Under the pieces are notes generated by a model. It saw nothing but the letters and a program-made list of their open reading frames with translations. It was not told the origin of the DNA and searched no databases. The translations under genes were made by a program, and so were the position numbers. Of a stretch of DNA of 52,260 bases, positions 1 through 52,260 are shown piece after piece (positions within the stretch are counted from its first letter, which is position 1; every line of letters starts with the position of its first letter). Source of the stretch: an uncultured Actinomycetes bacterium (GTDB lineage Bacteria; Actinomycetota; Actinomycetes; S36-B12); the NCBI GenBank assembly GCA_903832025.1, contig CAIKZY010000076.1, positions 1 through 52,260 of the forward strand, in the 5' to 3' direction.

Positions 1-120
1 AGGTCAGCTGTCGATCGAGACGTCTTTCCGCTGCCAATCAGGGAATCTGTCTTTCTGACAGTTTGTAATGTTGACATCTTGACTCTATGGCTTTCTGTAA
101 TACTCCCGGCATCGCTGACT

Positions 121-168
121 GGCTCACCGGCTGGCTCACCGGCTGGCTCACCGGCTGGCTCACCGGCT
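121..168. repeat. Tandem repeat, 4 x 12 bp GGCTCACCGGCT, upstream of parA (candidate centromere/iteron array)
   Basis: Four perfect consecutive copies read directly, with no spacers, ~150 bp upstream of the parA start. The function is inferred. Confidence 0.8.
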
Positions 169-315
169 GACCCCCTGCCTCACCACCTCACTCAACGCCC
201 TGACGCCTGGCCATCCGTCAGACTGGATGACTCACCGAACTGCGGCGTGTCTGCCCAAGTGCATGTCAGCTTGTAACTACTGTTTCCCGTGTTACTGCAG
301 GGATGTGGAGGTCTC

Positions 316-1152
316 ATGGCTGTTGTCCTTTGTCTCGCCGCTGAAAAAGGTGGCGTGGGCAAGTCCACCGTGGCCGCGAACTTGGCTGCCGCATTCGCGC
401 GGAGCGGATACGCAACGGTGCTCATTGACCTCGATCCGCAGGGCACGGCATCCAGTGCCTGGCTCGGGGTAACCTCTGACACCATTTCCAGTGCGGACTA
501 CCTCGTGCGGCCCGAGGCCGGGTCCACGATGGTGGTGGGGGAGGGCTGGATCCCAGCACCGGGGGTTCCAGGGCTCTGGGTGGTGCCGGCCGATCACGAT
601 CCCCTGGTTATCCGCGGCCGCGCCATGGTGACCGAGATGAATGCGGCTTTGATCCTGCGCAATCGCCTGCAGGCCCTCCAGGACGGCACACTCGGGGAGT
701 ACGCCGACATCGTCATCATCGACACCAAGGGCGCAGATCCGCATGAGCCGCTGGTGGCGGCGGGCTTGATTGCCGCTGACTTCGTTCTCCCGGTGCTCAT
801 TCCTGAGCCAGCCCAACTCGACGGGATCGCTCGGGTGGTGACCGCGGTGCACGCATTTGCCGAAGACGGTGTCTCCCAAGCGCAAGTGCTGCCACCATTG
901 GTAAATCAGTTCCCGCACGCGAATCAGGGCCGCAAGTCGGCAAATGTTGCCCAGAAACTTCTGGACGATGCCGGAGTGCCCCTTGCCGAAACCCGCATTC
1001 ATGCCTGGTCGGACGTGCGCATGGCGCAGTCAGAGAACACTCCGGTATGCGTGCACGCCCCAAAATCCAAGGCTGCGGGGGAGTACCACGCACTGGCCAA
1101 GGAACTGCGCAAGTCCATGGGCATAGGTAAGGCGCGAAAGGCGGTGTCCTGA
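316..1152 (+). CDS. parA: ParA/Soj-family partition ATPase
   Basis: Deviant Walker A EKGGVGKST, IDLDPQG and IIDT motifs, C-terminal SKAAGEYHALAKEL. GGAGG RBS before ATG 316. Confidence 0.93.
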   Translation: MAVVLCLAAEKGGVGKSTVAANLAAAFARSGYATVLIDLDPQGTASSAWLGVTSDTISSADYLVRPEAGSTMVVGEGWIPAPGVPGLWVVPADHDPLVIRGRAMVTEMNAALILRNRLQALQDGTLGEYADIVIIDTKGADPHEPLVAAGLIAADFVLPVLIPEPAQLDGIARVVTAVHAFAEDGVSQAQVLPPLVNQFPHANQGRKSANVAQKLLDDAGVPLAETRIHAWSDVRMAQSENTPVCVHAPKSKAAGEYHALAKELRKSMGIGKARKAVS

Positions 1153-1964
1153 TGTCGACGACCAATCAAGAGCGCGCCAAGAACTTGGCCGGGCTATTCG
1201 GCAAGCCTGCAGCGCGGGCTAACGAGGTGTCGGACGAGCCATCGGCAGACCCGACACCGAATGCTCCTGTGGCCAGGCAATCAGCAAAGTCGTCATCACG
1301 CCCGCCAGTGCGCGAATCCCGCGGTGGCAATGCACGACCGGTCTCCCCAAAGGCAGCTGCTCCATTGGTCGAAGAAAGTCATGCGATTGCCGCCGCAGTT
1401 GGCGTAATGGGCAAGGTCATCACGATCGCGGCGACAGATGCAGACCCCGGCTCGGTGGTGGGTGAGGCTGCAGATAACCCCACAGCAGTGGATGTGCACC
1501 CAATTGACCTTTCGCCCAGGCCAGTCGAACCGGCAACGCCGGAATCCTCCGCTGATCTCGTAACGGCCAAAGTGATCGAACTGCTGTGCACGCCAACGCG
1601 TTTGTCCGGCACCTCTGAGCGACATAACGTCCAAGTACCGCAGGCAACCTTGGATTTGTTGCGCGAGGTGGACAAGCGCCTGGCTCAGTCAGGGCGACCG
1701 GTGGTCTCGCGGAATGCGCTGCTGGCAGCAGCCGCGGAGCGGATCATCACCGACCCGGCACGCTTTGAGCATATGCAGGCTCCGGTCGCCCGCACCGGAA
1801 GTGCCGGAGTGCAAGGGCGCATCAGTCCCAATCTTCGAGTCCGCCTTCGTGCTGCGGTCTACAGCACTGACACACCGCTGGTGACTGCGCACGCCATGGC
1901 TCACGCCGTGAACGAATTGCTGGCGGCCGCCAAGCGTGGACTGCGGCTGTCTTCTCGTTCGTGA
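1152..1964 (+). CDS. Hypothetical ParA partner protein (disordered N-terminus, possible ribbon-helix-helix C-terminal region)
   Basis: Coupled to parA by a TGATG overlap. Pro/Ala/Ser-rich N-half. RHNVQVPQATLDLLREV and VQGRISPNLRVRLRAA resemble RHH strand-helix segments. Confidence 0.6.
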   Translation: MSTTNQERAKNLAGLFGKPAARANEVSDEPSADPTPNAPVARQSAKSSSRPPVRESRGGNARPVSPKAAAPLVEESHAIAAAVGVMGKVITIAATDADPGSVVGEAADNPTAVDVHPIDLSPRPVEPATPESSADLVTAKVIELLCTPTRLSGTSERHNVQVPQATLDLLREVDKRLAQSGRPVVSRNALLAAAAERIITDPARFEHMQAPVARTGSAGVQGRISPNLRVRLRAAVYSTDTPLVTAHAMAHAVNELLAAAKRGLRLSSRS

Positions 1965-2557
1965 CCAGCGGGGGAGCAGTTCACGCAGCACTGCGCCGAC
2001 GCGGACTCACCCTGGAATGGGCGACCTTGTCCTGGAATGTGATTGGCGTCCTGGTCTTGCTCGGCACCGCACTGACCGCCCATTCAGTTGCCCTGGGTGC
2101 GTTTGGCTTGGATTCGCTGCTCGAAATCGGCGCCAGCACCGTGGTGATCTGGGAGCTCAGCGAATCCAGCGAACGGCGCCAGGAGATGGGGCTGCGCATC
2201 ATTGGCCTTGCCTTCGCCGTGCTGGCGCTATACCTGGCAGTGCAATCGGTGATGGCGTTGACCGGCAACTGGGTAGCGCAGACCAGCCCATTGGGGATTG
2301 TCTGGACGGCGGTCACCGCGGTGGTGATGTTTGCCCTGGCTCGAGGAAAATCCATCACCGGTCAGGCGCTGGGCAATCCCGTACTGATCGCCGAGGCGCG
2401 CGTGACCGTGGTCGATGCCTGTTTGGCGTGTGTGGTGTTGCTTGGCCTGGTGTGCAACGCAATCCTTGGCTGGTGGTGGGCCGACCCGATTGCCGGCCTC
2501 GTGATTGCTGGCTACGCGGTGCGCGAAGCACGACATGCATGGTCAGCTGCGTCCTGA
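1961..2557 (+). CDS. Cation transporter (cation-efflux/CDF-like membrane domain)
   Basis: About 6 TM segments with LEWATLSWNV, SVALGAFGLDSLLE and LGWWWADP motifs typical of this actinobacterial family. GTGA overlap with the upstream gene. Confidence 0.8.
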   Translation: MTSGGAVHAALRRRGLTLEWATLSWNVIGVLVLLGTALTAHSVALGAFGLDSLLEIGASTVVIWELSESSERRQEMGLRIIGLAFAVLALYLAVQSVMALTGNWVAQTSPLGIVWTAVTAVVMFALARGKSITGQALGNPVLIAEARVTVVDACLACVVLLGLVCNAILGWWWADPIAGLVIAGYAVREARHAWSAAS

Positions 2558-2605
2558 CCCGTGCACGTGATCGCCCCGCGAGGCACCGCACCATCGCCTC
2601 AACGG

Positions 2606-3874
2606 TTATCTCGCTGGGGTCATCAAAGACGCTAACGTGCTGCGGTCATACAGCGCCAGCGTGGACACCTCGCCTGTCCGGCCATGGCGATTCTTGGCCA
2701 CGATCAACCACAGGCTTTCGGGGAATTCCGCATCGCGATGCAGCAAGATCACCGCATCGGAGTCAGCTTCCAGCTGGCCGGACTCTCGCAGGTCTGCCAG
2801 GGTCGGGCGCTTTTCCGCCCGAGCCTCTGATGCTCGGTTGAGCTGCGATGCGGCGATGACTGCAACGCGCTCTTCGATCGCCAGTCGCTTGAGAGCACGG
2901 GAGATCGCTGCGACCTCAGTCTGTCGATTCTCCGACGTTCCTGTCGGGGGAGTGAGCAACTGCAAGTAGTCGATGAGCACGACCTCGATGGGATGCTTGC
3001 CCCGTCGCGAGACCCGAATCGCCGCAGCGATATCCGACACGGACATTGATGCGTCCACGATCGTGATCGGCTCCAGCGCAGCGGGAAGCGCAGTTGGCTT
3101 ATCCAATCGCAATTGGCTCATCGGCGTTGCGGTGTAGTTCGCCAGGCACCGTTCGAGAACTTCGCGACTAGTCATTTCCAATGTTACGTACAGCACGCCA
3201 TGACCACTTGCGGCAATGGACACTGCGGCCTGCGCCAGCGCGGTGGATTTCCCCGTTGCCGGCCTGGCGGCGATCAGCATCATGTGCCCGGGGATGGCAC
3301 CGCGAATATCGGTCTGGCTGGCCAGGTCTGGCAATCCGATCGAAATGGCCGGCGAGGTGGTTGCGGTCAACCATTCATCAAAGACGTCAGCGATCGGCAC
3401 CACAGCGCGCTGAGTTTCCCCTGCCACTGCCGACTCAATCTGCTCCCAGGCAAATCGATGCAGTGCCTCGGCGTCCTCGCTGGTAGCCGGCGTGGGGTTA
3501 GCTTCCACGGCTTGTTGAATGCGCAGTGAGGCAACCTGCAACTGGCGCAGTGAGGCAGATTCCAGGATGCGCTGGGCATACCAGGGGATCGAGGCGGCAA
3601 GGCACCCGTCGTGCACCAGGTCGGTAACTGCCGTTGCGCCCCCGATTCGCTCCAGCAGCCCATCGGCACGCAACTGGACCACCACCGCAGCGACATCACC
3701 GCCCAGCACCGGGTTTTGGTGGTACACCGCTAACGCGGCGCCATAGATCGATGCCAGGCGCTGATCGGTGAAGTGCTCCGTTCGAACAGGGGATTCCAGT
3801 CGGTCCGTCTCGCTCGGTGCGATCAGGACTCCACCGACAAATGCGCGCTCTAGAGAATCCTGGGCGGGGTTCAT
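2606..3874 (-). CDS. dnaB: DnaB-like replicative helicase (mobile-element type)
   Basis: AARPATGKST, TLEM, IDYLQLL, SQLNR, LADLRESGQLEADSD and KNRHG motifs, plus a DnaB N-terminal-like region. Confidence 0.92.
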   Translation of the reverse strand: MNPAQDSLERAFVGGVLIAPSETDRLESPVRTEHFTDQRLASIYGAALAVYHQNPVLGGDVAAVVVQLRADGLLERIGGATAVTDLVHDGCLAASIPWYAQRILESASLRQLQVASLRIQQAVEANPTPATSEDAEALHRFAWEQIESAVAGETQRAVVPIADVFDEWLTATTSPAISIGLPDLASQTDIRGAIPGHMMLIAARPATGKSTALAQAAVSIAASGHGVLYVTLEMTSREVLERCLANYTATPMSQLRLDKPTALPAALEPITIVDASMSVSDIAAAIRVSRRGKHPIEVVLIDYLQLLTPPTGTSENRQTEVAAISRALKRLAIEERVAVIAASQLNRASEARAEKRPTLADLRESGQLEADSDAVILLHRDAEFPESLWLIVAKNRHGRTGEVSTLALYDRSTLASLMTPAR

Positions 3875-4803
3875 GGACCGGCCTGCTCAGTGCTGATTGG
3901 CAGCAGCGCTGCCGATGTAAGGATGTAACGTACGTCGACCTTGGCTCCATCATTTGCTGCCAGGGCAGTGGCGTGGTCCAGGACCTGCTGTGCCCACTTG
4001 GGATAGCGCGTGGACAGTGCCAGGTACTGGCTGCCATCCATCAACGGGGTTGCAGCCTGTTCGGTAGCCAGGGGTTCACCCGCCAAGAACCCGTCAATGG
4101 CCTCCGGTCCGGATCGAAGGATCCAGTTGAGATACCGGGGAGGGGAGTCGATGCCACCGCGGTCGCGGACTGCCTCGACCAGGCGGAGCAACTTCTCGGC
4201 TCCTACCTGAGACACGATCTGCTCCGGCAGTTGTCCGACAAATCCGATCGAGGACAAGGCATCGGTCAGCCAGCGGGGAGTTGCTCCCGAGTGCTGTGTG
4301 TTCATAGGAGAAACAGCAACAACAGGATCGGGGAACTTGTGCCCGCTGTTTGCCACCGTCGGTGAGGGAACGCGTGGTTTGACGGGGTAGGCAATGACCT
4401 GCGCATTATTCCCGCGGGAATCTTTCCCCCGGGAAATCTTCCCTGGTCTAAGTGGATCAGGATCCGGCGACGTGAGTCCGGGAATGCATGTAACAAAGTA
4501 ACGTGTGGGAGTCGCGCCGAGGCCTCGCCCAAGCCGCTTGCCGTCAACGCGCACGATCAACCCCGCTGCGTTGAGATCCGCCAGCCATTTGGCGCAGGTC
4601 TTTCGAGTCACTCCAAGTGACGCCGCAAGGTCGTCGGCACTGATGTTGGTGCACCAGCCGCCGGGAACATCGGCAGAAGGGGCAGCCAGGTGGCACAGGC
4701 GCAGCAGCGCACCGAATAGGGCAGTGCCCAATTGCGCGGCAAGCTCGGCATCGCTGGCCAGTTCTGGAAAGCCTGGTGGCACGACAGTGCGCGAGGTCAG
4801 CAC
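3871..4803 (-). CDS. Putative replication initiator with N-terminal winged HTH
   Basis: ISADDLAASLGVTRKTCAKWLADLNAAGLI HTH. C-terminal IDSPPRYLNWIL resembles phage/plasmid initiator C-termini. 4-bp overlap with dnaB and internal palindromic repeats. Confidence 0.6.
   Translation of the reverse strand: MLTSRTVVPPGFPELASDAELAAQLGTALFGALLRLCHLAAPSADVPGGWCTNISADDLAASLGVTRKTCAKWLADLNAAGLIVRVDGKRLGRGLGATPTRYFVTCIPGLTSPDPDPLRPGKISRGKDSRGNNAQVIAYPVKPRVPSPTVANSGHKFPDPVVAVSPMNTQHSGATPRWLTDALSSIGFVGQLPEQIVSQVGAEKLLRLVEAVRDRGGIDSPPRYLNWILRSGPEAIDGFLAGEPLATEQAATPLMDGSQYLALSTRYPKWAQQVLDHATALAANDGAKVDVRYILTSAALLPISTEQAGP
4408..4446. repeat. Palindromic TTCCC-NN-GGGAA repeats inside the initiator gene (candidate origin iterons)
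   Basis: ATTCCCGCGGGAAT (4408-4421), TTTCCCCCGGGAAA (4423-4436) and a half site TCTTCCCTGG (4437-4446), at ~15-bp spacing. Confidence 0.5.
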
Positions 4804-4825
4804 CAGATCACCTGGTCATCAGTGC

Positions 4826-5191
4826 TCATACCCACTGCTCTCGCAGATCGGTGTACCAGCGACCGATTTGTAGGCAGGCAACGGGGAATTGACGAAGTCG
4901 GTCGAGCGCACCCAGAGCTTGCAGCATCGTGGGCAGGATCTCGGCGGCTTCATGGCTGACCATCGGTGCGATCAACACGTCTTCAGCGCCGATGGAATCC
5001 GGCTTGGCAGGAAGCCCTGCTTGGCGCAGTCCCGGGGTGGTCAGCACTTTGGCCCACACCAGATCGGCTGCAGTCCAGGTGTCTGCAGGGGGGAGTACTC
5101 CTTCACGCTCCAGTTTGCGCGCGGTGGCTTCATTAATCCCGGTGAGACGGCATGCATGCGCCCTGGAGCGTGGGTCCAGGGGACGAGCCAT
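4826..5191 (-). CDS. Small putative DNA-binding protein (MerR/excisionase-like HTH)
   Basis: N-terminal AHACRLTGINEATARKLEREGVLP resembles a MerR-type HTH. First gene of the initiator-dnaB operon; start uncertain. Confidence 0.5.
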   Translation of the reverse strand: MARPLDPRSRAHACRLTGINEATARKLEREGVLPPADTWTAADLVWAKVLTTPGLRQAGLPAKPDSIGAEDVLIAPMVSHEAAEILPTMLQALGALDRLRQFPVACLQIGRWYTDLREQWV

Positions 5192-5394
5192 GCCCACATC
5201 TTTGTGCTCAATGAGGGTATTGAGCGGTAATGACACACCTGTTACTCGTACGCCTTGCGCTTTATCGATATTACGCGGGATTCATACGCATAATGCCATG
5301 AGTTATCCGTACGTTGTCCGAATATATTTCCCCGCATGCGGCACCCGGCTGGGCGGTAGGCGATCCTGTGCTGTCGCCAAAGTGAGGAATGCGC

Positions 5395-6015
5395 ATGTCC
5401 GACCTGCTCGCCCTGACCGTCTCAACTCGTGGACAGCAGTCGTGGTCGCTGCGGGTTCTGGAGGTGTTCCTGGCCCAGTTCGCCACGCGTTACGCCGATG
5501 CCGAAGTGTGTATGCGCGATCTCAACGCCCTGCCCCACATCAGCTTGGGCGCCCTGCAGGCTGGGCGGACCCCGGTCGACCAGCACACTGCGCAGCAGCG
5601 GCAGGACTTCGCCCTGCAGGCTGAACTTGTCGATGAGGTCGCCGCTTGTTAGCACCTGGTGATCGCTACCCCGATGTACAACTGGGGTCCACCCAGTGCC
5701 CTGAAGGCCTGGGTGGACCACTTCGTCAATATCCGCACCTTCTACGGCTCGCCCAGTCCGTTCGCCGGGAAGCAGATCACCGTCATCGTCTGCTCGGCAG
5801 GGCTGTATTCCCGAGGGGAGCTGATGGATGATGACGGGTTGAGGCCATGGTTGCGGATTGTGTTCCGCCGTCTAGGAAGTTCAGACGTTCATTTCATCGA
5901 CTGCGACCCCACCGGCCCGCTGGATCGAGGGACCGTGCAACTTGAAGATCCAGCCAGTGCTTGGGCCCAGGCCATGCGGCAGGTCACCGATCGGATTGCG
6001 GAATTGTCCGCTTAG
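5395..6015 (+). pseudogene. azoR: FMN-dependent NADH-azoreductase (AzoR/AcpD) interrupted by an in-frame TAG at 5650-5652
   Basis: Two same-frame ORFs join as ...[31 protein letters not shown]..., the flavodoxin-2 signature. N-terminal STRGQQSWS. Confidence 0.85.
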
Positions 6016-6211
6016 GCCCATTGCATGCTGACCGCTGACTACCAGGAACTCTCACCCTCAAGGAGACAGTTGCGCTGATTGGCAGATCACGCCGATAGCT
6101 AGTGGTCGGGGCAAAGGGGCTATCGACTGGAACCGGGAGTTGACCCGGCTGATCTGGCATAAGCGCGTGCAATGGGTGAGGCGAAGCGAGGATCAATCCC
6201 GTGTCGAGGAT

Positions 6212-7687
6212 CTATCTCGGGCGCACAGCGCCCATCTGGTCGAGGAGTTCATCGACGTCAATGGTGGCAATCCGTGTCCCGGTGTCGCTGAATCCGTAGG
6301 GAAGGATTAGGCGCTTTCCGTGAATCACTCCGCCGCACGAGTAAACAACGTTGGGGACGTAGCCATTGCGCTCACTGGCAATGGGCTCCAGCAGCGGGCT
6401 GTCCAATGAACCCAGGAGTACCGTGGGGTCGTCCAGGTCGAGCAGGATCGCTCCCAGCACGTACTTGCGCATCGGCCCGGTGCCATGCGTGATGACGAGC
6501 CAACCGGCCTCGGTCTCCATCGGTGATCCGCAGTTGCCACTTTGGACCAACTCCCACGGCTGGGAGGACTGCGCAAATGTCTTTCCTCGCGACCAGTGAT
6601 ACCCGTCATCAGAGGTGGCGATTGAGTTCGCTTCCCGATCCCAGCGCGACAGGGCCATGTACGTGCCTCCGACCTGGCGAGGGAACAGTGCAATGCCCTT
6701 GTTCAAGGCTGCCGGACCGGTCAAGTCCGTGGAGGAAAAGCATCGAAAGTCGACAGTCTCCAGAACACGGGGGACAACGGACTGCCCATCGAATCCGGTG
6801 TAGGTGCAGCGATAACTAGTTTCCCCGCCGGGACCGGTGAACCGAACCCACCTGGCGTCCTCGATACCGCGCCGTTCGTTGGAAGCGGTCGGCCAGATAA
6901 CCCGCTCGCTCAGGACCGTGTCATCACCGAAGTCCACCTCATAGCTACTTCGCGCAATCACTTGCAAACGCTCGGCGATGGCGTCCACGCCTGCGACATG
7001 AAAGCGCTTGGAATGCAGTTGGGCCAATGTGACATCGAGTTCCTCAGGGGTGAAGCTGTCCGGCAGCATGCCCAAGACGAACATAAGGTCGTCTAATGGG
7101 AGCCCGGCATCGGTGGCGGCCTGCAGGACCAGCTTGCTGCGGAGCACGGTGTATCGACGAGCTTGGGTGGTGGCATAGGCAGTGGCATCGTCAACGCGTA
7201 TTGATCCGTCAGAGTCGAGCATCCCTGACCGGAAGACCATCGAGCTGATGTGGCCTTCGCCGACTGCACGGATGCTCATGATGAATCGCATCTGGCCGTC
7301 AGATAGCCCGGATTGGTCTGGGGCAGGAACCATTGATGGGTTGAAGTACGCCGTCGCCTCGAAGGCATACTCCTGGGTCAGATAGGCCCCGATGAGCAAC
7401 CGCCGTGCCTCACTGAGCTCGTTGTCCGGGTCGACCAGACCCGCTACGGCACCAAAGTGCAGCTCAAATTGCTGAATCAGGTCCTTGTGACGATCACGGA
7501 ATTCCACGATGGTGGAGTCCAAGACTTCGGCAACCACTGCATCGGGCAATGACATGGCGCGCGCGATGACACCTTTCGCCCGTGAGGTACCTCGTATCAG
7601 TTCTTCCTCGCCGGGGATGAAAATGCGACACATCACCCGATCTGGGTTCGGTCGCAATATGGTGTCCGTGCGAGTGACTAGACCCAT
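6212..7687 (-). CDS. Glycoside hydrolase family 130-like (glycoside phosphorylase/hydrolase)
   Basis: FNPS, RAVGEGHISS, GIEDARW, YTGFDG, NKGIALFPR, GNCGSP and GYVPNVVYSCG motifs. Confidence 0.85.
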   Translation of the reverse strand: MGLVTRTDTILRPNPDRVMCRIFIPGEEELIRGTSRAKGVIARAMSLPDAVVAEVLDSTIVEFRDRHKDLIQQFELHFGAVAGLVDPDNELSEARRLLIGAYLTQEYAFEATAYFNPSMVPAPDQSGLSDGQMRFIMSIRAVGEGHISSMVFRSGMLDSDGSIRVDDATAYATTQARRYTVLRSKLVLQAATDAGLPLDDLMFVLGMLPDSFTPEELDVTLAQLHSKRFHVAGVDAIAERLQVIARSSYEVDFGDDTVLSERVIWPTASNERRGIEDARWVRFTGPGGETSYRCTYTGFDGQSVVPRVLETVDFRCFSSTDLTGPAALNKGIALFPRQVGGTYMALSRWDREANSIATSDDGYHWSRGKTFAQSSQPWELVQSGNCGSPMETEAGWLVITHGTGPMRKYVLGAILLDLDDPTVLLGSLDSPLLEPIASERNGYVPNVVYSCGGVIHGKRLILPYGFSDTGTRIATIDVDELLDQMGAVRPR

Positions 7688-8718
7688 CGCATGTCTCCGA
7701 TCAAGGCGAGTCGACGCTGGTCAGTCATCAGGTATGCCAGCGTGGATTCTGCACCCTGATTGGTGTTGCGGCCGTGAATGGTGAGTCCGTCATAGCCCGC
7801 GCCAGTACGGGGATCGAACATGCGGGTTTGAGTGTCGTTGACCCCGTCAAACCAGCCGTACGCTGCTTCGATCGTTGCGAGCCACTGCCGCTCCTCGGTG
7901 ATCTCATATGCGGTTGAGACCGCATCAGTGATCGTGCTGAGCTCGATGGGTTGCTGATCGAAGCGTTGGCGAGTCTCATTCGGTCCCCAACCCCCAACTG
8001 CGGTGACGGAGAAGGCATCGGCATGCATCTCAACGGTCAACAGCCAGGTGAGCAGAGCTAATCCAGCATCGGTGACGGCGGGCCGGCCCAGCAATGCCCC
8101 ACCCGCGATCAGCACCTCAGGCAAGGCCGCATTGGCATACGTCAATCGAGGTTGAGGCCAAGGCCAGCTCGGTTCGGCCGGTTCGGGGATCATGTCGATG
8201 GCAGCATGAAGGAGGTCTTGCGATGGTCGATGGTGGGGAATGAGCCGAAGCACCTCGGCAGCTCCCAGCGCGGCGAACAGCATCGAATGCAACCACGGAC
8301 TTCGACGAGAAACCGAGAACTCATAGCGAGACAGGGCATCGCTGCGCACCATCGGATCAGGGTCATGGGTGGTCACGGTTCCCAAAGCCCAGATGGCGCG
8401 GCCCCAGGCGTCGGCGCACTCGGCAGGTCCTGACCAACGTCCAAGCACGTCGCAGCGATTGACGAACCCACCGCCGGCACCTTGAGCATGAGACAAGAAG
8501 CGCAGGTAGGTCAGCACGAGCCCGCGCAGTTCCGGGGATCGCACCCGGCTGCGCTCCATGACGATCAGCCCGCGGGCAACGTCGTCCACGCAGTAGCCAT
8601 GCTCACGCCTGGCAGAGGATCCGAGCGCGTGTTCGAAGAGTCCTCGGGCATCCGACATCGCCAGGAGGTGTTCGAAATTCAACTCTGGCTGGGTCAATTC
8701 AGCTCCCAGTCGGTGCAA
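7678..8718 (-). CDS. Conserved glycosyltransferase-associated protein (alpha/alpha-barrel-like)
   Basis: GLFEHA, HGYCVDDVAR, LTYANA, FDQQPIE and NQGAESTLA motifs of the domain usually fused or adjacent to GT4 and GH130. Confidence 0.75.
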   Translation of the reverse strand: MHRLGAELTQPELNFEHLLAMSDARGLFEHALGSSARREHGYCVDDVARGLIVMERSRVRSPELRGLVLTYLRFLSHAQGAGGGFVNRCDVLGRWSGPAECADAWGRAIWALGTVTTHDPDPMVRSDALSRYEFSVSRRSPWLHSMLFAALGAAEVLRLIPHHRPSQDLLHAAIDMIPEPAEPSWPWPQPRLTYANAALPEVLIAGGALLGRPAVTDAGLALLTWLLTVEMHADAFSVTAVGGWGPNETRQRFDQQPIELSTITDAVSTAYEITEERQWLATIEAAYGWFDGVNDTQTRMFDPRTGAGYDGLTIHGRNTNQGAESTLAYLMTDQRRLALIGDMRWV

Positions 8719-9883
8719 GGGTGATCAAAGTCGTATCGACGCCAGCGAGTTGGTGCTCAGTCGCTCGTCGGCTCTTCCTGGCAATCAACTCCTGCGCCAG
8801 GGTGACGTAGTCATCGGCGATTGCCGGCCACAAGAACATCGCTCCCTTTCTGGCCGCACGCTGTTGCAAGTCCTGGCGCAGGCCGTTGTTGCACAGGATC
8901 GCGCGGATGGCGCCGGCGATTGCTGTCGGATTGGCCTGTTCCACGAGGATTCCTGTTCCATCACCGAGCAATTCCATGGCATGGGGGAAGCGTGTGGAGA
9001 TCACCGGTTTCCCTGCCACAATTGCCTCCACCAGGACTCCGGAGGTTACCTGTTCCTTGGAGTCATATGGCAGGAGCACGACATCGGCGGAGTTGATGAT
9101 CTGGCTCAGGGATGGGGCATCCAGGTAGGCGTCGATGAATTCGACATCAGCAGATACTTTGCCAATCATTGCCCGATGCGTCAGTGATACTCGATAGTGC
9201 TCACCCTGGATCTCACGCACTTTGGGATGAGTTTGCCCGGCAATGACGTACTGCGGACGCGGGGAGAGATCAGCCAATTGCGCCAGCGCATCGATGCCCC
9301 ATTCGATGCCCTTCCCCTCGCTGAGCAGTCCCCAGGTGAGGACGATCGGCCGTTGCCCCTGGCGAAGCCCGTGCTGAGTGACTCGCAGGTCGGCTGAGCC
9401 GTGGGCGATCACGCGCACCTTCTCCTGAGCGACCGCGTAGTGCCGCAACAAGTTGCGTCGTCCGGTGAAGGTCATCGTGACCACCGCGTGAGCAGTATCC
9501 AAGATGGCTTGCATGATTTTTCGCTGATGTGAAGTAGGCGCTTTCAGCACGGTGTGGGCAACCACGATGATCGGAATGTGCACGTTGGACAGGATGTCGA
9601 CGATGTCCTGGCCATCCGAGCCGTCGAAAATGCCAAACTCGTGCTGCACGATCACGGCATCATGAGCATTGATCGTCTGCCATGTGGCGACATGGCCATT
9701 TCGAGCCCGGTGCCGCAGCACGACTGGATCAGAAATGACCGACTGCGCGATGTTCGAGCCGACCTCGATTACCGAGACACCAGTGCCATGCCGCCGCATC
9801 GCCGTGACCAGCGAGTGCGTGAAGGTTGCGATCCCGCACTGCGTTGGGGGAAACGTTCCAATCATCGCTACGTTGATCGACAT
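8699..9883 (-). CDS. Glycosyltransferase family 4
   Basis: TFPPTQCGIATF, QHEFGIF, WGLLSEGKGIE, GQTHP and QVTSGVLVEAIVAGKPVIST motifs. Confidence 0.9.
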   Translation of the reverse strand: MSINVAMIGTFPPTQCGIATFTHSLVTAMRRHGTGVSVIEVGSNIAQSVISDPVVLRHRARNGHVATWQTINAHDAVIVQHEFGIFDGSDGQDIVDILSNVHIPIIVVAHTVLKAPTSHQRKIMQAILDTAHAVVTMTFTGRRNLLRHYAVAQEKVRVIAHGSADLRVTQHGLRQGQRPIVLTWGLLSEGKGIEWGIDALAQLADLSPRPQYVIAGQTHPKVREIQGEHYRVSLTHRAMIGKVSADVEFIDAYLDAPSLSQIINSADVVLLPYDSKEQVTSGVLVEAIVAGKPVISTRFPHAMELLGDGTGILVEQANPTAIAGAIRAILCNNGLRQDLQQRAARKGAMFLWPAIADDYVTLAQELIARKSRRATEHQLAGVDTTLITLAPTGS

Positions 9884-9963
9884 ATTTGCTCCTTGAGCGT
9901 GGTGAAGTCTTGGCGCATCGATCTAACCACGTAGAATGAGCGCATCAGGTGATATGTGCACGT

Positions 9964-9993
9964 ACTGTTCGGTCACTGTTCGGTCACTGTTCG
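9964..9993. promoter_or_regulatory. 11-bp direct repeats (ACTGTTCGGTC x ~2.7) in the divergent promoter region; candidate response-regulator box
   Basis: Units at 9964, 9975 and 9986 with helical-turn periodicity, ~80 bp upstream of the GT4 start. Confidence 0.45.
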
Positions 9994-10228
9994 AGCACGG
10001 CTCATTGGTGTTGTGCCACAGTCCGCCGGTCGTGCGGGTCCACTGGTCAGTGCAGGCGGAGCGCTTCTTCTCACCCAGCCGTGATGACATCACGCGGGAT
10101 GCGGCCGAGAACCTGAACTTGGTACCGCCGCACGCTGCACAGTCGATGTTTAGACACATCCGAACATGTCTGCGCACAATGCAAAGCGCAGGCAGTTTGG
10201 CAACGCCAATACGGCAGAGGGGGACACG

Positions 10229-11143
10229 ATGACATCGGTAGTTTGCACCGCAGTAACGGGGCCGTTGACAACGGACCGTCGTCGGCCGGAATTTGATCGA
10301 CGTTCAGACGCGTTGAGCGTGCTGGCCATGGTGGATTACCTGCGCTCGCAACCGAGCATCGATCAGATCGCCGAGTATCTGGTGCTTCTTCTCATGCCCA
10401 GCAGAGGCGTGACGGCCGCCGCAATCTGCCTGATTGAATCGGACAGCCGGATGCGAATCGTCGGGTCATTCGGCATGTCTGAGTCAATGATCGAGCCGCT
10501 CAGTCGGTTAGCGCTGATCGATCAGGCACCCATGTGCGAGGCGTTGCGTAGTGGTGAGCCAGTCATCATTGGAACAGCGCAGGAAGTGATGACTCGCTTC
10601 CCATGGACATCGTCGAATCCTGAACTGTGTGTCCCGACAGCTGCCTGGCCACTGTCCATCCCGAGCAGACGTGTTGGAGCGATCCAGTTGTTCTTCGGCA
10701 ATCCCGCTGATCACGCGGTGATGAGCGAATCACTGGAAGGACTGACAGGGTTGTTGTCACTGGTGCTCAGCGGGCTGAGCTGGTCAGGACTGTTCCATAA
10801 CCGCGAGCAAGTTCAACAGACAGGTCATGGCCGGGATGGGGCAAGTGATCCTGGCAACCATTCCGGCTACTCGGGCGTAGGGTTTTCGCAGCGACGAGCT
10901 AATGGCAAGGATGCAGTCGATGAGTTGTCCGCTCGGCAGTTTCGCGTGCTGCAGATGATGGCGGAAGGACTGACCAATGCGCAGATTGCGCGACGAATTG
11001 GCTTCTCGGAATCGACGGTTCGCCAGGAAACCATGGCCGTGTTTCGATTCCTGCAAGTGCACAATCGCCATGAAGCGGTTCGAGTTGCTGGACCCAAGGG
11101 GTTGCTGACCGCGCCGGCGGAGCAAACCGTGGCTCATGACTAG
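10229..11143 (+). CDS. LuxR-family regulator with N-terminal GAF-like domain
   Basis: C-terminal LSARQFRVLQMMAEGLTNAQIARRIGFSESTVRQE. GAF-like APMCEALRSGEPV and AWPL segments. GAGGGG RBS. Confidence 0.88.
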   Translation: MTSVVCTAVTGPLTTDRRRPEFDRRSDALSVLAMVDYLRSQPSIDQIAEYLVLLLMPSRGVTAAAICLIESDSRMRIVGSFGMSESMIEPLSRLALIDQAPMCEALRSGEPVIIGTAQEVMTRFPWTSSNPELCVPTAAWPLSIPSRRVGAIQLFFGNPADHAVMSESLEGLTGLLSLVLSGLSWSGLFHNREQVQQTGHGRDGASDPGNHSGYSGVGFSQRRANGKDAVDELSARQFRVLQMMAEGLTNAQIARRIGFSESTVRQETMAVFRFLQVHNRHEAVRVAGPKGLLTAPAEQTVAHD

Positions 11144-11253
11144 ACATTGGCTGGCATGCTCGGTCACGGGTTCGCGAACAGCCTGTTCTTCCAAGCGAAA
11201 AAGAGCCACTGTCAGGTGAAGGCATTTCGTCCTCACATCGACAGGGGCACACC

Positions 11254-11652
11254 ATGGCCACGCAGAAAACGAATCATGAGGGTCGCTCGTCAGCTGGACT
11301 GAGTTCACGTCGGGCGATTGCCATTGGCGTGGCAATCTCGGCAACGTCCTTGGCAGTCGGCGGGGTGATGTTGGCTGAAGCCAACGCAGCACCAGTCCAA
11401 ACACAGGTCGTCACCGATACGCCAATTCAAGTCAATGGTGCGTGCGACAACCCGGGAAATCAGGGTGACAACAATGGATGCCGGCCCACAGAAACGGTGA
11501 CGGCTACCACGACCGTGACAGCCACGGCGACGAAAACGGTGCCCGGCCCCACGACCACGGTGCCCGGCCCCAGGGACTGGTCATGTCACCTCGCAAGGCC
11601 GAAAACTGCGCTTGAGGCTACCGAGCCCAAAGAGACCGCGGGGCGATTTTGA
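11254..11652 (+). CDS. Secreted Thr/Pro-rich protein, probably 3'-truncated
   Basis: Signal peptide (RRAIAIGVAISATSLAVGG...ANA), Cys pair and a TVTAT/TVPGP linker that ends abruptly in unrelated sequence. Confidence 0.5.
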   Translation: MATQKTNHEGRSSAGLSSRRAIAIGVAISATSLAVGGVMLAEANAAPVQTQVVTDTPIQVNGACDNPGNQGDNNGCRPTETVTATTTVTATATKTVPGPTTTVPGPRDWSCHLARPKTALEATEPKETAGRF

Positions 11653-11724
11653 TCAAGTCGCGAGTCTTGCGCCCTATATGTCGGAAATCAGCGCATTGAC
11701 CGTGAGCGCATCGCCAATCCGGGG

Positions 11725-12432
11725 TCAGGCCCAGATCGCTGCGGGCAACTGGTCAGAGAATCGCTCCGGTGGATCGGGCAGGCTGATGGCCTGCGCCGAT
11801 GTCCAACGCACCATGGTCCACGCCACGGCCAAGGCATCGACCACGTCGTCGACGCTTGCGTGCCGTGTGACATCAGGATCAAGCCCGGTCACATCCAGCC
11901 CGGCCGCGGTGAGCAGTCGGCGGCGTTCCTCAATGCCTGCCCAGCTGTGCTTGCTGTACGTCAGTGGTGCACCGGCCATGGCCGTGAAACTCAGTTCCGG
12001 ATGCACTTCCAGCATGGGGAGGGCGGTCGATCTCACCACGGCATCGACTTCCAGGATGCGAGCGCGCAGCGCGTACGCCATTGCCGAGATACCTTCGCCG
12101 GCCAGCTCCTTGTTGCGTGCGCTGGCCAGTGCATGCGTGGGTTGTTCCACGGCAGCGCGCGTGGGCGTCAAGAAGACGGTGCTGGCCCGTTTCCCCCCGA
12201 CCGCCTGCTTGGCCAGGACGTCCGCCTGTCGACGCGTGCGATCCGGTAGACCGATCGGCATGTCGATACCGACTCCGGCCAGGGGCTGCATTGATTGCCC
12301 GAGCGTGATCAACTCGGCGATGGACTGGGCATACAGCGCAGTGATGGCACCTCGGTGCACATGCATGCCGATCCAGCCCTTCACAGGTCCCACGGCACAG
12401 CCATCCACACCCAGGACTGCGCCATTGTTCAT
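11725..12432 (-). CDS. DUF429-family protein (predicted RNase H-like nuclease)
   Basis: VLGVDG, GIDMPIGL, RRQAD, EVHPELSF and DDVVDALA motifs. Confidence 0.85.
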   Translation of the reverse strand: MNNGAVLGVDGCAVGPVKGWIGMHVHRGAITALYAQSIAELITLGQSMQPLAGVGIDMPIGLPDRTRRQADVLAKQAVGGKRASTVFLTPTRAAVEQPTHALASARNKELAGEGISAMAYALRARILEVDAVVRSTALPMLEVHPELSFTAMAGAPLTYSKHSWAGIEERRRLLTAAGLDVTGLDPDVTRHASVDDVVDALAVAWTMVRWTSAQAISLPDPPERFSDQLPAAIWA

Positions 12433-12439
12433 GGCGTGA

Positions 12440-12730
12440 TCATGACATCGGATGAATACTGATGATTGCCACCAGGGCAAGCCCGCCAACCAGCCACCAC
12501 AAGGCGATCAGGATCGCGGCAGTGGACATGCCGACGCCCTGGCCGATTGCTTCGGCCCGCTTGCGTCCCACGATTGCCAAGATCAATCCGATGACTGCGG
12601 GAATGAGGCAGATGAACCCCAGGCAGGAACAGACCAATGCTGCAAGCACGATGCCCGGTGCTCGAGGGGTTGTTACCTCGGGAACTGACCGATGCGTTGG
12701 CTGCTCCGATGTGGCGTGCGGATCCTCCAT
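12440..12730 (-). CDS. Small membrane protein (DUF4190-like)
   Basis: Two hydrophobic segments; ALVCSCLG...IGLILAIVG...G.GMSTAAI pattern. Confidence 0.6.
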   Translation of the reverse strand: MEDPHATSEQPTHRSVPEVTTPRAPGIVLAALVCSCLGFICLIPAVIGLILAIVGRKRAEAIGQGVGMSTAAILIALWWLVGGLALVAIISIHPMS

Positions 12731-12799
12731 GCCGTAACGCTACTGGGCACTTCGGCAGTGCGCCGATCGCCATAATGAGGTCTGACTCAGGAGGATCGG

Positions 12800-13561
12800 A
12801 TGGCGATATCGGCAGTACGCTTTGATGGCCAGGTCGCCATCGTGACCGGGGCAACGCGTGGCATTGGCTTGGCGATCGCGCAACGTCTTGTTGACGAAGG
12901 CGGACGTGTGGTGATTACCGGACGAAAGTCGGCCGGGATTACGCAGGCCGTCGCCCAACTCGGCGCTGACCGGTGCCTGGGCGTGGCTGGCGCGTCAGAT
13001 GACACCGAGCATCAAGATGACGTCCTTGCCCAAGCCCTGACAACGTTCGGTCGACTTGATGTCCTGGTCAACAACACCGGCGTCAATCCGCATTTCGGCA
13101 CCGTCCTGGATATGCCTGAAGACGCCAAGCGCAAGACCGCTGACGTCAACATCTTCGGCACGTTGTCCTGGATCACCAAGGCCTACCAGGTGCACATGCA
13201 TCGGCATGGCGGAGCAATCGTCAACGTCGCATCCGTGGCCGGCATCCTGCCAGCGGGCGGCATTGGCTTTTATGGCGTGACCAAAGCTGCGGTGATCCAG
13301 TTGACTCGACAACTTGCGGTGGAGCTAGCACCGAGTGTGCGAGTCAATGCCGTGGCGCCGGCGGTGATCAGGACCCGGTTTGCCGAGGCGTTGTTTGCGG
13401 GCAAGGAAGCCCAGGTCGCCGCTGACTATCCGCTTGGACGCTTGGGTGAGCCGGAGGATGTTGCTGCTGCCGTGGCATTCCTGGCCAGTGCGGACGCGGG
13501 GTGGATGACGGGGCAAACGCTCACTGTGGACGGAGGGTTGACCCTGGGTGGAGGCGTGTGA
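12800..13561 (+). CDS. Short-chain dehydrogenase/reductase
   Basis: TGATRGIG, LVNN, YGVTK catalytic motif and VNAVAP. AGGAGG RBS. Confidence 0.93.
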   Translation: MAISAVRFDGQVAIVTGATRGIGLAIAQRLVDEGGRVVITGRKSAGITQAVAQLGADRCLGVAGASDDTEHQDDVLAQALTTFGRLDVLVNNTGVNPHFGTVLDMPEDAKRKTADVNIFGTLSWITKAYQVHMHRHGGAIVNVASVAGILPAGGIGFYGVTKAAVIQLTRQLAVELAPSVRVNAVAPAVIRTRFAEALFAGKEAQVAADYPLGRLGEPEDVAAAVAFLASADAGWMTGQTLTVDGGLTLGGGV

Positions 13562-13637
13562 TCGATCGGCGCTCGCGCTGCCTGACGCGATCACGCGCGT
13601 GAGCCGAACTTCAGCAACGCGCAGGTAGGGTGCAACG

Positions 13638-14609
13638 GTGATCAATCGTGAGCACGGCGGCCAGTCTGCCTCCCCAGGCACAGAAGGACGAGTCCTGCAG
13701 CAGCCAACGGGCACGGGACCCGGGGAACAACGATCACGTGGACACCGGGCACCGCGCCATCGGTTCTCCAAGGTCCCTGAGGTCACCGCGTTCTTCTGGA
13801 TTATCAAGATTTTGACCACTGGCATGGGGGAGACGGCATCGGACTGGATGGCGCACACGATCGGCCCACTGGCATCGGTACCGCTGGGTTTTGTCGTATT
13901 CGTCGTTGCCATGGCAATCCAGCTGCGATCCAAGCGCTACACCCCGTGGAAGTACTGGCTGGCGGTAGTCATGGTCTCGGTGTTCGGCACGATGATCGCC
14001 GACGCCATCCACGTTGGCCTTGGTGTGCCGTATGTGGTGTCGACCGTGGTGTTCGCCATAGTCCTGGCGGCAGTGCTGTATTACTGGCACGCCAGTCAGG
14101 GAACCTTGTCGGTCCACTCAATCAACACCAAGCAGCGTGAGCTGTATTACTGGGCGACGGTGATCACGACCTTCGCCTTGGGCACGGCGGCCGGAGACAT
14201 GACCGCGGTCACCTTCCACTGGGGCTATCTGGGCTCTGCGGTGGTGTTCGCTATCGCCTTTGCGATTCCGATGATGCTCGGCCGAATCGGGGTCAATCAC
14301 GTTGCCATGTTCTGGACTGCCTACATCATTACGCGGCCGCTGGGGGCCTCAATTGCCGACTGGATGGGCATGCCGGCTACCCGCGGCGGACTTGGTTGGG
14401 GTACCGGCACGGTGACGGTGCTGTGGTCATTCATGATCGTGGTGTGCGTCATCGTGCTCGGCCGTTCGCATAAGGACGTGGATCCATCGGATCTTCCACG
14501 TGCCCAGCGGCCAACGACGCAGGCGGCGAACGGGCACTGGTCCGTCAGGGACCAGCGTCGCCCCGCTCGTCAGGCTGATGTGTCAGCATCCAAGCGCCGC
14601 TTTCAGTAG
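13638..14609 (+). CDS. COG4705/DUF347-type repeated membrane protein
   Basis: KVPEVTAFFWIIKILTTGMGETASD, YWLAVV...GT, TFALGTAAGD and FWTAYIITRPLGAS motifs. Start uncertain. Confidence 0.85.
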   Translation: MINREHGGQSASPGTEGRVLQQPTGTGPGEQRSRGHRAPRHRFSKVPEVTAFFWIIKILTTGMGETASDWMAHTIGPLASVPLGFVVFVVAMAIQLRSKRYTPWKYWLAVVMVSVFGTMIADAIHVGLGVPYVVSTVVFAIVLAAVLYYWHASQGTLSVHSINTKQRELYYWATVITTFALGTAAGDMTAVTFHWGYLGSAVVFAIAFAIPMMLGRIGVNHVAMFWTAYIITRPLGASIADWMGMPATRGGLGWGTGTVTVLWSFMIVVCVIVLGRSHKDVDPSDLPRAQRPTTQAANGHWSVRDQRRPARQADVSASKRRFQ

Positions 14610-14683
14610 GCGCGGTCGGGCCTGACGACAGGCACGCCTCAGCCAATGTCTGCGAAGGCAACCTGTGGCCTCATACTTGTCCG

Positions 14684-15625
14684 GTGCGTGTTCGCTTCCC
14701 CGTGATCGCTGGTGTCGCAGCGATCCTGGCCATCGGCCTGTCGGGCTGCGCTCGATCCACCACGGCGCTGGCGCCAATTCCTGCCCCATCGGCAGCGGTG
14801 ACCAGTCCGGTACCCACGTTGGCGCCGCCGTCCATGCCCGCAGCAAGCGCGATGGCTGGCGAGGCGGGCGCCGGCGAGATGTCGAGCATGGGCGCACAGA
14901 TGGACACGGCCGTTCCCACGGCAGGGGCCAGCCAGTCGGCAGCGCCACTACCAACCGGCATCCCGTCAACCCTGCCGCCTGGAGCAGTGCCATCGGGTGC
15001 GCCCGCATCGGGTGTCACGGTGAGGATCCCGGCGACACAGGGCGGTCTGGCTCCGGTCATCCACCAGGTCGACACCACCGATCCGGTGGTCTTCATCACC
15101 ATTGATGACGGGTACTACAAGTCACCGGCTGTCGCGGAATTTTTGGCCGCCAACAAGATTCCGGTGACGCCGTTTCTGGCCATGAACGCCATCACCAGCG
15201 ATCCCCACTATTTCAACGTCATTCAGGGGGTGACTGGTCAGGTTCCTCAAGACCATTCCATGACGCACCCGTTCTTGTCCAAACTGTCCTACAGCCAGCA
15301 GAAGGCGCAGATTTGCCAGGCCGCGGATGAGGAGTTGCGGTACTACGGCACTCGGCCCTGGCTATTTCGTCCCCCGTTCGGTGATTTCAATGCCGATACC
15401 CAGCGAGCAGCAGCCGCATGCGGGATGCGGGCATTGGTGATGTGGGATGCGTCCTTGCCGCACGCCATCGTGCGATTTGCGGCAGGGGACCATTTCCGTG
15501 CCGGTGACATTCTCCTGGTGCACTGGCGACCAAATATGGCCAGAGACATCGCCGGGGCGGTTGCACAGATCAAGGCACAAGGATTGCGCGTGGCGGCCTT
15601 GCAGGATTACCTGCCGATCCCGTAG
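14684..15625 (+). CDS. Polysaccharide deacetylase (CE4/NodB) lipoprotein
   Basis: Lipobox LSGC, Pro/Ala linker, then FITIDDG, HSMTHP, FRPPFG and ILLVH motifs. Confidence 0.88.
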   Translation: MRVRFPVIAGVAAILAIGLSGCARSTTALAPIPAPSAAVTSPVPTLAPPSMPAASAMAGEAGAGEMSSMGAQMDTAVPTAGASQSAAPLPTGIPSTLPPGAVPSGAPASGVTVRIPATQGGLAPVIHQVDTTDPVVFITIDDGYYKSPAVAEFLAANKIPVTPFLAMNAITSDPHYFNVIQGVTGQVPQDHSMTHPFLSKLSYSQQKAQICQAADEELRYYGTRPWLFRPPFGDFNADTQRAAAACGMRALVMWDASLPHAIVRFAAGDHFRAGDILLVHWRPNMARDIAGAVAQIKAQGLRVAALQDYLPIP

Positions 15626-15712
15626 GTGCCCTCAGCACCAGGCAACGGGCACCAGACACCACGCACCACGCACCACGCACCATGGCACACGTGAGCCACG
15701 AGCCAAGGCGCG

Positions 15713-15955
15713 CTAGCGGACGATCCGCCGCAGGCTCATCACCAAGGCCACGACCCAGCCGATCAGCGTCCAGCCGAGCAGAAGGTCGATCCAGAAGATT
15801 GCCGTGCTGTTGCGGAGCCCGCGAAAGATCGCGATGGTCCACGGGAGCATGTAGCCACCGGTCACGATCGCCACGATCACGGCGATGACCTGGATCGTCG
15901 TGGAATACTGGCGGGGCTCATCTGTGGCCACGTAGACAGTCGGATATTCAGCCAT
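15713..15955 (-). CDS. Superinfection immunity protein (T4 Imm-like)
   Basis: YMLPWTIAIFRG...AIFWIDLLLGWTLIGWVVALV matches the family pattern. Confidence 0.8.
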   Translation of the reverse strand: MAEYPTVYVATDEPRQYSTTIQVIAVIVAIVTGGYMLPWTIAIFRGLRNSTAIFWIDLLLGWTLIGWVVALVMSLRRIVR

Positions 15956-16057
15956 GCGGCAATGCTAGCTACCGCAGTGCCACCCGAAGCCCCCAACACG
16001 TGCGTCGATGATTGCGTGATCACCACCGCCGAGAGCCCAACGCCGTAGGCTGAGGCC

Positions 16058-16477
16058 ATGACCTCTCCCACTGACCACATCGCCGTTCATGCTCGCCTGC
16101 GTCGACTGGGGGCAATGATGATCGGTTCGCTGATCATTGAGATGCTGCTGGGCACGGCCAATGCGCTGTGGCTGAAACTGCCCGACACGGGATCCGGGTG
16201 GAGCAGCGCGACACCGATGTGGTTGGTGTCCTTGCACATGATCTGGGGCCTGGCAATCTTGTTCCTGGCGATCTGGATTGCCGTCCTGGCCTGGCGGAAC
16301 AAGATCGCGAAGTGGAACCTGTGGAACCTGGCCGGCATCATCGGCATCATCATCGCCTTCGCCGGCGGCAGTTCCTTCCTGTCCGAAGTCAGCAACAACG
16401 GCGCCTCGTTCACGATGGCAGTCGGCTGGGCCATCGCCATTGGCGCATATGCGTTGGCGTTAGTGAGCGTCGACTAA
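16058..16477 (+). CDS. Hypothetical 4-TM membrane protein
   Basis: Four hydrophobic segments, GC-type codon usage and a GAGG RBS. Confidence 0.7.
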   Translation: MTSPTDHIAVHARLRRLGAMMIGSLIIEMLLGTANALWLKLPDTGSGWSSATPMWLVSLHMIWGLAILFLAIWIAVLAWRNKIAKWNLWNLAGIIGIIIAFAGGSSFLSEVSNNGASFTMAVGWAIAIGAYALALVSVD

Positions 16478-16554
16478 TGTTCCACTTGCACCAGGGGTGC
16501 TCACGGTGAGATCGGTCAAGGATTGCATACTCGACCCCCAGTCAAGGGCGCGTG

Positions 16555-17103
16555 ATGAGTGAGGAACCGCCACGGGCATCACTGTTCCAGCGCGTGAAAC
16601 CGGTGGACCCGGCCCAACGTCTTCAGGTGACCCGGCTGGTGCCGCTGGTCCTGGTCGAGACTGCTGGCCTGGCAATGTTGTTTGCCCTGTATCGGCTACT
16701 CCACGTTTCCGGATCGGTGTTAGCACCGATCGTCATCCCGCCGATCGTGAGCTTTGTCCTGGTCTTCGCCACGGCGCACACTCCGGCATCACGCCCCCTT
16801 CGTGTGTTCACGTCCTACGTCATCGCGGCCATATTCGGACTGGGCATGGCCGCCATTCCGGGCCCGCGCGTGGTCGATGCGGTTATTGCCGCCGCGCTGA
16901 CCTTGTTCGCCATGCATGGCATCGGGGCCTTTCACGCACCAGCCATTGCGGTGTCCATGGCCTCAGTACTGGGAGAGCCGACATGGCAGGACGCGATACG
17001 TGCGTTTCCCTTGCTGCTGGGAACCGTGGTCCTGGTGCTGCTCATGGCCTGGGCGGCGCACAAGATTCTCGGTGACGAGACGTATCCGGTCGCCTGGTGG
17101 TAA
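16555..17103 (+). CDS. HPP-family membrane protein
   Basis: VLVFATAHTPASRP and FHAPAIAV (variant of HPPA) motifs. Confidence 0.75.
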   Translation: MSEEPPRASLFQRVKPVDPAQRLQVTRLVPLVLVETAGLAMLFALYRLLHVSGSVLAPIVIPPIVSFVLVFATAHTPASRPLRVFTSYVIAAIFGLGMAAIPGPRVVDAVIAAALTLFAMHGIGAFHAPAIAVSMASVLGEPTWQDAIRAFPLLLGTVVLVLLMAWAAHKILGDETYPVAWW

Positions 17104-17276
17104 TCGGCCGTGCGTGCGGGGTAGCGCCAGGTTCACATCGGAATGCATGAGCACTGCAGTGCTCGAGCATGGCCGTGATGGGTGACCAGGCGCAGTCCGC
17201 CGCTGTTCGTGGCCAAGATTGGCGCTGTGTCACACCGCGATGTCGTTGACCTGGCCGTGCCGGCAGGGCTTGGCGT

Positions 17277-17645
17277 CTACTGGTTCGGCTGCTGGTGATG
17301 TAACTCAAGAAGCAACTGCTTGATGGCTTTCATCTCCTCCACGTGCGAGGCTCGCTGGGTCTTGGCCAGCTCAAATTCCGCGAGCGAGGCATCATGGGTC
17401 TCATCCATCTTCTGTGCCACACCCATGGCTTGCTGGTCCTGGCCAACCATGATGATGGACAGCAGGACCAGCTGCAGGAATGTTTGTGCCACCCAGGCAA
17501 CGATGATGATCGGGTCATGGGTCCGGATAGCAGCCGGCAGGCTGATCAGGGCTATCGCGGCAAACAGGTAGGCGCACCACATGGTGCCGACGAATCCGGT
17601 GATCTTGCGGGCCAGGCCGGCATTGAAGGAATTGAGTGCGTGCAT
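17277..17645 (-). CDS. DUF1003-like membrane protein
   Basis: LARKITGFVGTMWCAYLF and WVAQTFLQLVLLSIIMVGQ motifs. Start uncertain; the ORF is open further upstream. Confidence 0.7.
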   Translation of the reverse strand: MHALNSFNAGLARKITGFVGTMWCAYLFAAIALISLPAAIRTHDPIIIVAWVAQTFLQLVLLSIIMVGQDQQAMGVAQKMDETHDASLAEFELAKTQRASHVEEMKAIKQLLLELHHQQPNQ

Positions 17646-17962
17646 CTGGGCTCCAGGGTGACGTTGACCAAGGCGGACTTCGCGGCTGTGCGCGCGAAGA
17701 TGTACCGCCAGCGTAGAACGCACGACCGCACATCGGGCAACGGCGCACGCGTCAGCCGCCACCTGTGTCACCGGCGCGTCCAGGGAACGCAACCGCGAAC
17801 AGGCAAGCTCCAAACACTCGGTCATGGTTCGTGCCGGAACAGCCGGCTCGACGCGGATGGGCTGTTTCGAACAGTGGGTGCGCGAGTGCGGCACTTGACC
17901 GCGCGTACCGTTCAGGTCTTGACTGGCGCTATCGCGCACTGTGGACCTGGTGAGGAAAACGC

Positions 17963-18235
17963 ATGAACTCTTTTATGGTTGTCTGCTCATTCGCCCCGGG
18001 TACCGACATGACTGAGGTGATGGCCGTCGTTGCCGCTGAGCAGGCAAAGGTCGCCGAGTTGAAGGCTACCGGTCAGATTGGCGCTGTCTACCTGTCGACA
18101 CTGGAACGTGGCACGGTCTTCCTGGAGATCTTTGCCGAGGAGGCAGATGCCGCGCGCTCGATCGTGACGTCCTTACCCATGGCACGGTGGTGGGACCTGG
18201 ATATCTATCCGATCAACGCCCCTGTTCAACGGTGA
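17963..18235 (+). CDS. Muconolactone isomerase-like small protein
   Basis: 90 aa with EQAKVAEL...G and LPMARWWDLDIYP pattern. GAGGA RBS. Confidence 0.6.
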   Translation: MNSFMVVCSFAPGTDMTEVMAVVAAEQAKVAELKATGQIGAVYLSTLERGTVFLEIFAEEADAARSIVTSLPMARWWDLDIYPINAPVQR

Positions 18236-18250
18236 GTGAAGGAGTCACCC

Positions 18251-18637
18251 ATGAGTGCCTTTACCCCTGCTGAGATCCAGTACCTGCGCACCCAGCCGCT
18301 CATGCGCTTTGCCAGCGCATCACTGACTGGTCGACCTGATGTCGCACCGGTGATCTTCGAGTTGGACGGCGATGACATCCTCACCGCTGGATTCGACATC
18401 CCCAAGACCGTTCGATACAAGAACGTCCAGTCCAATCCTCGGGCGACCGTCGTGGTTGACGACCTGGCTGCAATGGATCCGTGGTCTCCTCGCGGCATCA
18501 AGGTCATTGGCTCATGCGTCGTGGAGAGCCACGGAGGGGGAGAGCGATTTCGCATCCGCCCCGAGGTGATCATCAGTTGGGCGATCAACGACACCACTCC
18601 GGGTATCCCGACGATGGAGCGACGCGTCGTGGGCTAG
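18251..18637 (+). CDS. PPOX-class F420-dependent oxidoreductase
   Basis: FTPAEIQYL, GRPDVAPV, YKNVQSNP and VVDDLAAMDPWSPRGIKV motifs. AAGGAG RBS. Confidence 0.85.
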   Translation: MSAFTPAEIQYLRTQPLMRFASASLTGRPDVAPVIFELDGDDILTAGFDIPKTVRYKNVQSNPRATVVVDDLAAMDPWSPRGIKVIGSCVVESHGGGERFRIRPEVIISWAINDTTPGIPTMERRVVG

Positions 18638-18638
18638 G

Positions 18639-18674
18639 CCCAGCAATGTGGTCTCGTGAGACCACATTGCTGGG
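18639..18674. terminator. Perfect 17-bp inverted repeat between convergent genes (bidirectional terminator)
   Basis: CCCAGCAATGTGGTCTC-GT-GAGACCACATTGCTGGG fills the gap between the two stop codons. Confidence 0.8.
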
Positions 18675-21332
18675 TCAGTCCAAGGTAATGGTGGGCACGA
18701 CCTTGCCAAGCCACGCCGGCATCCACCAGTTCGCCCGGCCCAGCAGGGACATCAGTGATGGCACCAGGATCAAGCGCACCAAGAACGCGTCAATGACCAC
18801 TGCCGACGCCAGTGCCACGCCGAACAACTTGATCGTGTCATTGGGCGTGGGAATGAAGGCACCGAACACGAAGGTCATGATCGATGCGGCAATGACGACA
18901 ACTCGTCCGGATCCGGCCAGGCCCAGCCGAACAGACAGGGAGCTGTCATGCGAATGCTCCCAGCTTTCCTTCATCCGCGAGACTAAGAAGACCTGGTAGT
19001 CCATGGACAGACCGAACAAGATGGCAAACACCATCAGCGGCAAGAACGGCAGGATCGGCCCGGTCCCGGTGACGCCCAGCAGGGTATCGGCGAACCCGTT
19101 CTGGAAGACCGCCACCGTGATACCCAAGGCGGCGGCGAATGACAGCAGACTGGTTATGGCCGCTGTCAAGGGAATCACCAACGAGTGAAACAGCAGCACC
19201 AGGGCAATGAAGCCCAGGCCGATGACCAAGATGAGGAAGATCGGCAGTGCCTTGTTGAGCACGCTAGTGAAGTCGGTGGACACGGCCTGTGATCCGCCGA
19301 CGTAGATGTCCACCCCGTGCGCGGCCTTCAGTTGCGGAGCTGTGGTGTTCCGAATGCGTGTCAGCAACGCCGCCGTCTCCGGTGATTGCGGGTCGGTCGT
19401 GGGATACACGATGACCGAGGTGACGGTGCCGTTATCGCCAAAGATGCTCGTGTCGTATGTGAGCAGGGGGAGCATCGCGGCTGTGGGCAGCGTGCGGGCG
19501 ACACCGGGTGTGGACTGCAGTGCAGTGATCGCCTGGCCCAGACCCTGGACGTTATTGACCCTGCTGTCTTGGATGGCGACAAAGAACGGGCCGTTGACCC
19601 CTGCGCCAAAGCCCTTGGCCATCAGGTCAAAGCCCGTGCGCAAGGGGGTGCCAACCTTCTGCGTTCCGTCGTCGGGGAATCCGGTCGTCATCTTCAATGC
19701 CGGAGCGGCCAGGACGCCGATCAGCACCAGCACGACGATGATCGGAATCAGCGGGGCTCTTTGCAGCAGGCGCCCATAGGCGTTCCAGGAACTGGTGTGG
19801 GGATCGGCGGGCTTGAGCCTGCGAGCCCAGGGAAGTCGCAGGCCAAGGGCATGGGTTCCCAACAGTGACAGCAAGGCCGGCAGGAACCACAACGCCGAGG
19901 CCATCACCAGCAGCACGGCCAGCCCGGCGGCCACAGCCAAGCCATTGAAGAATCCGATCCCGAGGACGAACATGCCCAGCAGCGCCACGATGACGGTGCT
20001 CCCGGCGAACAGCACGGCCCGCCCCGCCGTGCCCACTGCCTTGCTCGCCGCAGCGTGAGGCTCCAGTCCCTCCTGGAGTCCTTGACGAAATCGGTTCAGG
20101 ATGAACAAGGCGTAATCGATACCCACGCCAAGTCCGATCATGGCGGCCAGAGTCGGGGCGAACGTGGCAACGGACATGAAGTGGGCAGCGATCACGATGG
20201 CCAGTTGCCCGCCGATCAGGCCGGTGATGGCGACGAAGATGGGCAGCCCGGCGGCGATGATCGAGCCGAAGGCGATGAGCAATATCAGGATGGCGGCCAG
20301 CAAGCCGACAGCGTCGGAGTTCGTCTGCTCAGCCCCCGCGCCCTCCAGGATGGATCCTTGGGCCCCGACGGTGATGGCTGACGTGGACGCGGTGTGCACG
20401 ATGTCGTAGATCTGGGAGACCGTGGCGGCCGATGGTGCGTTGGTGTTCAGATTCACCGTTGCGTAGGCGATTGAGTGAGCAGCGGCGACTTGGCTGCCTG
20501 CAGCGTCGGCAGCATCTGCGGCTGCCATGATCGAGGCAACGGTGGACTGAGCGCTTGCCCAGTCTCGTTCCAGTGCAGATACCTGTGCCGGGATTCTCTC
20601 CGCTGCCGCCTGCAGCGCCGGACTCTTGCTCTTGGCCAGTGCGGACAACGTGGCCTGCGGCAGCTTGGACAAGGAGTCCAGCAGCGCAAAGCCATCCGCC
20701 AGTTCCTTGGCGGCAGCGGGGCTGACGCCGGGCACCTTCGCCCACTGCGTCGCGGTGACCTGTGCCCATTGGCTCCAATTCCAGCTCGGGTTCTTTGCCA
20801 GGGCAGCGAGCGTGGGGAGCTCTGCGGCAAGTGCGCCCAGGTCTTTGGGATTGGCGCGGCCCAGGGGTGCCAGTTGTTGCAGGAGCGGCCCGATCTTGGC
20901 GATATCCGACGCCGGCAGCCCGGTGTATTTCGTGAATTGCGTGTTGATCGCGTTGGTGATCGTCTGCCGCACGCTGCGCGGGTGCAAGGTCGGGCATTGG
21001 GTCCCGTAATTGCGCCCGTACGGGCCTGCCACGCAGGCGGTGGCATCCAACGCGGCAAGTTTGCCCAGTGTCGGTGCGATAGCTGCCTGAATTGCTGGAT
21101 CGGTCACTGAGCCGGTCTTGGCCTGCCACACCACCGTGACTGAGGCATGTGGGTTCGACGATGCCGGGAGGCGTTCCAGCAGATCCTGGGCGATGGTGGA
21201 TTGCGCCCCGGGGAGCACGAAGGAGTCGTTGAACTTCCCGGCGGTGGCCTTGGCCGCCGCGCCGATCACCACCAGCAGCACGATCCAGGTGACCAACGCC
21301 CACACTGGATGGCGAACCGCCCACTTACTCAT
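18675..21332 (-). CDS. MMPL/RND-family transporter
   Basis: GLGVGIDYALF, TAGRAVLFAG, GFGAGVNGP, FGLSMDYQVF and LLGRANWWMP motifs. Confidence 0.92.
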   Translation of the reverse strand: MSKWAVRHPVWALVTWIVLLVVIGAAAKATAGKFNDSFVLPGAQSTIAQDLLERLPASSNPHASVTVVWQAKTGSVTDPAIQAAIAPTLGKLAALDATACVAGPYGRNYGTQCPTLHPRSVRQTITNAINTQFTKYTGLPASDIAKIGPLLQQLAPLGRANPKDLGALAAELPTLAALAKNPSWNWSQWAQVTATQWAKVPGVSPAAAKELADGFALLDSLSKLPQATLSALAKSKSPALQAAAERIPAQVSALERDWASAQSTVASIMAAADAADAAGSQVAAAHSIAYATVNLNTNAPSAATVSQIYDIVHTASTSAITVGAQGSILEGAGAEQTNSDAVGLLAAILILLIAFGSIIAAGLPIFVAITGLIGGQLAIVIAAHFMSVATFAPTLAAMIGLGVGIDYALFILNRFRQGLQEGLEPHAAASKAVGTAGRAVLFAGSTVIVALLGMFVLGIGFFNGLAVAAGLAVLLVMASALWFLPALLSLLGTHALGLRLPWARRLKPADPHTSSWNAYGRLLQRAPLIPIIVVLVLIGVLAAPALKMTTGFPDDGTQKVGTPLRTGFDLMAKGFGAGVNGPFFVAIQDSRVNNVQGLGQAITALQSTPGVARTLPTAAMLPLLTYDTSIFGDNGTVTSVIVYPTTDPQSPETAALLTRIRNTTAPQLKAAHGVDIYVGGSQAVSTDFTSVLNKALPIFLILVIGLGFIALVLLFHSLVIPLTAAITSLLSFAAALGITVAVFQNGFADTLLGVTGTGPILPFLPLMVFAILFGLSMDYQVFLVSRMKESWEHSHDSSLSVRLGLAGSGRVVVIAASIMTFVFGAFIPTPNDTIKLFGVALASAVVIDAFLVRLILVPSLMSLLGRANWWMPAWLGKVVPTITLD

Positions 21333-21544
21333 GACTGAGCCGTGCTCCATGGGGCCTTGCTGGATCGGGCCATGGAGCGGACAGTAGTGGATGGAGGGAC
21401 CGGTCAGGTTCATTGTCGGTGGACCGGGTGTGACCATTTCGGGGATGGATGCAGACCCGTCAGCCAGGAGGTGGTGGGCATCGTGTGCCTCCCGCGCCCG
21501 GCAATCTCCCGCACAGCAGGTCCTGCCTGGGCTACCGTGGCGCT

Positions 21545-21745
21545 ATGGCATCCAATAACCCCTCCACCGTCCGCTACTTCATGGAAGTCATTGGCTTGGC
21601 CGCCTTGGCGCTGTACTTCATCATCGACCTGGTCAAGCATGGCTTTCACACCACAACCTGGCTGTTGATCATCGCGATCGTTGCCTTGGGCGTATCCACA
21701 TTGCTGGACATGCGTGCCCGCGATCGACGACCGCACAAATCCTGA
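21545..21745 (+). CDS. Small 2-TM membrane protein
   Basis: 66 aa with two hydrophobic helices and a basic tail. Confidence 0.6.
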   Translation: MASNNPSTVRYFMEVIGLAALALYFIIDLVKHGFHTTTWLLIIAIVALGVSTLLDMRARDRRPHKS

Positions 21746-21971
21746 CCCCCCGCTGCTCCTTCCGCTGGCTGCCGTCACGGTGTTGGTGAGGACTAGATGT
21801 CGCAATCCGCACCGCTGGACCGGGCCAGCTCCAGCACTCGTCAGGGCATGCTCAGGGTGAGAACTTTGGCCACGACCTATTCCGCAGTTCACCGACGCGA
21901 GCGTTCAACGGGGATACGCTGGCGGAAAACGTCAGCATCAGGGATCGATGCTGACGACGTCAGGAGTGATC

Positions 21972-22151
21972 ATGGGGTTCATCACCACACCGCTGGGAGC
22001 GCATTACTTCCAGTGGGGCTGGTTCTCAGTGTCCATCGGCAACATCGCCACGATCTCGGCAGTCGTTGCCCTTCTGGTCCTGGCAATCGTGGTGCCCTTC
22101 CCCAAGGAGCATGACGTCACGCCCATCCAGCGAGAGCAGGATCAGGCGTGA
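21972..22151 (+). CDS. Small single-TM protein of the cytochrome b module
   Basis: AGGAG RBS, HYFQWGWFSVSIGN followed by a TM ending VPFP. GTGA overlap with the next gene. Confidence 0.7.
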   Translation: MGFITTPLGAHYFQWGWFSVSIGNIATISAVVALLVLAIVVPFPKEHDVTPIQREQDQA

Positions 22152-22816
22152 GCGACCAGGTTGAGGAAGTCAAGATCACCTGGACGGGTCGCATCCGCAA
22201 CCGCGCGGAGAAGAACCTGCCCTACGACCGGTTGATGCCGGACACCCAGCCCGCATACGTCGTGTCCTGGATCTATGTCGCCGGCGTGCTGACCATCGCG
22301 GCGCTGGCAGGGATCATCGGCTCGGGGGTCATCTTGACCTTCAAAGGTCCGACCTGGTGGCACACCTCCGCTTCGGGGCATTTCGTCAACAGCTTGCACT
22401 TTTGGTCCGTGCAGCTGTTCTTCATCTTCATGGTCGTCCATCTCTGGGGCAATTTCTGGATGGCGGCGTGGCGAGGTGGCCGCTGGAAAACCTGGATCTC
22501 GGGCCTTGTGGCATTCGCGGTATCCATCGGCGCCGGCCTGAGTGGCTATGCGATTCAGACCAACGTGGACTCCCAGTGGATCGCTTTCCAAGCCAAGGAT
22601 GGGATCAACGCAACCGGCGTGGGGGCGATGTTCGATATCGCCAACTTCGGTCAGATGATGATGTTCCACATCTTCTTGTTCCCCGGCATCATCTCCCTGG
22701 TCGTGCTTGCCCACGTGGTCTGGGTACGCATCAAGGGGGTGGTGCCGCCGATTGATGCAGCCAAGGTGGAAGCCGCGATCGCCGAGCATGCCGCATCGAC
22801 GCAGGCTGGTGCATGA
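22148..22816 (+). CDS. Cytochrome b/b6 N-terminal domain protein (4 TM, di-heme)
   Basis: Heme-ligand His pairs in SLHFWSVQLFFIFMVVHLW and FHIFLFPGIISLVVLAH, plus TWISG and SGY. Confidence 0.88.
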   Translation: MSDQVEEVKITWTGRIRNRAEKNLPYDRLMPDTQPAYVVSWIYVAGVLTIAALAGIIGSGVILTFKGPTWWHTSASGHFVNSLHFWSVQLFFIFMVVHLWGNFWMAAWRGGRWKTWISGLVAFAVSIGAGLSGYAIQTNVDSQWIAFQAKDGINATGVGAMFDIANFGQMMMFHIFLFPGIISLVVLAHVVWVRIKGVVPPIDAAKVEAAIAEHAASTQAGA

Positions 22817-23805
22817 TGGATCTCAAGGCCCGTCAGAAGGAAATCGAGCGCACCCATTGGACCGGGCCACTGCGCCGCTACGACATCGTCAAAGAGGGCA
22901 TCATCGCCTGCATTGTCGTGGCCGCACTGGTCATCGGCTTGTCGGCACTGTTTAGCTCCCCCGACGACAAGGCCCTGACCTTTCGTGGCTGGGCGACCGC
23001 GATGCCGAAAGACTTCTTCGCCACCACGGTCAAGGAGTTGGCTGGCACATCGGACTCGGCCACGTATGGTCCGCCCTATAACGCCAGCGGCGATGGACAG
23101 GCCGTGGGCCCCATCACCATGCAGAAGTGGATTGGCGTGCATGAGCCGATCCACACAGCCAATGATTTCGTGATCAATCCGCTCATTCACCAGCAGCAGG
23201 CACAGATCGTGCAGAACGCCGTGGTGACCTGGCTCAAGGCAAGCCCGGCACAGCAGGCAACCTGGGCGACCAACCTGGACAACGCCATTCAGGATCCCAA
23301 GGGCGCCAACGGGGATCCGAGCAAGGTCCCGAATGGTGACTACGGTCCAACGCCGCTGCTGGCATCGGGCCTGTTGGCCATGGCCAGTTCCGGCGCGCTG
23401 GATGGCATCCTGCCCGCACCGGGCGACTTCTATAACTCCAACAACACCAAGCAAATCCTGTTCATGGGGGACGGCTCGTATCTACCCGGCTTCGGTGATG
23501 CCAATCACCTGAGTGGCAATCAGTGGGGCATGATGAACGAGATCGGTGATTGGCCGGGGCAGCAATGGCTGATGCCATTCAGTTTCTGGTACCAGATGCC
23601 GTTCGTGAACTCCGATGCGACCAGCGGTCTGTCGGCCACGATGACGGCCAATGGGGACGTCTATGTCCTTGCGATCATCACGATCATCATGCTGCTCCAC
23701 TTCCTCATCCCGTTCATCCCGGGCCTGAGGGATATTCCCCGCTGGATCCCGGTGCACAAGCTGATTTGGCGGCAGTACTACCGGCGCGCCAAGCAGACCT
23801 CGTAG
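22813..23805 (+). CDS. Membrane-anchored partner of the stand-alone cytochrome b
   Basis: ATGA overlap. YDIVKE followed by a TM, extracytoplasmic domain (YGPPYN, QWGMMNE, WPGQQWL), C-terminal TM with PFIPGLRDIPRW. Confidence 0.75.
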   Translation: MMDLKARQKEIERTHWTGPLRRYDIVKEGIIACIVVAALVIGLSALFSSPDDKALTFRGWATAMPKDFFATTVKELAGTSDSATYGPPYNASGDGQAVGPITMQKWIGVHEPIHTANDFVINPLIHQQQAQIVQNAVVTWLKASPAQQATWATNLDNAIQDPKGANGDPSKVPNGDYGPTPLLASGLLAMASSGALDGILPAPGDFYNSNNTKQILFMGDGSYLPGFGDANHLSGNQWGMMNEIGDWPGQQWLMPFSFWYQMPFVNSDATSGLSATMTANGDVYVLAIITIIMLLHFLIPFIPGLRDIPRWIPVHKLIWRQYYRRAKQTS

Positions 23806-24197
23806 AAGCTAACGGCTGAGCCACGTCCTGGCTTGACTGACGAGTAGCACGCCGTCGCGCACAGCAAAGCGCCGCGGTGGTCCTTGGTCAGCAGGCACCG
23901 ACGATGATTCGAACACGGTCGGGCACGTAACGAACTGAAGCCGCGTTCCCACACGGGGCAGGCAACGTTCGCGCACACTGCTAATTGCCGGGCACGACCA
24001 GCAGGCATGAAGTCCACAGGCCATCGAGCCCGCTGGGCATTCAGTGAGCTGCACATGATGGGCTCTGACGCGCCATGGTGGGGAGGCCATGGATCGTGAT
24101 GTTCGTCGCGGACCAGGGCGTGACTTTCCTTGGCAATTTCCCCACACCGCAGGTGCCAGTGCCGCACAATGGAGCCTCCAGCGTGGGAGGAGCCATC

Positions 24198-25733
24198 ATG
24201 TTGTCCTTGGCAATGTTGCTCGAAGACGCCGCGCACAACTACCCCGACCGCATTGCACTGATTCAGGGTGATCGTTCCATCACCTACCGGGAAACCGACG
24301 CTGCAGCACGACGTGTGGCCGACGTGCTGGCCGAACGTGGCATCGGGATCGGAGACACCGTCGCGCTGGCCTGTCCGAACATCGCCGAGTTTCCGATCAT
24401 CTACTTCGGCATCCTCAAGGCCGGTGCGACGGTCGTGCCCTTGAACGTCTTGTTGAAAGCCGAGGAAATCGAGTACTACCTCAATGACTCCGGAGCCACG
24501 GCCTTTTTCTGCTTCGCGGGAACACCACAGTTGGATCTTGGCGCCCAGGGCCGAGGTGGCTTCGATCGGGTGGCCAGTTGCAAGCACTTCATCCTGATCG
24601 CAACCGCAGATGGGGTTGAGGGGGAGTCCTACGAGCAGTTGCTCGCAGCGGCAAATCCCACCTACGAGTCAGTGAGCACGGTGGAGACCGATACCGCCGT
24701 GATTCTGTATACCTCCGGAACGACAGGAGTGGCCAAAGGCGCCGAACTGTCGCATTCGAACCTGGTGCTCAACGCACTTGGCTGCAATCGCCTGTTCGAT
24801 ACCCACGCAGATCGCCACGACACGATGCTGGTCTGCTTGCCGCTGTTCCACACCTTTGGCGCCACGGTGCTGATGAACGGCGGATTCGCGTCGGCATCCA
24901 CGCTGGTGTTAGTGCCACGATTCACCGGTGAGGCTGCCTTGGAGCTCATGGATGCTCACGAGGTGACGATCTTTGCCGGCGTTCCGACCATGTACTGGGC
25001 CTTGCTCAATGCCCTGACCGATCAAGTGAACGTGACCAAGCTGGCCACCAATCTGCGTATCGCGATGAGCGGGGGCGCCGCGTTGCCCCTGCAGATCCTG
25101 ACCGATTTTGCCAACCGATTCGGGGTGAACATCCTGGAGGGCTATGGGTTGTCCGAAACCAGCCCGGTGGCCACGTTCAACCACCTTGGCCGCCCCACCA
25201 AGGCCGGATCCATTGGCCAAGCGCTATGGGGAGTGCAAGTGCGTTTGATCGATGAGGATTGGCACACGGTCAGCGGGGAGGACTCGATCGGGGAGATCGC
25301 GGTTCGGGGATACAACGTCATGAAGGGCTACCTCAATCGTCCCGAAGCCACCGCAGCGGTCATGCACGATGGCTGGTTTCGCACCGGCGATCTGGCTCGC
25401 CAGGATGATCAGGGGTACTTCTTCATCGTCGATCGTGCCAAGGACATGATCATTCGCGGGGGGTTCAATGTGTACCCACGCGAGATCGAGGAGGTGCTCA
25501 TGAAGCACCCGGCAGTGTCACTTGCTGCCGTCATTGGAGTCCCGGACCCAGAGCATGGCGAGGAGATCAAGGCGTGTGTGGTCAAGCAGCCCGGTGACGC
25601 AACCACCGACGCCGAACTCATCGATTACTGCAGGCAGCACATGGCGGCATACAAGTACCCGCGAACGGTGGAGTTCCTTGACGCGCTGCCGATGACCAGT
25701 ACCGGCAAGATCCTCAAGCGAGAACTGCGCTGA
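24198..25733 (+). CDS. Long-chain fatty-acid--CoA ligase
   Basis: YTSGTTG, EGYGLSETSP, WFRTGD, DRAKDMIIRGG and LPMTSTGKILKR motifs. GGAGGAG RBS. Confidence 0.93.
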   Translation: MLSLAMLLEDAAHNYPDRIALIQGDRSITYRETDAAARRVADVLAERGIGIGDTVALACPNIAEFPIIYFGILKAGATVVPLNVLLKAEEIEYYLNDSGATAFFCFAGTPQLDLGAQGRGGFDRVASCKHFILIATADGVEGESYEQLLAAANPTYESVSTVETDTAVILYTSGTTGVAKGAELSHSNLVLNALGCNRLFDTHADRHDTMLVCLPLFHTFGATVLMNGGFASASTLVLVPRFTGEAALELMDAHEVTIFAGVPTMYWALLNALTDQVNVTKLATNLRIAMSGGAALPLQILTDFANRFGVNILEGYGLSETSPVATFNHLGRPTKAGSIGQALWGVQVRLIDEDWHTVSGEDSIGEIAVRGYNVMKGYLNRPEATAAVMHDGWFRTGDLARQDDQGYFFIVDRAKDMIIRGGFNVYPREIEEVLMKHPAVSLAAVIGVPDPEHGEEIKACVVKQPGDATTDAELIDYCRQHMAAYKYPRTVEFLDALPMTSTGKILKRELR

Positions 25734-25902
25734 ACCACGGCACACGCCCATAGGCGGCAAGATCGCCGACCAAGACATGCCCGTCGCATGCCTGGCGATC
25801 GCTGGCTGGACATCTGCGTGCAGGACTCAGGGGTGGCATAACATGAGCGCGTTGAGGAGCCATTTCCTCGCGAAATCCTGATCACGAGTGTGGAGGCTGG
25901 CG

Positions 25903-26322
25903 ATGTCGACATTTCGACCGAGGCAGATGGGCATCGTTCACGACGTGATTGAGGGTCAAGTGCTGATCATTCGCAGTGACTCTGGCGCCTACTACTCGAT
26001 GGAGGGAACGGGCACTGTGGTGTGGGAAGGCATCCTGCGCGGTGAGTCAGTCGATGCGATCACAGCCAGCGCCGTGCAGCGATACCCGGATACCCCTGAA
26101 CTGGCAGCGGACATCCGGTACCTGTTCGCTGATCTGCAGCGCGAGCAGCTCATCGAAGAGACAACGAGCGCATCCAGCCCCGGCACGACAACGAGCACCC
26201 CGTGGCCGGATACCTGGACAGCTCCGGCACTGGCGATCTTCAATGACATGAAGGATCTGCTGCTGTTTGATCCGATTCACGAAGTTGGTCCCGAAGGCTG
26301 GCCATACGCATCACATGAGTGA
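25903..26322 (+). CDS. PqqD/RRE-family protein with C-terminal leader-like extension
   Basis: RRE pattern (IEGQVLII...GAYYSMEGTGTVVW...DIRYLFADLQREQLI), Ser/Thr linker, then WTAPALAIFNDMKDLLLFDPIHEVGPEGWP. Confidence 0.85.
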   Translation: MSTFRPRQMGIVHDVIEGQVLIIRSDSGAYYSMEGTGTVVWEGILRGESVDAITASAVQRYPDTPELAADIRYLFADLQREQLIEETTSASSPGTTTSTPWPDTWTAPALAIFNDMKDLLLFDPIHEVGPEGWPYASHE

Positions 26323-27316
26323 AGCCGATGCCGCGATCGCCTCGGTCTTGCAGCGCGCCCTGGCCGTCCAAGGCCTGACGCACGCCCAGGCTGCCTTCGG
26401 GCCGATGCAGCTTGAGCTCGGCTGCGATGACGATGAATTCGTGCGGTCCGTACAGCGCGCAGCGATCGCCGAGCAGTCGGCGCACGCGTGGCCGACCCTG
26501 CGGGTGCTGATGCTGACCGCTGCATCACTGCCGTTGGAGCACCTCCCGACGCCACTGCGGCCCACATTCAGGCATGCGGCGGTGCGCGTGATCACCACAC
26601 CCCGGTTTAGCTGTCTGGTCAATCAACACCTCCTCTGGGTCGCCGATCGTCAATCGGCGACGGTCCTGAGGTGGTCCCTGTCCTGCGAAGCAGTTCCGGA
26701 CTGGGAGTCGACCCGTCCATTGCGGTATGCGCTGAACTGGTGGGCCGCCGAGCATGGATCAGCCCTGCTTCATGCTGGCGTGGTCGCGTATCAGGGGAAA
26801 TCAGTCATCTTGACGGGAAAGGGAGGGACGGGGAAGTCCACAACCGTCTGCGCCTGTTTGGACTCACCGCTGTCGGTACTGGCCGATGATTACTGCCTCG
26901 TCCAACCGGCAACTGCTGATTCCGATGCCACCGCGCATGCCCTCTTCAGGGTCGGGCACGTTGATGCCCAGACAATCGCCTTACTGCCCTCACTGCGCAG
27001 CAGGGTCATCGTGGACGATCCGCAGTCAAAGTCGCTCGTGCGACTGATCGAGCAGCCACCGCGACCGGCGAGTATTGCCGCATTCGCCTCGATTACCCGT
27101 GCTCCCGGCGCGGACACGCTCATGCGTCCGACGTCCGCCAGTGCAGTGCTCCAGCAGGCAGCTCCCAGCACCATCGCACAAAGCTATGCCGGGCAGGAGC
27201 ACATCTGGCGAGTTCTGACGCAGATGGTCCAATCCAGCATCTGCGTCGATCTGCAGGTCGGCTCACTGTCGGACGTCCCGCAAGCGTTGCTGCAGACACT
27301 GCGGGACCAACCATGA
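26315..27316 (+). CDS. HPr-kinase-like P-loop kinase 1
   Basis: LLHAGVV, GKGGTGKST and LADDY motifs. Overlaps the upstream RRE gene. Confidence 0.8.
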   Translation: MSEADAAIASVLQRALAVQGLTHAQAAFGPMQLELGCDDDEFVRSVQRAAIAEQSAHAWPTLRVLMLTAASLPLEHLPTPLRPTFRHAAVRVITTPRFSCLVNQHLLWVADRQSATVLRWSLSCEAVPDWESTRPLRYALNWWAAEHGSALLHAGVVAYQGKSVILTGKGGTGKSTTVCACLDSPLSVLADDYCLVQPATADSDATAHALFRVGHVDAQTIALLPSLRSRVIVDDPQSKSLVRLIEQPPRPASIAAFASITRAPGADTLMRPTSASAVLQQAAPSTIAQSYAGQEHIWRVLTQMVQSSICVDLQVGSLSDVPQALLQTLRDQP

Positions 27317-28029
27317 TCACCCGTCCGGTGACCGTGGTCATCCCTGCGCACAATGCCGCGGGAACGATTGCCGCAACGTTGCGTTCACTGGGCAATCCCG
27401 CGCGCATCATTGTCGTCAATGATCGCTCACAGGACAGCACCGTGGAACAGATCACTGCATGCGGCATCGATGTTGACGTGCTCCACAGCACGCACCCAGG
27501 ACCTGGTGCTGCCAGGAACCACGGAGCGGTGCACGTCAGGACGCCATACATTGCGTTTTGCGATGCTGATGATCAATGGGTCCCGGGACGACTTGATGCG
27601 GACCTGGACATCCTGAGCCGCCGACCCGACATCGAGATTCTCCTGGGCAGCACCCGGTATGAAGCAACCGATGCAGCCTTGCTGGCCGGCCACGTGTTCC
27701 CCGACGACACGCAGAGCCAGGTGATCGCCCACTTCGGAGCGGCAACGATGCGCACGGCTGCCTTTCACCGGGTGGGTCCGATTCGCGAGGACAAAGCCAA
27801 CTTTGAGGATCTGGAGTGGTTCCTGCGTGCTCGCGATCTCGGTGTCGGCCTGGTAGCCCACCGCCGCATCGTTCAGCGTCGACTCATGCATCCATCAAGC
27901 ACCAGTCATGTGCATCCTGGCCGGCCCACGGACATGCTGGCGGTGCTGGCTGAATCGGTACGCCGCCGTGCAGACTCCGGTGTGGAGGTCCTGTCGTTGC
28001 AGGACAGTATTGATATGAATCTGCCATGA
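27313..28029 (+). CDS. Glycosyltransferase family 2
   Basis: VVIPAHN, VVNDRSQD, ARNHG, FCDADD and EDLEW motifs. Confidence 0.9.
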   Translation: MITRPVTVVIPAHNAAGTIAATLRSLGNPARIIVVNDRSQDSTVEQITACGIDVDVLHSTHPGPGAARNHGAVHVRTPYIAFCDADDQWVPGRLDADLDILSRRPDIEILLGSTRYEATDAALLAGHVFPDDTQSQVIAHFGAATMRTAAFHRVGPIREDKANFEDLEWFLRARDLGVGLVAHRRIVQRRLMHPSSTSHVHPGRPTDMLAVLAESVRRRADSGVEVLSLQDSIDMNLP

Positions 28030-29813
28030 AGGTGCTGTGGTGGACTGGGGAGTACCCTCCCGATGTCGGGGGCATCGCGACCGTTGCGCAACAGACCCTG
28101 GCGGCTCTGGCAGCACGTGGGATCAATGCCCATGCATTGATCGCCGCACGAGGTGACGAAGACGGCGTGGACGGCGCGATACCGCTGACGCGCCGGCCGA
28201 TTGCCGAATCGCTTATCGACAGCGACGCTGCCGCGTTCGCGCAGTGGATTGCCTTTGTTCGGAATTTCAAGGATCACCAGCGGGCCGATGTCTACCATGT
28301 GCACCCGGCTGACCCAAGCGTGCTCGCGCACCTGATGACCTTGTCGGCGCATCCTGCCCCGACCATCGTGACCTTTCACCAGCAGATGTTCTCCGTGCTT
28401 CCCTCCGCCGCACCCCAGTCGTTGATCGGACGACTGATCGCCCAGGCGCAGATTGTCACTGCGGTCTCGGCGGCCAGTGCGAACCAGGCGGTTGCGACAT
28501 TGCCGGAGATCGCCGACAAATTGATCGTGATTCCCAACGGACTGCAGGTGTCCGGACCGGTTCTTCCCCTGCCCAGTGCACCGCGGATCGTGGCCGTCGG
28601 TCGTCTTGTGCCCGTGAAGGGTTTCCATGACCTGATCCGGGCAATGGTCACCGTTGTTGAGCAGGTTCCCGACGCTCACCTGCACATCGTTGGTGATGGA
28701 CCTGAGCGTGGCGCGCTGGAGCAGATGTGCGAGCGGCTCGGCCTGACGACATCGATCACGTTCACCGGTGCGGTTGGGCAGGACCAGGTCCGCGCCCTGA
28801 TGGACGCCAGCACGATCGTGGCCATGCCGTCGACGGTTGAGGGCATGCCCATGGTGGCGCTGGAAGCATCTGAACGAGGCCGAGCCATCGTCGGTTCCAA
28901 TATCGGCGGCATTAACGAAGTCGTGCTGGATGGTGTTTCCGGTGTGCTCATTGACCGCAATGACGATTTTATTGACACCTTCGCCAGGATGCTGACCGAC
29001 CTCTTGACAGATCTGCAGCGGGCCGAGGCACTCGGTCTTGCCGCACGGGCACGCCTGGAAGACCGGCAGTCCGTGGATCGAGTGGCAGCCCTCTACGAGA
29101 TCGCGTATCGCGCGGTATGCAGCGATCGACCTGCGCCCCTGGTCAGCGTGATCATGCCCGCGCACAATGGCGAAGCCTTCATTCGACAAGCGGTTGAGTC
29201 GGTGCTCGAACAAGGTCTTGCAGATCTGGAACTCATCATCGTCGATGACGGCTCCACGGATGCAACGCTTCGGGTGCTTGCGCACGTGAGCGACCCACGC
29301 CTGATCGTCCTACCGCAGCCGAATCGGGGAAGCGGCAGTGCCCGAAATGCCGGCATCGCTATCGCCCGCGGTCAGTACATCGCCCACATTGATCACGACG
29401 ATCTGTGGCCCCATGATCGCCTGGCTTGCCTGTGGCAGGTGCTGGACGCGGACCCCGAAATGGATGCCTGCTTTGGGACGGCGATTGAATTCGCTGATCC
29501 GTCGATGCGTGGGAACTACGCGGTGCGCAGCGAGCCGAGGACCACGCGGTTCCCGACCACCGGACTGATTCGGGCTGCATTTCATCGCTCGGTCGGTCCA
29601 TTTCACAGCGAGCCCTTCGGGGACCAAGTGGATTGGTCAATACGGGCCCTGGATGCGGGTATGCGCTACGCCGAGCTCGCGAATATCGTCCTGAGACGGC
29701 GCATCCATGATTCGAACATGTCGCATCGAAATCCCCTCGACAAGGACATGAACAAGCTGCGGCTCCTCAAGCGCTCGCTGGATCAGCGCAAGGGCGACGA
29801 GGACCGGGCCTGA
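28026..29813 (+). CDS. Bifunctional glycosyltransferase (GT4 + GT2 fusion)
   Basis: N-half has YPPDVGG, VGRLVPVKG and EGMPMVALEA. C-half has VSVIMPAHN, VDDGSTD, ARNAG and IDHDDLW. Confidence 0.9.
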   Translation: MKVLWWTGEYPPDVGGIATVAQQTLAALAARGINAHALIAARGDEDGVDGAIPLTRRPIAESLIDSDAAAFAQWIAFVRNFKDHQRADVYHVHPADPSVLAHLMTLSAHPAPTIVTFHQQMFSVLPSAAPQSLIGRLIAQAQIVTAVSAASANQAVATLPEIADKLIVIPNGLQVSGPVLPLPSAPRIVAVGRLVPVKGFHDLIRAMVTVVEQVPDAHLHIVGDGPERGALEQMCERLGLTTSITFTGAVGQDQVRALMDASTIVAMPSTVEGMPMVALEASERGRAIVGSNIGGINEVVLDGVSGVLIDRNDDFIDTFARMLTDLLTDLQRAEALGLAARARLEDRQSVDRVAALYEIAYRAVCSDRPAPLVSVIMPAHNGEAFIRQAVESVLEQGLADLELIIVDDGSTDATLRVLAHVSDPRLIVLPQPNRGSGSARNAGIAIARGQYIAHIDHDDLWPHDRLACLWQVLDADPEMDACFGTAIEFADPSMRGNYAVRSEPRTTRFPTTGLIRAAFHRSVGPFHSEPFGDQVDWSIRALDAGMRYAELANIVLRRRIHDSNMSHRNPLDKDMNKLRLLKRSLDQRKGDEDRA

Positions 29814-30814
29814 AGGAATCGGATCCCGCTGCTCCACGGGGAAACTCGCGGAACAGCTGACCACGGCGGGCCTTGGCGGGCCTGCCGGATGTCATGGCGC
29901 CGCCGGGCAGCTGCCTGCATCCGCTGCCACGCCCCACCGGCAGCGATCTCGTGCAGGACGACCGCATCCATGGGCGCTGCGGACAGTTGCTCAATCACAG
30001 ACCGGGGAATATCGGCACCAACCTGACTCATGAGCCAGTTCAGTCCTTCAGCCACAAGTGGCCCGTACCCGCTGTCCACGGAATGTGCAAGGACGGACTG
30101 CCAAAATTCCGATGTGCGTGAGCCGTCCTGGAGCAACTGCATGGCATCAAGTGGCCACGTGATCGCTGCACTGGCGGGCGCCGTGATTCCCTCAACGATG
30201 GCAAGGGTCAGCAGACACCCATCCGATAGGGAATCCGCGACCGTGGATTCCATGGCTCCGCGTGCAAAGTTGGGCGGTGTTCGACGCAGCTGCGGGAACT
30301 CCCTGCCCCAGGTCAGCACCAGTGAGCGGCCATTGTCGTCAAGAAAGGCGCTGGTCATGCTGGCACGGGGACGATGGCGCATCGCCCATCCGTGAGCCGG
30401 CAGCACCTCCAAGGATCGCGTCCAGTCAGCGGCGCCAATCCACAGGTCGACCGTGGTGACCGGACGGTACGTGGACATGCTGGGGTCCAGCAGCAGGGCG
30501 CTGCCGCGGATCGGTCGGGCGGTGATGTCGTATCGCGTCAGCGCATCACGGGCCTGATGCAGGTGCAGCAGGGTCTGCTGATTGACCACCCAGGCTCGTT
30601 TCCTGAGTCCAAGGAGTAGCGGTGCGTCGGTGCCAAAGTCCAGGTACTGATCTCGGTGTGCCAGGTGATGGAGGATGGCGAATTCTCGGGATGCAGATTG
30701 CTGCAGATCATGTTCGGCGCGCCATGCGTCCCACGCCTGGACAGCGGCGTCTTCATCGGCCAAGGCTGCCCTCAGGAGCAGAGTGTCTGAGTCCGTCAGC
30801 GAGAGAATGCGCAC
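29783..30814 (-). CDS. Nucleotidyltransferase-family protein 1 (NTP_transf_5-like, degenerate motif)
   Basis: PIRGSAL...RPVTTVDLWI aligns to the LKG...R..GDxDL signature. The start (GTG 30814) is inferred. Confidence 0.65.
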   Translation of the reverse strand: MRILSLTDSDTLLLRAALADEDAAVQAWDAWRAEHDLQQSASREFAILHHLAHRDQYLDFGTDAPLLLGLRKRAWVVNQQTLLHLHQARDALTRYDITARPIRGSALLLDPSMSTYRPVTTVDLWIGAADWTRSLEVLPAHGWAMRHRPRASMTSAFLDDNGRSLVLTWGREFPQLRRTPPNFARGAMESTVADSLSDGCLLTLAIVEGITAPASAAITWPLDAMQLLQDGSRTSEFWQSVLAHSVDSGYGPLVAEGLNWLMSQVGADIPRSVIEQLSAAPMDAVVLHEIAAGGAWQRMQAAARRRHDIRQARQGPPWSAVPRVSPWSSGIRFLQARSSSPLR

Positions 30815-31037
30815 CGAGCCGCTCCTGTTCCGTGCCGTGATCGGCAGCGCGGCACCATTGCGTGTCGATGGCTCGCAGATGACCGCGTACGCGTGGAGGA
30901 ATCCTGGCACAGGTGCTCTTGGTATGGATCCACCGTGTCCTGACAGCCGCCACCGGTCGGCCGCACCGTAACGCCAAATGCTCGGCAAGCAACTGCATCA
31001 GCACACTCCGATGACACAGGTGGCACACTGGTGGATC

Positions 31038-32744
31038 ATGGTGGGCCAGACGTTGACCTTGCGGATCACTCCATCAGCGGCGGACTGCGTGGAGAATGTG
31101 TCCTCATCGAGGAACTGGACCCTTGACGATGGCCGCGTGCTGGCCGTCATCGCCGGTCCGCATGCCCTGGACCACACCGCAGTGGTGCAGTGGATGGATG
31201 CAGGCTGCCCGGATCCGGCACCGGTTCGCCAGGGATTCGCCGCGATCCTGGTCGACCCACGATCCGGTTCCACCCAGATGGCCAGCGGCGCACGCAGTGA
31301 GGTCACCCTGCATTGGGCCCTGGAGGGGCAAAGCCTGCTCGTGTCATCGCACCTGCGGGCGTTGTTGGAAGCGCAGGCCACACCGACCTTTGATGAGGAG
31401 GGGATGGCGCGCTACCTGTGGCGTGCCAGTGACCCTTCAGAGACGATGTATGCAGGGGTCACGCGGCTGCCTGCCGGCCATCACGCACGGTGGCGCCCGG
31501 GAACGCGGCCGCACCTCATGCGCTGGTTCTGGCCACAGCGCACGGACGTTTCCACTGCTGCGAACTTTCCAGGTCAGCTCGGTGACGTCATTGCCGATGC
31601 GGTGCGACAGTCACTGCCGTCAGGCGGCACGGTTGCCTCACATCTGTCCGGCGGACTGGACTCCACGACCGTGACTGCCCTGGCTGCCGCGCAGGTTCGC
31701 GGTCATGGCGGTACGATCCAGGCGCTGAGCCACCTGGTCACCCCGGAACGCTGGCCAGCGTGGCTGAGTCCTGATGCCGATGATTCCCCGTTCGTCGAGG
31801 CGTTTGTCCGAGGCACACCGGGTGTGCAACTCCATCGATTCGATACCCCGCGCCGGAGCATCCTGTCGGCAACGCGAGCGGTGTTTGAGGCAACGGCGTA
31901 CCCCATGCTCAATCCCATAAATGCCCCCTGGCTGCTGGACATCGATGATTGGGTGCGGGCCAACGACGTTGCCCTGGTCCTGACGGGCGTGCATGGCAGC
32001 TTGGGGTTCTCGATCACCCGAGGCCATCAGTACCGACGAGCGATCAGATCAGGCCAGTTTGGGCTCCTGAAACGCGACATGGTTGCCCGACACAGGCTGG
32101 GTGACCGATGGCGAAATATTGGCGCCACGACGGTGTATGAGTTCGCCCCGCGGGCCACTACGACGGTGTTGCGGGTAATCGGCCGCCATGAACCGCGTGC
32201 CAGCACAAACCCGTTGATCATTGCGCCCAAACCCACGGACATGGTCGAGCCAGGAGTCCACAAGGCGGATCGGGAATGGTGGAGCCAGTCCGTCCTTCTG
32301 GATCAACCGGCCCAGTCGCTGATGCAGTTCCCGGTGACAGGGGCGTGGGCCAGTGATCCGCTGGGTGACAGCGAGGTGATTCGCACCCTGTTCTCCGCGC
32401 CAGCATCGGCCTGGCTCGGTGACGGCATGGACCGCGCGTTAGCCCGACGAACGATGCAGGGAGTGGTCGTCGATGAGGTGCGCTTGCGTGCCGGACGAGG
32501 TCTGCAGGGCGCGGACTTCGGTGAGGCGGCGCGCAGCCAGGATCGCGAATTTCAGGAAGCGCTCGAAGAGGTCTCTGCTTCCCCGCTGGCCAACCGATTC
32601 ATCGATGTGCCCAGGCTCGCGTCCACGATGCGGCCGCATACTCCGTACGCCGGCCGATCAGCGCTGGACTGGCAACTGCTTGAAGGACGCATGCTCGGCT
32701 TTGGCCTGTATCTGGCCTGGATCGAAGGATTCCTGCGCCGATGA
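31038..32744 (+). CDS. Lasso-peptide cyclase (asparagine-synthetase-like isopeptide ligase, C protein)
   Basis: SHLSGGLDST ATP motif, YAGVTRLPAGH, LTG, DPLGD and DRALARRTMQGVVVDEVRLR. No N-terminal Cys glutaminase nucleophile. Adjacent to the RRE gene. Start uncertain. Confidence 0.85.
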   Translation: MVGQTLTLRITPSAADCVENVSSSRNWTLDDGRVLAVIAGPHALDHTAVVQWMDAGCPDPAPVRQGFAAILVDPRSGSTQMASGARSEVTLHWALEGQSLLVSSHLRALLEAQATPTFDEEGMARYLWRASDPSETMYAGVTRLPAGHHARWRPGTRPHLMRWFWPQRTDVSTAANFPGQLGDVIADAVRQSLPSGGTVASHLSGGLDSTTVTALAAAQVRGHGGTIQALSHLVTPERWPAWLSPDADDSPFVEAFVRGTPGVQLHRFDTPRRSILSATRAVFEATAYPMLNPINAPWLLDIDDWVRANDVALVLTGVHGSLGFSITRGHQYRRAIRSGQFGLLKRDMVARHRLGDRWRNIGATTVYEFAPRATTTVLRVIGRHEPRASTNPLIIAPKPTDMVEPGVHKADREWWSQSVLLDQPAQSLMQFPVTGAWASDPLGDSEVIRTLFSAPASAWLGDGMDRALARRTMQGVVVDEVRLRAGRGLQGADFGEAARSQDREFQEALEEVSASPLANRFIDVPRLASTMRPHTPYAGRSALDWQLLEGRMLGFGLYLAWIEGFLRR

Positions 32745-32813
32745 GCGGGCCCACCGACCCGTTCCGCCGCTCCTCGGCATAGGCGTCAGTACAGTGACTG
32801 CTATGGAGCAAGC

Positions 32814-33071
32814 ATGAAGGTGATTAGAAGGGTTGGCGTGGTCGATTCCCATATTGATGGGCGCCTGGTCGCGTTGAATTCCGATCTTGAGTTCGTGGAG
32901 CTCGACGTCATGGGGGAGTTCATCTGGTCGCAGACCGCTACTCCCACCGATACAGATCGCATCGTCCAGGCGGTGACCGCCCAATTTGAGGTCGATGTTG
33001 CTACCTGCCGCGAGGATGTCATCCGCTTTCTCCATGAGCTCCACAGTGCCCACTTGATTGACCTCAGCTAG
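32814..33071 (+). CDS. PqqD-family RiPP recognition element (lasso B1)
   Basis: 85 aa, IDGRLVAL...LDVMGEFIW...FEVDVATCREDVIRFLHEL. GGAG RBS. Confidence 0.9.
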   Translation: MKVIRRVGVVDSHIDGRLVALNSDLEFVELDVMGEFIWSQTATPTDTDRIVQAVTAQFEVDVATCREDVIRFLHELHSAHLIDLS

Positions 33072-33174
33072 ATCGCAGGGCCCAATGCGGCGTTCGAGCG
33101 ATCCCTGGGCGATGGTCGAGCATGTGACCTTGGCATGATGTGGACGTGCGCCGAACCCCCGATGGTCTGCAGCA

Positions 33175-34164
33175 GTGACGTCATTGGGCGAGTGTGATTC
33201 CAACCTGGCGTGCCTGCATGGTATCCACCTTCGCGCTGACTTCGCATTGCGTGGATGGCCGGCAGCAGACCTCGCGAATCCGCAGGACTGCTGGACGCTA
33301 GAAGTCCATCGCGGGCAGATCGTGAATGCCGACCCGATTCAACGCGATCTGGGTCTGGTGACCGGCAACCTGCGCCACGAGGTCATCAGCGGGCGCGAAC
33401 ACGTAGCGTTGACGATGCGCAGTTTGCAGGACTTCACGGAAACAAGTATCAACGTTGATCTCTCGCGGCGGCAGATCAGCGTGCAGTGTGATCTGTGGTT
33501 TCCCGGAAGTGAAGCCCTTCTGCTCTACCTCCTGCACACCCGCGTCATCCCCGCAATCGCCGCGCTCACCCGGAAGTCCGCGGTACTGCATGCAACAGCC
33601 ACGCACGTGCCTGAAGGCGCGATCGTGATCTGCGGTCGGTCAGGTGTGGGAAAGTCGACGCTCGCCGCCGGGCTGATCAGTTCAGGTGCGCTGCTCTTGG
33701 GCGATGAGCCGATCGTGATCGATCGGGGTGTCCACCGCAGCGTGGCCCAGCCAAGCGTGCGATCCCTTCGCCTTGAGCAGGCGACCTTCGCTGCAGAGCT
33801 TCTTGCCAATCAGGGATGGACCAGCCATGCCGGACACGACAAGTCGGTCTGGTCCCCGCCGATTGCGGCGGGCCACGCCGAAGTGAGCCCGGTTGCCGCA
33901 GTCCTGGTTCTCGGCGAACGCATTCAGTCAGGTTCGACGCCGGATTTCGTGCGCCTTTCCCCGGTTGCGGCGACGCAGGCCCTCATGGATCAATCGCACC
34001 TTTCCGTCGACCTCATTGATGCGCAGGCCCGTCGATTCACCGCGGCGGCGGCCATTGTGGAGTCCACTCCGGTGTTCGAAGTGCACATGCCCGATGACGC
34101 GGACTCGATCCACTCGGCCGTGAGGCTGCTTCGCGCGGGCATTTCCGAAGCCGGCGTGCGATGA
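33175..34164 (+). CDS. HPr-kinase-like P-loop kinase 2 (lasso-peptide kinase-like)
   Basis: VLHATA, GRSGVGKSTLA and LLGDE motifs. Confidence 0.82.
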   Translation: MTSLGECDSNLACLHGIHLRADFALRGWPAADLANPQDCWTLEVHRGQIVNADPIQRDLGLVTGNLRHEVISGREHVALTMRSLQDFTETSINVDLSRRQISVQCDLWFPGSEALLLYLLHTRVIPAIAALTRKSAVLHATATHVPEGAIVICGRSGVGKSTLAAGLISSGALLLGDEPIVIDRGVHRSVAQPSVRSLRLEQATFAAELLANQGWTSHAGHDKSVWSPPIAAGHAEVSPVAAVLVLGERIQSGSTPDFVRLSPVAATQALMDQSHLSVDLIDAQARRFTAAAAIVESTPVFEVHMPDDADSIHSAVRLLRAGISEAGVR

Positions 34165-35333
34165 CTGGGGAGCACCATCCACAACCGAAGGTCGTCGCGG
34201 ATCCGGCCACGCAGCAGCTGCTGACTGAGGCCATCCGATATGTCATGTCAATCGAGCATGGCTCCCGACCGGCAGCATCCAATCTGTCGCAGATCGATCG
34301 CGCAGCGTTCCTTGCTGCGGTTCGTCGTCAGCGCATGGAGATATTCTTGAGCCCCCATCTGGAAGATCTGAGGCTTCCTGATGAGGTCTGTGAGCAGATC
34401 AGCGCGTGGGCTGGTCAGCTCAAGATGCGCGCCATGTCCTGCGCAGTGGCAACGCGCGAGGTCTGGGCCGCGCTGACTGCATGTGGGATTGATGCGCTGA
34501 TCATCAAGGGAATTCTACTCAGCCTGCAGACGACTGGCACCGTGGCCGGCAGAGGCCCCGGTGACGTCGACCTCTGGGTTCGGGGAGCCGACGTCGGTGC
34601 TGCTGCCGAAGAACTGCACCTGCTTGGCTATCGCCGAAGTGCCTGGGCACCCACATCGGATTTCACCACCTGGCGCGGTCGCTACACGCAATGGGCTGCC
34701 TTTGAGTTGCCAATGGACCGAAACGGCCTACCCCTTGACCTCCATTGGCAACTCGCGGGGGCACGCCATGGGCTACCGACGTTTGACGAAGCCTGGAAGC
34801 AGCGTGCCGTGGTCGATATTGGCGGCACGCCGGTGAGCACGTTATCCGCAGAGCATGCGTTCGTGCACAGCTGTTCACACGCTCATCGTGATGGCTGGGG
34901 CTGGCTGCGTTCATTGATTGACATCGATCGGCTTTCGCGCCTGGTGACGTTCGACCCAGCAACTGCCCGGTCATCACGAGCCGTCCGACTGTCGACTGCG
35001 ATGGCCTATGACGTTACGGGAAGCGCCTCGCTTGGTCCGTGGATGCAGTCGGACAGCCCTGCGGTCAAGCGCGCTCGGCGAATCGCGCACACCAAGCAAT
35101 CAGATCTCGGATGGTCTGTTGCCGGTGCCTGGACCGTCCAGTCGACGTGGGACTGGCTGCACCAGTCATTGCAGCTGACCGGCAATGCGGGCGATATCTG
35201 CCGGGTACTGTCATCGTTCGCGCTGCCGCCTGAGTTTTTCGTCGAGCCGTCCTCAGACGGGCCTGTGCCCGTGCCTCGGGCGCTGTTGGCCCGCTTTCGG
35301 AAAATGGCCCGCAGAGTCAGTCACCAGGAGTGA
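34161..35333 (+). CDS. Nucleotidyltransferase-family protein 2 (NTP_transf_5-like)
   Basis: IIKGILL, GRGPGDVDLWV, LDLHWQL, H..HA..DGW and LRSLIDI motifs. ATGA-coupled to kinase 2. Confidence 0.85.
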   Translation: MTGEHHPQPKVVADPATQQLLTEAIRYVMSIEHGSRPAASNLSQIDRAAFLAAVRRQRMEIFLSPHLEDLRLPDEVCEQISAWAGQLKMRAMSCAVATREVWAALTACGIDALIIKGILLSLQTTGTVAGRGPGDVDLWVRGADVGAAAEELHLLGYRRSAWAPTSDFTTWRGRYTQWAAFELPMDRNGLPLDLHWQLAGARHGLPTFDEAWKQRAVVDIGGTPVSTLSAEHAFVHSCSHAHRDGWGWLRSLIDIDRLSRLVTFDPATARSSRAVRLSTAMAYDVTGSASLGPWMQSDSPAVKRARRIAHTKQSDLGWSVAGAWTVQSTWDWLHQSLQLTGNAGDICRVLSSFALPPEFFVEPSSDGPVPVPRALLARFRKMARRVSHQE

Positions 35334-35829
35334 CATTGATGTCGTCAGGCTCCAGACCGGATGGCACGGCAAGGACCATGGTGGGCTGAAACCCGTCAGC
35401 AGCAGGTCCGCCTACCACCGCTCCGCGACGGCCAACCAGCCATGCGTGCGCATCCCAGGTACTGTCAGGGTTTCGACGCAGACCGATGACCACGACACCG
35501 CTGGCACCTCTGCGGCGGAGCATGATCTGGGCAGCTGCTGCCTGGGCCAGGCAGCTGGGCTGGCCGGGCAGCCAGCGAACGCCGCGATGAACAGCCCAGC
35601 TCACCGACGCCTCCAACTGGTTGTCTGCTGCTGTTGGCATGGTGCGGTCTGGGTATTCAGTCCACGCCGTTGGCACCGGGCGCACCGAACCGAGCACTCC
35701 GGCCCACCAGCGCATCGGCAGCATGGCGCGCGCGAAGGTTGCCAGGGCAATCAGCGTTATCGCTTCGCCGGTGAGCGCACGTCCATGCCAGCGATCGGCG
35801 ATCGGCGTCTGAGGTCCGTCAGTCATCAT
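35317..35829 (-). CDS. Lasso-peptide leader peptidase B2 (transglutaminase-like)
   Basis: SCLAQAAAAQIMLRRRG, VVIG and DAHAWL motifs carrying the catalytic Cys and His. Confidence 0.9.
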   Translation of the reverse strand: MMTDGPQTPIADRWHGRALTGEAITLIALATFARAMLPMRWWAGVLGSVRPVPTAWTEYPDRTMPTAADNQLEASVSWAVHRGVRWLPGQPSCLAQAAAAQIMLRRRGASGVVVIGLRRNPDSTWDAHAWLVGRRGAVVGGPAADGFQPTMVLAVPSGLEPDDINVTPGD

Positions 35830-35862
35830 CTGAAGCATACGTGCAGGGCATAGCATTCCAAC

Positions 35863-37623
35863 GTGGTCGGCGAAAACGAAGCAGGGATATTCGCGTCCCT
35901 GCGATCAGATGCGCTGTCACTGCTGCGCACGGCCTTTCGGCTCTCTCCGCGAAGAAGCGTCCTGCAACTGCTGTTTTTGAGCATCAGTGGATTTACCGGG
36001 AGTGTCGGCCTGCTCCTGCTCATTCCCATCGTTGACACCATCGCGCATCCAGGTGCTCGACTCACGCTTCCGCTGGTGGGGAGTGTGAGTCTGGGAGCCT
36101 TCCCGTTGTGGAGCATGCTCCTGGCCTTCGTCTGCCTCATTGGCGTGCAGGCAGCCGTTCAACGTCTTGGCCTGATTAATGCCATGCGCATCCAGCAGGA
36201 AATTGTCGATTTCCTTCGGCAGCAGGCGTTCAATGCTGTGCTGCACGCACGCTGGGAATTCATCCTGTCCAAGCGGCGAAGCGATTTCGTCGAAGTGATC
36301 ACCGTCGGCGCGATGCGATCAGGCATTGCGTTTCAGCAGCTGACGCAAGCTGCTGTGGCACTCGTGTTCGGCTTGGCAACCGCAGCCGTGGCGATCCTGG
36401 TCTCGCCGGTGATCGCCGGACTGTCAATTCTCGGGGTGGTCCTGGCTGGCTGGATTCAGCTCAGAAGCGCTCGGCCCGCATATGCCCTCGGCCGGCAATA
36501 CGGGGAACGCTCACGTCATCTGCAAGCGGTGGTCACCGACTCGATGGACTCACTGCGACTGATTCGAGCCCACGACGCCTCGCGGCTGTGGGCCGAGCGC
36601 ATGTCCGAGGCATTTACTCTGGCCCGCGATGTTCAGGTCTCGACAGTCAAGAGGACATCGGCGACTGCCGCGTGGACCTCGGTGCTCCTGGCCGGGGCAG
36701 CCGCGCTGCTGATCCTGATTGCGGTGCAACTGTCCGTACCGCCGACACTGATTATCGTGATCGTGCTGCTCGTGGCACGCATGGCACGACAGATGCAGCT
36801 GCTGGCCACGTTGTTCGTGCAACTTGCCGGATTGCTCCCTGCGGTGGGGGACCTTGCCGATCTCACCCGACAGGCTCGGGACTGCGCGGAGGTGCCGGCT
36901 GATGGACACGGTGACTCACTGGGATCCGTGGTTTCAGCCGATCCTCTCGTGGAACTTCGTCAGGTCACGTACTGCTATCCCGGGTCCCATGCCGGGGTGC
37001 GTGAGGTCAACATGATGTTGCGCAGAGGAGCAATCACCGCGCTCAGCGGTCGCACCGGTTCAGGAAAGTCCACGACGGCCGACCTGGTTCTTGGCCTCTT
37101 GACTCCGCAATCCGGCGAGGTCCTCGTGTCCGGCGAGGTGTTGACCTCGGCTGATCTTGCAGCGTGGCGGCGCCATGTTGCGTACGTACCGCAGGAGACC
37201 GTGCTGATTCCCGGGACACTCCGCGAGAACCTGACGTGGTCGGCGCCCACTGCTGTGTCGGACGAGCAATGCTGGAAGGCCCTGGACCGCTCCGCTGCCA
37301 CATTCGCCCATCAGCTGCCCGAGGGCCTGGACACCCTGCTCGGTGATCGCGGCGTGCGTCTGTCGGGCGGGGAACGCCAACGTGTGTCCATTGCTCGAGC
37401 ACTCCTGCGCGAGCCACAGCTTCTGGTCCTAGACGAGGCGACGTCGGCATTGGATGACGACACGGAGGAGGAGATTCTCCACCTGTTGTCGCAACTCATT
37501 CCTCAGGTGACCGTCTTGGTGATTGCCCATCGACGCTCGACCCTGGAGGCGGCCGACACCGTGGTCCACCTCAGCCATGGTCGTGAAGATGGGAATTCGC
37601 GTCGGCCCATGCGTCGGCCATAG
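35863..37623 (+). CDS. ABC exporter, fused permease/ATPase (lasso D-like)
   Basis: N-terminal TM domain, then GRTGSGKST, LSGGERQR, LDEATSALD and IAHR motifs. Confidence 0.92.
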   Translation: MVGENEAGIFASLRSDALSLLRTAFRLSPRRSVLQLLFLSISGFTGSVGLLLLIPIVDTIAHPGARLTLPLVGSVSLGAFPLWSMLLAFVCLIGVQAAVQRLGLINAMRIQQEIVDFLRQQAFNAVLHARWEFILSKRRSDFVEVITVGAMRSGIAFQQLTQAAVALVFGLATAAVAILVSPVIAGLSILGVVLAGWIQLRSARPAYALGRQYGERSRHLQAVVTDSMDSLRLIRAHDASRLWAERMSEAFTLARDVQVSTVKRTSATAAWTSVLLAGAAALLILIAVQLSVPPTLIIVIVLLVARMARQMQLLATLFVQLAGLLPAVGDLADLTRQARDCAEVPADGHGDSLGSVVSADPLVELRQVTYCYPGSHAGVREVNMMLRRGAITALSGRTGSGKSTTADLVLGLLTPQSGEVLVSGEVLTSADLAAWRRHVAYVPQETVLIPGTLRENLTWSAPTAVSDEQCWKALDRSAATFAHQLPEGLDTLLGDRGVRLSGGERQRVSIARALLREPQLLVLDEATSALDDDTEEEILHLLSQLIPQVTVLVIAHRRSTLEAADTVVHLSHGREDGNSRRPMRRP

Positions 37624-37861
37624 ACTTAGGCATGGAGTCCACGACACGCCAGCCCTATCAAGCCCCCCCTACCGCCCCGAATTGTGGTCGCCCTTCAGTC
37701 GGCCCAGGGGAACACCGGTCAGCCCGGTAGCGACGGCTACCTCAATTACGGCTCCGCACCGTTCTAACGTGTCGCATCAGGCGAATGCCCCAATACACCG
37801 AAGATCGACCAGCCACCATCAAGCCAGGTATATCCTGACCACGCACGCGCGTGCGGGGTCT

Positions 37862-37891
37862 GGTGAGCATCCAAACGGTGAGCATCCAAAC
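37862..37891. repeat. 15-bp tandem direct repeat GGTGAGCATCCAAAC x2 directly before the first precursor RBS
   Basis: Two perfect copies read directly. Confidence 0.75.
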
Positions 37892-37902
37892 GAGGGAGTC
37901 AT

Positions 37903-38034
37903 ATGTCGGACAACGAGCATCGCAAGCCATACGCAGCGCCGCAAACGCCGCGCGTGGTCTCGACGCTGGCACTGTCATCCGCGACATTCACGTATGCAGG
38001 GACAGACTCGGGCTTCTACGCCTCAGTCACCTGA
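37903..38034 (+). CDS. Putative lasso precursor A1, 43 aa: MSDNEHRKPYAAPQTPRVVSTLALSSATFTYAGTDSGFYASVT
   Basis: Translated by hand. GAGGGAG RBS, YxxP leader motif, one Asp in the core region; paralogous to A2 and A3. Confidence 0.85.
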   Translation: MSDNEHRKPYAAPQTPRVVSTLALSSATFTYAGTDSGFYASVT

Positions 38035-38258
38035 GCGATCCCAGCATGCTGAAGGACCGATACGCAGATCTCCCCGGTTGGCGTGGATCGGAAACTGAGC
38101 ACTGCAGTATGGGGAGCCGTTGGCTCACAGTCCGGTGGGGCTCGCGACCGTTCCGATCGAGACCGTTCCGCCGAGACAGACATTCCTCGAAGGCTTCGGT
38201 ATAGGGTGATGACCTGAGCATCAGTCAGGTCAGCTCGGATTGGTATTAGAGGAGTGTC

Positions 38259-38396
38259 ATGTCAGAAAACGTAGATCGCAAGCCGTACGTAGCACCTGAG
38301 GCGCCGCGCGTTGTCTCGACACTCGCGATGTCAGCTTCGATGTACTTTGGCGGGTCTGGAGCTGACAACGCCTTGTACTCTTCCACACCTGTGTAA
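38259..38396 (+). CDS. Putative lasso precursor A2, 45 aa: MSENVDRKPYVAPEAPRVVSTLAMSASMYFGGSGADNALYSSTPV
   Basis: Translated by hand. AGAGGAG RBS, same leader pattern and conserved G-x-D. Confidence 0.85.
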   Translation: MSENVDRKPYVAPEAPRVVSTLAMSASMYFGGSGADNALYSSTPV

Positions 38397-38612
38397 CCAC
38401 CTCGCCGAAGTCAGCAGGATTCCGAACTTCTGGGCGGACGGGTTCGGCACGTGAAGATTGCAGCGTGGGGAATCTCGATTCCTGGTCCTGCCGATGTCGT
38501 AATCGTTCAGCGGGAGACCGGTACCGCAAGTCCGACATCCAGCTTGGGCAGCAGTCGGGGAATGAATTGGATGCCAGAATGGTGTCCAATCGCATCGGTA
38601 GGGAGGGATTTC

Positions 38613-38747
38613 ATGTCCGACATCGCAGATCGCAGGCCCTATGTAGCGCCGGCCGCTCCACAGGTTGTCGCGACGATCGTGGGAGCGGCGGTGACCTACT
38701 ACGGTGGGTCTGGAGCCGATAGTGGTTTCTACGCTTCATACAACTGA
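38613..38747 (+). CDS. Putative lasso precursor A3, 44 aa: MSDIADRRPYVAPAAPQVVATIVGAAVTYYGGSGADSGFYASYN
   Basis: C-terminal part of track ORF 38451..38747. GGGAGG RBS before ATG 38613; paralogous to A1 and A2. Confidence 0.85.
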   Translation: MSDIADRRPYVAPAAPQVVATIVGAAVTYYGGSGADSGFYASYN

Positions 38748-38879
38748 ACGATCGACGCTGCGTGATCAGGCATGACCCCTATGCACCTGCTGTCCAGGTT
38801 CTGCCGTTGAGGACTTCGTCGCCAGGAAGCCAAGATTGACCGTGTCGAAGTCTTACTGGGCTCACGGTGGAGGAGGCCT

Positions 38880-39857
38880 GTGGACGTGAAGCACTCCTTG
38901 CCCTCAACACCGTTGGTGAGCGTCATCATTCCTGTCCAGGATCGAATTGATTTCCTGGGTGCTGCACTGGCAAGTGTCCGAAATCAAACCGTCCATGACC
39001 TAGAAGTGATCATCGTCGATGCCGGGTCGACCCAGGATGTCGGCGGGTTCGTCAGGCATATTCAACGGACCGACTCCCGGTTTCGCTTCGTGCGAAGCGA
39101 TGCCAGGCTGAGCGCGGCAGAGGCCAGAAACCTGGGTTTGCAGCAAGTGCGGGCGCCGTACGTCGCTCATCACGACTCAGACGACATCATGCAGCCGATG
39201 CGGTTGCACCAGCAATTGTCTGCTTTCGACGCACCAGATCTTGAGTGTGTGGCTGGATGCATGCTGGGGATGAGTGCAGCAGGACTGCGTCTTTCGACCA
39301 TGGCCTCGCAAGGGACGACGGATGCTGCAACGGCGATGACTGATCTAGAAGTCAGATGGCGCTTTCCAATTTTGATGCCTTCGATGACCTCAACGCTCAT
39401 GATGCGGACGCAAACCCTGCGGGATATGGGCGGATTTTCTACGAACTACACCACCTGCGATGACTATGTCACCATGGCTACTCTGCTTGACCGGGGAAGA
39501 GTCGTGCGCATTGGCGAATATGTCACAAAGTACCGACAGCACGACCGTCAAATTTCCACGTCGAGGAATATCGAGCAACAAGTGCAGCTGTCGCTGCTGC
39601 GACAGCGCATCATCGCCTCGCGAGTCAGCGCCAAGGTCGCACTCGGTCCGGTCATGACCCTCACCCTGCCCAACCTGCCCGAATCAACGACGCACCGATA
39701 TCACCGTGAGGCGCTGTCCCTGCTCGACGCGCTGTTAGAGAGCTTTCTGGACGAGCATCAGCCACGTGAACAGGATCAAAAGTGGATCCTGCACGACTAT
39801 CGACAGCGAAGGCACGCCTTGATGCAGCAAGCCGGCCTTCGTGATGACACCGCATGA
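38880..39857 (+). CDS. Glycosyltransferase family 2
   Basis: VSVIIPV, IIVDAGS, ARNLG, HDSDDI, CDDY and YRQH motifs. Confidence 0.9.
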   Translation: MDVKHSLPSTPLVSVIIPVQDRIDFLGAALASVRNQTVHDLEVIIVDAGSTQDVGGFVRHIQRTDSRFRFVRSDARLSAAEARNLGLQQVRAPYVAHHDSDDIMQPMRLHQQLSAFDAPDLECVAGCMLGMSAAGLRLSTMASQGTTDAATAMTDLEVRWRFPILMPSMTSTLMMRTQTLRDMGGFSTNYTTCDDYVTMATLLDRGRVVRIGEYVTKYRQHDRQISTSRNIEQQVQLSLLRQRIIASRVSAKVALGPVMTLTLPNLPESTTHRYHREALSLLDALLESFLDEHQPREQDQKWILHDYRQRRHALMQQAGLRDDTA

Positions 39858-39888
39858 CGCGGCAGCCCCGCCCACGGCTCATGAACTG

Positions 39889-40959
39889 CTAGATGACAGG
39901 GACCTGCCAGAAGACGGCGGACCAGTCGATTACCTGGAGCTCTGCTGTGATGTGGTGCTTTGCGCGGAACTCCTCCACCGCCGCACGGCAGGTATCAATG
40001 CAGTAGTCGTCGATGATGACGAAACCACCTGGAGTGACTTTCGCGTAGAGCGACTCCAGCACTTCAGTGGTGGACTGGTGGAGATCGCCGTCCAGACGCA
40101 GCAGGGCGATCTGATGGATTGGCGCCGTCGGCATCGTGTCGCTAAACCAGCCTTGCAGGAATTCAACCCGATCGTCCAGGAGCCCGAAGGCCGCAAAGTT
40201 CTCACGCACGTCGTCAAGCGAGACGGCAATTTTCCCTGCGGATTTGGCCCAGAACGCGTCATCGGGATATCGCTCAATGTCGGGGACCGGTAGCCCTTCG
40301 AATGAATCGCACACCCACACGCGTCGCTGCGGGTCTTCGTGTGCCTCCAGTACGGCCTTCATCATGATGGTCGCCCCGCCCCGCCAGACTCCTGTCTCGA
40401 CGAAGTCGCCGGGAATCTGCTCATTCATGACGTATTCAGCGAGCGCGCGGACATTTCGCAGTCGTGGAAAGCCAATCATCGTGAATCCCGGCATGCTTCG
40501 AAGGCCATGGTTGACCGCGTAGCCTGCGAGCAAGGAATCCACGTCGGGGCCTTGCGGGCCATTCTCGGGCGCCTTGTACAACAGGCCCAGCAGCGCGCGC
40601 TCGGTCAGGTCCAGGTAGCGGGCACGGAGGTCCCGAGAAGCCTGAGCGGACGTAGGCACCGGCTGGATGTCACCCTCAACGAGTCCCAGGGATCGAAGAT
40701 CCTCAGTAAAGCGTCGCACATCGGACTGAAGTTGTTCAGCTTCCGCGTCAAACTCCTCGAGCAGGCGACTGACGGTCTTGTCAACCGAGGATGTCTCGCG
40801 CAAGGCGGTCCACATCGAGCGACCAACCTCGTCAAGCTCGATGAGCTCCAAGGTCACCATGTTCACCACGACGCACGCTTGATCATCAAACTCCTCGTGA
40901 GCATGTGAGATCACCCGCACTTCGTCCCAGGGCGTTGGGGAAGATTCGTTGGTGCTCAT
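39889..40959 (-). CDS. RRE (PqqD)-TylF/MycF/NovP-type O-methyltransferase fusion
   Basis: N-terminal ~95 aa RRE (VVVNMVTLELIELDEVGRSMW...LLEEFDAEAEQLQSDVRRFTEDLRSLGLV). C-terminal TMIG, PGDFVETGVWRGG, DSFEGLP, GWFSDT, LRLDGD and IIDDY motifs. Confidence 0.88.
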   Translation of the reverse strand: MSTNESSPTPWDEVRVISHAHEEFDDQACVVVNMVTLELIELDEVGRSMWTALRETSSVDKTVSRLLEEFDAEAEQLQSDVRRFTEDLRSLGLVEGDIQPVPTSAQASRDLRARYLDLTERALLGLLYKAPENGPQGPDVDSLLAGYAVNHGLRSMPGFTMIGFPRLRNVRALAEYVMNEQIPGDFVETGVWRGGATIMMKAVLEAHEDPQRRVWVCDSFEGLPVPDIERYPDDAFWAKSAGKIAVSLDDVRENFAAFGLLDDRVEFLQGWFSDTMPTAPIHQIALLRLDGDLHQSTTEVLESLYAKVTPGGFVIIDDYCIDTCRAAVEEFRAKHHITAELQVIDWSAVFWQVPVI

Positions 40960-41232
40960 CACATGGACCCTCTCATTGAGTGCAGTCATCCGCGAATTTC
41001 CTGCGCGCGAACTCCTTGAGGTTACAGGGCGACTGATTCCAGGTGGTGGTGAGCCGCATGTGCGCAAGCAAAACTCCCCCTCGGGAGTCCGAAACCGTGT
41101 TCGGGCATGGGAATCACGGGCAGACCACGATGGGCAACTGCGATCACGCGGTCGCACTGGGGTTCAAGAAGTCACGCATCAACCGCACCCGGCCCGGCTG
41201 AGCCATTGCCCAGTAGTCCGTGGGGCGAAGTC

Positions 41233-42060
41233 CTACGCGCCGGCCAGTGTCACGATGGCATCGGTGGCGAAGCCGAGCAGCAGCCCAATGAAGATGCCCC
41301 ATGTGGTGACGGTCTTGACGTTCATCTTGCGCGCGACGGACAGCAGTTCGATGATCACGTACAAAATCGAGCCAGCCGCCAGCGTCAAGAAGATCACTGA
41401 CGCCACATCTGAGGTGTATCGCTGGCCGACTACAGTGCCCAGCAGTGTTGGACCGCCGCCGATGACACCCAGCAGCAACAGATACCCCCAGCTGGGCCGC
41501 ACCCGCTCTGCGGCCATTGGAGCCACGATGCCGAATCCTTCGGTGGCATTGTGCGCAGCGAATCCGATCACCAGCAGCACGGCCAGGCTGACTGCGCCAT
41601 TGGCTGCGCTATTGCCAATGGCCAAGCCCTCGGCAAAGTTGTGCAGGCCAATACCTACAGCGATCATCATGGCCAGGGATTTCACCGTGTGCGTGTGCGC
41701 CGCAGGGCTGAATTCCGCCACTGCCGCTGCGCCAGGACCGATGGGCTTGCGTGCGGCCGCGGTGCGGGCAATCCAGCGGTCGAAGTAGACCAGGGTGATT
41801 AAGCCGGTGCCGATCCCCACGGCAAACAGGAACGCCAGCCCAGCCACGGTGCCCGGTTGCTTGGCCGTCAGTGCACTGTCGATCGGCTGCCACGCATGGG
41901 TCAACACGTCCCAGAGCAAGAAGAGCAAGATGCCGATAGCCAGGGCGTTGAGCCAGGCCCGGGTCTTGGGCATCTTGGCGCGAATGCGGCCCAGGGGAAG
42001 CCCCAGCAAGATCGTGGCCCCGGCGATGGCGCCGAGCAGCGTGATCTGCACAGAACTCAT
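41233..42060 (-). CDS. ZIP-family metal transporter
   Basis: GIGLHNFAEGLAIG, HNATEGFGI and AAGSILYV motifs; ~8 TM. Confidence 0.9.
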   Translation of the reverse strand: MSSVQITLLGAIAGATILLGLPLGRIRAKMPKTRAWLNALAIGILLFLLWDVLTHAWQPIDSALTAKQPGTVAGLAFLFAVGIGTGLITLVYFDRWIARTAAARKPIGPGAAAVAEFSPAAHTHTVKSLAMMIAVGIGLHNFAEGLAIGNSAANGAVSLAVLLVIGFAAHNATEGFGIVAPMAAERVRPSWGYLLLLGVIGGGPTLLGTVVGQRYTSDVASVIFLTLAAGSILYVIIELLSVARKMNVKTVTTWGIFIGLLLGFATDAIVTLAGA

Positions 42061-42086
42061 TGGTAATTCCCCTTATCCGTGACGAG

Positions 42087-42105
42087 TGAGGTAAGGCTAC
42101 CCTAA
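42087..42105. promoter_or_regulatory. DtxR/IdeR iron box upstream of the ZIP transporter
   Basis: TGAGGTAAGGCTACCCTAA matches the consensus TWAGGTWAGSCTWACCTWA at 17/19 positions, ~27 bp upstream of the start codon. Confidence 0.8.
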
Positions 42106-42559
42106 CTTCGTGGTCGGCGCTCCCAGAGCAGCCGACGGGATGCGACGAATAGGTCACATTGAGCAGCTCCGTGGGCCAGGCAGGCTGTGGCATTGGGACA
42201 GCTGGGCCTCTTTGTGGGTCACCTTTCGGCCTCAGCGCGCTTCGTCAGCCAGATCCTGAGCCCGACGATATGTCCTGACCCGTGCGGCCCCGGGCCGATT
42301 TCCCGGTTGCCGTACTGAGCACCGAGCCACCCGCAGGGACTGCACCTTGGCGCTCAGTGCGCTGGGGAAGTCCGCTGAGTCCATGCCCACTGCTGCCCAA
42401 TCGGGGATGTCACATATCGAAGTGCAGGTCGGCGATTCGGGCCAGGTTCGTGCAGGTCCCTGGGTCAGGTGATGCACCATCACGTCCACGACGGGCGTGT
42501 CCGATCTCTCCAAGCAGCATGCAAGAACTCTGGTGGCGTGCGTGCGCCGTGAGCCCGAG

Positions 42560-44521
42560 CTAGCGGACCTTTGACTTTCCGGCCTTAGCCTTTCCCGCTT
42601 TGGTCTTTCCCGCTTTTGCAGCCGGCTTGCCGGGCTTGCCAGCTTTCACTTTCGATCGCGGCTTCTTGCCTGCCACCCCATCGCGGGCCGATGAGCGTGC
42701 ATCGGTGCTGCCAGGCCTGGTCGCGCGCGGCTTTCCCGTTGCGCCTTGGGCATCGATGTATCGCTCAGTTCGGGACGTTGCGGTCCGCGGAGGGCGAGGA
42801 GCATCCGCATCATTGACTCGGGACGGACGTGATCCGCTGGGACGCTGAGTCGACGGCGCAACGCGGCTACTGCGACGGGGTGCCCCCTCGGACTCGAACG
42901 AGCGGGGAGCACGGTCGCTTCGCTCCGCACGCTGCGGCCGATCTGATCGACTCGTGCGCTCTGCCTGCTCAGTTCGCGCCGGGCGGGTGTATCGCTCGTC
43001 GCGAACCGGTCGGTCAGATCGATCCGGCCGACCGGGGCGGTCTGCCTGCTCGGTACGTGCGGGTCGAGTTTGGCGTGCAGGACGTTCGGTGCGCTCAGGT
43101 CGGATGTAGCGATCTGCCTTGGTCGGCCGATCCGCCGGCGGTGTCCAGTCCGGACGAGAAGTCCGTTCAGTGCGCTCGGGGCGATCGGCGCGCTCAAATC
43201 GTACTGCGCCGGCCGGGCGATCGGCGCGCTCAAATCGCTCCGTACGTCCAGGCTTGCGAGGCCCGCCGCTGCGGCCCTTGAAACCGCCGCTGCGTTGATG
43301 TGAAGCGCGGTTGACCCGTGAGTGTGATGCTTCCTTCGGCGGGATCCACGGGATGCCCGATGGCTGCTGTGCACCGGTGATGTCAACCAGGACGTCATCA
43401 ACGGGGCGAACCCGGCTGACTGTCGGCTTGACTCCCGCCTTGGCCGTGAGGCCATCGACGCCGCGTTGCTGCTTTGGCGCAGTGATCGTGACCACGGTTC
43501 CCGATGCACCGGCGCGTGCTGTGCGGCCGGCGCGGTGGACGTAGTCCTTGGGGTCGCGTGGGGCATCGATGTTGACGACCAGGGAGATGCCATCGACGTG
43601 GATACCGCGCGCGGCGACATCGGTGGCGACCAGCACGTTGATCGTGCCGTCCTTGAACTGAGCCAAGGTCTTGGTGCGCACGGCCTGTGACTTGCCACCA
43701 TGCAGCGCGCCTGCGGCCACGCCTCGCGAGTGCAATGTTTCGGTGATGCGATCCACGCCCAGCTGCGTGCGAGCAAACAGCATCGTCTTGCCGTCTCGGC
43801 TGGCAATCCGCGCGGTGATCTCATCCTTGTCCATTGGGTGCACGACCAGTACGTGGTGCTCCATGGTGCTGACGTGTGCCTGACCGGAGGCAATCTCGTG
43901 CCTGGCTGGGTTGTGCATGTATGCACGAACCAGCTTGTCGACGTCTCCATCCAGCGTCGCGCTGAACAGCAGCCGCTGTCCGCGGGCGCGGGTCTGATCC
44001 AAGATCTCCTGCACGATCTCGGTGAAGCCCATATCGGCCATCTGGTCTGCTTCGTCCAGCACAGTAACCGCGATCTGGGCCAAGTCGACGTTGCCGCGAT
44101 TGACCAGGTCAACCAGCCGTCCCGGCGTCGCAATGAGAATGTGCACGCCGCGATCAAGTGCCTGGATTTGCTTGGCATAGGGCATGCCGCCTGCGATGAG
44201 GCGGATGCGCAGGCCGCATGCCTCAGCCAGGGGAGTCAGGCCGTCGCTGACTTGCATGGCCAATTCACGAGTGGGAACGAGCACGAGGCCTTGTGGTTGA
44301 CGCGGGATCGCCGGCTTTCCGATCAGGCGCACGATCAGCGGAAGGCCGAACGCCAGGGTCTTGCCCGACCCGGTCTGGGCACGTGCGAGCACGTCGCGGC
44401 CAGCGATGCCATCGGGAAGTGTCGCCTTCTGGATCGCGAACGGCTCATTGACGCCGGAGCGACGCAATGCAGCCAGCAGGGGGATGGGAATGCCGAGTTC
44501 TTCAAAGGTCAAAGCGGTCAT
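42560..44521 (-). CDS. DEAD-box RNA helicase with long Arg/Lys-rich repetitive C-terminal tail
   Basis: Q motif, AQTGSGKT, PTRELA, TPGRL, LDEAD, SAT, ARGI and HRAGRTAR motifs. Confidence 0.95.
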   Translation of the reverse strand: MTALTFEELGIPIPLLAALRRSGVNEPFAIQKATLPDGIAGRDVLARAQTGSGKTLAFGLPLIVRLIGKPAIPRQPQGLVLVPTRELAMQVSDGLTPLAEACGLRIRLIAGGMPYAKQIQALDRGVHILIATPGRLVDLVNRGNVDLAQIAVTVLDEADQMADMGFTEIVQEILDQTRARGQRLLFSATLDGDVDKLVRAYMHNPARHEIASGQAHVSTMEHHVLVVHPMDKDEITARIASRDGKTMLFARTQLGVDRITETLHSRGVAAGALHGGKSQAVRTKTLAQFKDGTINVLVATDVAARGIHVDGISLVVNIDAPRDPKDYVHRAGRTARAGASGTVVTITAPKQQRGVDGLTAKAGVKPTVSRVRPVDDVLVDITGAQQPSGIPWIPPKEASHSRVNRASHQRSGGFKGRSGGPRKPGRTERFERADRPAGAVRFERADRPERTERTSRPDWTPPADRPTKADRYIRPERTERPARQTRPARTEQADRPGRPDRSDRPVRDERYTRPARTEQAERTSRSDRPQRAERSDRAPRSFESEGAPRRSSRVAPSTQRPSGSRPSRVNDADAPRPPRTATSRTERYIDAQGATGKPRATRPGSTDARSSARDGVAGKKPRSKVKAGKPGKPAAKAGKTKAGKAKAGKSKVR

Positions 44522-44802
44522 GGTGCAGCCTTCTGTAGCGGGGAATCGTTCAGGACATCAAGCGCGTCCAGAACGCGATCCCTATTCGTGATCGCCGCTA
44601 AAGCCAAGACTCGCAAGAGGGCATCAGGTGCCCAGTGGTCGCGACAAGTACCTTGTGCACTTGTGCAACACCCTTACCGTACTCGGTAGGAGTCAGAAAA
44701 CGGAAATCCGCGCCCTCAGGGCGCGTCGACAACGACGTTCGATTTCCCAGATGCACGTTGGCAGGCATTGATGGGCACTTCGGTTCGCGTTACATTTTCA
44801 CG

Positions 44803-45492
44803 ATGCAGCGCCTGCTCCTGACAGTGACCGCCATGGGCATGGTTGCATCAACGGCGTTGATTCCCATCGGTTCATTCGATGACGGACGTGGACACGCAGT
44901 GACCCCGGCAAGTACTTTCTTCGCCATTTGGGGTCTGGTCATCGTGTTGTGCTTGATTGTTGCTGCACTGTCATGGCGTCGGTCGGCCACCCCTGCCTAC
45001 CGGGTAGCCGGTTGGCCATTGGTGATCGCGCAGTTGGGCTTTTCCGTATGGCTGTTGGTTGCCTGGGCACAATCGGCGTGGGGAACAGTGGTGGTGTTCG
45101 CCGGCATCCTGGCCGCGCTAGTGGTGGGCTTGTATCGACTCCGCACGCAATCAGATGTTCGGCGGAATGGTCTTGTCGCCTCCACGCTCGGGCTCTACGC
45201 CGGATGGTCCACTGCTGCGATCTGGTTGAACCTGGTGACGAACCTGCCTGCTCGCTATGCCGATGCTGGCTGGATGCAGTCGCTGTGCCTGGTTGGCGCA
45301 GGAGTCAGTGCATTAGCGGTGATCGTGTGGATTCGACCCGGTGTTGCGTACGTTCTTGCTGTTGAGTGGGCGTTGGTGGGCGTGGCAATCGCAGCTGCCA
45401 GGTACGCCGCCTGGGCCCCATTCACGATTACGGTGATCAGTGCGGTAGCAGTTGCGGCAACGTTCCTTCAGGTTCGCAGATCAGGGGCTTGA
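44803..45492 (+). CDS. Membrane protein, tryptophan-rich sensory (TspO-like) family
   Basis: TPASTFFAIWG, GLYAGWSTAA..LN and WALVGV motifs; multi-TM. Confidence 0.65.
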   Translation: MQRLLLTVTAMGMVASTALIPIGSFDDGRGHAVTPASTFFAIWGLVIVLCLIVAALSWRRSATPAYRVAGWPLVIAQLGFSVWLLVAWAQSAWGTVVVFAGILAALVVGLYRLRTQSDVRRNGLVASTLGLYAGWSTAAIWLNLVTNLPARYADAGWMQSLCLVGAGVSALAVIVWIRPGVAYVLAVEWALVGVAIAAARYAAWAPFTITVISAVAVAATFLQVRRSGA

Positions 45493-45668
45493 CGACCGCA
45501 CCGAAGGTGTGGATGCACTGTTTCTGGCAACAGCCTGCTCAGCACGATGTCTGAAGCTCTTCCCGTCGGCAGGCACGAGCGGTGAATGACCCCGTTCGCC
45601 AGCGAGCTATGTCTCGTGAAGTGAGCCGTTGACCCAGCCCTGCAGCGTGGTCGACCGGTCAGTGCCGG

Positions 45669-46457
45669 TTATCGCCCATCCCACGCAGTGGTCTGTGAGG
45701 GATCTGAGGCACCCCATCCTTGACTTGGGCTCTGCATCCACGCCGAACCGTTCCAGAACACGGTCCGATTGCACACGGAGCCGCCGGTGGCAGCCACCGC
45801 CCACTGCGCCCACGACGGGCTCCAGCCGGGTCGACAGGACTGGCTGGCCGAGCGGCCGTAGGACTGAAGCCACGCGGGCATTTGTGCATCGGGGGCACTT
45901 GCCGGGGCACCGTCCCACACGATCGCGATCGTGGTGCCGGCCGGCGGTCCATTGTTGACTTCGAAGCTGGCGATCTGATCACCGGGCGTCAAGGGAACAC
46001 CAGCATTGATCGGGGAGTTCGCCCCGGCCGGCGGAATCCCCAGGAGCACGGCCGTGACTGACGATGCCGGGCCAGGCCCAGGTGTTCCGTACCAGTCGTT
46101 TGGGCCGAAGGAGCCGTAACTGCCCCAGGTCGACCAGCTTCCGGTGGACGAAATCGGTTGACCGAGATAGCCGATGCCGTCTGCGGCATCGTGCGGGCCA
46201 ACGATGTTGGCCATGTCGCTATCGCCCCCTCCGCCAGGAGTCAGGCAGTCGCCGCTGAACGTAAACGTGATGGCGTCTCCGATGTTCGCCGTCACGTGAA
46301 CCGTGGCAGCGTCGCAAGCCATGGATACCGAGACATTCCCAGCTTGGGCCGGGCTGGCAACCAGCATGGCCCCGCTCACAGTCAGGACTGATGCCAGTGC
46401 CACCACTGCACTTCGGCGAGTGCGCATCCATTGGGGTAATGCAGTCAACCTGGTCAT
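45669..46457 (-). CDS. Secreted protein with C-terminal Cys/Trp (PSWAQW) domain
   Basis: Signal peptide ending SPAQA. C-terminal WLQSYGRSASQSCRPGWSPSWAQWAVAATGGSVCNR. GGAGG RBS. Confidence 0.75.
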   Translation of the reverse strand: MTRLTALPQWMRTRRSAVVALASVLTVSGAMLVASPAQAGNVSVSMACDAATVHVTANIGDAITFTFSGDCLTPGGGGDSDMANIVGPHDAADGIGYLGQPISSTGSWSTWGSYGSFGPNDWYGTPGPGPASSVTAVLLGIPPAGANSPINAGVPLTPGDQIASFEVNNGPPAGTTIAIVWDGAPASAPDAQMPAWLQSYGRSASQSCRPGWSPSWAQWAVAATGGSVCNRTVFWNGSAWMQSPSQGWGASDPSQTTAWDGR

Positions 46458-46918
46458 GCGTGCCTCCGCGGTTCGGCGAACACCCAAGTCTACCGACGTT
46501 CAGGACACATGGGGAGTGCATGCGGCACTCGTGGTCACGCTCCTGGGTGGGGCAGTACCCGTCGATCCGACGCATGCCAGCGGCAGTGGGGGATGCCGCA
46601 ACTGCGAACATGTCACCTCCGGCGCTCGGCCGGGATATCTAGGTGCGAATCGCGGCTAGGCCTGCACCCACGGAGAACACACCGGGTGCTCATGGATGCT
46701 CGGCGGTTTCGCCGCGCACATGTGGGACAAAGTACGGAGCAGGCGGTCCGCATTCGCTGAAGTCTCAAGTAGTCCTTCAACAATCTCTCAAGGGCAGGTT
46801 CAGGCTTCTTAGGGGGGAAACGAATTACAACCTTGTGACTCAGGTGTCTCATTGGCCACATGTGCCACTTTCGTGTCAAAGTGCGCGGGTGCACATGGGG
46901 CCAAGAGCACCACGAATG

Positions 46919-46944
46919 CGTCGACGCATATATATGCGTCGACG
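46919..46944. repeat. Perfect 26-bp palindrome overlapping the probable start of the NlpC/P60 gene
   Basis: CGTCGACGCATATATATGCGTCGACG is its own reverse complement. Confidence 0.8.
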
Positions 46945-48340
46945 TTCACGTCGTGCCCTCGCCACCCTGGCCGCGGGCATCGGTGCACTGCTCGTGGTCA
47001 GTGCGTCCATCATCGCCCCTGGCGCGGTGGCCGCGAACAGCCCACAGGACGATCCGGCACCGGCCTTGCCGCAGGTTGGCTCCACGACGACATTGGCTCA
47101 GGCCAGCAGTAGTTCGTTCCAGGCAATTGGCACGGCCCTGGCCTATGACTCAGCAAATGGGGACGGGCCAATGCAGCCGGGAACAGCGCGCATCGTGTCC
47201 TTGTCGGGTCTGCCCACCAATGCCCATAGTGCATTGATTCTCATGACGGCCCACGACGCATCAGCCGCCGGCGAGGTGACAGTGTCGCGCACGCCAACGG
47301 GTCGTGCTGTGGCCAAATTCGATTTCATTGGCCAGGCAACGAAGTCTGCGGTAATGCTCGTGCCGGTGTCTGAGGGCCACGTATTTCTCACAGACTCCAA
47401 GGCATCAAGTGTCAATCTGAAAGTGAATCTCCTGGGCTTCGGGCTCAGTGCTGCACCTCCGATGGCCCAGGGGCGACCGGCGGTCGCGTTGGCCCATGGG
47501 ATGTGGAAGGCAGGCACCGAGCAAACCGTGGCGCTGGCTCATCAGTACGGCACCCCGGGCGCGAAGAAACTGGTCGCTGCGTTGCTGAAGATCACCACGC
47601 ATCAGGCTGCAGCGCCCGGTGGCGTTCAGGTCTACCCGCTGGGCAGCACACCGCCCGGTCCGGTGGCACCCATTGTCAGTGGCCAGGAAACCTCGACAAT
47701 CGCCCTGGTGCCCACCGGGAAGGCCGGCCAGCTCAACATCAGCTCAACGGTCGATGCTCGCGTTCGCGTCGACCTGATTGGATACGTCGCCGACTCCGAG
47801 GCCCCGGCCACCAGTGCGGTGCCCGCACCGGCTGCCTCGGGCAGCGCTCAGCCGCCCGGTACGTCCCAAGCTCCGGCCACAGGGATGCAGCCACTGGCTC
47901 AGGTGGAGCAGGAAACCGGCGCGACCGGGCCTGCCGCAGTGGCGGTGCAATACGCCCTGTCCAAGATTGGTGATCGATACGTGGCGAGCACTGCCGGACC
48001 GGATACGTTCGACTGCTCCGGCTTGACGATGGCAGCCTGGGCAGCGGCCGGTGTCAAGCTGACCCACTTGAGTTACACCCAGTACGACCAGACGCAGCAC
48101 ATCGCCCTGTCAGCCATTCAACCTGGCGACTTGCTGTTCTACTTCGGCGGCGGCGTGCACCACGTGACGATGTATATCGGACATGGGCTGATGGCCAATG
48201 CCGCCAACCACATCTCAGGCGTGGTCATCACCGCGGTCTCGGAGGGTTGGTACATGGAGCACCTCGCCGGTGTTGGCCATGTCGATCCGTCCAACCCGGC
48301 TCCGAGTCCGTCACCGGCTGTGACCGCGTCGACCAAGTAG
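46934..48340 (+). CDS. Secreted NlpC/P60 (C40) cell-wall peptidase
   Basis: Signal peptide and two beta-rich repeats. C-terminal GPDTFDCSGLT, QPGDLLFY and HHVTMYIG. Start uncertain (46916 or 46934). Confidence 0.88.
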   Translation: MRRRSRRALATLAAGIGALLVVSASIIAPGAVAANSPQDDPAPALPQVGSTTTLAQASSSSFQAIGTALAYDSANGDGPMQPGTARIVSLSGLPTNAHSALILMTAHDASAAGEVTVSRTPTGRAVAKFDFIGQATKSAVMLVPVSEGHVFLTDSKASSVNLKVNLLGFGLSAAPPMAQGRPAVALAHGMWKAGTEQTVALAHQYGTPGAKKLVAALLKITTHQAAAPGGVQVYPLGSTPPGPVAPIVSGQETSTIALVPTGKAGQLNISSTVDARVRVDLIGYVADSEAPATSAVPAPAASGSAQPPGTSQAPATGMQPLAQVEQETGATGPAAVAVQYALSKIGDRYVASTAGPDTFDCSGLTMAAWAAAGVKLTHLSYTQYDQTQHIALSAIQPGDLLFYFGGGVHHVTMYIGHGLMANAANHISGVVITAVSEGWYMEHLAGVGHVDPSNPAPSPSPAVTASTK

Positions 48341-48673
48341 GAGCGATCCTGTCCTGAGCAGCGGGATTTCCTGATCGACACCGTGCCACTGCTTGGCCAA
48401 CGCCTGGTGCTGCATCGTTGGAACTCTCGTGGCCTGGGCGTTGGTGCACGTCACCGTGCGTGCTACCGATCCTGCGATCGTGAATCCATGACTGCATATC
48501 TCCTGCTGAGTATTACGGTCGCGCCTGCCACGCGACTCGTGAACTCCTGTGCTCGTGTCCGGGCATGCTGGCGGCGCAATCTGCTGCGTCAACTCGTGCG
48601 TGAGTGAAGCTGGCCTGGGCCACCAGCAGTGCAAGGCAGCGCCCCAGAGCCGCAGCACCCAAGCGCCAAGTCG

Positions 48674-49333
48674 CTAGTCGCGCAGGAGTTTGCGGTTGGC
48701 GATCAGGCCGAGGATGAAGGCGAGGATGACCGGGCAGAGCACGAGGATCCAACCCGCGCTGTCACCGACGCCTGCAATGTTGGCGGGATCGTCAGGGCAC
48801 ATGCCCGCCTGGCATTCGGGAATCACCGAGATCGCCACGATGAGCAAGTCAATGAAGGTCCAGAAGACGGTGGTGAACGCCAAGATGCGCATCCGGGGGG
48901 ATGCGTCGCGAATGCCACGGTCGTGGGCCAAGAGCGGGGTCTCCCACAGGAGCAGTACTGCGCAGCCGACGATCGCGATGATGAAGGTGATCAGCGCCCA
49001 CGTGTAGAGGTGGTATCCGGCGAATGCGGGGCCGTAGCCCGGGTCGCTCGGGGTATAGATATGCAGCAGCACCTGGCGGATGCTTCCTGCTGAGCCGGCG
49101 CACGCTGCCAGGATGCTCAGCGCGTAATGCCTGGCGCGAATTCCCCACCACAGGTTCATTGCCGGACCGATTGCCAGTCCGAACATTCCTGATCGTTGCA
49201 CCAGGCAGAGCGGGCACGGCTGTTCACCAACGCCGAACTGCAGGTGCAACGACCCGGCTAGCACTCCAAGCAAGGCAAGGAGCGCCAGGATGTTGAGCAG
49301 GCGTGAAATCGTGACGGAACGTTCGGTATTCAT
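48674..49333 (-). CDS. Disulfide bond formation protein, DsbB/DsbI-like
   Basis: EQPCPLCLVQR, RQVLLHI...PGYG, HLYTW and C-terminal ECQAGMCPDDP motifs. Confidence 0.85.
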   Translation of the reverse strand: MNTERSVTISRLLNILALLALLGVLAGSLHLQFGVGEQPCPLCLVQRSGMFGLAIGPAMNLWWGIRARHYALSILAACAGSAGSIRQVLLHIYTPSDPGYGPAFAGYHLYTWALITFIIAIVGCAVLLLWETPLLAHDRGIRDASPRMRILAFTTVFWTFIDLLIVAISVIPECQAGMCPDDPANIAGVGDSAGWILVLCPVILAFILGLIANRKLLRD

Positions 49334-49340
49334 CGCAGCC

Positions 49341-49490
49341 CTAGAAGTTCAGTGGGAGGGCCGAGGATATGTGCAACTTCAGCAGGACCAGCGTCCACAC
49401 CAACGTCACAATGACCAGTGCCGGCGTCCAACGCCACTTGAGGAAGATCCCGAGGAATGCGCCGATCCACAGCAAGAACATGGAGAACAT
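49341..49490 (-). CDS. Small 49-aa membrane protein upstream of the DsbB-like gene (DUF5993-like)
   Basis: Translated by hand: MFSMFLLWIGAFLGIFLKWRWTPALVIVTLVWTLVLLKLHISSALPLNF. Two TM; ends 7 bp before the DsbB-like start. Not in the ORF track. Confidence 0.7.
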   Translation of the reverse strand: MFSMFLLWIGAFLGIFLKWRWTPALVIVTLVWTLVLLKLHISSALPLNF

Positions 49491-50291
49491 CACGGGCAGC
49501 ACTGTAGTGGGGATTCATCGGTACTCGCGGCCGAACCACGGCGGAAATGACTGAGTGGCTCCCCGCACGTACCTGCGCTTGCCGCGAGCCCGAGCAATGT
49601 TCGGGCAGAGGCCGCCGACTCGCCGGTTCAGATCACAACGTGTCAACGCGTTCCGAATCAGGCGGTTCCCTCGACGGCGTTGGCATGTCCTGGAAGGTAT
49701 TCGCCAGCAGGCTCTGAGTCGCTAAGTGTTCCACGTACACCGGAACTACGGCGGGAGCCGCACGCTTCGTGCAGGACATCTTCAGTTCAGGAGCGGTCAC
49801 CCGTGCGACCACGGGCGCCAACAGCCAGATGACCGCCTTCAGATCGACCGGTGCGCGCTGCTGGCTTCCGGGGAAATGTGTGTTTCGCCACCACGGCGGG
49901 TTCTAGGACGGCCAGGTGAACGTGACTGTTTGGCCGGACCTGCTGACCCGTGGTGGAGAATCTGCCTCAGGGTCGACCACTCCCAGGCGAACGAGTAACT
50001 CGTACACGCCAATCTCGAGCGCAGCAGCGAGCGCTTCCAGTGCATCCACACGCGGACTTTGCAGGTGCCGAAAGATCCTCGACAGGTTTCCCTTGTCGGA
50101 CCCGCAACGGCTCGGCAGCCAAGCAGCGCGGATCGGTGCCGCTTCGGGCTAGCACGGTGGGCCCTGAAGCCAACTGTGAGCGATCAATATTTCGCGCGCC
50201 ACGTGGTAGCGGTTCGCCAATCTCGCACGTCCTGGGCACGAGCGGGACTACGGTGAGGAACATCGGGTGTGCAAACGACAGGAGCGTGAGC

Positions 50292-50636
50292 GTGAATCGT
50301 GCAGTGCTAGCAGGGACGGCCGTCTCGGCAGTTGCCTTAGCCGCGGTAGCGGGTGTCCTGTTCGCCGGCTCGGCGCAAGCAAGCCCTGCCGGTCCACCCG
50401 GATACAACCTGGTGCAGGTGCAGTCCTACGTGCGCAGCGGACCGACGGCTTCGTGTGATGCACCGCCGATGGTGTTGAGTACCTGGCAGTCGGGCTGGGC
50501 CGATCCGAGCAATCCCATTTCCGGTCCGACCTGGCATCCGTCCTATGAGCAGTGGCCGAATGGCAATACCGGGGGATGGACCTGCATCCGCGCCATCACC
50601 TGGGGGTCATTCGCCGCACTCGACATTCTCAATTAG
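50292..50636 (+). CDS. Small secreted protein, Cys/Trp domain (paralog 1)
   Basis: AGGAG RBS, signal peptide ending AQA, QSYVR...C...WHPSYEQWPNGNTGGWTC. Confidence 0.75.
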   Translation: MNRAVLAGTAVSAVALAAVAGVLFAGSAQASPAGPPGYNLVQVQSYVRSGPTASCDAPPMVLSTWQSGWADPSNPISGPTWHPSYEQWPNGNTGGWTCIRAITWGSFAALDILN

Positions 50637-50989
50637 GCGCAGTGAGCAGGCGTGATTGACGAGGGAGACACAATGAGCCGGACAAGTACGAGCCTGCTGG
50701 TATCCGGGGTGCTAGCTGTCGCCGCCAGTGCCGTCGTGACGGCAATGCCGGCCAGCGCCGGCAGATTGCCCGACAGTTCGCCAGGAACCGCGCTTGTGCA
50801 GGTGCAGTCCTACGTGCGCAGCGGACCGACGGCTCCGTGTGATGCACCGCCGATGGTGTTGAGTACCTGGCGGTCGGGCTGGGCCGATCCGAGCAATCCC
50901 ATTTCCGGTCCGACCTGGCATCCGTCGTATGAGCAGTGGCCCAACGGCAACACCGGGGGATGGACCTGCATCCGCGCTATCACCTGGGG
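50412..50989. repeat. ~194-bp near-identical direct repeat (50412-50605 and 50796-50989)
   Basis: The mature domains of the two paralogs align at a 384-bp offset with few substitutions. Confidence 0.9.
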
Positions 50990-51020
50990 CAGTTTTGCGA
51001 ATCTGATGCCGGCGGGCTAG
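50673..51020 (+). CDS. Small secreted protein, Cys/Trp domain (paralog 2)
   Basis: GAGGGAG RBS, a different signal peptide ending ASA, and a near-identical mature domain. Confidence 0.75.
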   Translation: MSRTSTSLLVSGVLAVAASAVVTAMPASAGRLPDSSPGTALVQVQSYVRSGPTAPCDAPPMVLSTWRSGWADPSNPISGPTWHPSYEQWPNGNTGGWTCIRAITWGSFANLMPAG

Positions 51021-51190
51021 CGCTGTGCCGCATCTTGAACGGCGATGCGCCATGCAGTCCAGGACAGGAAGCGACCTGCGCCGAAGGCGACTGGGTTAGC
51101 AGGGCGCTTTTGCCTGCACCACTGAATCCCACGGGCCCTCAAGGGATCTCGGAACGCTGTTGGGGATCACCGGTCGGTTGCGTACCTGGC

Positions 51191-51970
51191 TTACAGCGTT
51201 GATTGCTTGTTGCAGACGAACCCGCCGGCGCCATTGTTGGGCCACTGCGCCCAGCTGGGGTCATACCCACTGGGGCATGGGGCATCGACGGCAGCGCGCC
51301 CCACCGATTGCAACCAGGGCGTGCCCGTCGGGATCGCAGTTGAATCGGTGACCGGCACATCGGGGTAGTAGCGGTAGGTCTGCTTGTTGCAGACGAACCC
51401 GCCGGCGCCATTGTTGGGCCACTGCGCCCAACTGGGTTGCCAGCCGTCAGGGCATGTGCTTGCAGTGCTGTCACGCCCGATGGACTGGTACCAGATCGTC
51501 TTATCGGGATCTCCATCGGCAATGGTGAACGACATCACGCCGCCGACTTCCGTAGGCGTTGGCGCGGGATCGCCGTTTTGATAGACGGCAGAAAATGCCG
51601 CCATCACGTAATTACCGGGGGGTAAGCGAGTCGATCCGGTCAGGCCATACACCGGGGTGTCGGTGGTGATAACGGTGCTGGTCGAACCATCGGCAAGGAA
51701 GTCGAAGTACAGGCCATTTTGGTTGTTGCAGTTATCCGCCTGATCGAGGGAGCAGATGATCAGGACATCACCGACGGGAAAGCCAACGTTGTTGACGGTC
51801 TGACTGGTCGCGGTTCCAGACCAGGACACGGTCACGGCGGTGGTGCCAGATCCCGAGATCGTGATCGGTGCCGCAATGCACCCAGAGAGCCCGAATACCA
51901 GCGATGCGGACACCGCTGCCAGCAGTCCAGCCTTGGCCCAGGAGCGCCGCTTCCTCAGAAACCCGAGCAT
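51191..51970 (-). CDS. Lipoprotein/secreted protein with two C-terminal Cys/Trp (PSWAQW) domains
   Basis: Lipobox LSGC and two copies of PSWAQWPNNGAGGFVCNKQ. The 50-bp DNA repeats at 51204-51253 and 51381-51430 are identical. Confidence 0.8.
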   Translation of the reverse strand: MLGFLRKRRSWAKAGLLAAVSASLVFGLSGCIAAPITISGSGTTAVTVSWSGTATSQTVNNVGFPVGDVLIICSLDQADNCNNQNGLYFDFLADGSTSTVITTDTPVYGLTGSTRLPPGNYVMAAFSAVYQNGDPAPTPTEVGGVMSFTIADGDPDKTIWYQSIGRDSTASTCPDGWQPSWAQWPNNGAGGFVCNKQTYRYYPDVPVTDSTAIPTGTPWLQSVGRAAVDAPCPSGYDPSWAQWPNNGAGGFVCNKQSTL

Positions 51971-52140
51971 GCCCTCACTGTAGTCCGCCGTGGCGTCTCA
52001 GCCTCCCGTCTGGCGCTGGGCGTAAGAGTTTTACTCGGTAGAACGGATCAACTCGGTTGTGCGGAAAGCACGCCACGTATGCCGTCCGCCTCCTAGGCAT
52101 GAGGCATCGGACGACCTGTCAAAACTTACGCGTCCCTGGT

Positions 52141-52260
52141 TGGGACTGCCCCGAGTTTGGTTGCCTCCTGACCTGTGAGGATTCGTCCTCGCTGGAAGGA
52201 TGTTTGTCATGCCGAAAGCATTTCCGATCGAGTTCCGCCGCGATGTCGTCGCGGTTGCTC
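52141..52260 (+). mobile_element. Left end of an IS3-family insertion sequence (partial)
   Basis: TG-starting terminal sequence TGGGACTGCCCC... followed by an orfA-like start. The exact end is approximate. Confidence 0.7.
52209..52260 (+). CDS. IS3-family transposase OrfA, N-terminal fragment (runs off the window)
   Basis: MPKAFPIEFRRDVVAVA resembles actinobacterial IS3 OrfA starts. AAGGA RBS. Confidence 0.7.
   Translation, partial: MPKAFPIEFRRDVVAVA

Follow-up and report, generated by a model that had tools for sequence, protein, structure and literature searches.

An RRE fused to a leader-like motif and an invariant C-terminal peptide, encoded with an HprK-like kinase and glycosyltransferases

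The gene at 25903–26322 on the plus strand encodes a protein of 139 residues in which a lasso-B1-like RRE and a variable linker are followed, in the same chain, by a C-terminal tail reading WTAPAL...DLLLFDPIHEVGPEGWP. We confirmed that this fusion, in which an RRE is joined to a leader-like motif and an invariant peptide, is a real gene. In structure models the first part of the tail lies back on the RRE, and the kinase encoded directly downstream is predicted to bind the protein. Our preferred reading, held tentatively and a little short of being probable, is that the RRE-tail protein is a self-presenting peptide which would be handed to this kinase.

The stretch of DNA analyzed here (“the window”) comprises 52,260 nt of contig CAIKZY010000076.1 from assembly GCA_903832025.1, an uncultured Actinomycetes bacterium (S36-B12). 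The reading frame starts with ATG at 25903 and ends with TGA at 26320–26322. A preceding sequence-only reading had described the product as an RRE, a Ser/Thr/Pro linker and a C-terminal peptide. The ORF, the Pfam PqqD match and the residues 105–134 (WTAPALAIFNDMKDLLLFDPIHEVGPEGWP, exactly as quoted there, with YASHE after them) bear this out. The Ser/Thr/Pro-rich linker sequence TTSASSPGTTTSTPWPDT covers residues 87–104; in a homologue of 94% identity (P0003) the linker contains a duplication of 9 residues. Beyond GWP most family members have 3–11 further residues (110 of 117), with Ser or Thr after GWP in only 72 of 117. A scan of 25600–31100 for promoters and terminators gave nothing above chance. 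All features are listed in the table.

Features of the RRE-tail gene and of the genes encoded next to it in the window
Feature	Position (nt)	Strand	Remarks
Shine-Dalgarno-like GGAGG	25892–25896	+	6 nt ahead of the ATG; read from the sequence
RRE / PqqD-like domain	25903–26172	+	residues 1–90; Pfam PqqD E 9.9e-10
RRE secondary structure			strands 3–6, 11–16, 19–24, 30–34, 84–87; helices 36–45, 50–60, 67–80
Ser/Thr/Pro-rich variable linker	26173–26214	+	residues 91–104; least conserved alignment columns
Leader-like segment W105–L121	26215–26265	+	WxxPxL, strand 111–113, N-cap residue 114, helix DMxDLLL
Invariant core-like peptide F122–P134	26266–26304	+	[FL]DP[IV]H[ED]V-x3-GWP
Variable short C-terminal end YASHE and stop codon	26305–26322	+	
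HprK-like P-loop kinase	26315–27316	+	family-specific N-terminal domain; start overlaps the RRE-tail stop by 8 nt
GT2 glycosyltransferase	27313–28029	+	Pfam Glycos_transf_2 E 1.9e-21
GT4-GT2 fusion glycosyltransferase	28026–29813	+	Pfam Glycos_transf_1 E 3e-35, Glycos_transf_2 E 9e-31
NTP_transf_5-like protein	29783–30988 (ORF limits)	-	convergent with the operon; weak Pfam NTP_transf_5 E 0.0016

In a Foldseek search the best solved matches to the RRE were lasso B1 proteins (E 1.6e-4 to 4.8e-2, target TM 0.82–0.85), among them TbiB1 (5v1v_A, E 1.6e-4, target TM 0.84; also 5v1u) and TfuB1 (6jx3_B, TM 0.82), and the protein shows the three-stranded sheet and three helices of the B1/RRE fold. Lasso PqqD models were also the commonest NCBIfam matches of the family: 101 of 118 members matched lasso_PqqD_Bac and 89 of 118 the other lasso model. 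The window protein itself scores below the cut-offs of both lasso B1 families (NF033530, 28.6 bits against 70; NF033536, 22.9 against 80) as well as below that of the PqqD of PQQ biosynthesis (TIGR03859, 17.2 bits against 46). It did not match the HPr-rel-A PqqD chaperone model TIGR04353 at E ≤ 0.01, a model to which 11 of 118 family members gave weak matches.

B1 proteins bind YxxPxL leaders (PDB titles; PMC10368454), and this motif spans positions -17 to -12 in lasso precursors (PMC10368454). When the tail is placed in the lasso register of that paper, L121 takes position -1. That WTAPAL fits (Y/W)xxPxL had been pointed out from the sequence and is no chance match: among 119 aligned members Pro is found at position 108 in 118, position 105 is occupied by Trp (55), Phe (30) or Tyr (28) and position 110 by Leu (87), Ile (10) or Phe (9), so that the family keeps the spacing [WFY]xxPx[LIF] compared with YxxPxL in lasso leaders. 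The fit is also better than in the free lasso precursors of the window, as had been stated; these have Y-x-A-P and lack the Leu of YxxPxL. AlphaFold2 modelled residues 101–110 with a pLDDT of 95 and 97 in two runs and placed a strand at 111–113, while the RRE reached 88–98 and the linker 69–73. Residues 121–139, including F122–P134, stayed at about 50 in both monomer models. The models thus dock residues 101–113 confidently on the protein’s own RRE, presumably in the leader groove between strand 3 and helix 3. They support the suggestion that the tail folds back for the WxxPxL stretch, but leave DPIHEV..GWP floppy and undocked. Covariation between tail and RRE gave the pairs I112–A29, I112–E81 and W105–D70 on strand 3 and helix 3, a weak signal confounded by phylogeny. 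The top covariation pairs, F122 with R24, L21 and S25, were rejected as contacts and regarded as clade signals.

The alignment of homologues proposed by the sequence-only reading shows a conserved tail. It comprises 119 full-length members collected with the tail as query, and the set is biased towards tails for that reason. Within it conservation is highest in the tail, above that of the RRE itself: D123, P124, H126, W133 and P134 are present in 119 of 119 members and G132 in 117. An independent sample collected with a profile of the kinase led to the same tail in all four loci with a full-length kinase match. Synonymous codons vary freely among 22 distinct DNA versions (D123: GAT 11, GAC 11; P124: CCG 13, CCC 7, CCA 2), and selection therefore acts on the protein. 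The tail contains no Ser, Thr, Tyr, Cys or Lys that is conserved in the alignment. Position 114 is Thr in 57, Ser in 12, Asn in 17, Asp in 17 and Glu in 9 of the 119 members, with Asn in the window protein.

A much plainer explanation would be that there is no special feature at all: the ORF end may have been called wrongly, or the tail may result from the overlap with the kinase gene or be a neutral addition. In another frame, an ORF starting with TTG at 26267 does overlap the last 56 nt. However, homologues of the kinase align from the ATG at 26315 and not from 26267, and the protein is conserved across phyla while its codons vary, so we consider this explanation practically negligible.

Searching with the tail gave at least 345 sequence cluster representatives at E ≤ 1e-3. 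Among the 150 of these matches that were listed, all are at most 205 aa long with the tail ending near the C-terminus; fused forms of at least 245 aa did not turn up, which is weak evidence. Among the 10 of 27 short matches that were fetched and examined, no free tail peptide was found: they are singletons or pairs, their contigs measure 560–3652 bp except for one of 37.8 kb, and a full-length sibling is also present in two of their clusters. We rejected them as free tail peptides, since they look like truncated gene calls. A PDB sequence search with the tail gave no match. In a tree of the RRE domains 110 of 122 tailed sequences form one pure clade (support 0.34), while 13 of the 16 sequences that lack a tail group together (support 0.86); these supports are too weak to claim a single origin of the tailed RREs.

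The RRE-tail gene stands at the head of a series of closely packed genes. The GT2 and GT4-GT2 genes both start with a 4-nt overlap of the stop before them; together with the 8-nt overlap at the kinase start this makes the claimed translational coupling of kinase, GT2 and GT4-GT2 plausible. The sequence-only reading had further delimited a modification sub-system at 25903–30814. We find a separate module, but no single co-directional unit, because its last gene (29783–30988) lies on the minus strand. The true start of this NTP_transf_5-like gene is probably near 30740–30800, as homologues align from about residue 83. The closest solved relative of the GT2 is PglI, and the glycosyltransferases resemble builders of lipid-linked or polymer glycans (PglI, chondroitin synthase, BshA, PimA/B). 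Against the MftF model TIGR03965 the GT2 reached E 1.5e-14, far below the cut-off. PADLOC found no match to a defence system for the five proteins of the module.

We located neighboring genes in other tail-bearing loci by tblastn and a GC3-based gene caller. The set of RRE-tail gene, kinase, GT2 and GT4-GT2, commonly joined by NTP_transf_5 and an ABC exporter, is autonomous and occurs in Actinomycetota, Cyanobacteriota, Gemmatimonadota, Bacteroidota and Pseudomonadota. A GT2/GT4-GT2-type match with either query was obtained in 28 of the 31 other tail-bearing loci, an adjacent ABC exporter in 12 and a homologue of the NTP_transf_5-like protein in 7 (all tblastn). Strong Pfam NTP_transf_5 scores were obtained in two loci for homologues of the window protein (L007, L011) and also in L014, L027 and L031. 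The loci are of glycan type, with Wzy_C, Bac_transf, WecG, Polysacc_synt_2 and LytR genes. Annotations of family members go no further than “PqqD family protein” or “hypothetical”, and our literature search found nothing on the tail or the gene set.

The composition of the set bears on a further possibility, namely that the protein is a precursor of a cofactor- or signal-like RiPP. Its C-terminal peptide would be modified and then cut by a protease encoded elsewhere, as for PqqA and MftA, with the RRE domain as an outsized leader and one conserved small product. RiPP cores are usually variable, and it is only in cofactor precursors that an invariant one is typical; the invariant peptide at the very C-terminus of the RRE-tail protein would match such precursors. 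The combination of an RRE with a GT2 weakly similar to MftF and the frequently adjacent exporter point the same way. Against this, the gene set contains no peptidase, radical-SAM enzyme or oxidase, and no peptidase family recurs among 103 neighbor proteins from 10 loci or is present in the module of the window, so that the leader peptidase expected of a RiPP pathway is missing from the gene set. Moreover, 139 residues per product molecule would be costly and the loci look like glycan loci. We regard this reading as very improbable.

The window also contains a lasso gene set, with a canonical B1 of 85 aa, a B2 peptidase at 35317–35856 (-) and three free precursors (37903–38747); a plus-strand ORF at 35185–35853 considered as B2 is spurious. 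This raises the question whether the RRE-tail protein serves the lasso pathway. The sequence-only reading had put forward an auto-inhibited RRE. In this case the protein would be a second RRE of the neighboring lasso pathway, and its tail would compete with the free precursors for the groove and so regulate their delivery to the kinase of the module and the glycosyltransferases. The window does hold three RRE genes within 16 kb, the PY[AV]AP of the precursors resembles WTAP, and the lasso cyclase adjoins the module both here and in L064, a relative of 68% identity that shares the gene order. However, the lasso set has its own B1, and L064 is the sole cyclase match among the 31 other tail-bearing loci (3.7–20 kb per locus), in which B1, B2 and free precursors were found in none. 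A second tailed module on another contig of the same genome likewise has no cyclase, B1, lasso kinase, B2 or precursors within 19.9 kb. The idea needs free precursors, which among these loci were found only in the window, and we think it very improbable. In general, the module is no accessory of lasso pathways: the RRE-tail gene is not, as a lasso B1 chaperone would be, regularly encoded with B2, C cyclase and free precursors.

The kinase at 26315–27316 carries the hallmarks of the HPr kinase/phosphorylase superfamily, a Walker A motif and the catalytic Asp-Asp: G168-KGGTGKST-176 and D191–D192 are invariant in 14 of 14 homologues. It matches the NCBIfam model HprK_rel_A (TIGR04352) at E 1.1e-10, with 41 bits against a cut-off of 200, and is no HprK/P orthologue (TIGR00679, 18.2 bits against 240). 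A PDB sequence search with the kinase gave nothing useful, and an Atlas search with its N-domain returned unnamed clusters only. A search of 401 genomes of the phylum with the kinase profile yielded 30 kinase loci. Full-length matches adjoin a tailed PqqD gene in 4 of 4 cases. Among the loci matching the kinase domain only, 13 have a tail-less PqqD and 13 no PqqD within 1.5 kb; thus only the kinase half matches other HprK-like genes of the phylum.

In complex models the kinase and the RRE-tail protein reached a score of 0.75, compared with 0.02 for the best of three controls. Among solved complexes 116 of 157 attain this value, compared with 2 of 215 among mismatched pairs; the calibration is rough because custom alignments were used. 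At least 87% of the contacts agree between runs, and the pLDDT of the partner does not fall below 79. Binding of the RRE-tail protein by the kinase is thus predicted, with an interface formed by kinase residues 169–170 (Walker A) and 274–306 and, on the partner, RRE residues 10–32 and tail residues 113, 115 and 116. The DPxH and GWP residues and the N-domain of the kinase lie outside the confident interface. Residue 114, the Asn of the window protein, is flanked by kinase-contacting residues. We rejected it as a universal phospho-acceptor: Thr or Ser is found there in only 69 of 119 members, and the kinases of Asn114 and Asp114 lineages retain their catalytic residues, which argues against a general acceptor. 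The S/T/D/N pattern at this position also fits a plain helix N-cap.

According to our preferred reading a lasso-B1-type RRE would be permanently loaded with its own peptide. Judging from the models, W105–F113 would fold back on the RRE and add a strand to it, and the helix D115–L121 together with [FL]DP[IV]H[ED]V..GWP would stay free to be presented to the enzymes of the operon. The HprK-like kinase may be the first of these, its C-terminal helices seating the exposed face of the RRE sheet so that the start of the tail helix would come to lie at the interface beside the P-loop. By analogy, the protein would take the role that HPr has for HPr kinase or a B1-bound precursor for lasso kinases, and would be a peptide-bearing substrate or primer of the kinase, NTP_transf_5 and glycosyltransferase set. 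Candidate acceptors are the invariant Asp123 and His126, and Thr/Ser114 in those members that carry it. A more specific version, which we consider rather unlikely, is that of a dedicated carrier or primer whose tail would be phosphorylated (possibly at Asp123, His126 or Thr/Ser114) and then extended by NTP_transf_5 and the three glycosyltransferase domains to a peptide-anchored glycan, which the adjacent ABC exporter would handle. The lack of a conserved hydroxyl residue, with Asn at the likeliest site of the window protein, speaks against a substrate. So do the position of the invariant DPxH and GWP residues outside the confident interface, the lack of a recurring peptidase and the invariance of the peptide, which is unusual for a RiPP core. 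Given the glycan-type glycosyltransferases and locus genes, the sugars may also be attached to a glycan instead of the peptide.

The lack of a conserved acceptor and the Asn114 of the window protein favor a different role, a distinct though doubtful possibility, in which the tail stays unmodified and the cis-loaded RRE is a scaffold, i.e. a non-covalent adaptor, activator or pseudosubstrate. The invariant acidic-hydrophobic tail would fold on binding the kinase (N-domain or active site) and/or the NTP_transf_5 and glycosyltransferase enzymes, and would assemble or gate a glycan-building complex. A tail that is disordered alone yet invariant would suit this role, as would the polysaccharide-like glycosyltransferases in glycan-type loci, the predicted kinase binding and the occurrence of the tail only with the special N-domain type of kinase (4 of 4 loci compared with 0 of 13 tail-less loci). 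Protein contacts between B1 and kinase are raised as a possibility in PMC10368454. On the other hand, an adaptor would not explain why a leader-like motif is retained before the tail at the spacing of lasso leaders, and the kinase N-domain is outside the confident interface. Furthermore, the full invariance of Asp, His and Trp, beyond that of the hydrophobic residues, suggests chemistry more than docking.

The self-presenting peptide of our preferred reading shares features with several known systems. RREs are a common handle of RiPP biosynthesis, and to our knowledge all described RREs bind a separate precursor; a natural fusion of an RRE to its own leader is not known to us, and our literature search found none. 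In LctM and LynD leader fusions, which are laboratory constructs, the leader is reportedly held in cis. NHLP and Nif11 precursors also place a domain-sized leader before a short C-terminal core, but these leaders are not RRE domains. Compared with lasso B1 systems the peptide is in the same chain instead of on a separate precursor and is invariant where the lasso core is variable, and the set has no B2 or cyclase. With regard to RiPP precursors in general, layout and lasso register fit, whereas recognition is modelled and the peptide is fused to the RRE.

HPr docks on the C-terminal helices and the P-loop of HPr kinase/phosphorylase with its acceptor at the start of a helix. The predicted interface of kinase residues 274–306 and 169–170 with the helix start at 113–116 is similar, although the folds are unrelated and the residue equivalent to the acceptor is Asn in the window protein. 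An uncharacterised pair of PqqD and HprK-related kinase is likewise known as HPr-rel-A (TIGR04352 kinase, TIGR04353 chaperone); the window pair differs from it in a kinase score well below the cut-off and in the lack of a chaperone match. The PadeK/ThcoK, BsfK and PsmK/PsmN systems combine the same three families, RRE, HprK-like kinase and nucleotidyltransferase. BsfK was assayed with BsfB1 and phosphorylates Ser3 (PMC10368454), and kinases and the nucleotidyltransferase PsmN act on a C-terminal Ser (PMC7533575). In these systems a Ser of a free precursor is phosphorylated, whereas the RRE-tail set has neither a free precursor nor a conserved Ser, and the window kinase differs from theirs by its distinct N-domain.

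An RRE that naturally combines a leader-like motif and an invariant peptide in one chain would present a peptide to enzymes in a new manner, and genome-mining tools that seek free precursors would miss the family. As a cultured organism, Crinalium epipsammum PCC 9333, carries it on plasmid pCRI9333.04 (WP_232229449, a member with Thr114), the question is open to bench work. If the carrier or primer version were true, a class of ribosomal-peptide-primed glycoconjugates would be hidden in ordinary-looking polysaccharide loci of many phyla. The self-presenting peptide would provide an initial clue to the function of the widespread triad of PqqD, HprK-like kinase and NTP_transf_5 in glycan loci, and would also hint at what such HprK-like kinases act on.

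The RRE-tail protein carries a PqqD/RRE domain, a linker and a leader-like tail, WTAPALAIFNDMKDLLLFDPIHEVGPEGWP, which is present exactly as the sequence-only reading had quoted it. AlphaFold2 modelled the protein with a mean pLDDT of 82.7 from 19 sequences and 85.2 from 118. The best structural matches of the model are lasso B1 proteins (TbiB1, 5v1v_A, E 1.6e-4, target TM 0.84; TfuB1, 6jx3_B, TM 0.82), PqqD itself (5sxy) matching more weakly. Among 118 members the NCBIfam models lasso_PqqD_Bac and lasso_PqqD_Strm matched 101 and 89, respectively, all below threshold. No model in that library names the family, and its members are publicly annotated simply as "PqqD family protein" or "hypothetical protein". 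The overlapping starts that had been read as coupling the kinase, GT2 and GT4-GT2 genes were recovered, but they do not extend to the last gene of the module, which lies on the opposite strand. Directly upstream of the RRE-tail gene we noticed an AMP-binding gene (acyl/aryl-CoA ligase type), which is possibly part of the module; genes of a similar kind are also found near the module in two metagenomic loci, L067 and L069.

Features of the RRE-tail module and the neighboring lasso-type cluster
Feature	Position	Strand	Remarks
AMP-binding gene	24075-25733		
RRE-tail ORF	25903-26322	+	ATG six bases after GGAGG; TGA 26320-26322; 139 residues
PqqD/RRE domain			Pfam E 9.9e-10
Linker	residues 87-104		Ser/Thr/Pro-rich
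Tail	residues 105-134		
C-terminal end			YASHE, five residues beyond tail
HprK-like kinase	ATG 26315		starts within 3' end of RRE-tail ORF
GT2	27313-28029		4-nt overlap with preceding gene
GT4-GT2 fusion	28026-29813		4-nt overlap with GT2
NTP_transf_5-like	29783-30988	-	convergent; last gene of module
Lasso-type cluster	30978-41157		heavy tailoring
Lasso cyclase	30978-32744		
Canonical lasso B1	32814-33071		85 aa
Second HprK-like kinase	33175-34164		lasso cluster
NTP_transf_5	34161-35333		lasso cluster
Lasso B2	35317-35856	-	Transglut_core3 E 7e-17
ABC exporter	35863-37623		lasso cluster
Three tandem lasso precursors	37903-38034, 38259-38396, about 38616-38747		43-45 aa; span 37903-38747
GT2	38880-39857		lasso cluster
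PqqD-TylF O-methyltransferase fusion	39889-41157	-	

With the whole protein as query, 20 proteins were retrieved. In an alignment of the window protein with 18 relatives (19 sequences, 37-100% identical) W105, P108, D115-M116, D118-V128 and G132-P134 are invariant and form the best conserved part. Searching 1.84 billion representatives by HMMER with the 42-residue tail alone yielded 345 matches at E ≤ 1e-3; among the 150 matches listed nearly all are 125-175 aa long and carry the tail at the very end. The shorter matches were rejected as free tail peptides and are regarded as fragments, since they include the end of RRE helix 3 and the 10 examined are singletons or pairs from short contigs, two of these clusters also containing a full-length member. 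Across aligned full-length members, a set biased by having been gathered with the tail as query, D123, P124, H126, W133 and P134 are kept in 119/119, P108 in 118/119 and G132 in 117/119; the best RRE columns of the same alignment are G28 (117/118) and Y30 (113/119). For an independent sample a kinase profile was run against 401 genomes of the window's phylum, giving 30 loci: a tailed PqqD gene adjoins all four full-length kinase matches, 13 loci matching in the kinase domain only have a tail-less PqqD (one of them, L041, from a genome flagged unpublished), and the other 13 have no PqqD gene within 1.5 kb. Synonymous codons are freely used in the tail (22 distinct DNA versions), so what is conserved is the protein sequence, not a DNA or RNA signal overlapping it. 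Judging from these alignments, the tail is a genuine feature on which selection acts strongly, and that it is an artefact is hardly conceivable.

Some members deviate from this pattern. The homologue P0003 (94% identical) has a 9-residue duplication, TTSASSPGT, inside the linker and nowhere else; linker length is therefore free to vary. L021, a reduced member from genome G014, has a shorter RRE, seemingly without helix 2, and no WxxPxL, yet ends in YTDMEELLLADPIHEVDAEGWP and is followed by an HprK-like gene, so the invariant end can exist without the leader-like motif. In the metagenomic PqqD protein of L069 (9809-10429) the tail, YEAPVLNAYHDMSALLALDP, breaks after LLALDP into unrelated residues, reflecting either a frameshift or decay; GT2, GT2, GT4 and HprK-like genes follow, and an AMP-binding enzyme is encoded upstream.

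The module is autonomous and widespread. It was found in sixteen species genomes (Actinomycetes, Acidimicrobiia, Gemmatimonadaceae, Cyanobacteriota, Flavobacteriia and one gammaproteobacterium) and on seven metagenome contigs (L062-L068), an eighth being L069 with its broken tail. A cultured carrier is Crinalium epipsammum PCC 9333, whose plasmid pCRI9333.04 (L070, NC_019735.1, 5896-9298) encodes a tailed PqqD family protein with Thr at the 114 position, a nucleotidyltransferase, an HPr kinase, an FkbM methyltransferase and GT-A genes, in this order. By tblastn, 31 tail-bearing loci outside the window's species contain the kinase in 26 cases, a GT2-type gene in 28 (the other three being contig ends), NTP_transf_5 in 13 (Pfam finds more), an ABC exporter in 12 and a lasso cyclase in one; B1, B2 and free precursors were each found in 0/31. 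The sole cyclase-positive locus, L064, is a 68%-identical relative with the window's gene order, which makes lasso adjacency a trait of the window's lineage. Of the proposed second modification sub-system beside the lasso genes, the separate and autonomous module stands, but apart from the cyclase of L064 the lasso neighbors are not shared by these 31 loci. Pfam analysis of 103 neighbor proteins from 10 loci gave the content of glycan loci: many GT2 and GT4, Wzy_C, Bac_transf, WecG, Polysacc_synt_2, LytR_cpsA_psr, sulfotransferases and Acyl_transf_3. The GTs of the module resemble PglI, chondroitin synthase, BshA and PimA/B. A further, diverged copy of the module lies on contig C162 of the window's own 2.2 Mb genome (L023, 1456-1890; L027, 9800-12744), where GT and ABC genes surround GT4, a 144-aa RRE-tail protein (EWTAPSVFANDDLADLLVIDPIHDASEDGWPQS), an HprK-like kinase and NTP_transf_5; the 19.9 kb around it yielded no cyclase, B1, B2 or precursors. 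Among relatives the RRE-tail gene is patchy, with a match in 5/41 genomes searched and in 0/8 other genomes of the window's genus (completeness 76-98%).

Three RRE genes lie within 16 kb in the window, and the RRE-tail protein could serve the lasso pathway as a helper that inhibits itself. This pathway has its own 85-aa B1, making the tailed RRE an extra one, and we regard such a role as very unlikely. The three tandem precursors have no match in any other tail-bearing locus examined. They share the pattern MS[DE]..[DR][RK]PY.AP..P.VV[SA]T..., in which Y-x-A-P is present and the Leu of YxxPxL absent; WTAPAL is indeed closer to (Y/W)xxPxL, as had been remarked. Neither a cleavage site nor a ring can be made out in them, because the first Asp lies at core position 13-14, not 7-9, counted from Thr at -2. 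A 222-aa ORF at 35185-35853 (+), gene-like in length, was rejected: it is Arg/Cys/His-rich and antisense to the real B2.

In two AlphaFold2 models residues 101-110 reach pLDDT 95 and 97, the preceding linker 69-73. A strand at 111-113 and a helical turn at 116-119 come next. As a segment would be so confident only if packed on the domain, WxxPxL is predicted to dock in cis on the RRE. The suggested fold-back of the tail is upheld for this front part but not for residues 121-139, which include the most invariant positions and have a pLDDT near 50 in both models. Lasso B1 proteins bind YxxPxL leaders (PMC10368454; also PDB titles), and weak covariation, confounded by phylogeny, links I112-A29, I112-E81 and W105-D70, with RRE partners on strand 3 and helix 3; on these two points, the docking site would be the RRE groove. 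In the lasso register YxxPxL occupies -17 to -12 (PMC10368454), which would place W105 at -17 and L121 at -1. Compared with lasso precursors, the invariant [FL]DP[IV]H[ED]V..GWP starts exactly at the expected core start. With the RRE groove predicted to be occupied by the protein's own conserved leader-like strand, and with no free peptide conserved nearby, the simplest account would be that the RRE treats its own tail as RREs usually treat a precursor, holding the front and presenting the remainder to enzymes, of which the kinase would be the first.

In the kinase, Walker A (G168-KGGTGKST-176) and D191-D192 are retained across 14/14 homologues. A complex model of kinase and RRE-tail protein scored 0.75 and the highest-scoring of 3 controls 0.02; 116/157 solved complexes and 2/215 mismatched pairs reach this score, counts that are rough as custom alignments were used. 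Contact agreement between runs was at least 87% and partner pLDDT at least 79. We know of no solved complex between such a kinase and an RRE, and it therefore seems unlikely that the predictor merely reproduced a memorized structure. Binding of the RRE-tail protein by the kinase is supported, but not shown, by the model. Its confident interface joins kinase 274-306 with one RRE sheet face (residues 10-32). Tail residues 113, 115 and 116 belong to it as well, as do two kinase residues of the Walker A loop, 169-170; from this listing of residues, rather than of residue pairs, we infer that the tail may sit at the P-loop. In HPr kinase, the C-terminal helix and the P-loop receive HPr, whose Ser46 stands where a helix begins; the picture is similar here, as RRE-tail residue 114 stands where the DMxDLLL helix begins. 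In 119 members residue 114 is Thr (57), Ser (12), Asn (17, as in the window protein), Asp (17) or Glu (9), a mix that also fits a simple helix cap; in lineages with Asn or Asp there, the kinases still have their catalytic residues. The tail has no other conserved Ser, Thr, Tyr or Cys among aligned members, and Ser or Thr follows GWP in only 72/117. It thereby differs from paeninodin-type precursors with their C-terminal Ser (PMC7533575) and from BsfA with Ser3 (PMC10368454) in having no conserved Ser. Given this and the variable residue 114, candidates for an acceptor, if one exists, are the invariant residues Asp123 and His126, for which the HprK-like kinase family offers no precedent.

The fusion, the conservation of the tail, the gene set and where it occurs are direct observations, docking in cis and binding to the kinase come from models, and all of the chemistry is inferred. 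That the tail is a genuine substrate or primer undergoing covalent modification seems to us almost evenly balanced, leaning slightly against. The lack of an acceptor residue and the setting in glycan loci both favor a non-covalent adaptor, activator or pseudosubstrate, a tentative reading that deserves serious weight, while cleavage of the tail as a cofactor-like product is quite unlikely. In the openly accessible literature (term and 7-letter tail-word searches) we found nothing on the tail or the gene set. The RRE-tail family represents an RRE system with its peptide in cis, and should it turn out that the tail, borne on a protein, primes a glycan, it would be a new kind of system.

Follow-up and report, generated by a model that had tools for sequence, protein, structure and literature searches.

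The genes at positions 25903-40959 of the window (the whole stretch of DNA analysed, 52,260 nucleotides) raise the question of whether one pathway or two separate systems are encoded there. A preliminary description read them as a single, heavily tailored lasso-peptide cluster, and all of the genes that it listed were found in this interval. Its boundaries hold because the genes on both flanks, an acyl-CoA ligase upstream (24075-25733) and a ZIP transporter and DEAD helicase downstream, are housekeeping genes. The three RRE domains, three GT2 domains and one GT4 domain that it counted are also present, with scores given in the lists below. Its statement that this enzyme set occurs in no characterised lasso pathway agrees with the literature searched, in which no description of the architecture of either unit defined here was found.

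Judged by gene content, synteny, motif conservation and fold similarity, all of which were directly observed, the region looks less like a single pathway than like two adjacent units: a lasso-type cluster, unit A (~31038-40959), and unit B (25903-30988), which consists of RRE1, K1, GT2a, a GT4-GT2 fusion and N1. A lasso unit lying next to a lasso-independent cassette, both of them peptide-modifying systems, is the favored explanation, with a probability of roughly 0.6. Three genes, B2, N1 and the PqqD-TylF fusion, are encoded on the minus strand.

Lasso core and precursors of unit A

The genes of unit A are as follows.
30978-32744, plus strand: C, lasso-type macrolactam cyclase; likely start near 31038
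32814-33071, plus strand: B1, stand-alone RRE; Pfam PqqD 54.6 bits
33175-34164, plus strand: K2, HprK-like kinase; Hpr_kinase_C 27.8 bits, under the cutoff of 33.3
34161-35333, plus strand: N2, NTP_transf_5 protein; 111.8 bits
35317-35856, minus strand: B2, leader peptidase; Transglut_core3 61.8 bits
35863-37623, plus strand: ABC exporter, MsbA/HepA-like; ABC_tran 110.8 bits
37632-37767, plus strand: precursor A1, frameshifted in this assembly
37903-38034, plus strand: precursor A2, 43 aa
38259-38396, plus strand: precursor A3, 45 aa
38613-38747, plus strand: precursor A4, 44 aa, from an inner ATG of the ORF 38451-38747
38880-39857, plus strand: GT2c glycosyltransferase; Glycos_transf_2 80 bits
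39889-40959, minus strand: PqqD(RRE)-TylF fusion, O-methyltransferase, 356 aa; TylF 278.9 bits, PqqD 49.1 bits

The lasso core set named in the preliminary description is complete. The cyclase scores 56.5 bits on Pfam Asn_synthase; a profile match to it begins at 31035, and its SGGLDS motif (residues 224-229) shows no variation across 10 homologues. Lasso cyclase models of NCBIfam match under cutoff (NF033535, 71 bits, cutoff 525), as does lasso_PqqD_Bac for B1 (47.4 bits, cutoff 80). These sub-cutoff scores of the cyclase and B1 sit uneasily with the two-unit explanation. B2 exceeds the curated cutoff of NF033537 lasso_biosyn_B2 (67.1 bits against 33), and its minus-strand placement recurs in related loci. 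The exporter matches the NCBIfam models HepA_fam_ABC and MsbA under cutoff.

Four tandem precursors were found where three had been described. The additional one, A1, is broken by a one-base frameshift: its leader and core lie in consecutive frames, split in a C run near 37663, and one base at 37663 is missing in one contig each of two runs (X4 and X5) from two other studies. All four have a leader with the motif PYxxPxxPx[LV]V, followed by an invariant Asp and, at Asp+6, a Ser that is likewise invariant. When 19 precursors in all were numbered with the leader Tyr fixed at -17, position -2 was Ser in 17 and Ala in two. The Asp fell at core position 9 in 15 precursors and at position 10 in four, and these four would need a 10-residue ring. 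Ser was found at Asp+6 in 19/19, followed by 2-6 residues to the precursor end. Thr(-2) was absent from all 19, and core position 1 was Asn, Val, Ser, Lys or Ala, so that the usual Gly/Ala/Ser/Cys is not the rule there; these features and the larger ring also speak against the two-unit explanation.

The missing Thr(-2), the variable position 1, the Asp at position 10 in some precursors and the low NF033535 score are in keeping with a product that is not a threaded lasso but a linear or differently cyclised phosphoglycopeptide, and linear phosphorylated relatives of lasso peptides (LPP) are reported (PMC13381572). That outcome is nonetheless considered improbable. The B2 score lies above a curated lasso cutoff, the cyclase family alignment retains the ATP-binding motif and ~90 further invariant positions, the Asp is present in 19/19 precursors, and Ser is a conservative swap for Thr at -2. 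Non-Thr residues at -2 are described as tolerated in the Bsf system (PMC10368454; PMC9266682).

Proposed tailoring genes of unit A and their closest relatives

Eight related loci, with cyclases 41-44% identical to that of unit A, were compared; they represent about four lineages, with several near-identical pairs. K2, N2, GT2c and the fusion adjoin the lasso core throughout, over the extent of the contigs. L012, L014 and L034 are complete and show the gene order cyclase, GT2c, PqqD-TylF (minus strand), K2, precursors, B1, N2, B2 (minus strand), which L013, L015, L033, L035 and L036 share up to their contig ends. GT2c orthologues (36-40% identity) directly follow the cyclase in 8/8 loci, fusion orthologues (45-68%) occur in 7/7 and K2 in 6/6 of the loci that reach the respective position, and N2 orthologues are 41% identical in L012, L014 and L034. 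Upstream of the cyclase, these eight loci carry unrelated genes (an Opp importer, a beta-lactamase-fold protein). Synteny, which had been suggested as a check, is kept for K2, N2, GT2c and PqqD-TylF, and to that extent the preliminary reading of a lasso pathway with dedicated phospho, glyco and methyl tailoring is supported, whereas none of RRE1, K1, GT2a, GT4-GT2 and N1 occurs in the loci with a 41-44% identical cyclase.

K2 scores 40.8 bits against TIGR04352 (cutoff 200), and the best NCBIfam match of GT2c is MftF, under cutoff. PqqD-TylF fusions make up 21 among the best 120 matches listed. The methyltransferase domain of the fusion matches nine PDB sequences (NovP, 4cdz, 5i10, four MycF variants and two CalS11 entries). 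Alignments to TylF/MycF/NovP (PDB 2wk1, 4x7u and others) span ~240-255 residues at E 1e-57 to 4e-64, with NovP 2wk1 at 3.9e-64 and the four MycF variants at ~1e-57. MycF and CalS11 are sugar O-methyltransferases by the PDB table, and the earlier assignment of a sugar O-methyltransferase is borne out by these matches to solved enzymes. These alignments also show conserved DSF and DGD stretches, which probably contain the metal-binding and catalytic Asp residues. TylF, MycF and NovP are free-standing enzymes with glycosylated polyketides or aminocoumarins as substrates, whereas the fusion carries a peptide-leader-binding domain and would be a leader-guided O-methyltransferase.

Unit A belongs to a rare family of lasso-peptide clusters seen in lake Actinomycetota and brings along a kinase as well as enzymes for adding and methylating sugars. 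K2, N2, GT2c and the fusion are read as real tailoring genes of a predicted phospho-, glyco-, O-methyl-sugar lasso peptide. We infer each chemical step, modified residue and cleavage site of the following scheme, and likewise the substrate of unit B. B1 would bind the leader, and K2 would phosphorylate a Ser, for which the invariant residue in the Y-x-S motif close to the C-terminus is the likeliest candidate. N2 and GT2c would attach sugar to this Ser, and the RRE-fused TylF enzyme would O-methylate a sugar hydroxyl with the leader still on. B2 and B1 would then cut off the leader after the Ser(-2)-x site, the cyclase would close a ring between the freed N-terminus and the invariant Asp, at position 9 or, in some precursors, 10, and the product would be exported by the ABC pump.

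One of the closest known systems is pseudomycoidin (psm) from Bacillus pseudomycoides, in which a lasso core is likewise combined with an HprK-like kinase and PsmN, for which the NTP_transf_5 family is named in the pseudomycoidin paper; phosphate is placed on Ser, and one or two hexoses on that phosphate (PMC6993621; PMC9266682). No recognisable GT, methyltransferase or RRE-fused enzyme is reported for psm, whereas unit A has all three. The modified Ser of psm is the C-terminal residue, unlike the Ser here with its 2-6 following residues, and the host phylum is Bacillota rather than Actinomycetota (PMC6993621; PMC9266682). In paeninodin-type and Bsf systems, the kinase is reported to act with B1 on the linear precursor (PMC10368454; PMC9266682). 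The leaders preferred by paeninodin RREs are of the WxxP type, those of the present precursors YxxP; Bsf is phosphorylated on Ser3 and has Gly1-Asp8, unlike unit A precursors, and neither a GT2 nor a TylF enzyme is reported for these systems (PMC10368454; PMC9266682).

Davasins are also actinobacterial lasso peptides with sugars on Ser, although IgtG glycosylates the mature lasso directly at the Ser hydroxyl, and no kinase, NTP transferase or methyltransferase is reported for the pathway (PMC11912497). Methylation in unit A would precede leader removal because an RRE is fused to the TylF enzyme, unlike IgtG (PMC11912497). StspM of a lassomycin-type pathway is likewise an O-methyltransferase encoded in an actinobacterial lasso cluster, and its substrate is the precursor prior to maturation. 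It is described as belonging to another methyltransferase family (modelled on mitomycin 7-O-MT), and its product is a C-terminal peptide methyl ester, not a methylated sugar (PMC9266682).

The unit B cassette and its relation to unit A

Unit B contains five genes.
25903-26322 (25888 also as start), plus strand: RRE1, with PqqD domain (39.1 bits, Pfam cutoff 23.4), Ser/Thr-rich linker, WTAPAL motif and tail, DMKDLLLFDPIHEVGPEGWP
26315-27316, plus strand: K1, P-loop kinase related to HprK; TIGR04352 41.1 bits, cutoff 200
27313-28029, plus strand: GT2a glycosyltransferase; Glycos_transf_2 77.1 bits; start overlaps K1 stop
28026-29813, plus strand: GT4-GT2 fusion; Glycos_transf_1 121.7 bits, Glycos_transf_2 107.5 bits; start overlaps GT2a stop
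29783-30988, minus strand: N1, divergent NTP_transf_5-like; 18.5 bits, under the cutoff of 31.2; start uncertain

The K1 ORF opens at 26267, its likely start is the ATG at 26315, and M17 of the ORF is the conserved start among homologues, which carry PF27840. Both kinases and both nucleotidyltransferases of the preliminary description exist, although the kinases are weakly HprK-like (K2 under cutoff, K1 with no match in the Pfam search) and N1, in contrast to N2, is a weak match. K1 and K2 share a remote likeness only, as do N1 and N2 (31% identity over 118 residues). Unit B was found to have neither a separate precursor gene nor a dedicated peptidase, which counts against the two-unit explanation.

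RRE1 ends in an [FYW]xxPxL motif that resembles those of leaders, and in a DPIHEV..GWP tail that is conserved. The motif, as [FYW]xxPx[LIVMFA], is present in 64/67 full-length homologues, and no Ser, Thr or Tyr of the tail is invariant among the homologues, another point against the two-unit explanation. In loci with a K1-type kinase, the tail motif appears once per locus and only at the end of the RRE reading frame; a tail profile search gave at least 1,807 protein clusters at E<=1e-10. The AF2 model (mean pLDDT 86.8; 97 over residues 101-110, the motif) has a strand at 111-113 whose possible pairing partners all lie in the RRE sheet; in fold, RRE1 is best matched by the lasso B1 proteins 5v1v, 5v1u and 6jx3. 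RRE1 would bind its own C-terminal WxxPxL motif in cis, and K1, N1 and the three GT domains would act on RRE1 itself (Ser/Thr-rich linker or tail) or on a recruited substrate.

Unit B is one copy of a widespread, uncharacterised and putative peptide-glycosylation cassette that lies outside lasso pathways elsewhere. Among 80 loci with a K1-type kinase, from many phyla, an RRE1-like gene was found in 73, GT4GT2 or GT2 matches in 75, and N2-like and N1-like genes in 25 and 19, while cyclase, B2, B1 and TylF were found in none. LPP (linear polyphosphorylated peptides) loci have a comparable second set of RRE, HprK-like kinase and NTP transferase (with or without ABC), beside paeninodin-like lasso clusters, often among sugar genes and with patchy distribution, as here (PMC13381572). 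The defining features of LPP, an SpI-type signal peptidase and separate precursors of 35-200 aa that carry the motif YxxPxVLxHQxIxFETxxS, are both missing from unit B, and LPP are reported as restricted to Bacillota; in unit B the leader-like motif is instead fused to the RRE and GT genes are in the operon (PMC13381572).

The single pathway of the preliminary description, in which three RREs serve the same leaders and both kinases, both nucleotidyltransferases, four GT domains and the methyltransferase build a methyl-capped oligosaccharide on a phospho-lasso, is not upheld, as unit B matches this lasso-independent cassette. It is regarded as rather unlikely, though it has several points in its favor. 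Unit B adjoins the cyclase in the window and in two closer relatives, L031 (97%) and L037 (62-69%), where N1 is also conserved (97% and 53%, respectively); N1 is divergent from the cyclase gene with a short gap between, and the units may therefore cooperate. Unit B lacks a precursor gene, four precursors offer ample substrate, and the actinobacterial lasso RRE FusB1 is reported to bind non-cognate leaders (PMC13381572). Against it stand the 0/80 count of lasso genes, the lack of unit B in the 41-44% relatives, a second RRE1-K1-N1 cassette without lasso genes on contig C162 of the same genome, and the W-type motif of RRE1, modelled as docked, where the precursors are Y-type. The lasso precursors are probably not substrates of the unit B enzymes. 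The heavy oligosaccharide reading consequently survives for one of the four GT domains, GT2c.

A further possibility, held to be very improbable, is that the GTs of unit B, perhaps together with GT2c, are ordinary genes for cell-envelope polysaccharides that neighbor a phosphorylated lasso cluster. In L037, RRE1 is closely preceded upstream by Wzy_C and Bac_transf genes, the more distant lasso cluster of L038 adjoins Wzz and GT4 genes, Bacillota clusters embedded in capsule loci are reported (PMC13381572), and all GT matches fall under every specific NCBIfam cutoff. The stop/start overlaps from RRE1 through K1 and GT2a to GT4-GT2, however, point to one operon, GTs accompany the K1-type kinase in nearly all of the 80 loci, and GT2c keeps its place after the cyclase in every related locus, paired with the RRE-fused methyltransferase.

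Gene content and precursor peptides

The gene map was drawn from the ORF listing together with Pfam and NCBIfam scans, and the gene inventory and boundaries of the preliminary description, which had placed one heavily tailored lasso pathway at 25903-40959, proved correct. The source genome is 2.2 Mb in size and 98% complete, the window being its contig C76, with a G+C content of ~62% and no clear island in GC content. Habitat was read from sequencing runs X1 and X4 (lake water) and X5 (aquatic) only.

Genes of the predicted tailored lasso region and its flanks (window positions; strand given where minus; domain scores in bits)
24075-25733, acyl-CoA ligase, upstream flank
25903-26322, RRE1, PqqD-fold (RRE) protein
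26315-27316, K1, HprK-like kinase with P-loop; no Pfam match; TIGR04352 41 against a cutoff of 200
27313-28029, GT2a, glycosyltransferase
28026-29813, GT4-GT2 fusion
29783-30988, minus, N1, NTP_transf_5 18.5, under cutoff
30978-32744, cyclase C with SGGLDS
32814-33071, B1, PqqD 54.6
33175-34164, K2, HprK-like kinase with P-loop; Hpr_kinase_C 27.8, under its cutoff of 33.3; TIGR04352 40.8 against 200
34161-35333, N2, NTP_transf_5 111.8 against a cutoff of 31.2
35317-35856, minus, B2, leader peptidase over the curated lasso B2 cutoff (NF033537 67.1 against 33; Transglut_core3 61.8)
35863-37623, ABC exporter
37632-38747, precursor genes
38880-39857, GT2c, glycosyltransferase
39889-40959, minus, PqqD-TylF fusion, METHYLTRANSFERASE
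41233-44521, ZIP transporter and DEAD helicase, downstream flank

The stop and start codons of RRE1, K1, GT2a and GT4-GT2 overlap, which suggests that these four genes form one operon. The acyl-CoA ligase was considered as a cluster member and is treated as a neighbour, since its 33% identical counterpart beside the related cluster at locus L012 is not conserved at locus L034. Further upstream, 18675-23805 contains an MMPL-family membrane protein, recognized by reading its translation, and a cytochrome-b-like membrane pair, all unrelated to the cluster.

The ATP motif of the cyclase, the Cys protease B2 and the PqqD-fold B1 mark the region as a predicted lasso cluster. The cyclase matched Asn_synthase at 56.5 bits and the curated lasso cyclase models below cutoff, and the SGGxDS residues S224-S229 were invariant in 10 homologues. 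N2 is PsmN-like at the level of its Pfam family, NTP_transf_5.

Three precursor genes are intact and encode peptides of 43-45 aa. In a fourth (37632-37767), leader and core both match but lie in successive frames, with the break at a C run. The base at 37663 is absent from one contig each of runs X4 (depth 2.3) and X5 (depth 6.4), which come from separate studies, while run X1 did not cover the position. The fourth gene is thus intact in related strains, and the frameshift in the window reflects an assembly error or else a break specific to this strain. Related strains also vary in the spacer that precedes precursor A2 (37839-37876): X5 has small insertions (8, 2 and 2 bases) and X4 lacks 15 bases. 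The array of tandem precursors is variable. A 245-base contig of the lake metatranscriptome library X15 matched 38315-38559, which covers the end of A3 and the A3-A4 spacer, and differed there at 6 places; at best it hints at expression, as such a match does not show transcription.

Precursors from the window and related loci (n=19) were compared with a reference lasso pattern, in which a YxxPxL-type leader has Thr at -2 and the core starts with a small residue and has Asp/Glu at positions 7-9. All 19 contain the leader motif PYxxPxxPx[LV]V, an invariant Asp after a Gly/Ser-rich stretch and, exactly six residues past that Asp, an invariant Ser that closes a [YH]-x-S motif and has 2-6 further residues behind it. 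The window precursors have T, V and N as their last residues and do not offer a C-terminal Ser as phosphate acceptor. With the leader Tyr set at -17, where published work places it (PMC10368454), position -2 is Ser in 17/19 and Ala in 2/19, the Asp falls at core position 9 in 15 precursors and position 10 in four, and the first core residue is Asn, Val, Ser, Lys or Ala. In an alternative register, the core would begin at a conserved aromatic residue 7-8 residues before the Asp; the predicted cleavage site is not fixed by sequence alone.

Conservation of the lasso core with its predicted tailoring genes

The cyclase family is sparse, with 12 matches at E<=1e-10 among 5.8 billion proteins. At E<=1e-40, only the window's own genome was matched among 401 sampled genomes of the phylum, and none of 8 genomes of the same genus (completeness 76-98%) gave a match. 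In a search for related loci with the single cyclase protein as query, the sole match was a weak one to a Rhizobium asparagine-synthase-like protein. Related loci, which came from Actinomycetota MAGs and lake metagenomes, were obtained by alignment-based scans, and the window proteins were compared with them by tblastn.

A cyclase of 41-44% identity was found in eight loci (L012, L013, L014, L015, L033, L034, L035 and L036); several of these are near-identical pairs, so that about four lineages are sampled. An orthologue of GT2c directly follows the cyclase in all eight, the PqqD-TylF fusion lies on the opposite strand in 7/7 loci long enough to contain it, and K2 is present in 6/6 loci of sufficient length. 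Only L012, L014 and L034 are long enough to show what comes next, namely precursors, B1, N2 and B2, the last on the minus strand. The synteny of K2, N2, one GT2 (GT2c) and PqqD-TylF with the lasso core is thus conserved as far as the contigs reach. In the same eight loci, RRE1, K1, GT2a, GT4-GT2 and N1 were all absent and unrelated genes lie upstream of the cyclase. Directly upstream of the L012 cyclase (2828-6615) are a PEP mutase-NTP-transferase fusion, a TPP-dependent enzyme and a methyltransferase, a trio that resembles a set for phosphonate biosynthesis, which might supply the peptide or a glycan.

Genes of both sets occur together only in two closer loci. L031 (97% identity) has the gene order of the window from K1 through the ABC gene, and L037 (62-69%) that from RRE1 through the cyclase, with Wzy_C and Bac_transf genes upstream in place of the acyl-CoA ligase. 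A distant lasso cluster in L038 (6302-16253; cyclase 31%) contains an HprK-like kinase, B1, B2 and an NTP_transf_5 gene, and orthologues of GT2c and TylF are absent from that locus. The L038 cluster adjoins a GT4, a Wzz/tyrosine-kinase-like gene and a GT4-methyltransferase fusion.

The start of the PqqD-TylF fusion is most likely at 40959, giving a protein of 356 aa. Its TylF domain scored 278.9 bits against a cutoff of 23 and aligned to solved members of the family with E values from 1e-57 to 4e-64, including NovP (E 3.9e-64), 4cdz/4ce0, 5i10 and MycF (E 7.5e-58); CalS11 was matched more weakly. MycF and CalS11 are sugar O-methyltransferases by their PDB titles. Taken together with the presumed roles of NovP and 4cdz, these matches point to a sugar hydroxyl as the probable substrate. 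The DSF and DGD stretches, whose Asp residues we take to be catalytic and metal-binding, are conserved in the printed alignments with the PDB matches. Stand-alone TylF-family proteins of ~50% identity are very common; PqqD-TylF fusions made up 21 of the 120 top matches listed, the closest ones included. The presence of a leader-binding domain in a sugar methyltransferase implies that the peptide bears its sugar before the leader is removed.

Predicted lasso pathway and known systems

In the scheme that we infer for the lasso genes, B1 would bind the PYxxP leader and K2 would phosphorylate a Ser, the first choice being the invariant Ser at Asp+6. Ser3, in a register cut six residues earlier at a conserved Thr/Ser, would be the second candidate because the Bsf and LPP (linear polyphosphorylated peptide) products are phosphorylated on Ser3. 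N2 and GT2c would then put a sugar on or beside the phosphate, and the RRE-TylF enzyme would methylate a sugar hydroxyl. The leader would be cut by B1/B2, the cyclase would close the ring on the invariant Asp, and the ABC pump would export the product. Placed two residues beyond the conserved Tyr, a bulky group would lie immediately beneath the ring, in keeping with the lock suggested for pseudomycoidin (PMC6993621).

In the literature consulted, glycosylated lasso peptides come in only two kinds: pseudomycoidin, which has hexose attached to phosphate, and the davasins, whose Ser carries glucose (PMC11912497). In pseudomycoidin, the phosphate is accompanied by hexose whose attachment requires PsmN (PMC6993621). 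IgtG glycosylates Ser of the mature davasin lasso peptide directly (PMC11912497). Kinase, NTP_transf_5 and GT2 genes beside lasso genes have been reported in silico in Firmicutes (PMC7533575). The NTP_transf_5 protein is common to the present locus and the pseudomycoidin/paeninodin type, but the predicted acceptor here is not a C-terminal Ser. The TylF domain, in comparison with TylF, MycF and NovP, lies over its curated cutoff and near the solved members. In open-access full text, no lasso peptide was found described together with TylF or macrocin. Searches of open full text for combinations of RRE, HprK, PqqD and glycosyltransferase returned nothing beyond PMC7533575, PMC6993621, PMC11912497 and PMC13381572.

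As judged from gene content and synteny, a kinase, an NTP_transf_5 protein, one GT2 and an RRE-fused sugar methyltransferase form a newly combined, conserved predicted tailoring set on a lasso pathway. Such a set would represent a new tailoring logic, and the locus would be a test bed for the role of PsmN-type enzymes, which is unsettled in both published studies of them. The RRE fusion predicts that the sugar is built and methylated on the leader-bearing peptide, and the enzymes may in that case be usable as leader-guided tools.

The upstream cassette and its RRE with a leader-like tail

The genes at 25903-30988 differ from their counterparts in the lasso unit. K1 and K2 share 29% identity over 48 residues around the P-loop only, and N1 and N2 share 31% over 118 residues; the family annotated on K1 homologues is PF27840. 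K1-type relatives were sought with an 8-sequence alignment in one genome per species, a 16-sequence alignment having given no usable conserved stretch. They were found in Cyanobacteria, Chloroflexota, several proteobacterial groups, Myxococcota, Acidobacteriota, Bacteroidota, Actinomycetota and others. The window proteins were compared by tblastn with the best 80 of 228 such loci, found among the first 600 pattern matches. RRE1 was matched in 73/80 of them and GT4-GT2 or GT2 in 75/80; ABC and N2 were each matched in 25, and N1 in 19. A match to cyclase, B2, B1 or TylF occurred in none of the 80. Clustering at the ORF level agreed, adding another NTP_transf_5 group and SDR, TPR and sulfotransferase neighbours, and it revealed no peptidase among the conserved neighbours. 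A representative order, that of L043 (Scytonema), is PqqD, NTP_transf_5, kinase, acyltransferase, three GT2s, epimerase, TPR and NTP_transf_5. TPR-sulfotransferase genes occur in some stand-alone cassettes (L049 821-2179; L081 7509-8276), and sulfation may be part of the system in some lineages.

A second cassette is present in the window's own genome, on contig C162 at ~19817-21800 (locus L122 9818-11800). It comprises an RRE1-like gene (WTAPSV, DPIHD..GWP tail) and, after it, genes resembling K1 and N1; a GT2 gene precedes the set and an ABC gene follows it, and no lasso genes lie nearby. The genes from RRE1 through N1 are a neighbouring cassette of a large, unnamed family. The preliminary description, which had assigned all of these enzymes to one lasso pathway, was therefore half right: the kinase, NTP_transf_5 protein, one GT2 and RRE-fused sugar methyltransferase belong with the lasso core, and the other half of the enzymes, missing from the eight 41-44% loci and kept apart from cyclase and B2 in the 80 K1-type loci compared, belong to the cassette. 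The two units may nevertheless cooperate, because they are adjacent in L031 and L037.

Of the two findings, the cassette is the more surprising, as a leader-like motif is built into its RRE. In RRE1 homologues, which are ~140-160 aa long, the PqqD domain is followed by a low-complexity linker that varies (it is rich in Ser/Thr in the window protein) and then by a conserved C-terminal stretch, consensus FxxPxLxKYTDMQDLLLLDPIHEVDExGWP. The pattern [Y/W/F]xxPx[L/V/I], reported for leaders bound by lasso and LPP RREs (PMC13381572), fits the first part of this tail and is found in 64/67 full-length homologues; the motif reads WTAPAL in the window and WEAPSL in L037. It occurred exactly once in 69 of the 84 sources searched and was absent from 15, always lying at the end of an RRE reading frame. 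The homologue alignments contained no invariant Ser, Thr or Tyr in the tail, and no Pfam or NCBIfam model covers it.

An AlphaFold2 model of RRE1 (65 sequences) had a mean pLDDT of 86.8. The motif (residues 101-110) was modelled at pLDDT 97, followed by a strand (111-113) and a helix (116-121), and residues 121-139, the most conserved end, were at 55-58. Since the RRE domain contains every other strand of the model, the tail strand is predicted to pair with that sheet, as leaders do. The best PDB matches were the lasso B1 structures 5v1v, 5v1u and 6jx3, which were solved with leaders (TM ~0.85 on target). A complex prediction of RRE1 1-92 with its own tail (98-139) gave a median of 0.64, and 0.46 with chain 1 replaced as a control; this result was counted neither way.

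In the second part of the scheme, the RRE would hold its own tail while K1, N1 and the three GT domains modify the linker, the tail or a recruited substrate. A tentative reading, to which we give roughly one chance in four, is that RRE1-type proteins (at least 1,807 clusters at 50% identity, defined by an RRE, its own leader-like motif and a DPIHEV..GWP tail) are a large, so far unrecognised class of self-presenting scaffolds. Through its linker or tail, each would carry a phosphoglycan made by an HprK-like kinase, an NTP_transf_5 enzyme and several GTs, coupled here to a new lasso family with a leader-dependent O-methylated phospho-sugar.

The LPP system is a second set of RRE, kinase and NTP-transferase beside paeninodin-type clusters; an SpI peptidase is its defining feature, and its reported range is Bacillota only (PMC13381572). 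A discrete RRE1, K1 and N1 are likewise present here, K1 and N1 below cutoffs, but there is no SpI-type signal peptidase, B2 being the only peptidase match among the scanned ORFs of 25903-40959. The separate-precursor motif YxxPxVLxHQxIxFETxxS was also found in no ORF here; instead, the leader-like motif is fused to the RRE. With this cassette, the pairing of a lasso cluster with a second phospho-peptide system would reach outside Bacillota. The cassette also indicates that RRE proteins with an integral leader-like motif make up a very large family that has no name.

A tail-only profile run against 1.84 billion proteins matched 3,158 representatives at E<=0.001, of which 1,807 reached E<=1e-10. 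Among the 150 top matches listed, 111 were >=130 aa with the motif at or near the C-terminal end, and 39 were short proteins, which might be peptides in their own right. Of 12 short ones examined, at least two (P0172 and P0181) appear to include the end of an RRE domain and look like fragments. The tail motif was found in 5/41 related genomes and in 0/8 genomes of the same genus. The sequence DLLLLDPIHEV..GWP without FxxPxL ends two longer frames (G014:C1:1226745-1226831, 1106 aa; G035:C6:41690-41779, 257 aa), and the tail motif may be appended to other proteins too.

Follow-up and report, generated by a model that had tools for sequence, protein, structure and literature searches.

The described systems closest to the locus reported here are the lasso peptide clusters of the paeninodin/pseudomycoidin type, in which a kinase (K) attaches phosphate to a Ser of the linear precursor, while a nucleotidyltransferase (N) puts one or more hexoses on that phosphate; this tailoring pair is known from Bacillota and some Proteobacteria (PMC8498205). 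A second counterpart is BsfA of the Bradymonadales, whose cluster joins K and N to the genes C-B1-B2-D, and it has Ile(-2) in place of Thr(-2), a kept YxxPxL motif, a Gly1-Asp8 ring and a kinase acting on the ring residue Ser3 rather than on a C-terminal Ser; among substitutes for Thr(-2), Ile was tested there, and Ile, Val and Ala were predicted (PMC10368454). Caulosegnins I-III illustrate three precursors served by one enzyme set with ring sizes of 8 and 9 (PMC13352647), and metanodin, from a gammaproteobacterial cluster, is a metagenome-derived lasso peptide with a ring-forming Asn1 (PMC12670498). [quoted passage not shown]

We consider it likely that four small genes, A0-A3, in the window (the whole 52,260-nucleotide stretch of DNA that was analysed) encode the precursors of a lasso-type RiPP whose biosynthetic cluster lies at about 24.1-41.2 kb. 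With the paeninodin-type clusters the locus shares the split B1/B2 lasso set, an HprK-like K, an N of the NTP_transf_5 family and an ABC exporter, and unlike them it has a conserved GT2 glycosyltransferase, an RRE-TylF methyltransferase, 1-6 precursor copies and an uncultured freshwater Actinomycetota host. The caulosegnin clusters are proteobacterial, with canonical leaders and without tailoring enzymes (PMC13352647), and the metanodin host also differs from the one here. The features of the locus are as follows.

24075-25733, plus strand: AMP-binding (adenylate-forming) enzyme, 552 aa (PF00501, E 2e-92)
25888-30988: second RRE-kinase-glycosyltransferase module, a possible pathway member, made up of the next five lines
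25888-26322: PqqD protein
26267-27316: HprK-like protein
27313-28029: GT2
28026-29813: GT4+GT2 fusion
29783-30988, minus strand: weak NTP_transf_5 match
30978-32744, plus strand: C, Asn-synthase-like macrolactam (lasso) cyclase, 588 aa, with an SGGLDS ATP-binding motif (PF00733, E 4.7e-15)
32814-33071, plus strand: B1, discrete PqqD-family RRE, 85 aa (PF05402, E 1.4e-14)
33175-34164, plus strand: K, HprK-like kinase, 329 aa (TIGR04352 HprK_rel_A, E 1.3e-10, and PF07475, E 2.2e-6, both below cut-off)
34161-35333, plus strand: N, NTP_transf_5 nucleotidyltransferase, 390 aa (PF14907, E 5.4e-32)
35317-35856, minus strand: B2, transglutaminase-like leader peptidase, 179 aa (Transglut_core3, PF13471, E 7.3e-17)
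35863-37623, plus strand: D, ABC exporter with fused membrane and ATPase domains, 586 aa (PF00005, E 1.1e-31; weak PF00664)
37632-37767, plus strand: A0, fourth, divergent precursor paralog, directly 3' of D, frameshifted in the window
37903-38034, plus strand: A1 precursor, 43 aa, predicted leader residues 1-26 (-2 = S25), predicted core ATFTYAGTDSGFYASVT with a 9-residue ring A27-D35
38259-38396, plus strand: A2 precursor, 45 aa, Tyr-to-Asp distance 26
38613-38747, plus strand: A3 precursor, 44 aa, within the longer ORF 38451-38747
38880-39857, plus strand: GT2 glycosyltransferase, 325 aa (PF00535, E 2.5e-22)
39889-41157, minus strand: PqqD(RRE)-TylF O-methyltransferase fusion, 422 aa (PF05711, E 4.8e-83; PF05402, E 7.3e-13)

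By their domain matches, the neighbouring genes surround A0-A3 with a complete lasso set of C, B1, B2 and D together with K and N, and every enzyme gene of the cluster has an open frame. The best NCBIfam match of C is the lasso cyclase model NF033535 (E 6.5e-20; 71 bits against a cut-off of 525), and C homologs are rare; 6 of the 390 genomes searched, all from one order of Actinomycetota, were cyclase-positive. The B1 profile matches the solved lasso RREs TbiB1 (5v1u, E 6.4e-14) and PbaB1 (9x90, E 2.2e-12), while phmmer found no PDB relatives of C or B2. The same cluster recurs in three MAGs (G061-G063) from another family of the same order, with 1-5 precursor copies. Their contigs (L019, L020 and L021) share a set of C, GT2, PqqD-TylF on the minus strand, K and 1-3 A genes; B1, N and B2 (minus strand) come after the A genes in L020 and L021, and L019 ends directly past them. 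Identity to the window is 41% for N in L020 and L021 and 36-37% for the GT2 at 38880-39857 in all three contigs; the PqqD-TylF fusion, also found as such in L020, is 48-52% identical across the related clusters. B2 is convergent with N, a relative orientation kept in L020 and L021, and a homolog of the AMP-binding enzyme adjoins B2 in L020 (33% identity over 505 aa). From the second module, the only matches in L019-L021 are to its glycosyltransferase domains, and these are matches against the cluster GT2. We did not count the plus-strand ORF 39841-40293 as a gene, as its matches in L019-L021 are antisense to PqqD-TylF and it has no Pfam family.

The preliminary description had proposed three paralogous precursors as ORFs of 43-45 aa with strong ribosome-binding sites. 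The coordinates of A1, A2 and A3 were confirmed, as were their Shine-Dalgarno sites (GAGGGAG, GAGGAG and GGGAGGG, 5-9 nt upstream of the ATGs), and A3, which had been described as hidden in a longer ORF, forms the final 44 codons of the 98-codon GTG ORF at 38451-38747. The three genes form a tandem array with start-to-start spacings of 356 and 354 nt, and in the protein alignment A2 and A3 are 53% and 49% identical to A1. The motif claimed for them, MS(D/E)xxxR(K/R)PYxAPxxPxVV(S/A)T followed by a shared core end, is matched by 15 invariant columns (M1, S2, R7, P9, Y10, A12, P13, P16, V18, V19, T21, G33, D35, Y39 and S41). Judged from paralog dN/dS values of 0.25-0.33 (Nei-Gojobori), with synonymous sites near saturation, the reading frame of A1-A3 is under selection. 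The paralogy of A1-A3 thus held, but the fourth copy, A0, had been missed. In the window A0 is split over two frames by a surplus C in the run at 37663-37669, which has seven C here and six in the related contigs L008 and L010, where A0 is intact with 44 aa (MESTTRQPYQAPLPPRIVVALQAAQGNTGQPGSDGYLNYGSAPF); the family profile matches A0 at 37663-37761 (E 4.2e-7). The frameshift, located within a homopolymer, could be an artefact of assembly. At site 37663 a contig of run X3 omits 1 nt (run X1 has no cover there), and P0032 is an intact A0 form carrying the QSAQ allele of the window. Between the genes of 23.5-42.6 kb, no further small ORF preceded by a Shine-Dalgarno site was found. A scan of 37500-39000 returned no promoters and no terminators, and the folding of the spacer RNA was no better than that of shuffles (z -1.9 and -0.85). 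In two RNA libraries of two studies, short contigs cover 38315-38559 and 38318-38468 only, that is, the 3' half of A2 and the following spacer, with DNA carry-over being possible.

A search of actinobacterial genomes and MAGs had been suggested as a check, and homologous peptides do exist elsewhere, among them those of the G061-G063 clusters: all searches pooled gave 63 unique family peptides, 47 of which are covered by the alignment, and about 31 family clusters at 50% identity occur among 1.84 billion proteins. The leader motif of the family is R-x-P-Y-x-x-P-x-x-P-x-x-V. The Tyr, two Pro, the Asp and the tail Ser six residues past it are invariant in 47/47 aligned members, Y10 and P13 included. 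The paeninodin type has WxxPxL or YxxPxL with Thr(-2), as against PYxxPxxPxxV with Ser/Ala(-2) here. Two residues past the leader Pro, at the position of Leu, the counts over the 63 peptides are E 25, A 22, P 5, D 3, V 2, K 2, S 2, T 1 and L 1. A1-A3 carry T, A and A there, so that the earlier reading, in which Y and P of YxxPxL are kept and Leu is absent, is right for these three. The published set for this position is Leu, or L/V/I/F/A, which includes Ala and excludes Glu, Pro and Thr (PMC13381572). The profile of the family matched no PDB chain, and A1-A3 matched none of the curated precursor models (0 families in NCBIfam at E<=1, 0 in Pfam at E<=10). In a protein atlas, the closest clusters that bear a name are lasso leader/core families (score 0.82), which we take as a lead only.

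Thr(-2) and Leu(-12) are held to matter for the processing of lasso precursors, and both are absent here. Each core has a single acidic residue (D35 in A1, D36 in A2 and A3), and the preliminary description had pointed out that the only Thr common to the three peptides, T21, lies too far from it; the spacing is indeed 14 residues in A1 and 15 in A2 and A3. T21 could still have been a displaced Thr(-2), but its column is variable across the 63 peptides (T 23, S 22, A 15, K 2, E 1), and we therefore rejected this option. The ring-compatible starts listed earlier (A27/T28/F29 in A1, M28/Y29/F30 in A2 and T28/Y29/Y30 in A3) are right by counting, and no Thr stands two residues ahead of any of them. 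The label of a non-canonical lasso leader is justified as to the missing Leu and Thr(-2), but it needs tempering: published examples of some kind exist for a residue other than Thr at -2, for Ala at the Leu position, for a phospho-Ser that is not C-terminal and for unusual first residues (PMC10368454, PMC13381572, PMC12670498), so the leader is unusual rather than unheard of. From Bsf the locus differs in Ser/Ala(-2), in Ala, Thr or Glu at the Leu position, in a variable first residue and in a conserved Ser in the tail (PMC10368454).

For Bsf the beginning of the core was placed by means of Y(-17), P(-14) and L(-12) (PMC10368454), and we likewise counted the invariant Tyr as -17. By this rule the residue at -2 is Ala or Ser in 60/63 peptides (A 34, S 26, V 2, T 1); in the window it is S25 (A1), S25 (A2) and A25 (A3), and Thr is absent. 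The Asp then falls on core position 9 in 35/63 peptides, including A1, on position 10 in 23/63, including A2 and A3, on 11 in 3/63, and on 12 and 8 in 1/63 each; it is also at position 9 in intact A0. Expressed as distance from Tyr to Asp, 35/63 have 25, exactly Y(-17) plus a 9-residue ring, and 23/63 have 26. In a set of 36 peptides, a Gly stands two residues ahead of the Asp in 22/22 of the 25-class. Predicted first residues are mostly unusual: A, S/M and V/T in the window, and N, V, A, S and G in the family, where Asn is the commonest (15/63), although none of A1-A3 starts with it. The ring-forming Asn1 of metanodin resembles this commonest first residue (PMC12670498). For A2 the candidate core starts are, by counting, S27 (10-residue ring) and M28 (9-residue ring), and for A3 they are V27 (10) and T28 (9). 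The possible sizes of 9 and 10 may be set beside the 8 and 9 of the caulosegnins.

If the cut were always 17 residues past the Tyr, fixed by the leader, one cyclase would have to close rings of 9 residues in A1 and A0, 10 in A2 and A3, and 11 in two relatives, which we regard as rather unlikely. Differing ring sizes with a fixed cut are suggested because the extra residue of the 26-class falls between the aromatic residue at Tyr+19 and the Asp, inside the ring segment, and the leader end S/A-x is unchanged. A 10-residue ring is outside the natural range of 7-9 given in one source (bioRxiv 10.1101/2020.11.25.399105), and a literature search over titles and abstract openings found no report of a natural one. 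If true, these would be the first natural lasso peptides with rings of more than nine residues, and the phospho-glycosyl-methyl group on the tail Ser would provide the lower plug required by a wider ring.

An alternative that we judge quite improbable is a cut two residues further on, with the ring starting at the conserved aromatic residue, which would give 7-residue rings at a Tyr-to-Asp distance of 25 and 8-residue rings at 26 (Y29 in A2 and A3). An aromatic residue at Tyr+19 is present in 46/63 peptides and in both distance classes (19/22 of the 25-class and 11/12 of the 26-class), Trp1 of fusilassin and cellulassin and Tyr1 of halolassin are known first residues (bioRxiv 10.1101/2020.11.25.399105), and the Gly-rich stretch ahead of the Asp would suit a small ring. 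However, position -2 would in that case fall on Tyr+17, which varies strongly (N, V, A, S, G, I and others), the RRE-binding Tyr would move to -19/-20 against the -15 to -17 reported in two sources (PMC10368454, PMC13381572), and ring size would still differ between the two classes.

Returning to the lasso reading with a leader-defined cut, we propose the following pathway. The RRE B1 would bind the leader through its Tyr and Pro 'knobs', as in the TbiB1 or PbaB1 complexes, and K would phosphorylate the invariant tail Ser while the leader is still attached. The paeninodin-type kinase targets a C-terminal Ser, whereas the window peptides end in T, V and N, with the invariant Ser 2-4 residues from the end; the C-terminal pairs (VT in A1, PV in A2 and YN in A3) agree with the earlier statement that the tails do not end in Ser. 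The suggestion that the kinase target differs from that of paeninodin also fits the family alignment, from which the target is most likely the Ser six residues past the Asp. N and GT2 would then add one or more sugars, and the RRE-fused TylF-type methyltransferase would O-methylate the product. B2 is expected to cut one residue past Ser/Ala(-2), 17 residues beyond the Tyr, and C to join the new N-terminus to the invariant Asp. The ring would have 9 residues in A1 and A0, and in A2 and A3 9 if the cut shifts by one and otherwise 10; a tail of 8-10 residues would follow, with aromatic residues (F/L-Y) or the modified Ser as plugs, and D would export the product. In this way one enzyme set could serve several hypervariable cores and yield a small product library. 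On this reading, the A-peptides combine a PYxxPxxPxxV leader and Ser/Ala(-2) with a tail Ser that is probably phosphorylated and then glycosylated and methylated.

The richness in tailoring genes also raises the idea that the essential product is a linear phosphorylated, glycosylated and methylated peptide like those of LPP clusters, made by RRE-guided K, N, GT2 and TylF, with a cyclase homolog that has no ring-forming role on it. Across the window there are three RRE domains, two HprK-like kinases, two NTP_transf_5-like proteins and four glycosyltransferase domains, LPP clusters share the RRE, HprK and NTP transferase and often lie beside lasso clusters in glycosyltransferase-rich loci (PMC13381572), the tail Ser and the Asp are equally invariant, and one A1 ortholog lacks the Asp. 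We nevertheless give this idea a low probability: C, B1 and B2 are conserved alongside the peptides in two lineages, in contrast to the cyclase-free LPP clusters; the Asp is invariant and lies at a ring-compatible distance from the leader motif; 23.5-42.6 kb contains no second candidate precursor for the lasso enzymes; and scans of ORFs at 14.6-48.3 kb showed no peptidase S26 or SipW family and no signal peptidase I, the hallmark of LPP clusters.

Taken as lasso precursors, the A-peptides are an undescribed lasso-type family from uncultured freshwater actinobacteria. Literature text searches found no such cluster described, although the supplementary Ile/Val(-2) alignments of PMC10368454 may hold related leaders. 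The hosts include freshwater MAGs with small genomes. To our knowledge, such small-genome freshwater actinobacteria are not normally regarded as natural-product makers. The family may be seen as a natural experiment on processing rules, with Ser/Ala in place of Thr(-2), the Leu knob changed to Ala, Glu or Thr near a new invariant Pro, Asn, Val and Ser as first residues and a ring that may exceed nine residues. The conserved GT2 and the RRE-fused TylF-type methyltransferase are tailoring candidates that point to a phospho-glycan-methyl decoration; our literature searches found no report of such a decoration on lasso peptides and none linking a lasso peptide with TylF.

Strong matches to the family peptides occur in 4 of the 390 genomes (G000 and G061-G063), all four belonging to the six cyclase-positive ones, and in 0 of 400 other genomes sampled evenly from the phylum. 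Weak matches in G051 and G272 (E about 1e-6) come without a cyclase match in either genome, and in contig L022 (G291), which has two cyclase homologs, N, B2 and D, no precursor was recognised. A first profile run on 61 close genomes gave, outside G000, three weak matches only (E 5.5e-4 to 0.01), which are short or have internal stops and were treated as chance, and a scan of genome contigs with the window-type profile gave no matches.

Across the clusters the number of precursor copies ranges from 1 to 6, and L008 has two copies that are missing from the window. The A1 orthologs look decayed: in L008 the Asp is changed to His, leaving a core without an acidic residue, and in L010 there is a premature stop. 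Over its 135 nt, A3 differs from its counterparts in L008 and L009 by a single substitution (99.3% identity), which is low-power evidence for coding because the spacers next to A3 are already 97% identical. That the whole array is a decaying, unexpressed remnant whose former precursors yield no product in this strain is highly improbable, since the frameshift of A0, the damage to A1 orthologs in sister contigs, the absence of the two L008 copies, the lack of promoter- or terminator-like sites in 37500-39000 and the thin transcription evidence from two RNA libraries have to be set against A2 and A3 that are intact with Shine-Dalgarno sites in the window, L008 and L009, open frames in every enzyme gene, the low paralog dN/dS and an A0 frameshift of possibly artefactual origin with an intact form of the same allele on record. 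The tandem array gains, loses and inactivates copies among close strains, so that the diversification of the cores can be observed directly.

The preliminary description placed three lasso-type precursor peptides with a non-canonical leader at 37903-38747, and our analysis indicates that this finding is real and its interpretation essentially right. The array would be better described as four genes, with up to six in sister strains, forming part of a wider, so far unnamed family of putative lasso-type precursors; the identity of the precursors is read from the sequence, and the point of cleavage, the size of the ring, its threading and any modifications are predicted. Gene assignments for the region come from Pfam and NCBIfam scans.

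24075-25733, plus strand: AMP-binding enzyme
25888-26322, plus strand: PqqD protein
26267-27316, plus strand: HprK-like protein
27313-28029, plus strand: GT2
28026-29813, plus strand: GT4+GT2 fusion
29783-30988, minus strand: weak NTP_transf_5 match
30978-32744, plus strand: C, Asn-synthase-like cyclase, best NCBIfam match lasso cyclase
32814-33071, plus strand: B1, 85-aa PqqD RRE
33175-34164, plus strand: K, HprK-like kinase
34161-35333, plus strand: N, NTP_transf_5 (nucleotidyltransferase)
35317-35856, minus strand: B2, Transglut_core3 protease
35863-37623, plus strand: D, ABC exporter
37632-38747, plus strand: A0-A3, tandem paralogous precursor genes
37632-37767, plus strand: A0, fourth and more divergent paralog, directly 3' of the ABC gene
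37903-38034, plus strand: A1, 43 aa, MSDNEHRKPYAAPQTPRVVSTLALSSATFTYAGTDSGFYASVT
38259-38396, plus strand: A2, 45 aa, MSENVDRKPYVAPEAPRVVSTLAMSASMYFGGSGADNALYSSTPV
38613-38747, plus strand: A3, 44 aa, MSDIADRRPYVAPAAPQVVATIVGAAVTYYGGSGADSGFYASYN
38880-39857, plus strand: GT2
39889-41157, minus strand: PqqD-TylF O-methyltransferase fusion

A1, A2 and A3 were found where they had been reported, a purine-rich Shine-Dalgarno site stands ahead of each ATG as claimed, and A3 indeed lies hidden in a longer frame, forming the last part of a 98-codon ORF that opens with GTG at 38451; the three paralogs are real, but the count was short by one, as A0 had been missed. Protein identity of A2 and A3 to A1 is 49-53%, with 15 invariant columns in the alignment of the three, and the gene starts are spaced 356 and 354 nt apart. 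Paralog dN/dS in the window was 0.25-0.33 (Nei-Gojobori, synonymous sites near saturation), so the A1-A3 reading frame is under purifying selection. As evidence of expression there are only two short contigs from RNA libraries, which cover the 3' half of A2 and the spacer after it. No further small ORF with a Shine-Dalgarno site was found between the cluster genes, and none of A1-A3 matched a curated family in Pfam or NCBIfam.

The family extends beyond the window. An A1-A3 profile retrieved five proteins from a collection of 5.8 billion, three being peptides of the window itself or close to identical with them; three metagenome contigs were also detected. Homologs of the cyclase are rare: of 8000 candidates scored, 12 proteins passed E<=1e-10, and 6 of the 390 genomes of the order have one. 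Around those in G061, G062 and G063, genomes of one genus in another family of the order, the same cluster recurs (L019-L021), arranged as C, GT2, PqqD-TylF (minus strand), K, between one and three A genes, B1, N and B2 (minus strand); L020 also includes an AMP-binding gene, and L019 reaches the contig end just past the A genes. An example of their peptides is MSEREPYSKPAEPVLVGSVEMSQVTYSGSGADLSIYSSLT. A 17-sequence profile, scored on 95 candidates, picked out 23 proteins at E<=0.01 and, against 1.84 billion representatives, 35 at E<=0.001, 31 of which are peptides of 41-68 aa; P0036, P0044, P0053 and P0063, long repetitive proteins, were set aside as spurious. With a 47-sequence profile, 6 of the 390 genomes of the order matched, two of them weakly, and none of 400 other genomes sampled evenly across the phylum; G000 has four matches, G061 four, G062 eight in two loci and G063 one. 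G062 appears to have two clusters of this kind, as its contig C313 also bears a second cyclase match. That short contig carries five tandem family peptides (L037, L039, L040, L042, L044), and three more are on C99. The sequencing runs that contain the window sequence carry the labels lake-water, freshwater or aquatic metagenome. Just upstream of the G063 cluster, a PEP mutase fused to NTP_transf_3 (L020, 3997-5625, minus strand) suggests phosphonate chemistry. The database label "Bifidobacterium breve" on L027 (contig C42 of G063) looks wrong: the genome falls in one genus with two MAGs, one titled "Actinomycetota bacterium" and the other "uncultured bacterium".

For residue statistics, the 17 aligned peptides and all retrieved proteins below 80 aa were pooled, and duplicates identical from the leader Tyr onward were dropped, leaving 63 unique peptides. 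The Y..P..P and tail motifs are present in all 63, as is V or I at Tyr+9, and among 47 diverse aligned members Y10, P13, P16, D36 and S42 (A3 numbering) are invariant and Y40 nearly so. The position of the canonical Leu (Tyr+5) holds E in 25, A in 22, P in 5, D in 3, V, K and S in 2 each, and T and L in 1 each. At T21 the spread is T 23, S 22, A 15, K 2 and E 1, so this is not a conserved Thr. The earlier residue counts for A1-A3 (one Asp per core, T21 14-15 residues upstream of it), the ring-compatible starts obtained by counting, and the lack of a terminal Ser in the tails were all correct.

In lasso precursors the core start can be located from the conserved Tyr/Pro/Leu at -17/-14/-12 (PMC10368454). 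Placing Tyr at -17 puts Ala (34), Ser (26), Val (2) or Thr (1) at -2, N (15), V (11), A (10), S (8), G (8), I (5) or others (6) at +1, and an aromatic residue at +3 in 46/63. The Tyr-to-Asp distance is 25 in 35 peptides, 26 in 23, 27 in 3, and 28 and 24 in one each, and Asp accordingly falls at core position 9 in 35/63. This coincidence of leader rule and 9-residue ring in the majority is the main independent argument that Asp would be the macrolactam acceptor. Anchoring on a 9-residue ring instead makes -2 less regular (A 29, S 19, E 9, N 3, G 2, L 1), and with rings of 8 or 7 it is variable. The predicted cut in A1 lies between LALSS and ATFTYAGTD, giving a ring of 9; in A2 (LAMSA/SMYFGGSGAD) and A3 (IVGAA/VTYYGGSGAD) the predicted ring is 10, or 9 if the cut falls one residue further on. 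An aromatic residue stands at Tyr+19 in both the 25- and 26-distance classes, placing the extra residue of the latter within the ring segment.

A profile of B1 finds two lasso RREs of solved structure, TbiB1 (E 6.4e-14) and PbaB1 (E 2.2e-12). B2 sits on the opposite strand between N and the ABC gene, its 3' end overlapping that of N by 17 nt and its start lying 6 nt from that of the ABC gene, and the convergent N/B2 pair recurs in L020 and L021, so its minus-strand orientation is a conserved trait. The PqqD(RRE)-TylF fusion (39889-41157 here; 9232-10350, minus strand, in L020) is 48-52% identical between the two lineages. A 150-codon ORF at 39841-40293 (plus strand) finds tblastn matches in L019-L021 but was rejected as a gene: it runs antisense to this fusion, belongs to no Pfam family and is probably a shadow frame. 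A module at 25888-30988, upstream of the lasso genes, combines a second RRE with HprK-like, GT2, GT4/GT2 and weak NTP_transf_5 genes; its only matches in L019-L021 are those of the GT domains, which hit the cluster GT2. Its enzyme set resembles that of LPP clusters, yet no signal peptidase I was found among the scanned ORFs of the window.

By its enzyme set, the cluster would work like paeninodin- and pseudomycoidin-type systems. The leader may bind B1 through Tyr and Pro, as in solved complexes, where the third knob is L, V, I, F or A and its mutation mattered little for one RRE (PMC13381572). K and N correspond to the tailoring pair outlined for those systems, where K places a phosphate on a Ser of the still linear precursor and N attaches hexoses to that phosphate (PMC8498205). 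Unlike paeninodin, the window peptides lack a C-terminal Ser, and BsfK shows that the phosphorylated Ser need not be C-terminal (PMC10368454). The putative acceptor is the Ser six residues past Asp, since it is the sole invariant hydroxyl residue in the cores. The conserved GT2 would extend the glycan, and the TylF-type enzyme would methylate it, its own RRE steering it to the leader-bearing substrate; TylF-family enzymes are known as sugar O-methyltransferases. Cleavage by B2, ring closure by C and export by D would then follow.

The window family differs from the textbook lasso precursor in missing both Thr(-2) and the Leu of YxxPxL. Ile(-2) has been validated by experiment, and Ile/Val/Ala(-2) precursors are mentioned as predicted (PMC10368454, citing Kretsch et al. 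2023). A contact between Thr(-2) and a Tyr of the RRE is suspected (PMC10368454); this may or may not be the Tyr of "TYFGLD" in TbiB1, which, in a comparison of three proteins, aligns with Tyr in the two B1s of the Ser(-2) lineage and with Phe27 in the window B1, whose substrates have mostly Ala(-2). For Asn1, metanodin is described as one precedent (PMC12670498). Natural rings are stated as 7-9 residues in a report on the fusilassin system, which describes aromatic residues at position 1 and an unnatural ring of 10 (bioRxiv 10.1101/2020.11.25.399105). In the caulosegnins one enzyme set serves three precursors with two ring sizes (PMC13352647), and the davasins carry Ser O-glycosylation on the mature lasso peptide (PMC11912497). 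Text searching turned up no paper in which "lasso peptide" and "TylF" occur together, and titles and abstract openings in the literature search held no description of this cluster type.

Close strains differ in their copies. A0 is split over two frames in the window, where the C-run at 37663-37669 has 7 C; an assembly error in this homopolymer is as likely as a real frameshift, given that two related metagenome contigs, L008 and L010, show 6 C at this point and an A0 frame open over 44 aa, a contig of sequencing run X3 is one base shorter there, and P0032 is a recorded intact peptide that has the allele of the window. The sequencing run with the best coverage of the stretch, X1, does not extend over this site. 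L008 covers the full interval from the end of the ABC gene to the GT2 start and has six copies (A0, A1, two extra, A2, A3); the extra two are absent from the window, with the junction within the repeated spacer-plus-leader unit (blastn). The A1 ortholog has Asp replaced by His in L008 (412-543) and a premature stop in L010 (1138-1236), and differs from window A1 by 8 non-synonymous and 3 synonymous codons. A0 (0 non-synonymous, 2 synonymous, L008 against L010) and A3 (1 and 0) are stable, but with 97% identity in the spacers beside A3 as well, the ortholog comparison has little power. In L008 and L010, A0 is intact but A1 damaged, and the window shows the reverse; copies are apparently inactivated independently in close strains. 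Immediately 5' of the A1 ribosome-binding site, the window has an exact 15-nt tandem duplication (GGTGAGCATCCAAAC twice, 37862-37891), single-copy in L008, L010 and one X3 contig. Between A0 and A1, a 17-nt palindrome with overlapping arms (37834-37863, 88% complementary) could be a hairpin or an operator.

Follow-up and report, generated by a model that had tools for sequence, protein, structure and literature searches.

An RRE joined to a TylF-type O-methyltransferase in a lasso-type gene cluster: a candidate enzyme for leader-guided sugar methylation

The gene cluster and its precursors

The window, that is the whole stretch of 52,260 nucleotides analysed here (contig CAIKZY010000076.1 of an uncultured Actinomycetes bacterium), carries a lasso-type gene cluster whose closing gene encodes an RRE joined to a TylF-type methyltransferase (39889..40959, minus strand, 356 aa; identified by its ORF and the Pfam domains PqqD and TylF). 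The rest of the cluster consists of three YxxP precursors, B1, B2, an Asn-synthase-like cyclase, an ABC exporter, two HprK-like kinases, an NTP_transf_5 gene and four glycosyltransferase (GT) domains. Going by the names of its relatives, the cluster is actinobacterial.

B1, B2 and the Asn-synthase-like gene co-occur, and the gene set of a lasso cluster is thus present. B1 (32814..33071, plus strand) is a discrete RRE of 85 aa with a Pfam PqqD score of 54.6 bits. The leader peptidase B2, with the transglutaminase-like domain PF13471, lies on the minus strand (35317..35856) and scored 62.5 bits in the genome scan and 61.8 bits on the ORF. It was missed in the initial annotation, and it is the presence of B2 that makes an argument about timing, before or after leader removal, meaningful. 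The Asn-synthase homologue, the candidate lasso cyclase C (30978..32744, plus strand), matches Pfam Asn_synthase at 56.5 bits and the NCBIfam lasso cyclase at only 71.2 bits against a cutoff of 525, thus the candidate cyclase is a divergent member of its family. The ABC exporter D (35863..37623, plus strand) has both ABC_tran and ABC_membrane domains in Pfam.

The remaining genes are all on the plus strand. The NTP_transf_5 nucleotidyltransferase N (34161..35333) is well above its Pfam cutoff, 111.8 as compared to 31.2 bits, while the HprK-like P-loop kinase K2 (33175..34164) stays below the cutoffs for both Pfam Hpr_kinase_C (27.8 bits, cutoff 33.3) and NCBIfam HprK_rel_A (40.8 bits, cutoff 200). 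The second HprK-like P-loop protein, K1 (26267..27316), has only a weak Pfam match and an HprK_rel_A score of 41.1 bits (cutoff 200), and its start is overlapped by a 144-aa ORF (25888..26322) that is the third PqqD-domain protein of the cluster (Pfam PqqD, 39.1 bits). A scan of the 2.2-Mb genome found three PqqD domains in total, all of them in this single cluster. The glycosyltransferases, all assigned by Pfam, are a GT2 (27313..28029), a GT4-GT2 double glycosyltransferase (28026..29813) and a further GT2 (38880..39857), which lies tail-to-tail with the fusion gene at a distance of 31 bp and is its conserved partner. The Pfam annotation of the cluster showed no genes for sugar-nucleotide synthesis, and no NCBIfam model was matched above its cutoff by the fusion, the kinases, the cyclase or the precursors. 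Regions rich in glycosyltransferases are also found elsewhere in the window, for instance the GH130 and GT4 genes at 6212-9883.

The precursors A1 (37903..38034, 43 aa), A2 (38259..38396, 45 aa) and A3 (38613..38747, 44 aa, from an internal ATG of ORF 38451-38747) are encoded on the plus strand. Among nine aligned precursors from three loci the invariant positions, in A1 numbering, are R7, Y10, P13, P16, V19, G33, D35 and S41. The leader pattern R-x-P-Y-x-x-P-x-x-P is conserved in A1-A3, and the core also has a conserved Tyr. The usual lasso register places the Tyr of YxxP at -17, with a Thr at -2, a small residue at core position 1 and an Asp or Glu at core position 7-9. With Y10 at -17 the core of A1 begins at A27 and the invariant D35 becomes core residue 9, but residue -2 is then a Ser and not a Thr, and the first core residue can be A, M, T, V, N, Q or K. 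The precursor of one related locus, L090, falls outside the core register of the others. A C-terminal Ser is absent from all nine precursors; the invariant one (S41 in A1) is found 2 to 6 residues before the C-terminus.

The fusion gene and its two domains

The minus-strand frame of the fusion gene is open from 39889 to 41157, across 422 aa. Translation from the ATG at 40959 ('MSTNESS'), the start chosen in the initial annotation, gives 356 aa, and from a second ATG at 40989 it gives 366 aa, the latter being the start of a 99%-identical database protein, P0001. A purine-rich stretch is found 8-9 nt 5' of each of them, which leaves the start ambiguous by 10 residues, and this has no effect on the domains of the fusion. 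A mis-called ORF or two adjacent genes can be ruled out, as the frame is open throughout and the same single chain is found in independent assemblies. The scan of 39700-41300 showed no promoter-like site and one terminator-like site, within the gene on the opposite strand, which is no more than in shuffled sequences.

The initial annotation described the protein as an RRE followed by a complete TylF-like domain, and both Pfam domains are indeed above their gathering cutoffs in the one ORF of 356 aa. The RRE (PqqD-like) domain comprises residues ~20-94 (40678..40902, minus strand), as judged from Pfam, AF2 models, Foldseek and profile searches against the PDB. It is followed by a flexible linker of ~14 residues (~95-108; 40636..40677, minus strand), delimited by pLDDT and alignment, and by a TylF/NovP/MycF-type SAM O-methyltransferase domain (residues ~109-356; 39892..40635, minus strand), for which Pfam, the NovP alignment, Foldseek and conservation agree. 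Residues 98-108 are disordered in the full-length model (pLDDT below 50), and the linker varies in both length and sequence across the alignment of fusions.

PqqD (PF05402) matches residues 29-94 over profile positions 2-67 of 67 (E 5.6e-13, 49.5 bits, gathering cutoff 23.4), whereas the lasso-PqqD models of NCBIfam match the fusion only below their curated cutoffs (27.8 bits as compared to 80). Two independent AF2 models gave the same beta3-alpha3 topology, with strands at residues 20-24, 29-33 and 39-42 and helices at 44-56, 59-69 and 74-90, and a pLDDT of 86.9 for the domain. The top solved match of the model in Foldseek is the lasso RRE TbiB1 with a bound leader (TM 0.75-0.77, rmsd 1.4-1.5 Å), and the best six PDB matches are all lasso RREs with leader peptides bound. 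In a profile search against the PDB, TbiB1 (E 7.6e-16) and TfuB1 (E 4.3e-9) were also the closest solved sequences. The N-terminal region thus both scores and folds, in the models, as an RRE. The motif pairs by which it had been likened to the discrete B1 are real: in the BLASTP alignment of fusion residues 1-110 to B1 (32814-33071), which covers 59 residues at 29% identity (pairwise E 5e-9), ELDEVGRSMW lies opposite ELDVMGEFIW and DVRRFTEDL opposite DVIRFLHEL. A word search with the same residues 1-110 in a collection of 5.8 billion proteins returned only the near-identical P0001 (one match among 148 candidates), and is silent on wider kin of the RRE. The domain shares its fold with the discrete lasso B1 proteins TbiB1 and TfuB1 (TM 0.72-0.77, rmsd 1.4-1.9 Å), but these stand alone and serve the B2 peptidase, while here the RRE is joined to a tailoring enzyme and a discrete B1 is kept as well.

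YxxP is described as a characterised lasso recognition sequence (PMC12710340), and both its residues, Y10 and P13, are invariant in nine of nine local and related precursors. The complex prediction for RRE residues 1-100 with a precursor gave a score of 0.37, a range that is more often wrong than right unless the pairing is already likely, as compared to 0.00 for the best of three controls. The runs agreed in at least 82% of the contacts, and the pLDDT of the partner was at least 56. In the benchmark for this score, whose counts hold roughly because our own alignments were used, the mark was reached by 58 of 80 solved complexes and by 2 of 110 mismatched pairs, and 7 of the 80 solved complexes, together with both mismatches that passed, scored 0.60 or lower. 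Since solved RRE-leader complexes exist, the pass may reflect a likeness to these and not real binding; the prediction weakly suggests that the fused RRE binds the precursor.

The TylF domain (PF05711) matches residues 158-352 over profile positions 67-263 of 264 (E 3.2e-83, 279.4 bits, gathering cutoff 23). The part absent from the Pfam match is recovered by NovP (2wk1), which aligns over residues 97-352 (E 3.9e-64), and the methyltransferase domain is therefore complete, as originally annotated. SpnH and MycF match at E 1e-57 to 1e-63, CalS11 is also among the matches, and all solved relatives with E below 1e-5, that is NovP, SpnH, MycF and CalS11, are sugar O-methyltransferases by their PDB titles. 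The target-normalised TM scores of the model in Foldseek were 0.89 for NovP, 0.93-0.96 for SpnH and 0.85-0.94 for MycF. The stretches LRLDGDL and IIDDY align with LRMDGDL and IVDDY of NovP (the D-G-D and D-D motifs); D290, D292 and D318 are invariant in 19 fusions, D317 is at least 90% conserved and D218 is nearly invariant. In NovP and MycF these Asp residues are reported to bind a metal that chelates the sugar hydroxyls.

NovP, SpnH and MycF can be aligned end-to-end with fusion residues ~97-356, with the D-G-D and D-D motifs and an ETGVWRGG stretch conserved. They are single-domain enzymes whose substrates are sugars carried by macrolides, aminocoumarins or spinosyns, and the fusion differs from them by its N-terminal RRE, its location in a RiPP cluster, an identity of only 39-44% in the structural alignment, and a divergent lid region. 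The lid (residues ~109-157) is poorly modelled, with a pLDDT of 61-63, and the Pfam match does not begin until profile position 67. With a lid of this kind the acceptor could differ from a classical deoxysugar, but going by its relatives, the domain probably has a sugar as acceptor.

Distribution of the fusion and its neighbours

PqqD and TylF were found together in 21 of the best 120 database clusters (90% identity), at 41-99% identity to the fusion, and both Pfam domains are present in all of 19 aligned fusion relatives, down to about 41% identity. In a tree of the methyltransferase domain only, 26 of 27 fusion rows form one group (SH-aLRT 93). The neighbourhood is kept as well. All four loci with enough flanking sequence (the window, L001, L002 and L090) have an orthologous GT2 tail-to-tail with the fusion, and the same four have an HprK-like kinase, NTP_transf_5, a discrete B1, an Asn-synthase homologue and YxxP precursors as further neighbours. 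The partner GT2 is 36-37% identical to its orthologues over the full length, as compared to 31% over 115 aa for the other GT2 of the window. The architecture and neighbourhood search that the initial annotation had called for thus found the fusion in diverged sources, and with the same company.

The fusion is rare. None of 40 relatives and none of 400 genomes sampled from the phylum has it, 19 of the latter having TylF-only genes. Of 70 longer TylF relatives, 20 are fusions with a GT2 (PF00535) and 13 with a WbsX-type glycosyltransferase (PF14307), which makes a glycosyltransferase with TylF a recurrent unit. PF05402 occurs in none of these 70, in a search that is not exhaustive, as the 649-aa protein P0121 escaped it. 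Two other proteins, P0129 and P0132, whose matches to the fusion profile begin at position 6 or 22, were rejected as fusions: they lack Pfam PqqD, and hhalign to the RRE profile gave probabilities of only 0.1 and 0.6.

A candidate role in leader-guided methylation

From sequence and models, the protein appears to be a tailoring enzyme with two domains that belongs to a lasso-type RiPP cluster, a lasso-B1-type RRE joined to a metal- and SAM-dependent O-methyltransferase. The reading that we find somewhat better than even is that it O-methylates a sugar on the precursor, guided by the leader and before the leader is removed. The RRE would bind the R-x-P-Y-x-x-P-x-x-P leader of A1-A3 and keep the methyltransferase near the core. 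The core would by then bear a sugar, most likely on the conserved Ser near the C-terminus, where the HprK-like kinase and the NTP_transf_5 enzyme would have built it together with the GT2 that is conserved beside the fusion, and the TylF domain would O-methylate a hydroxyl of this sugar. Because the reaction would need the leader, methylation would precede both the cleavage by B2 and ring closure by the Asn-synthase homologue. Leader binding, the sugar acceptor, the phospho-linkage of the glycan and the order of the steps are what we infer, and the words glycopeptide and sugar methyltransferase follow from family membership. The interpretation in the initial annotation, a sugar methyltransferase recruited to a leader-bearing glycopeptide, is supported in every part that can be computed.

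Known systems give some of these steps a precedent. HPr-kinase homologues are reported to phosphorylate a Ser of linear lasso precursors, a nucleotidyltransferase gene is required for the addition of hexose to that phosphate in pseudomycoidin, and the lasso tailoring enzymes described there work on linear precursors (PMC8498205, PMC9266682). The paeninodin and pseudomycoidin clusters of Firmicutes, with phosphorylated and phospho-glycosylated products, encode an HPr-kinase homologue and a nucleotidyltransferase alongside A, B1, B2, C and D, which are the same kinds of genes as in the window (PMC8498205, PMC9266682). As described, they have no dedicated GT2/GT4 or sugar methyltransferase and their acceptor Ser is C-terminal (PMC8498205), whereas the cluster in the window has four glycosyltransferase domains, two kinase-like genes, three RREs and an internal conserved Ser. 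The location of this Ser, unlike that in paeninodin and pseudomycoidin, speaks against the reading of leader-guided sugar methylation, as does the off-register precursor of L090. So do the kinase and cyclase assignments that miss their curated cutoffs (HprK_rel_A ~41 as compared to 200, lasso cyclase 71 as compared to 525), and the two further RREs of the cluster, with which the fused one is not obviously needed. The low complex score, the divergent lid of the TylF domain and the absence of sugar-nucleotide synthesis genes from the annotated cluster count against it as well.

It is also conceivable that the RRE guides the enzyme to the precursor and that the TylF domain methylates the peptide itself, at a Tyr, Ser or Thr hydroxyl, an Asp or C-terminal carboxylate, or a Ser phosphate. 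The core offers the invariant D35 and S41 and a conserved Tyr, the lid region is divergent, and the two characterised lasso O-methylations both hit the peptide, at the C-terminal carboxylate (StspM/LasF) and at Asp (the PIMT homologues of cellulonodin-2 and lihuanodin) (PMC9266682). These enzymes are likewise SAM-dependent, and StspM acts on the linear precursor before maturation, but they belong to other methyltransferase families, modify a peptide carboxylate or an Asp, and no RRE fusion is mentioned for them there (PMC9266682). That lasso peptide O-methyltransferases reported so far come from other families (PMC9266682), that every solved relative below E 1e-5 (NovP, SpnH, MycF, CalS11) methylates a sugar, that the Asp motifs shared with NovP are retained, that the orthologous GT2 always accompanies the fusion and that 33 of the 70 longer relatives are fused to a glycosyltransferase make a peptide acceptor unlikely.

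The fused RRE might instead bind no leader, being vestigial or having a docking or regulatory role toward the GT2, B2 or the cyclase, with methylation taking place independently of the leader on a free, nucleotide- or lipid-linked sugar or on the mature peptide. In favour of this are the discrete B1 and the third PqqD protein that the cluster already encodes, the weak complex prediction (0.37), and the PDB title of the distant relative CalS11, according to which TDP-rhamnose is methylated before its transfer. The authors of RRE-Finder also took many methyltransferase matches as false positives (bioRxiv 10.1101/2020.03.14.992123). On the other hand, the RRE is Pfam-significant in 19 of 19 relatives to about 41% identity, it is modelled with confidence in the full beta3-alpha3 topology, its profile is nearest to leader-binding lasso B1 proteins, YxxP is retained in the precursors, and the flexible tether is what would be expected for delivery of a substrate, so that we regard an RRE without a leader as quite unlikely. 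That the glycosyltransferases and the methyltransferase make a cell-envelope glycan, and only adjoin the peptide genes, could be suggested by the wide bacterial occurrence of stand-alone and GT-fused TylF relatives, with a likely role in polysaccharide or glycolipid synthesis, and by the other GT-rich regions of the window (the GH130 and GT4 genes at 6212-9883), but is highly improbable with the RRE covalently part of the methyltransferase, the GT2 and fusion pair found only with peptide machinery (four of four loci from diverged sources), and no fusion in the 40 relatives or the 400 phylum genomes although 19 of the 400 have TylF-only genes.

Leader-guided sugar methylation has a parallel in the RRE-Finder fusions, where an RRE on a glycosyltransferase (PF00535) or a carbamoyltransferase would by the same logic deliver a leader-bearing substrate to the tailoring enzyme (PMC12710340, bioRxiv 10.1101/2020.03.14.992123). 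A TylF partner is not named in the RRE-Finder main texts searched, and the supplementary tables, with 1,158 co-occurring Pfam domains, may include PF05711. Our full-text literature search found no paper naming an RRE-TylF fusion, and no description of a lasso peptide with a methylated sugar was found in the literature searched. An RRE fused to a tailoring enzyme is the clearest genomic sign of a modification made on a leader-bearing peptide. An RRE-bearing TylF enzyme would then predict that a glycan is built and tailored on a ribosomal peptide before leader removal, and that a lasso peptide with a methylated sugar exists.

A bolder version is possible, though we doubt it. The products of this small group of actinobacterial clusters would be lasso peptides whose tail has a phosphate-linked glycan capped by an O-methyl sugar, and all steps of the decoration, from the kinase and sugar addition to the extension by the GT2 and the methyl capping, would be directed by the leader, with the three RREs passing the YxxP leader from enzyme to enzyme. 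If this is true, it would be the first RiPP with a TylF-type sugar O-methyltransferase recruited by a leader peptide, and among lasso peptides the first whose glycan is tailored (methylated).

The system is compact and testable, with an RRE of 100 residues, substrates of 43-45 residues and one methyl transfer of +14 Da, and if the tethered methyltransferase tolerates other cores, leader-guided sugar methylation could be used in engineered glycopeptides. PF05402 and PF05711 in one protein also provide a bioinformatic handle on roughly twenty related clusters. The longer P0121 varies the architecture, with an extra 300-aa N-terminus followed by the RRE and then by TylF.

The fusion gene and its two domains

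The fusion gene is open on the minus strand from 41157 to 39889, which gives 422 aa from the farthest GTG. An ATG at 40959 gives a protein of 356 aa, and an alternative ATG at 40989 one of 366 aa, which is the start of P0001, a database protein with 99% identity. A purine-rich stretch lies 5' of both ATGs, so the coordinates from 40959 were kept and the alternative is noted here. The initial annotation had read the gene as an RRE followed by a complete TylF-like domain, and a Pfam scan found both domains in the one protein: PqqD (PF05402) at residues 29–94, over 66 of 67 profile positions (E 5.6e-13, 49.5 bits as compared to a gathering score of 23.4), and TylF (PF05711) at residues 158–352 (E 3.2e-83, 279.4 bits). 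The first quarter of the TylF profile was left unmatched by Pfam, but residues 97–352 align with NovP (2wk1, E 3.9e-64), with SpnH and MycF next (E 1e-57 to 1e-63), and judged from these alignments the methyltransferase domain is complete, as had been proposed.

Modelled in full with AlphaFold2 (19-sequence alignment, mean pLDDT 85.3), the protein has strands at residues 20–24, 29–33 and 39–42 and helices at 44–56, 59–69 and 74–90 in its N-terminal part, then a stretch with pLDDT below 50 (98–108) and, C-terminal to this, a Rossmann-type methyltransferase fold. A separate model of residues 1–100 only (15 sequences, pLDDT 86.9) has identical strands and helices. Its top six PDB matches with Foldseek are lasso RREs with leader peptides bound; TbiB1 (query-normalised TM 0.72–0.77, rmsd 1.4–1.9 Å, 82–84 columns) and TfuB1 (TM 0.72) rank before RRE domains from other RiPP enzymes. 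The sequence profile of the fused RRE matches TbiB1 (E 7.6e-16), the lasso PqqD chaperone 9x90_B (1.8e-9), TfuB1 (4.3e-9) and PqqD (1e-7). Thus, the N-terminal region both scores and folds as an RRE, which disposes of the objection that it might do neither, and the motif pairs that it was said to have in common with the discrete RRE, B1, are borne out by a direct alignment (29% identity over 59 residues, pairwise E 5e-9).

The best structural matches of the full-length model are NovP, MycF and SpnH (target-normalised TM 0.85–0.96). The motifs DSF, LRLDGDL and IIDDY align with DSF, LRMDGDL and IVDDY of NovP, and in an alignment of 19 fusions there is no variation at D290, D292 or D318 and at least 90% conservation at D218 and D317. 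The aligned aspartates of NovP and MycF presumably bind the metal and act as base, and by its residues the methyltransferase of the fusion looks catalytically intact.

The peptide cluster and its precursors

By its gene content, the region from 25.9 to 41.0 kb is a lasso-type cluster with heavy glyco-machinery, in which the kinase-like proteins and the cyclase fall below curated subfamily cutoffs and are divergent members at best. On the plus strand, a PqqD-domain protein (25888–26322) overlaps the start of the gene for K1, an HprK-like P-loop protein (26267–27316), followed by a GT2 (27313–28029), a GT4-GT2 double enzyme (28026–29813), the Asn-synthase homologue C, a candidate lasso cyclase (30978–32744), B1 (32814–33071), the second HprK-like protein K2 (33175–34164), the NTP_transf_5 nucleotidyltransferase N (34161–35333), the ABC exporter D (35863–37623), three precursors of 43–45 aa (A1–A3; 37903–38034, 38259–38396 and 38613–38747) and the GT2 partner of the fusion (38880–39857). 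The fusion itself (39889–40959, minus strand) lies 31 bp from the stop of this GT2. B2, a transglutaminase-like leader peptidase, was absent from the initial annotation and is present on the minus strand (35317–35856, 61.8 bits), so that "before leader removal" is a real step. In the entire 2.2-Mb genome there are three PqqD domains, all within this cluster (25888–26322, 32814–33071 and 40678–40875), which suggests one RRE per enzyme group: one overlapping the HprK-like gene, B1 by the cyclase, and one in the TylF fusion.

Midway through the plus-strand operon, a 401-aa ORF (29783–30988) lies on the minus strand. Its resemblance to NTP_transf_5 is below threshold (18.5 bits versus 31.2), and it may be a second divergent nucleotidyltransferase or no gene. 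The partner GT2 ends in an extension of about 100 residues without a Pfam match (approximately 225–325), which is kept in its orthologues in the related loci L001 and L090 and could be a partner- or peptide-binding module.

The leader motif R-x-P-Y-x-x-P-x-x-P is invariant in the precursors, and its Y-x-x-P is the characterised lasso recognition sequence according to the available text of PMC12710340. An alignment of nine precursors, from the window (37903–38747) and the related loci L001 (2137–2685) and L002 (58–575), has R7, Y10, P13, P16, V19, G33, D35 and S41 invariant in A1 numbering, including the Asp and the Ser near the C-terminus. In the usual lasso register the leader Tyr of Y-x-x-P is at −17. 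If Y10 is placed there, the core of A1 would begin at A27 and D35 would be core residue 9, which would allow a nine-residue ring and a tail of 8–10 residues with a conserved Tyr and the invariant Ser. Against this register, the residue at −2 is Ser, not Thr, and the first core position varies. L090 has one precursor (7623–7784), which is longer and outside the register of the others.

Relatives of the fusion and their neighbourhoods

A search for the frequency and neighbourhood of the architecture had been proposed. PF05402 and PF05711 occur together in 21 of the best 120 clusters of a 5.8-billion-protein collection (41–99% identity to the query). In the remainder, TylF stands by itself or beside other domains, with about 50% identity across the methyltransferase part; both domains are present in all 19 aligned fusion proteins. 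In a 50%-identity library, six of the best 150 representatives bear an RRE (P0019, P0121, P0123, P0124, P0126 and P0249), where the Pfam scan covered 22 of the 150 and found PqqD in 5, P0019 coming from a precomputed Pfam list. Two further full-length matches to the fusion profile in this library lack the RRE and are not counted as fusions. P0121 (649 aa) has an extra 300 residues without a Pfam match N-terminal to the RRE-TylF unit. In a methyltransferase-only tree (77 rows, 245 columns, quick search; non-fusion rows were every third, 50 of 150, of the proteins no longer than 420 aa), a single group with an SH-aLRT of 93 takes in 26 of the 27 fusion rows. The one outside, P0249, has PqqD and TylF and a methyltransferase that branches among stand-alone TylFs, and may be a second, independent fusion.

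The RRE is covered by only two loci among the 80 kept from the species-genome collection, L001 and L002, and by only two among 80 from the metagenome collection, L090 and the too short L125. The fusion is tail-to-tail with a GT2 in L001, L002 and L090 as well, and this GT2 is orthologous to the window's partner GT2 (36–37% identity over the full length, as compared to only 31% over 115 residues for the other GT2 of the window). An HprK-like kinase, YxxP precursors and an Asn-synthase homologue adjoin the fusion in the same three loci; NTP_transf_5 and a discrete RRE are found in L001 and L090, the contig of L002 stopping just past its precursors, and B2 is also present in L090. The L090 exporter (12021–15281) bears a C39 peptidase domain N-terminal to its ABC transporter part and has a HlyD-type protein after it, in place of the plain ABC exporter of the window; with this arrangement one may ask which protease cuts off the leader in L090.

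The fusion was found in none of 40 relatives, of which four have a distant TylF only, and in none of a further 400 genomes sampled evenly across the phylum, of which 19 gave TylF-only matches (one in the unpublished genome G383). Since the peptide cluster was not found in the 40 relatives either, its mobility is worth a look. The contig starts with a ParA-like ATPase, two ORFs without Pfam match, a DnaB-like helicase and an HTH protein (289–4803), which look like maintenance genes of a plasmid or integrated element. About 16 kb upstream of the peptide cluster is a separate glyco-gene group on the minus strand (6212–9883), with a GH130-family phosphorylase, an ORF without Pfam match and a GT4.

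The proposed acceptor and order of steps

All solved relatives of the fusion methyltransferase are sugar O-methyltransferases, and one particular GT2 always accompanies the fusion. Of 70 longer proteins related to the methyltransferase domain, 20 carry a fused GT2 (PF00535), 13 a fused WbsX-type glycosyltransferase (PF14307) and none a PqqD; GT and TylF are thus a recurrent unit, here with an RRE added. We lean towards O-methylation, guided by the leader, of a sugar on a precursor that still has its leader attached, a reading which we place just on the probable side. Methylation would then follow the steps of the kinase, the nucleotidyltransferase and the partner GT2 and precede those of B2 and the cyclase. 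TylF domains near that of the fusion are also joined to TPR repeats, coiled coils, CmcI-type rhamnosyl methyltransferase, class I methyltransferases, GT2 and WbsX glycosyltransferases; as a catalytic module, TylF is often re-targeted.

Background for a sugar acceptor comes from the available text of PMC8498205 and PMC9266682: in linear lasso precursors a Ser is phosphorylated by homologues of HPr kinase, and in pseudomycoidin the addition of one or two hexoses to this phosphate needs the nucleotidyltransferase gene. For O-methylation of lasso peptides, this text gives two sites only, the C-terminal carboxylate (StspM/LasF) and Asp (PIMT homologues), and the enzymes are of families other than TylF.

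It is conceivable, if rather unlikely, that the methyl is placed on the peptide itself or on its phosphate. A shade less probable still is that the RRE is vestigial or a docking module, with the enzyme acting on free, activated or mature substrates. That the glyco-genes serve the cell envelope is very improbable.

Binding of the RRE to the precursor is weakly supported by a complex prediction. The RRE (residues 1–100, 19-row alignment) and the precursor (9-row alignment) gave a predicted complex score of 0.37, the best of three controls 0.00; at least 82% of contacts are common to the runs, with a partner pLDDT of at least 56. Of 80 solved complexes 58 passed the mark, as did 2 of 110 mismatched pairs, counts that hold only roughly for our own alignments, and scores up to 0.60 include only 7 of the 80 and both passing mismatches. 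RRE-leader complexes are already solved, so the pass may come from likeness to them, and we take the prediction as a small nudge and not as evidence of binding.

RRE-enzyme fusions are known, including RRE-GT and RRE-carbamoyltransferase, from the available text of PMC12710340 and bioRxiv 10.1101/2020.03.14.992123. The full-text literature search, with subscription journals mostly outside it, found neither a named RRE- or PqqD-TylF fusion, which the supplementary tables of RRE-Finder may list under PF05711, nor a methylated glycan on a lasso peptide. We consider the fusion to be of moderate to good interest for RiPP specialists. Public databases already contain the fusion proteins, automatically annotated as, for example, "PqqD family peptide modification chaperone" or "O-methyltransferase".
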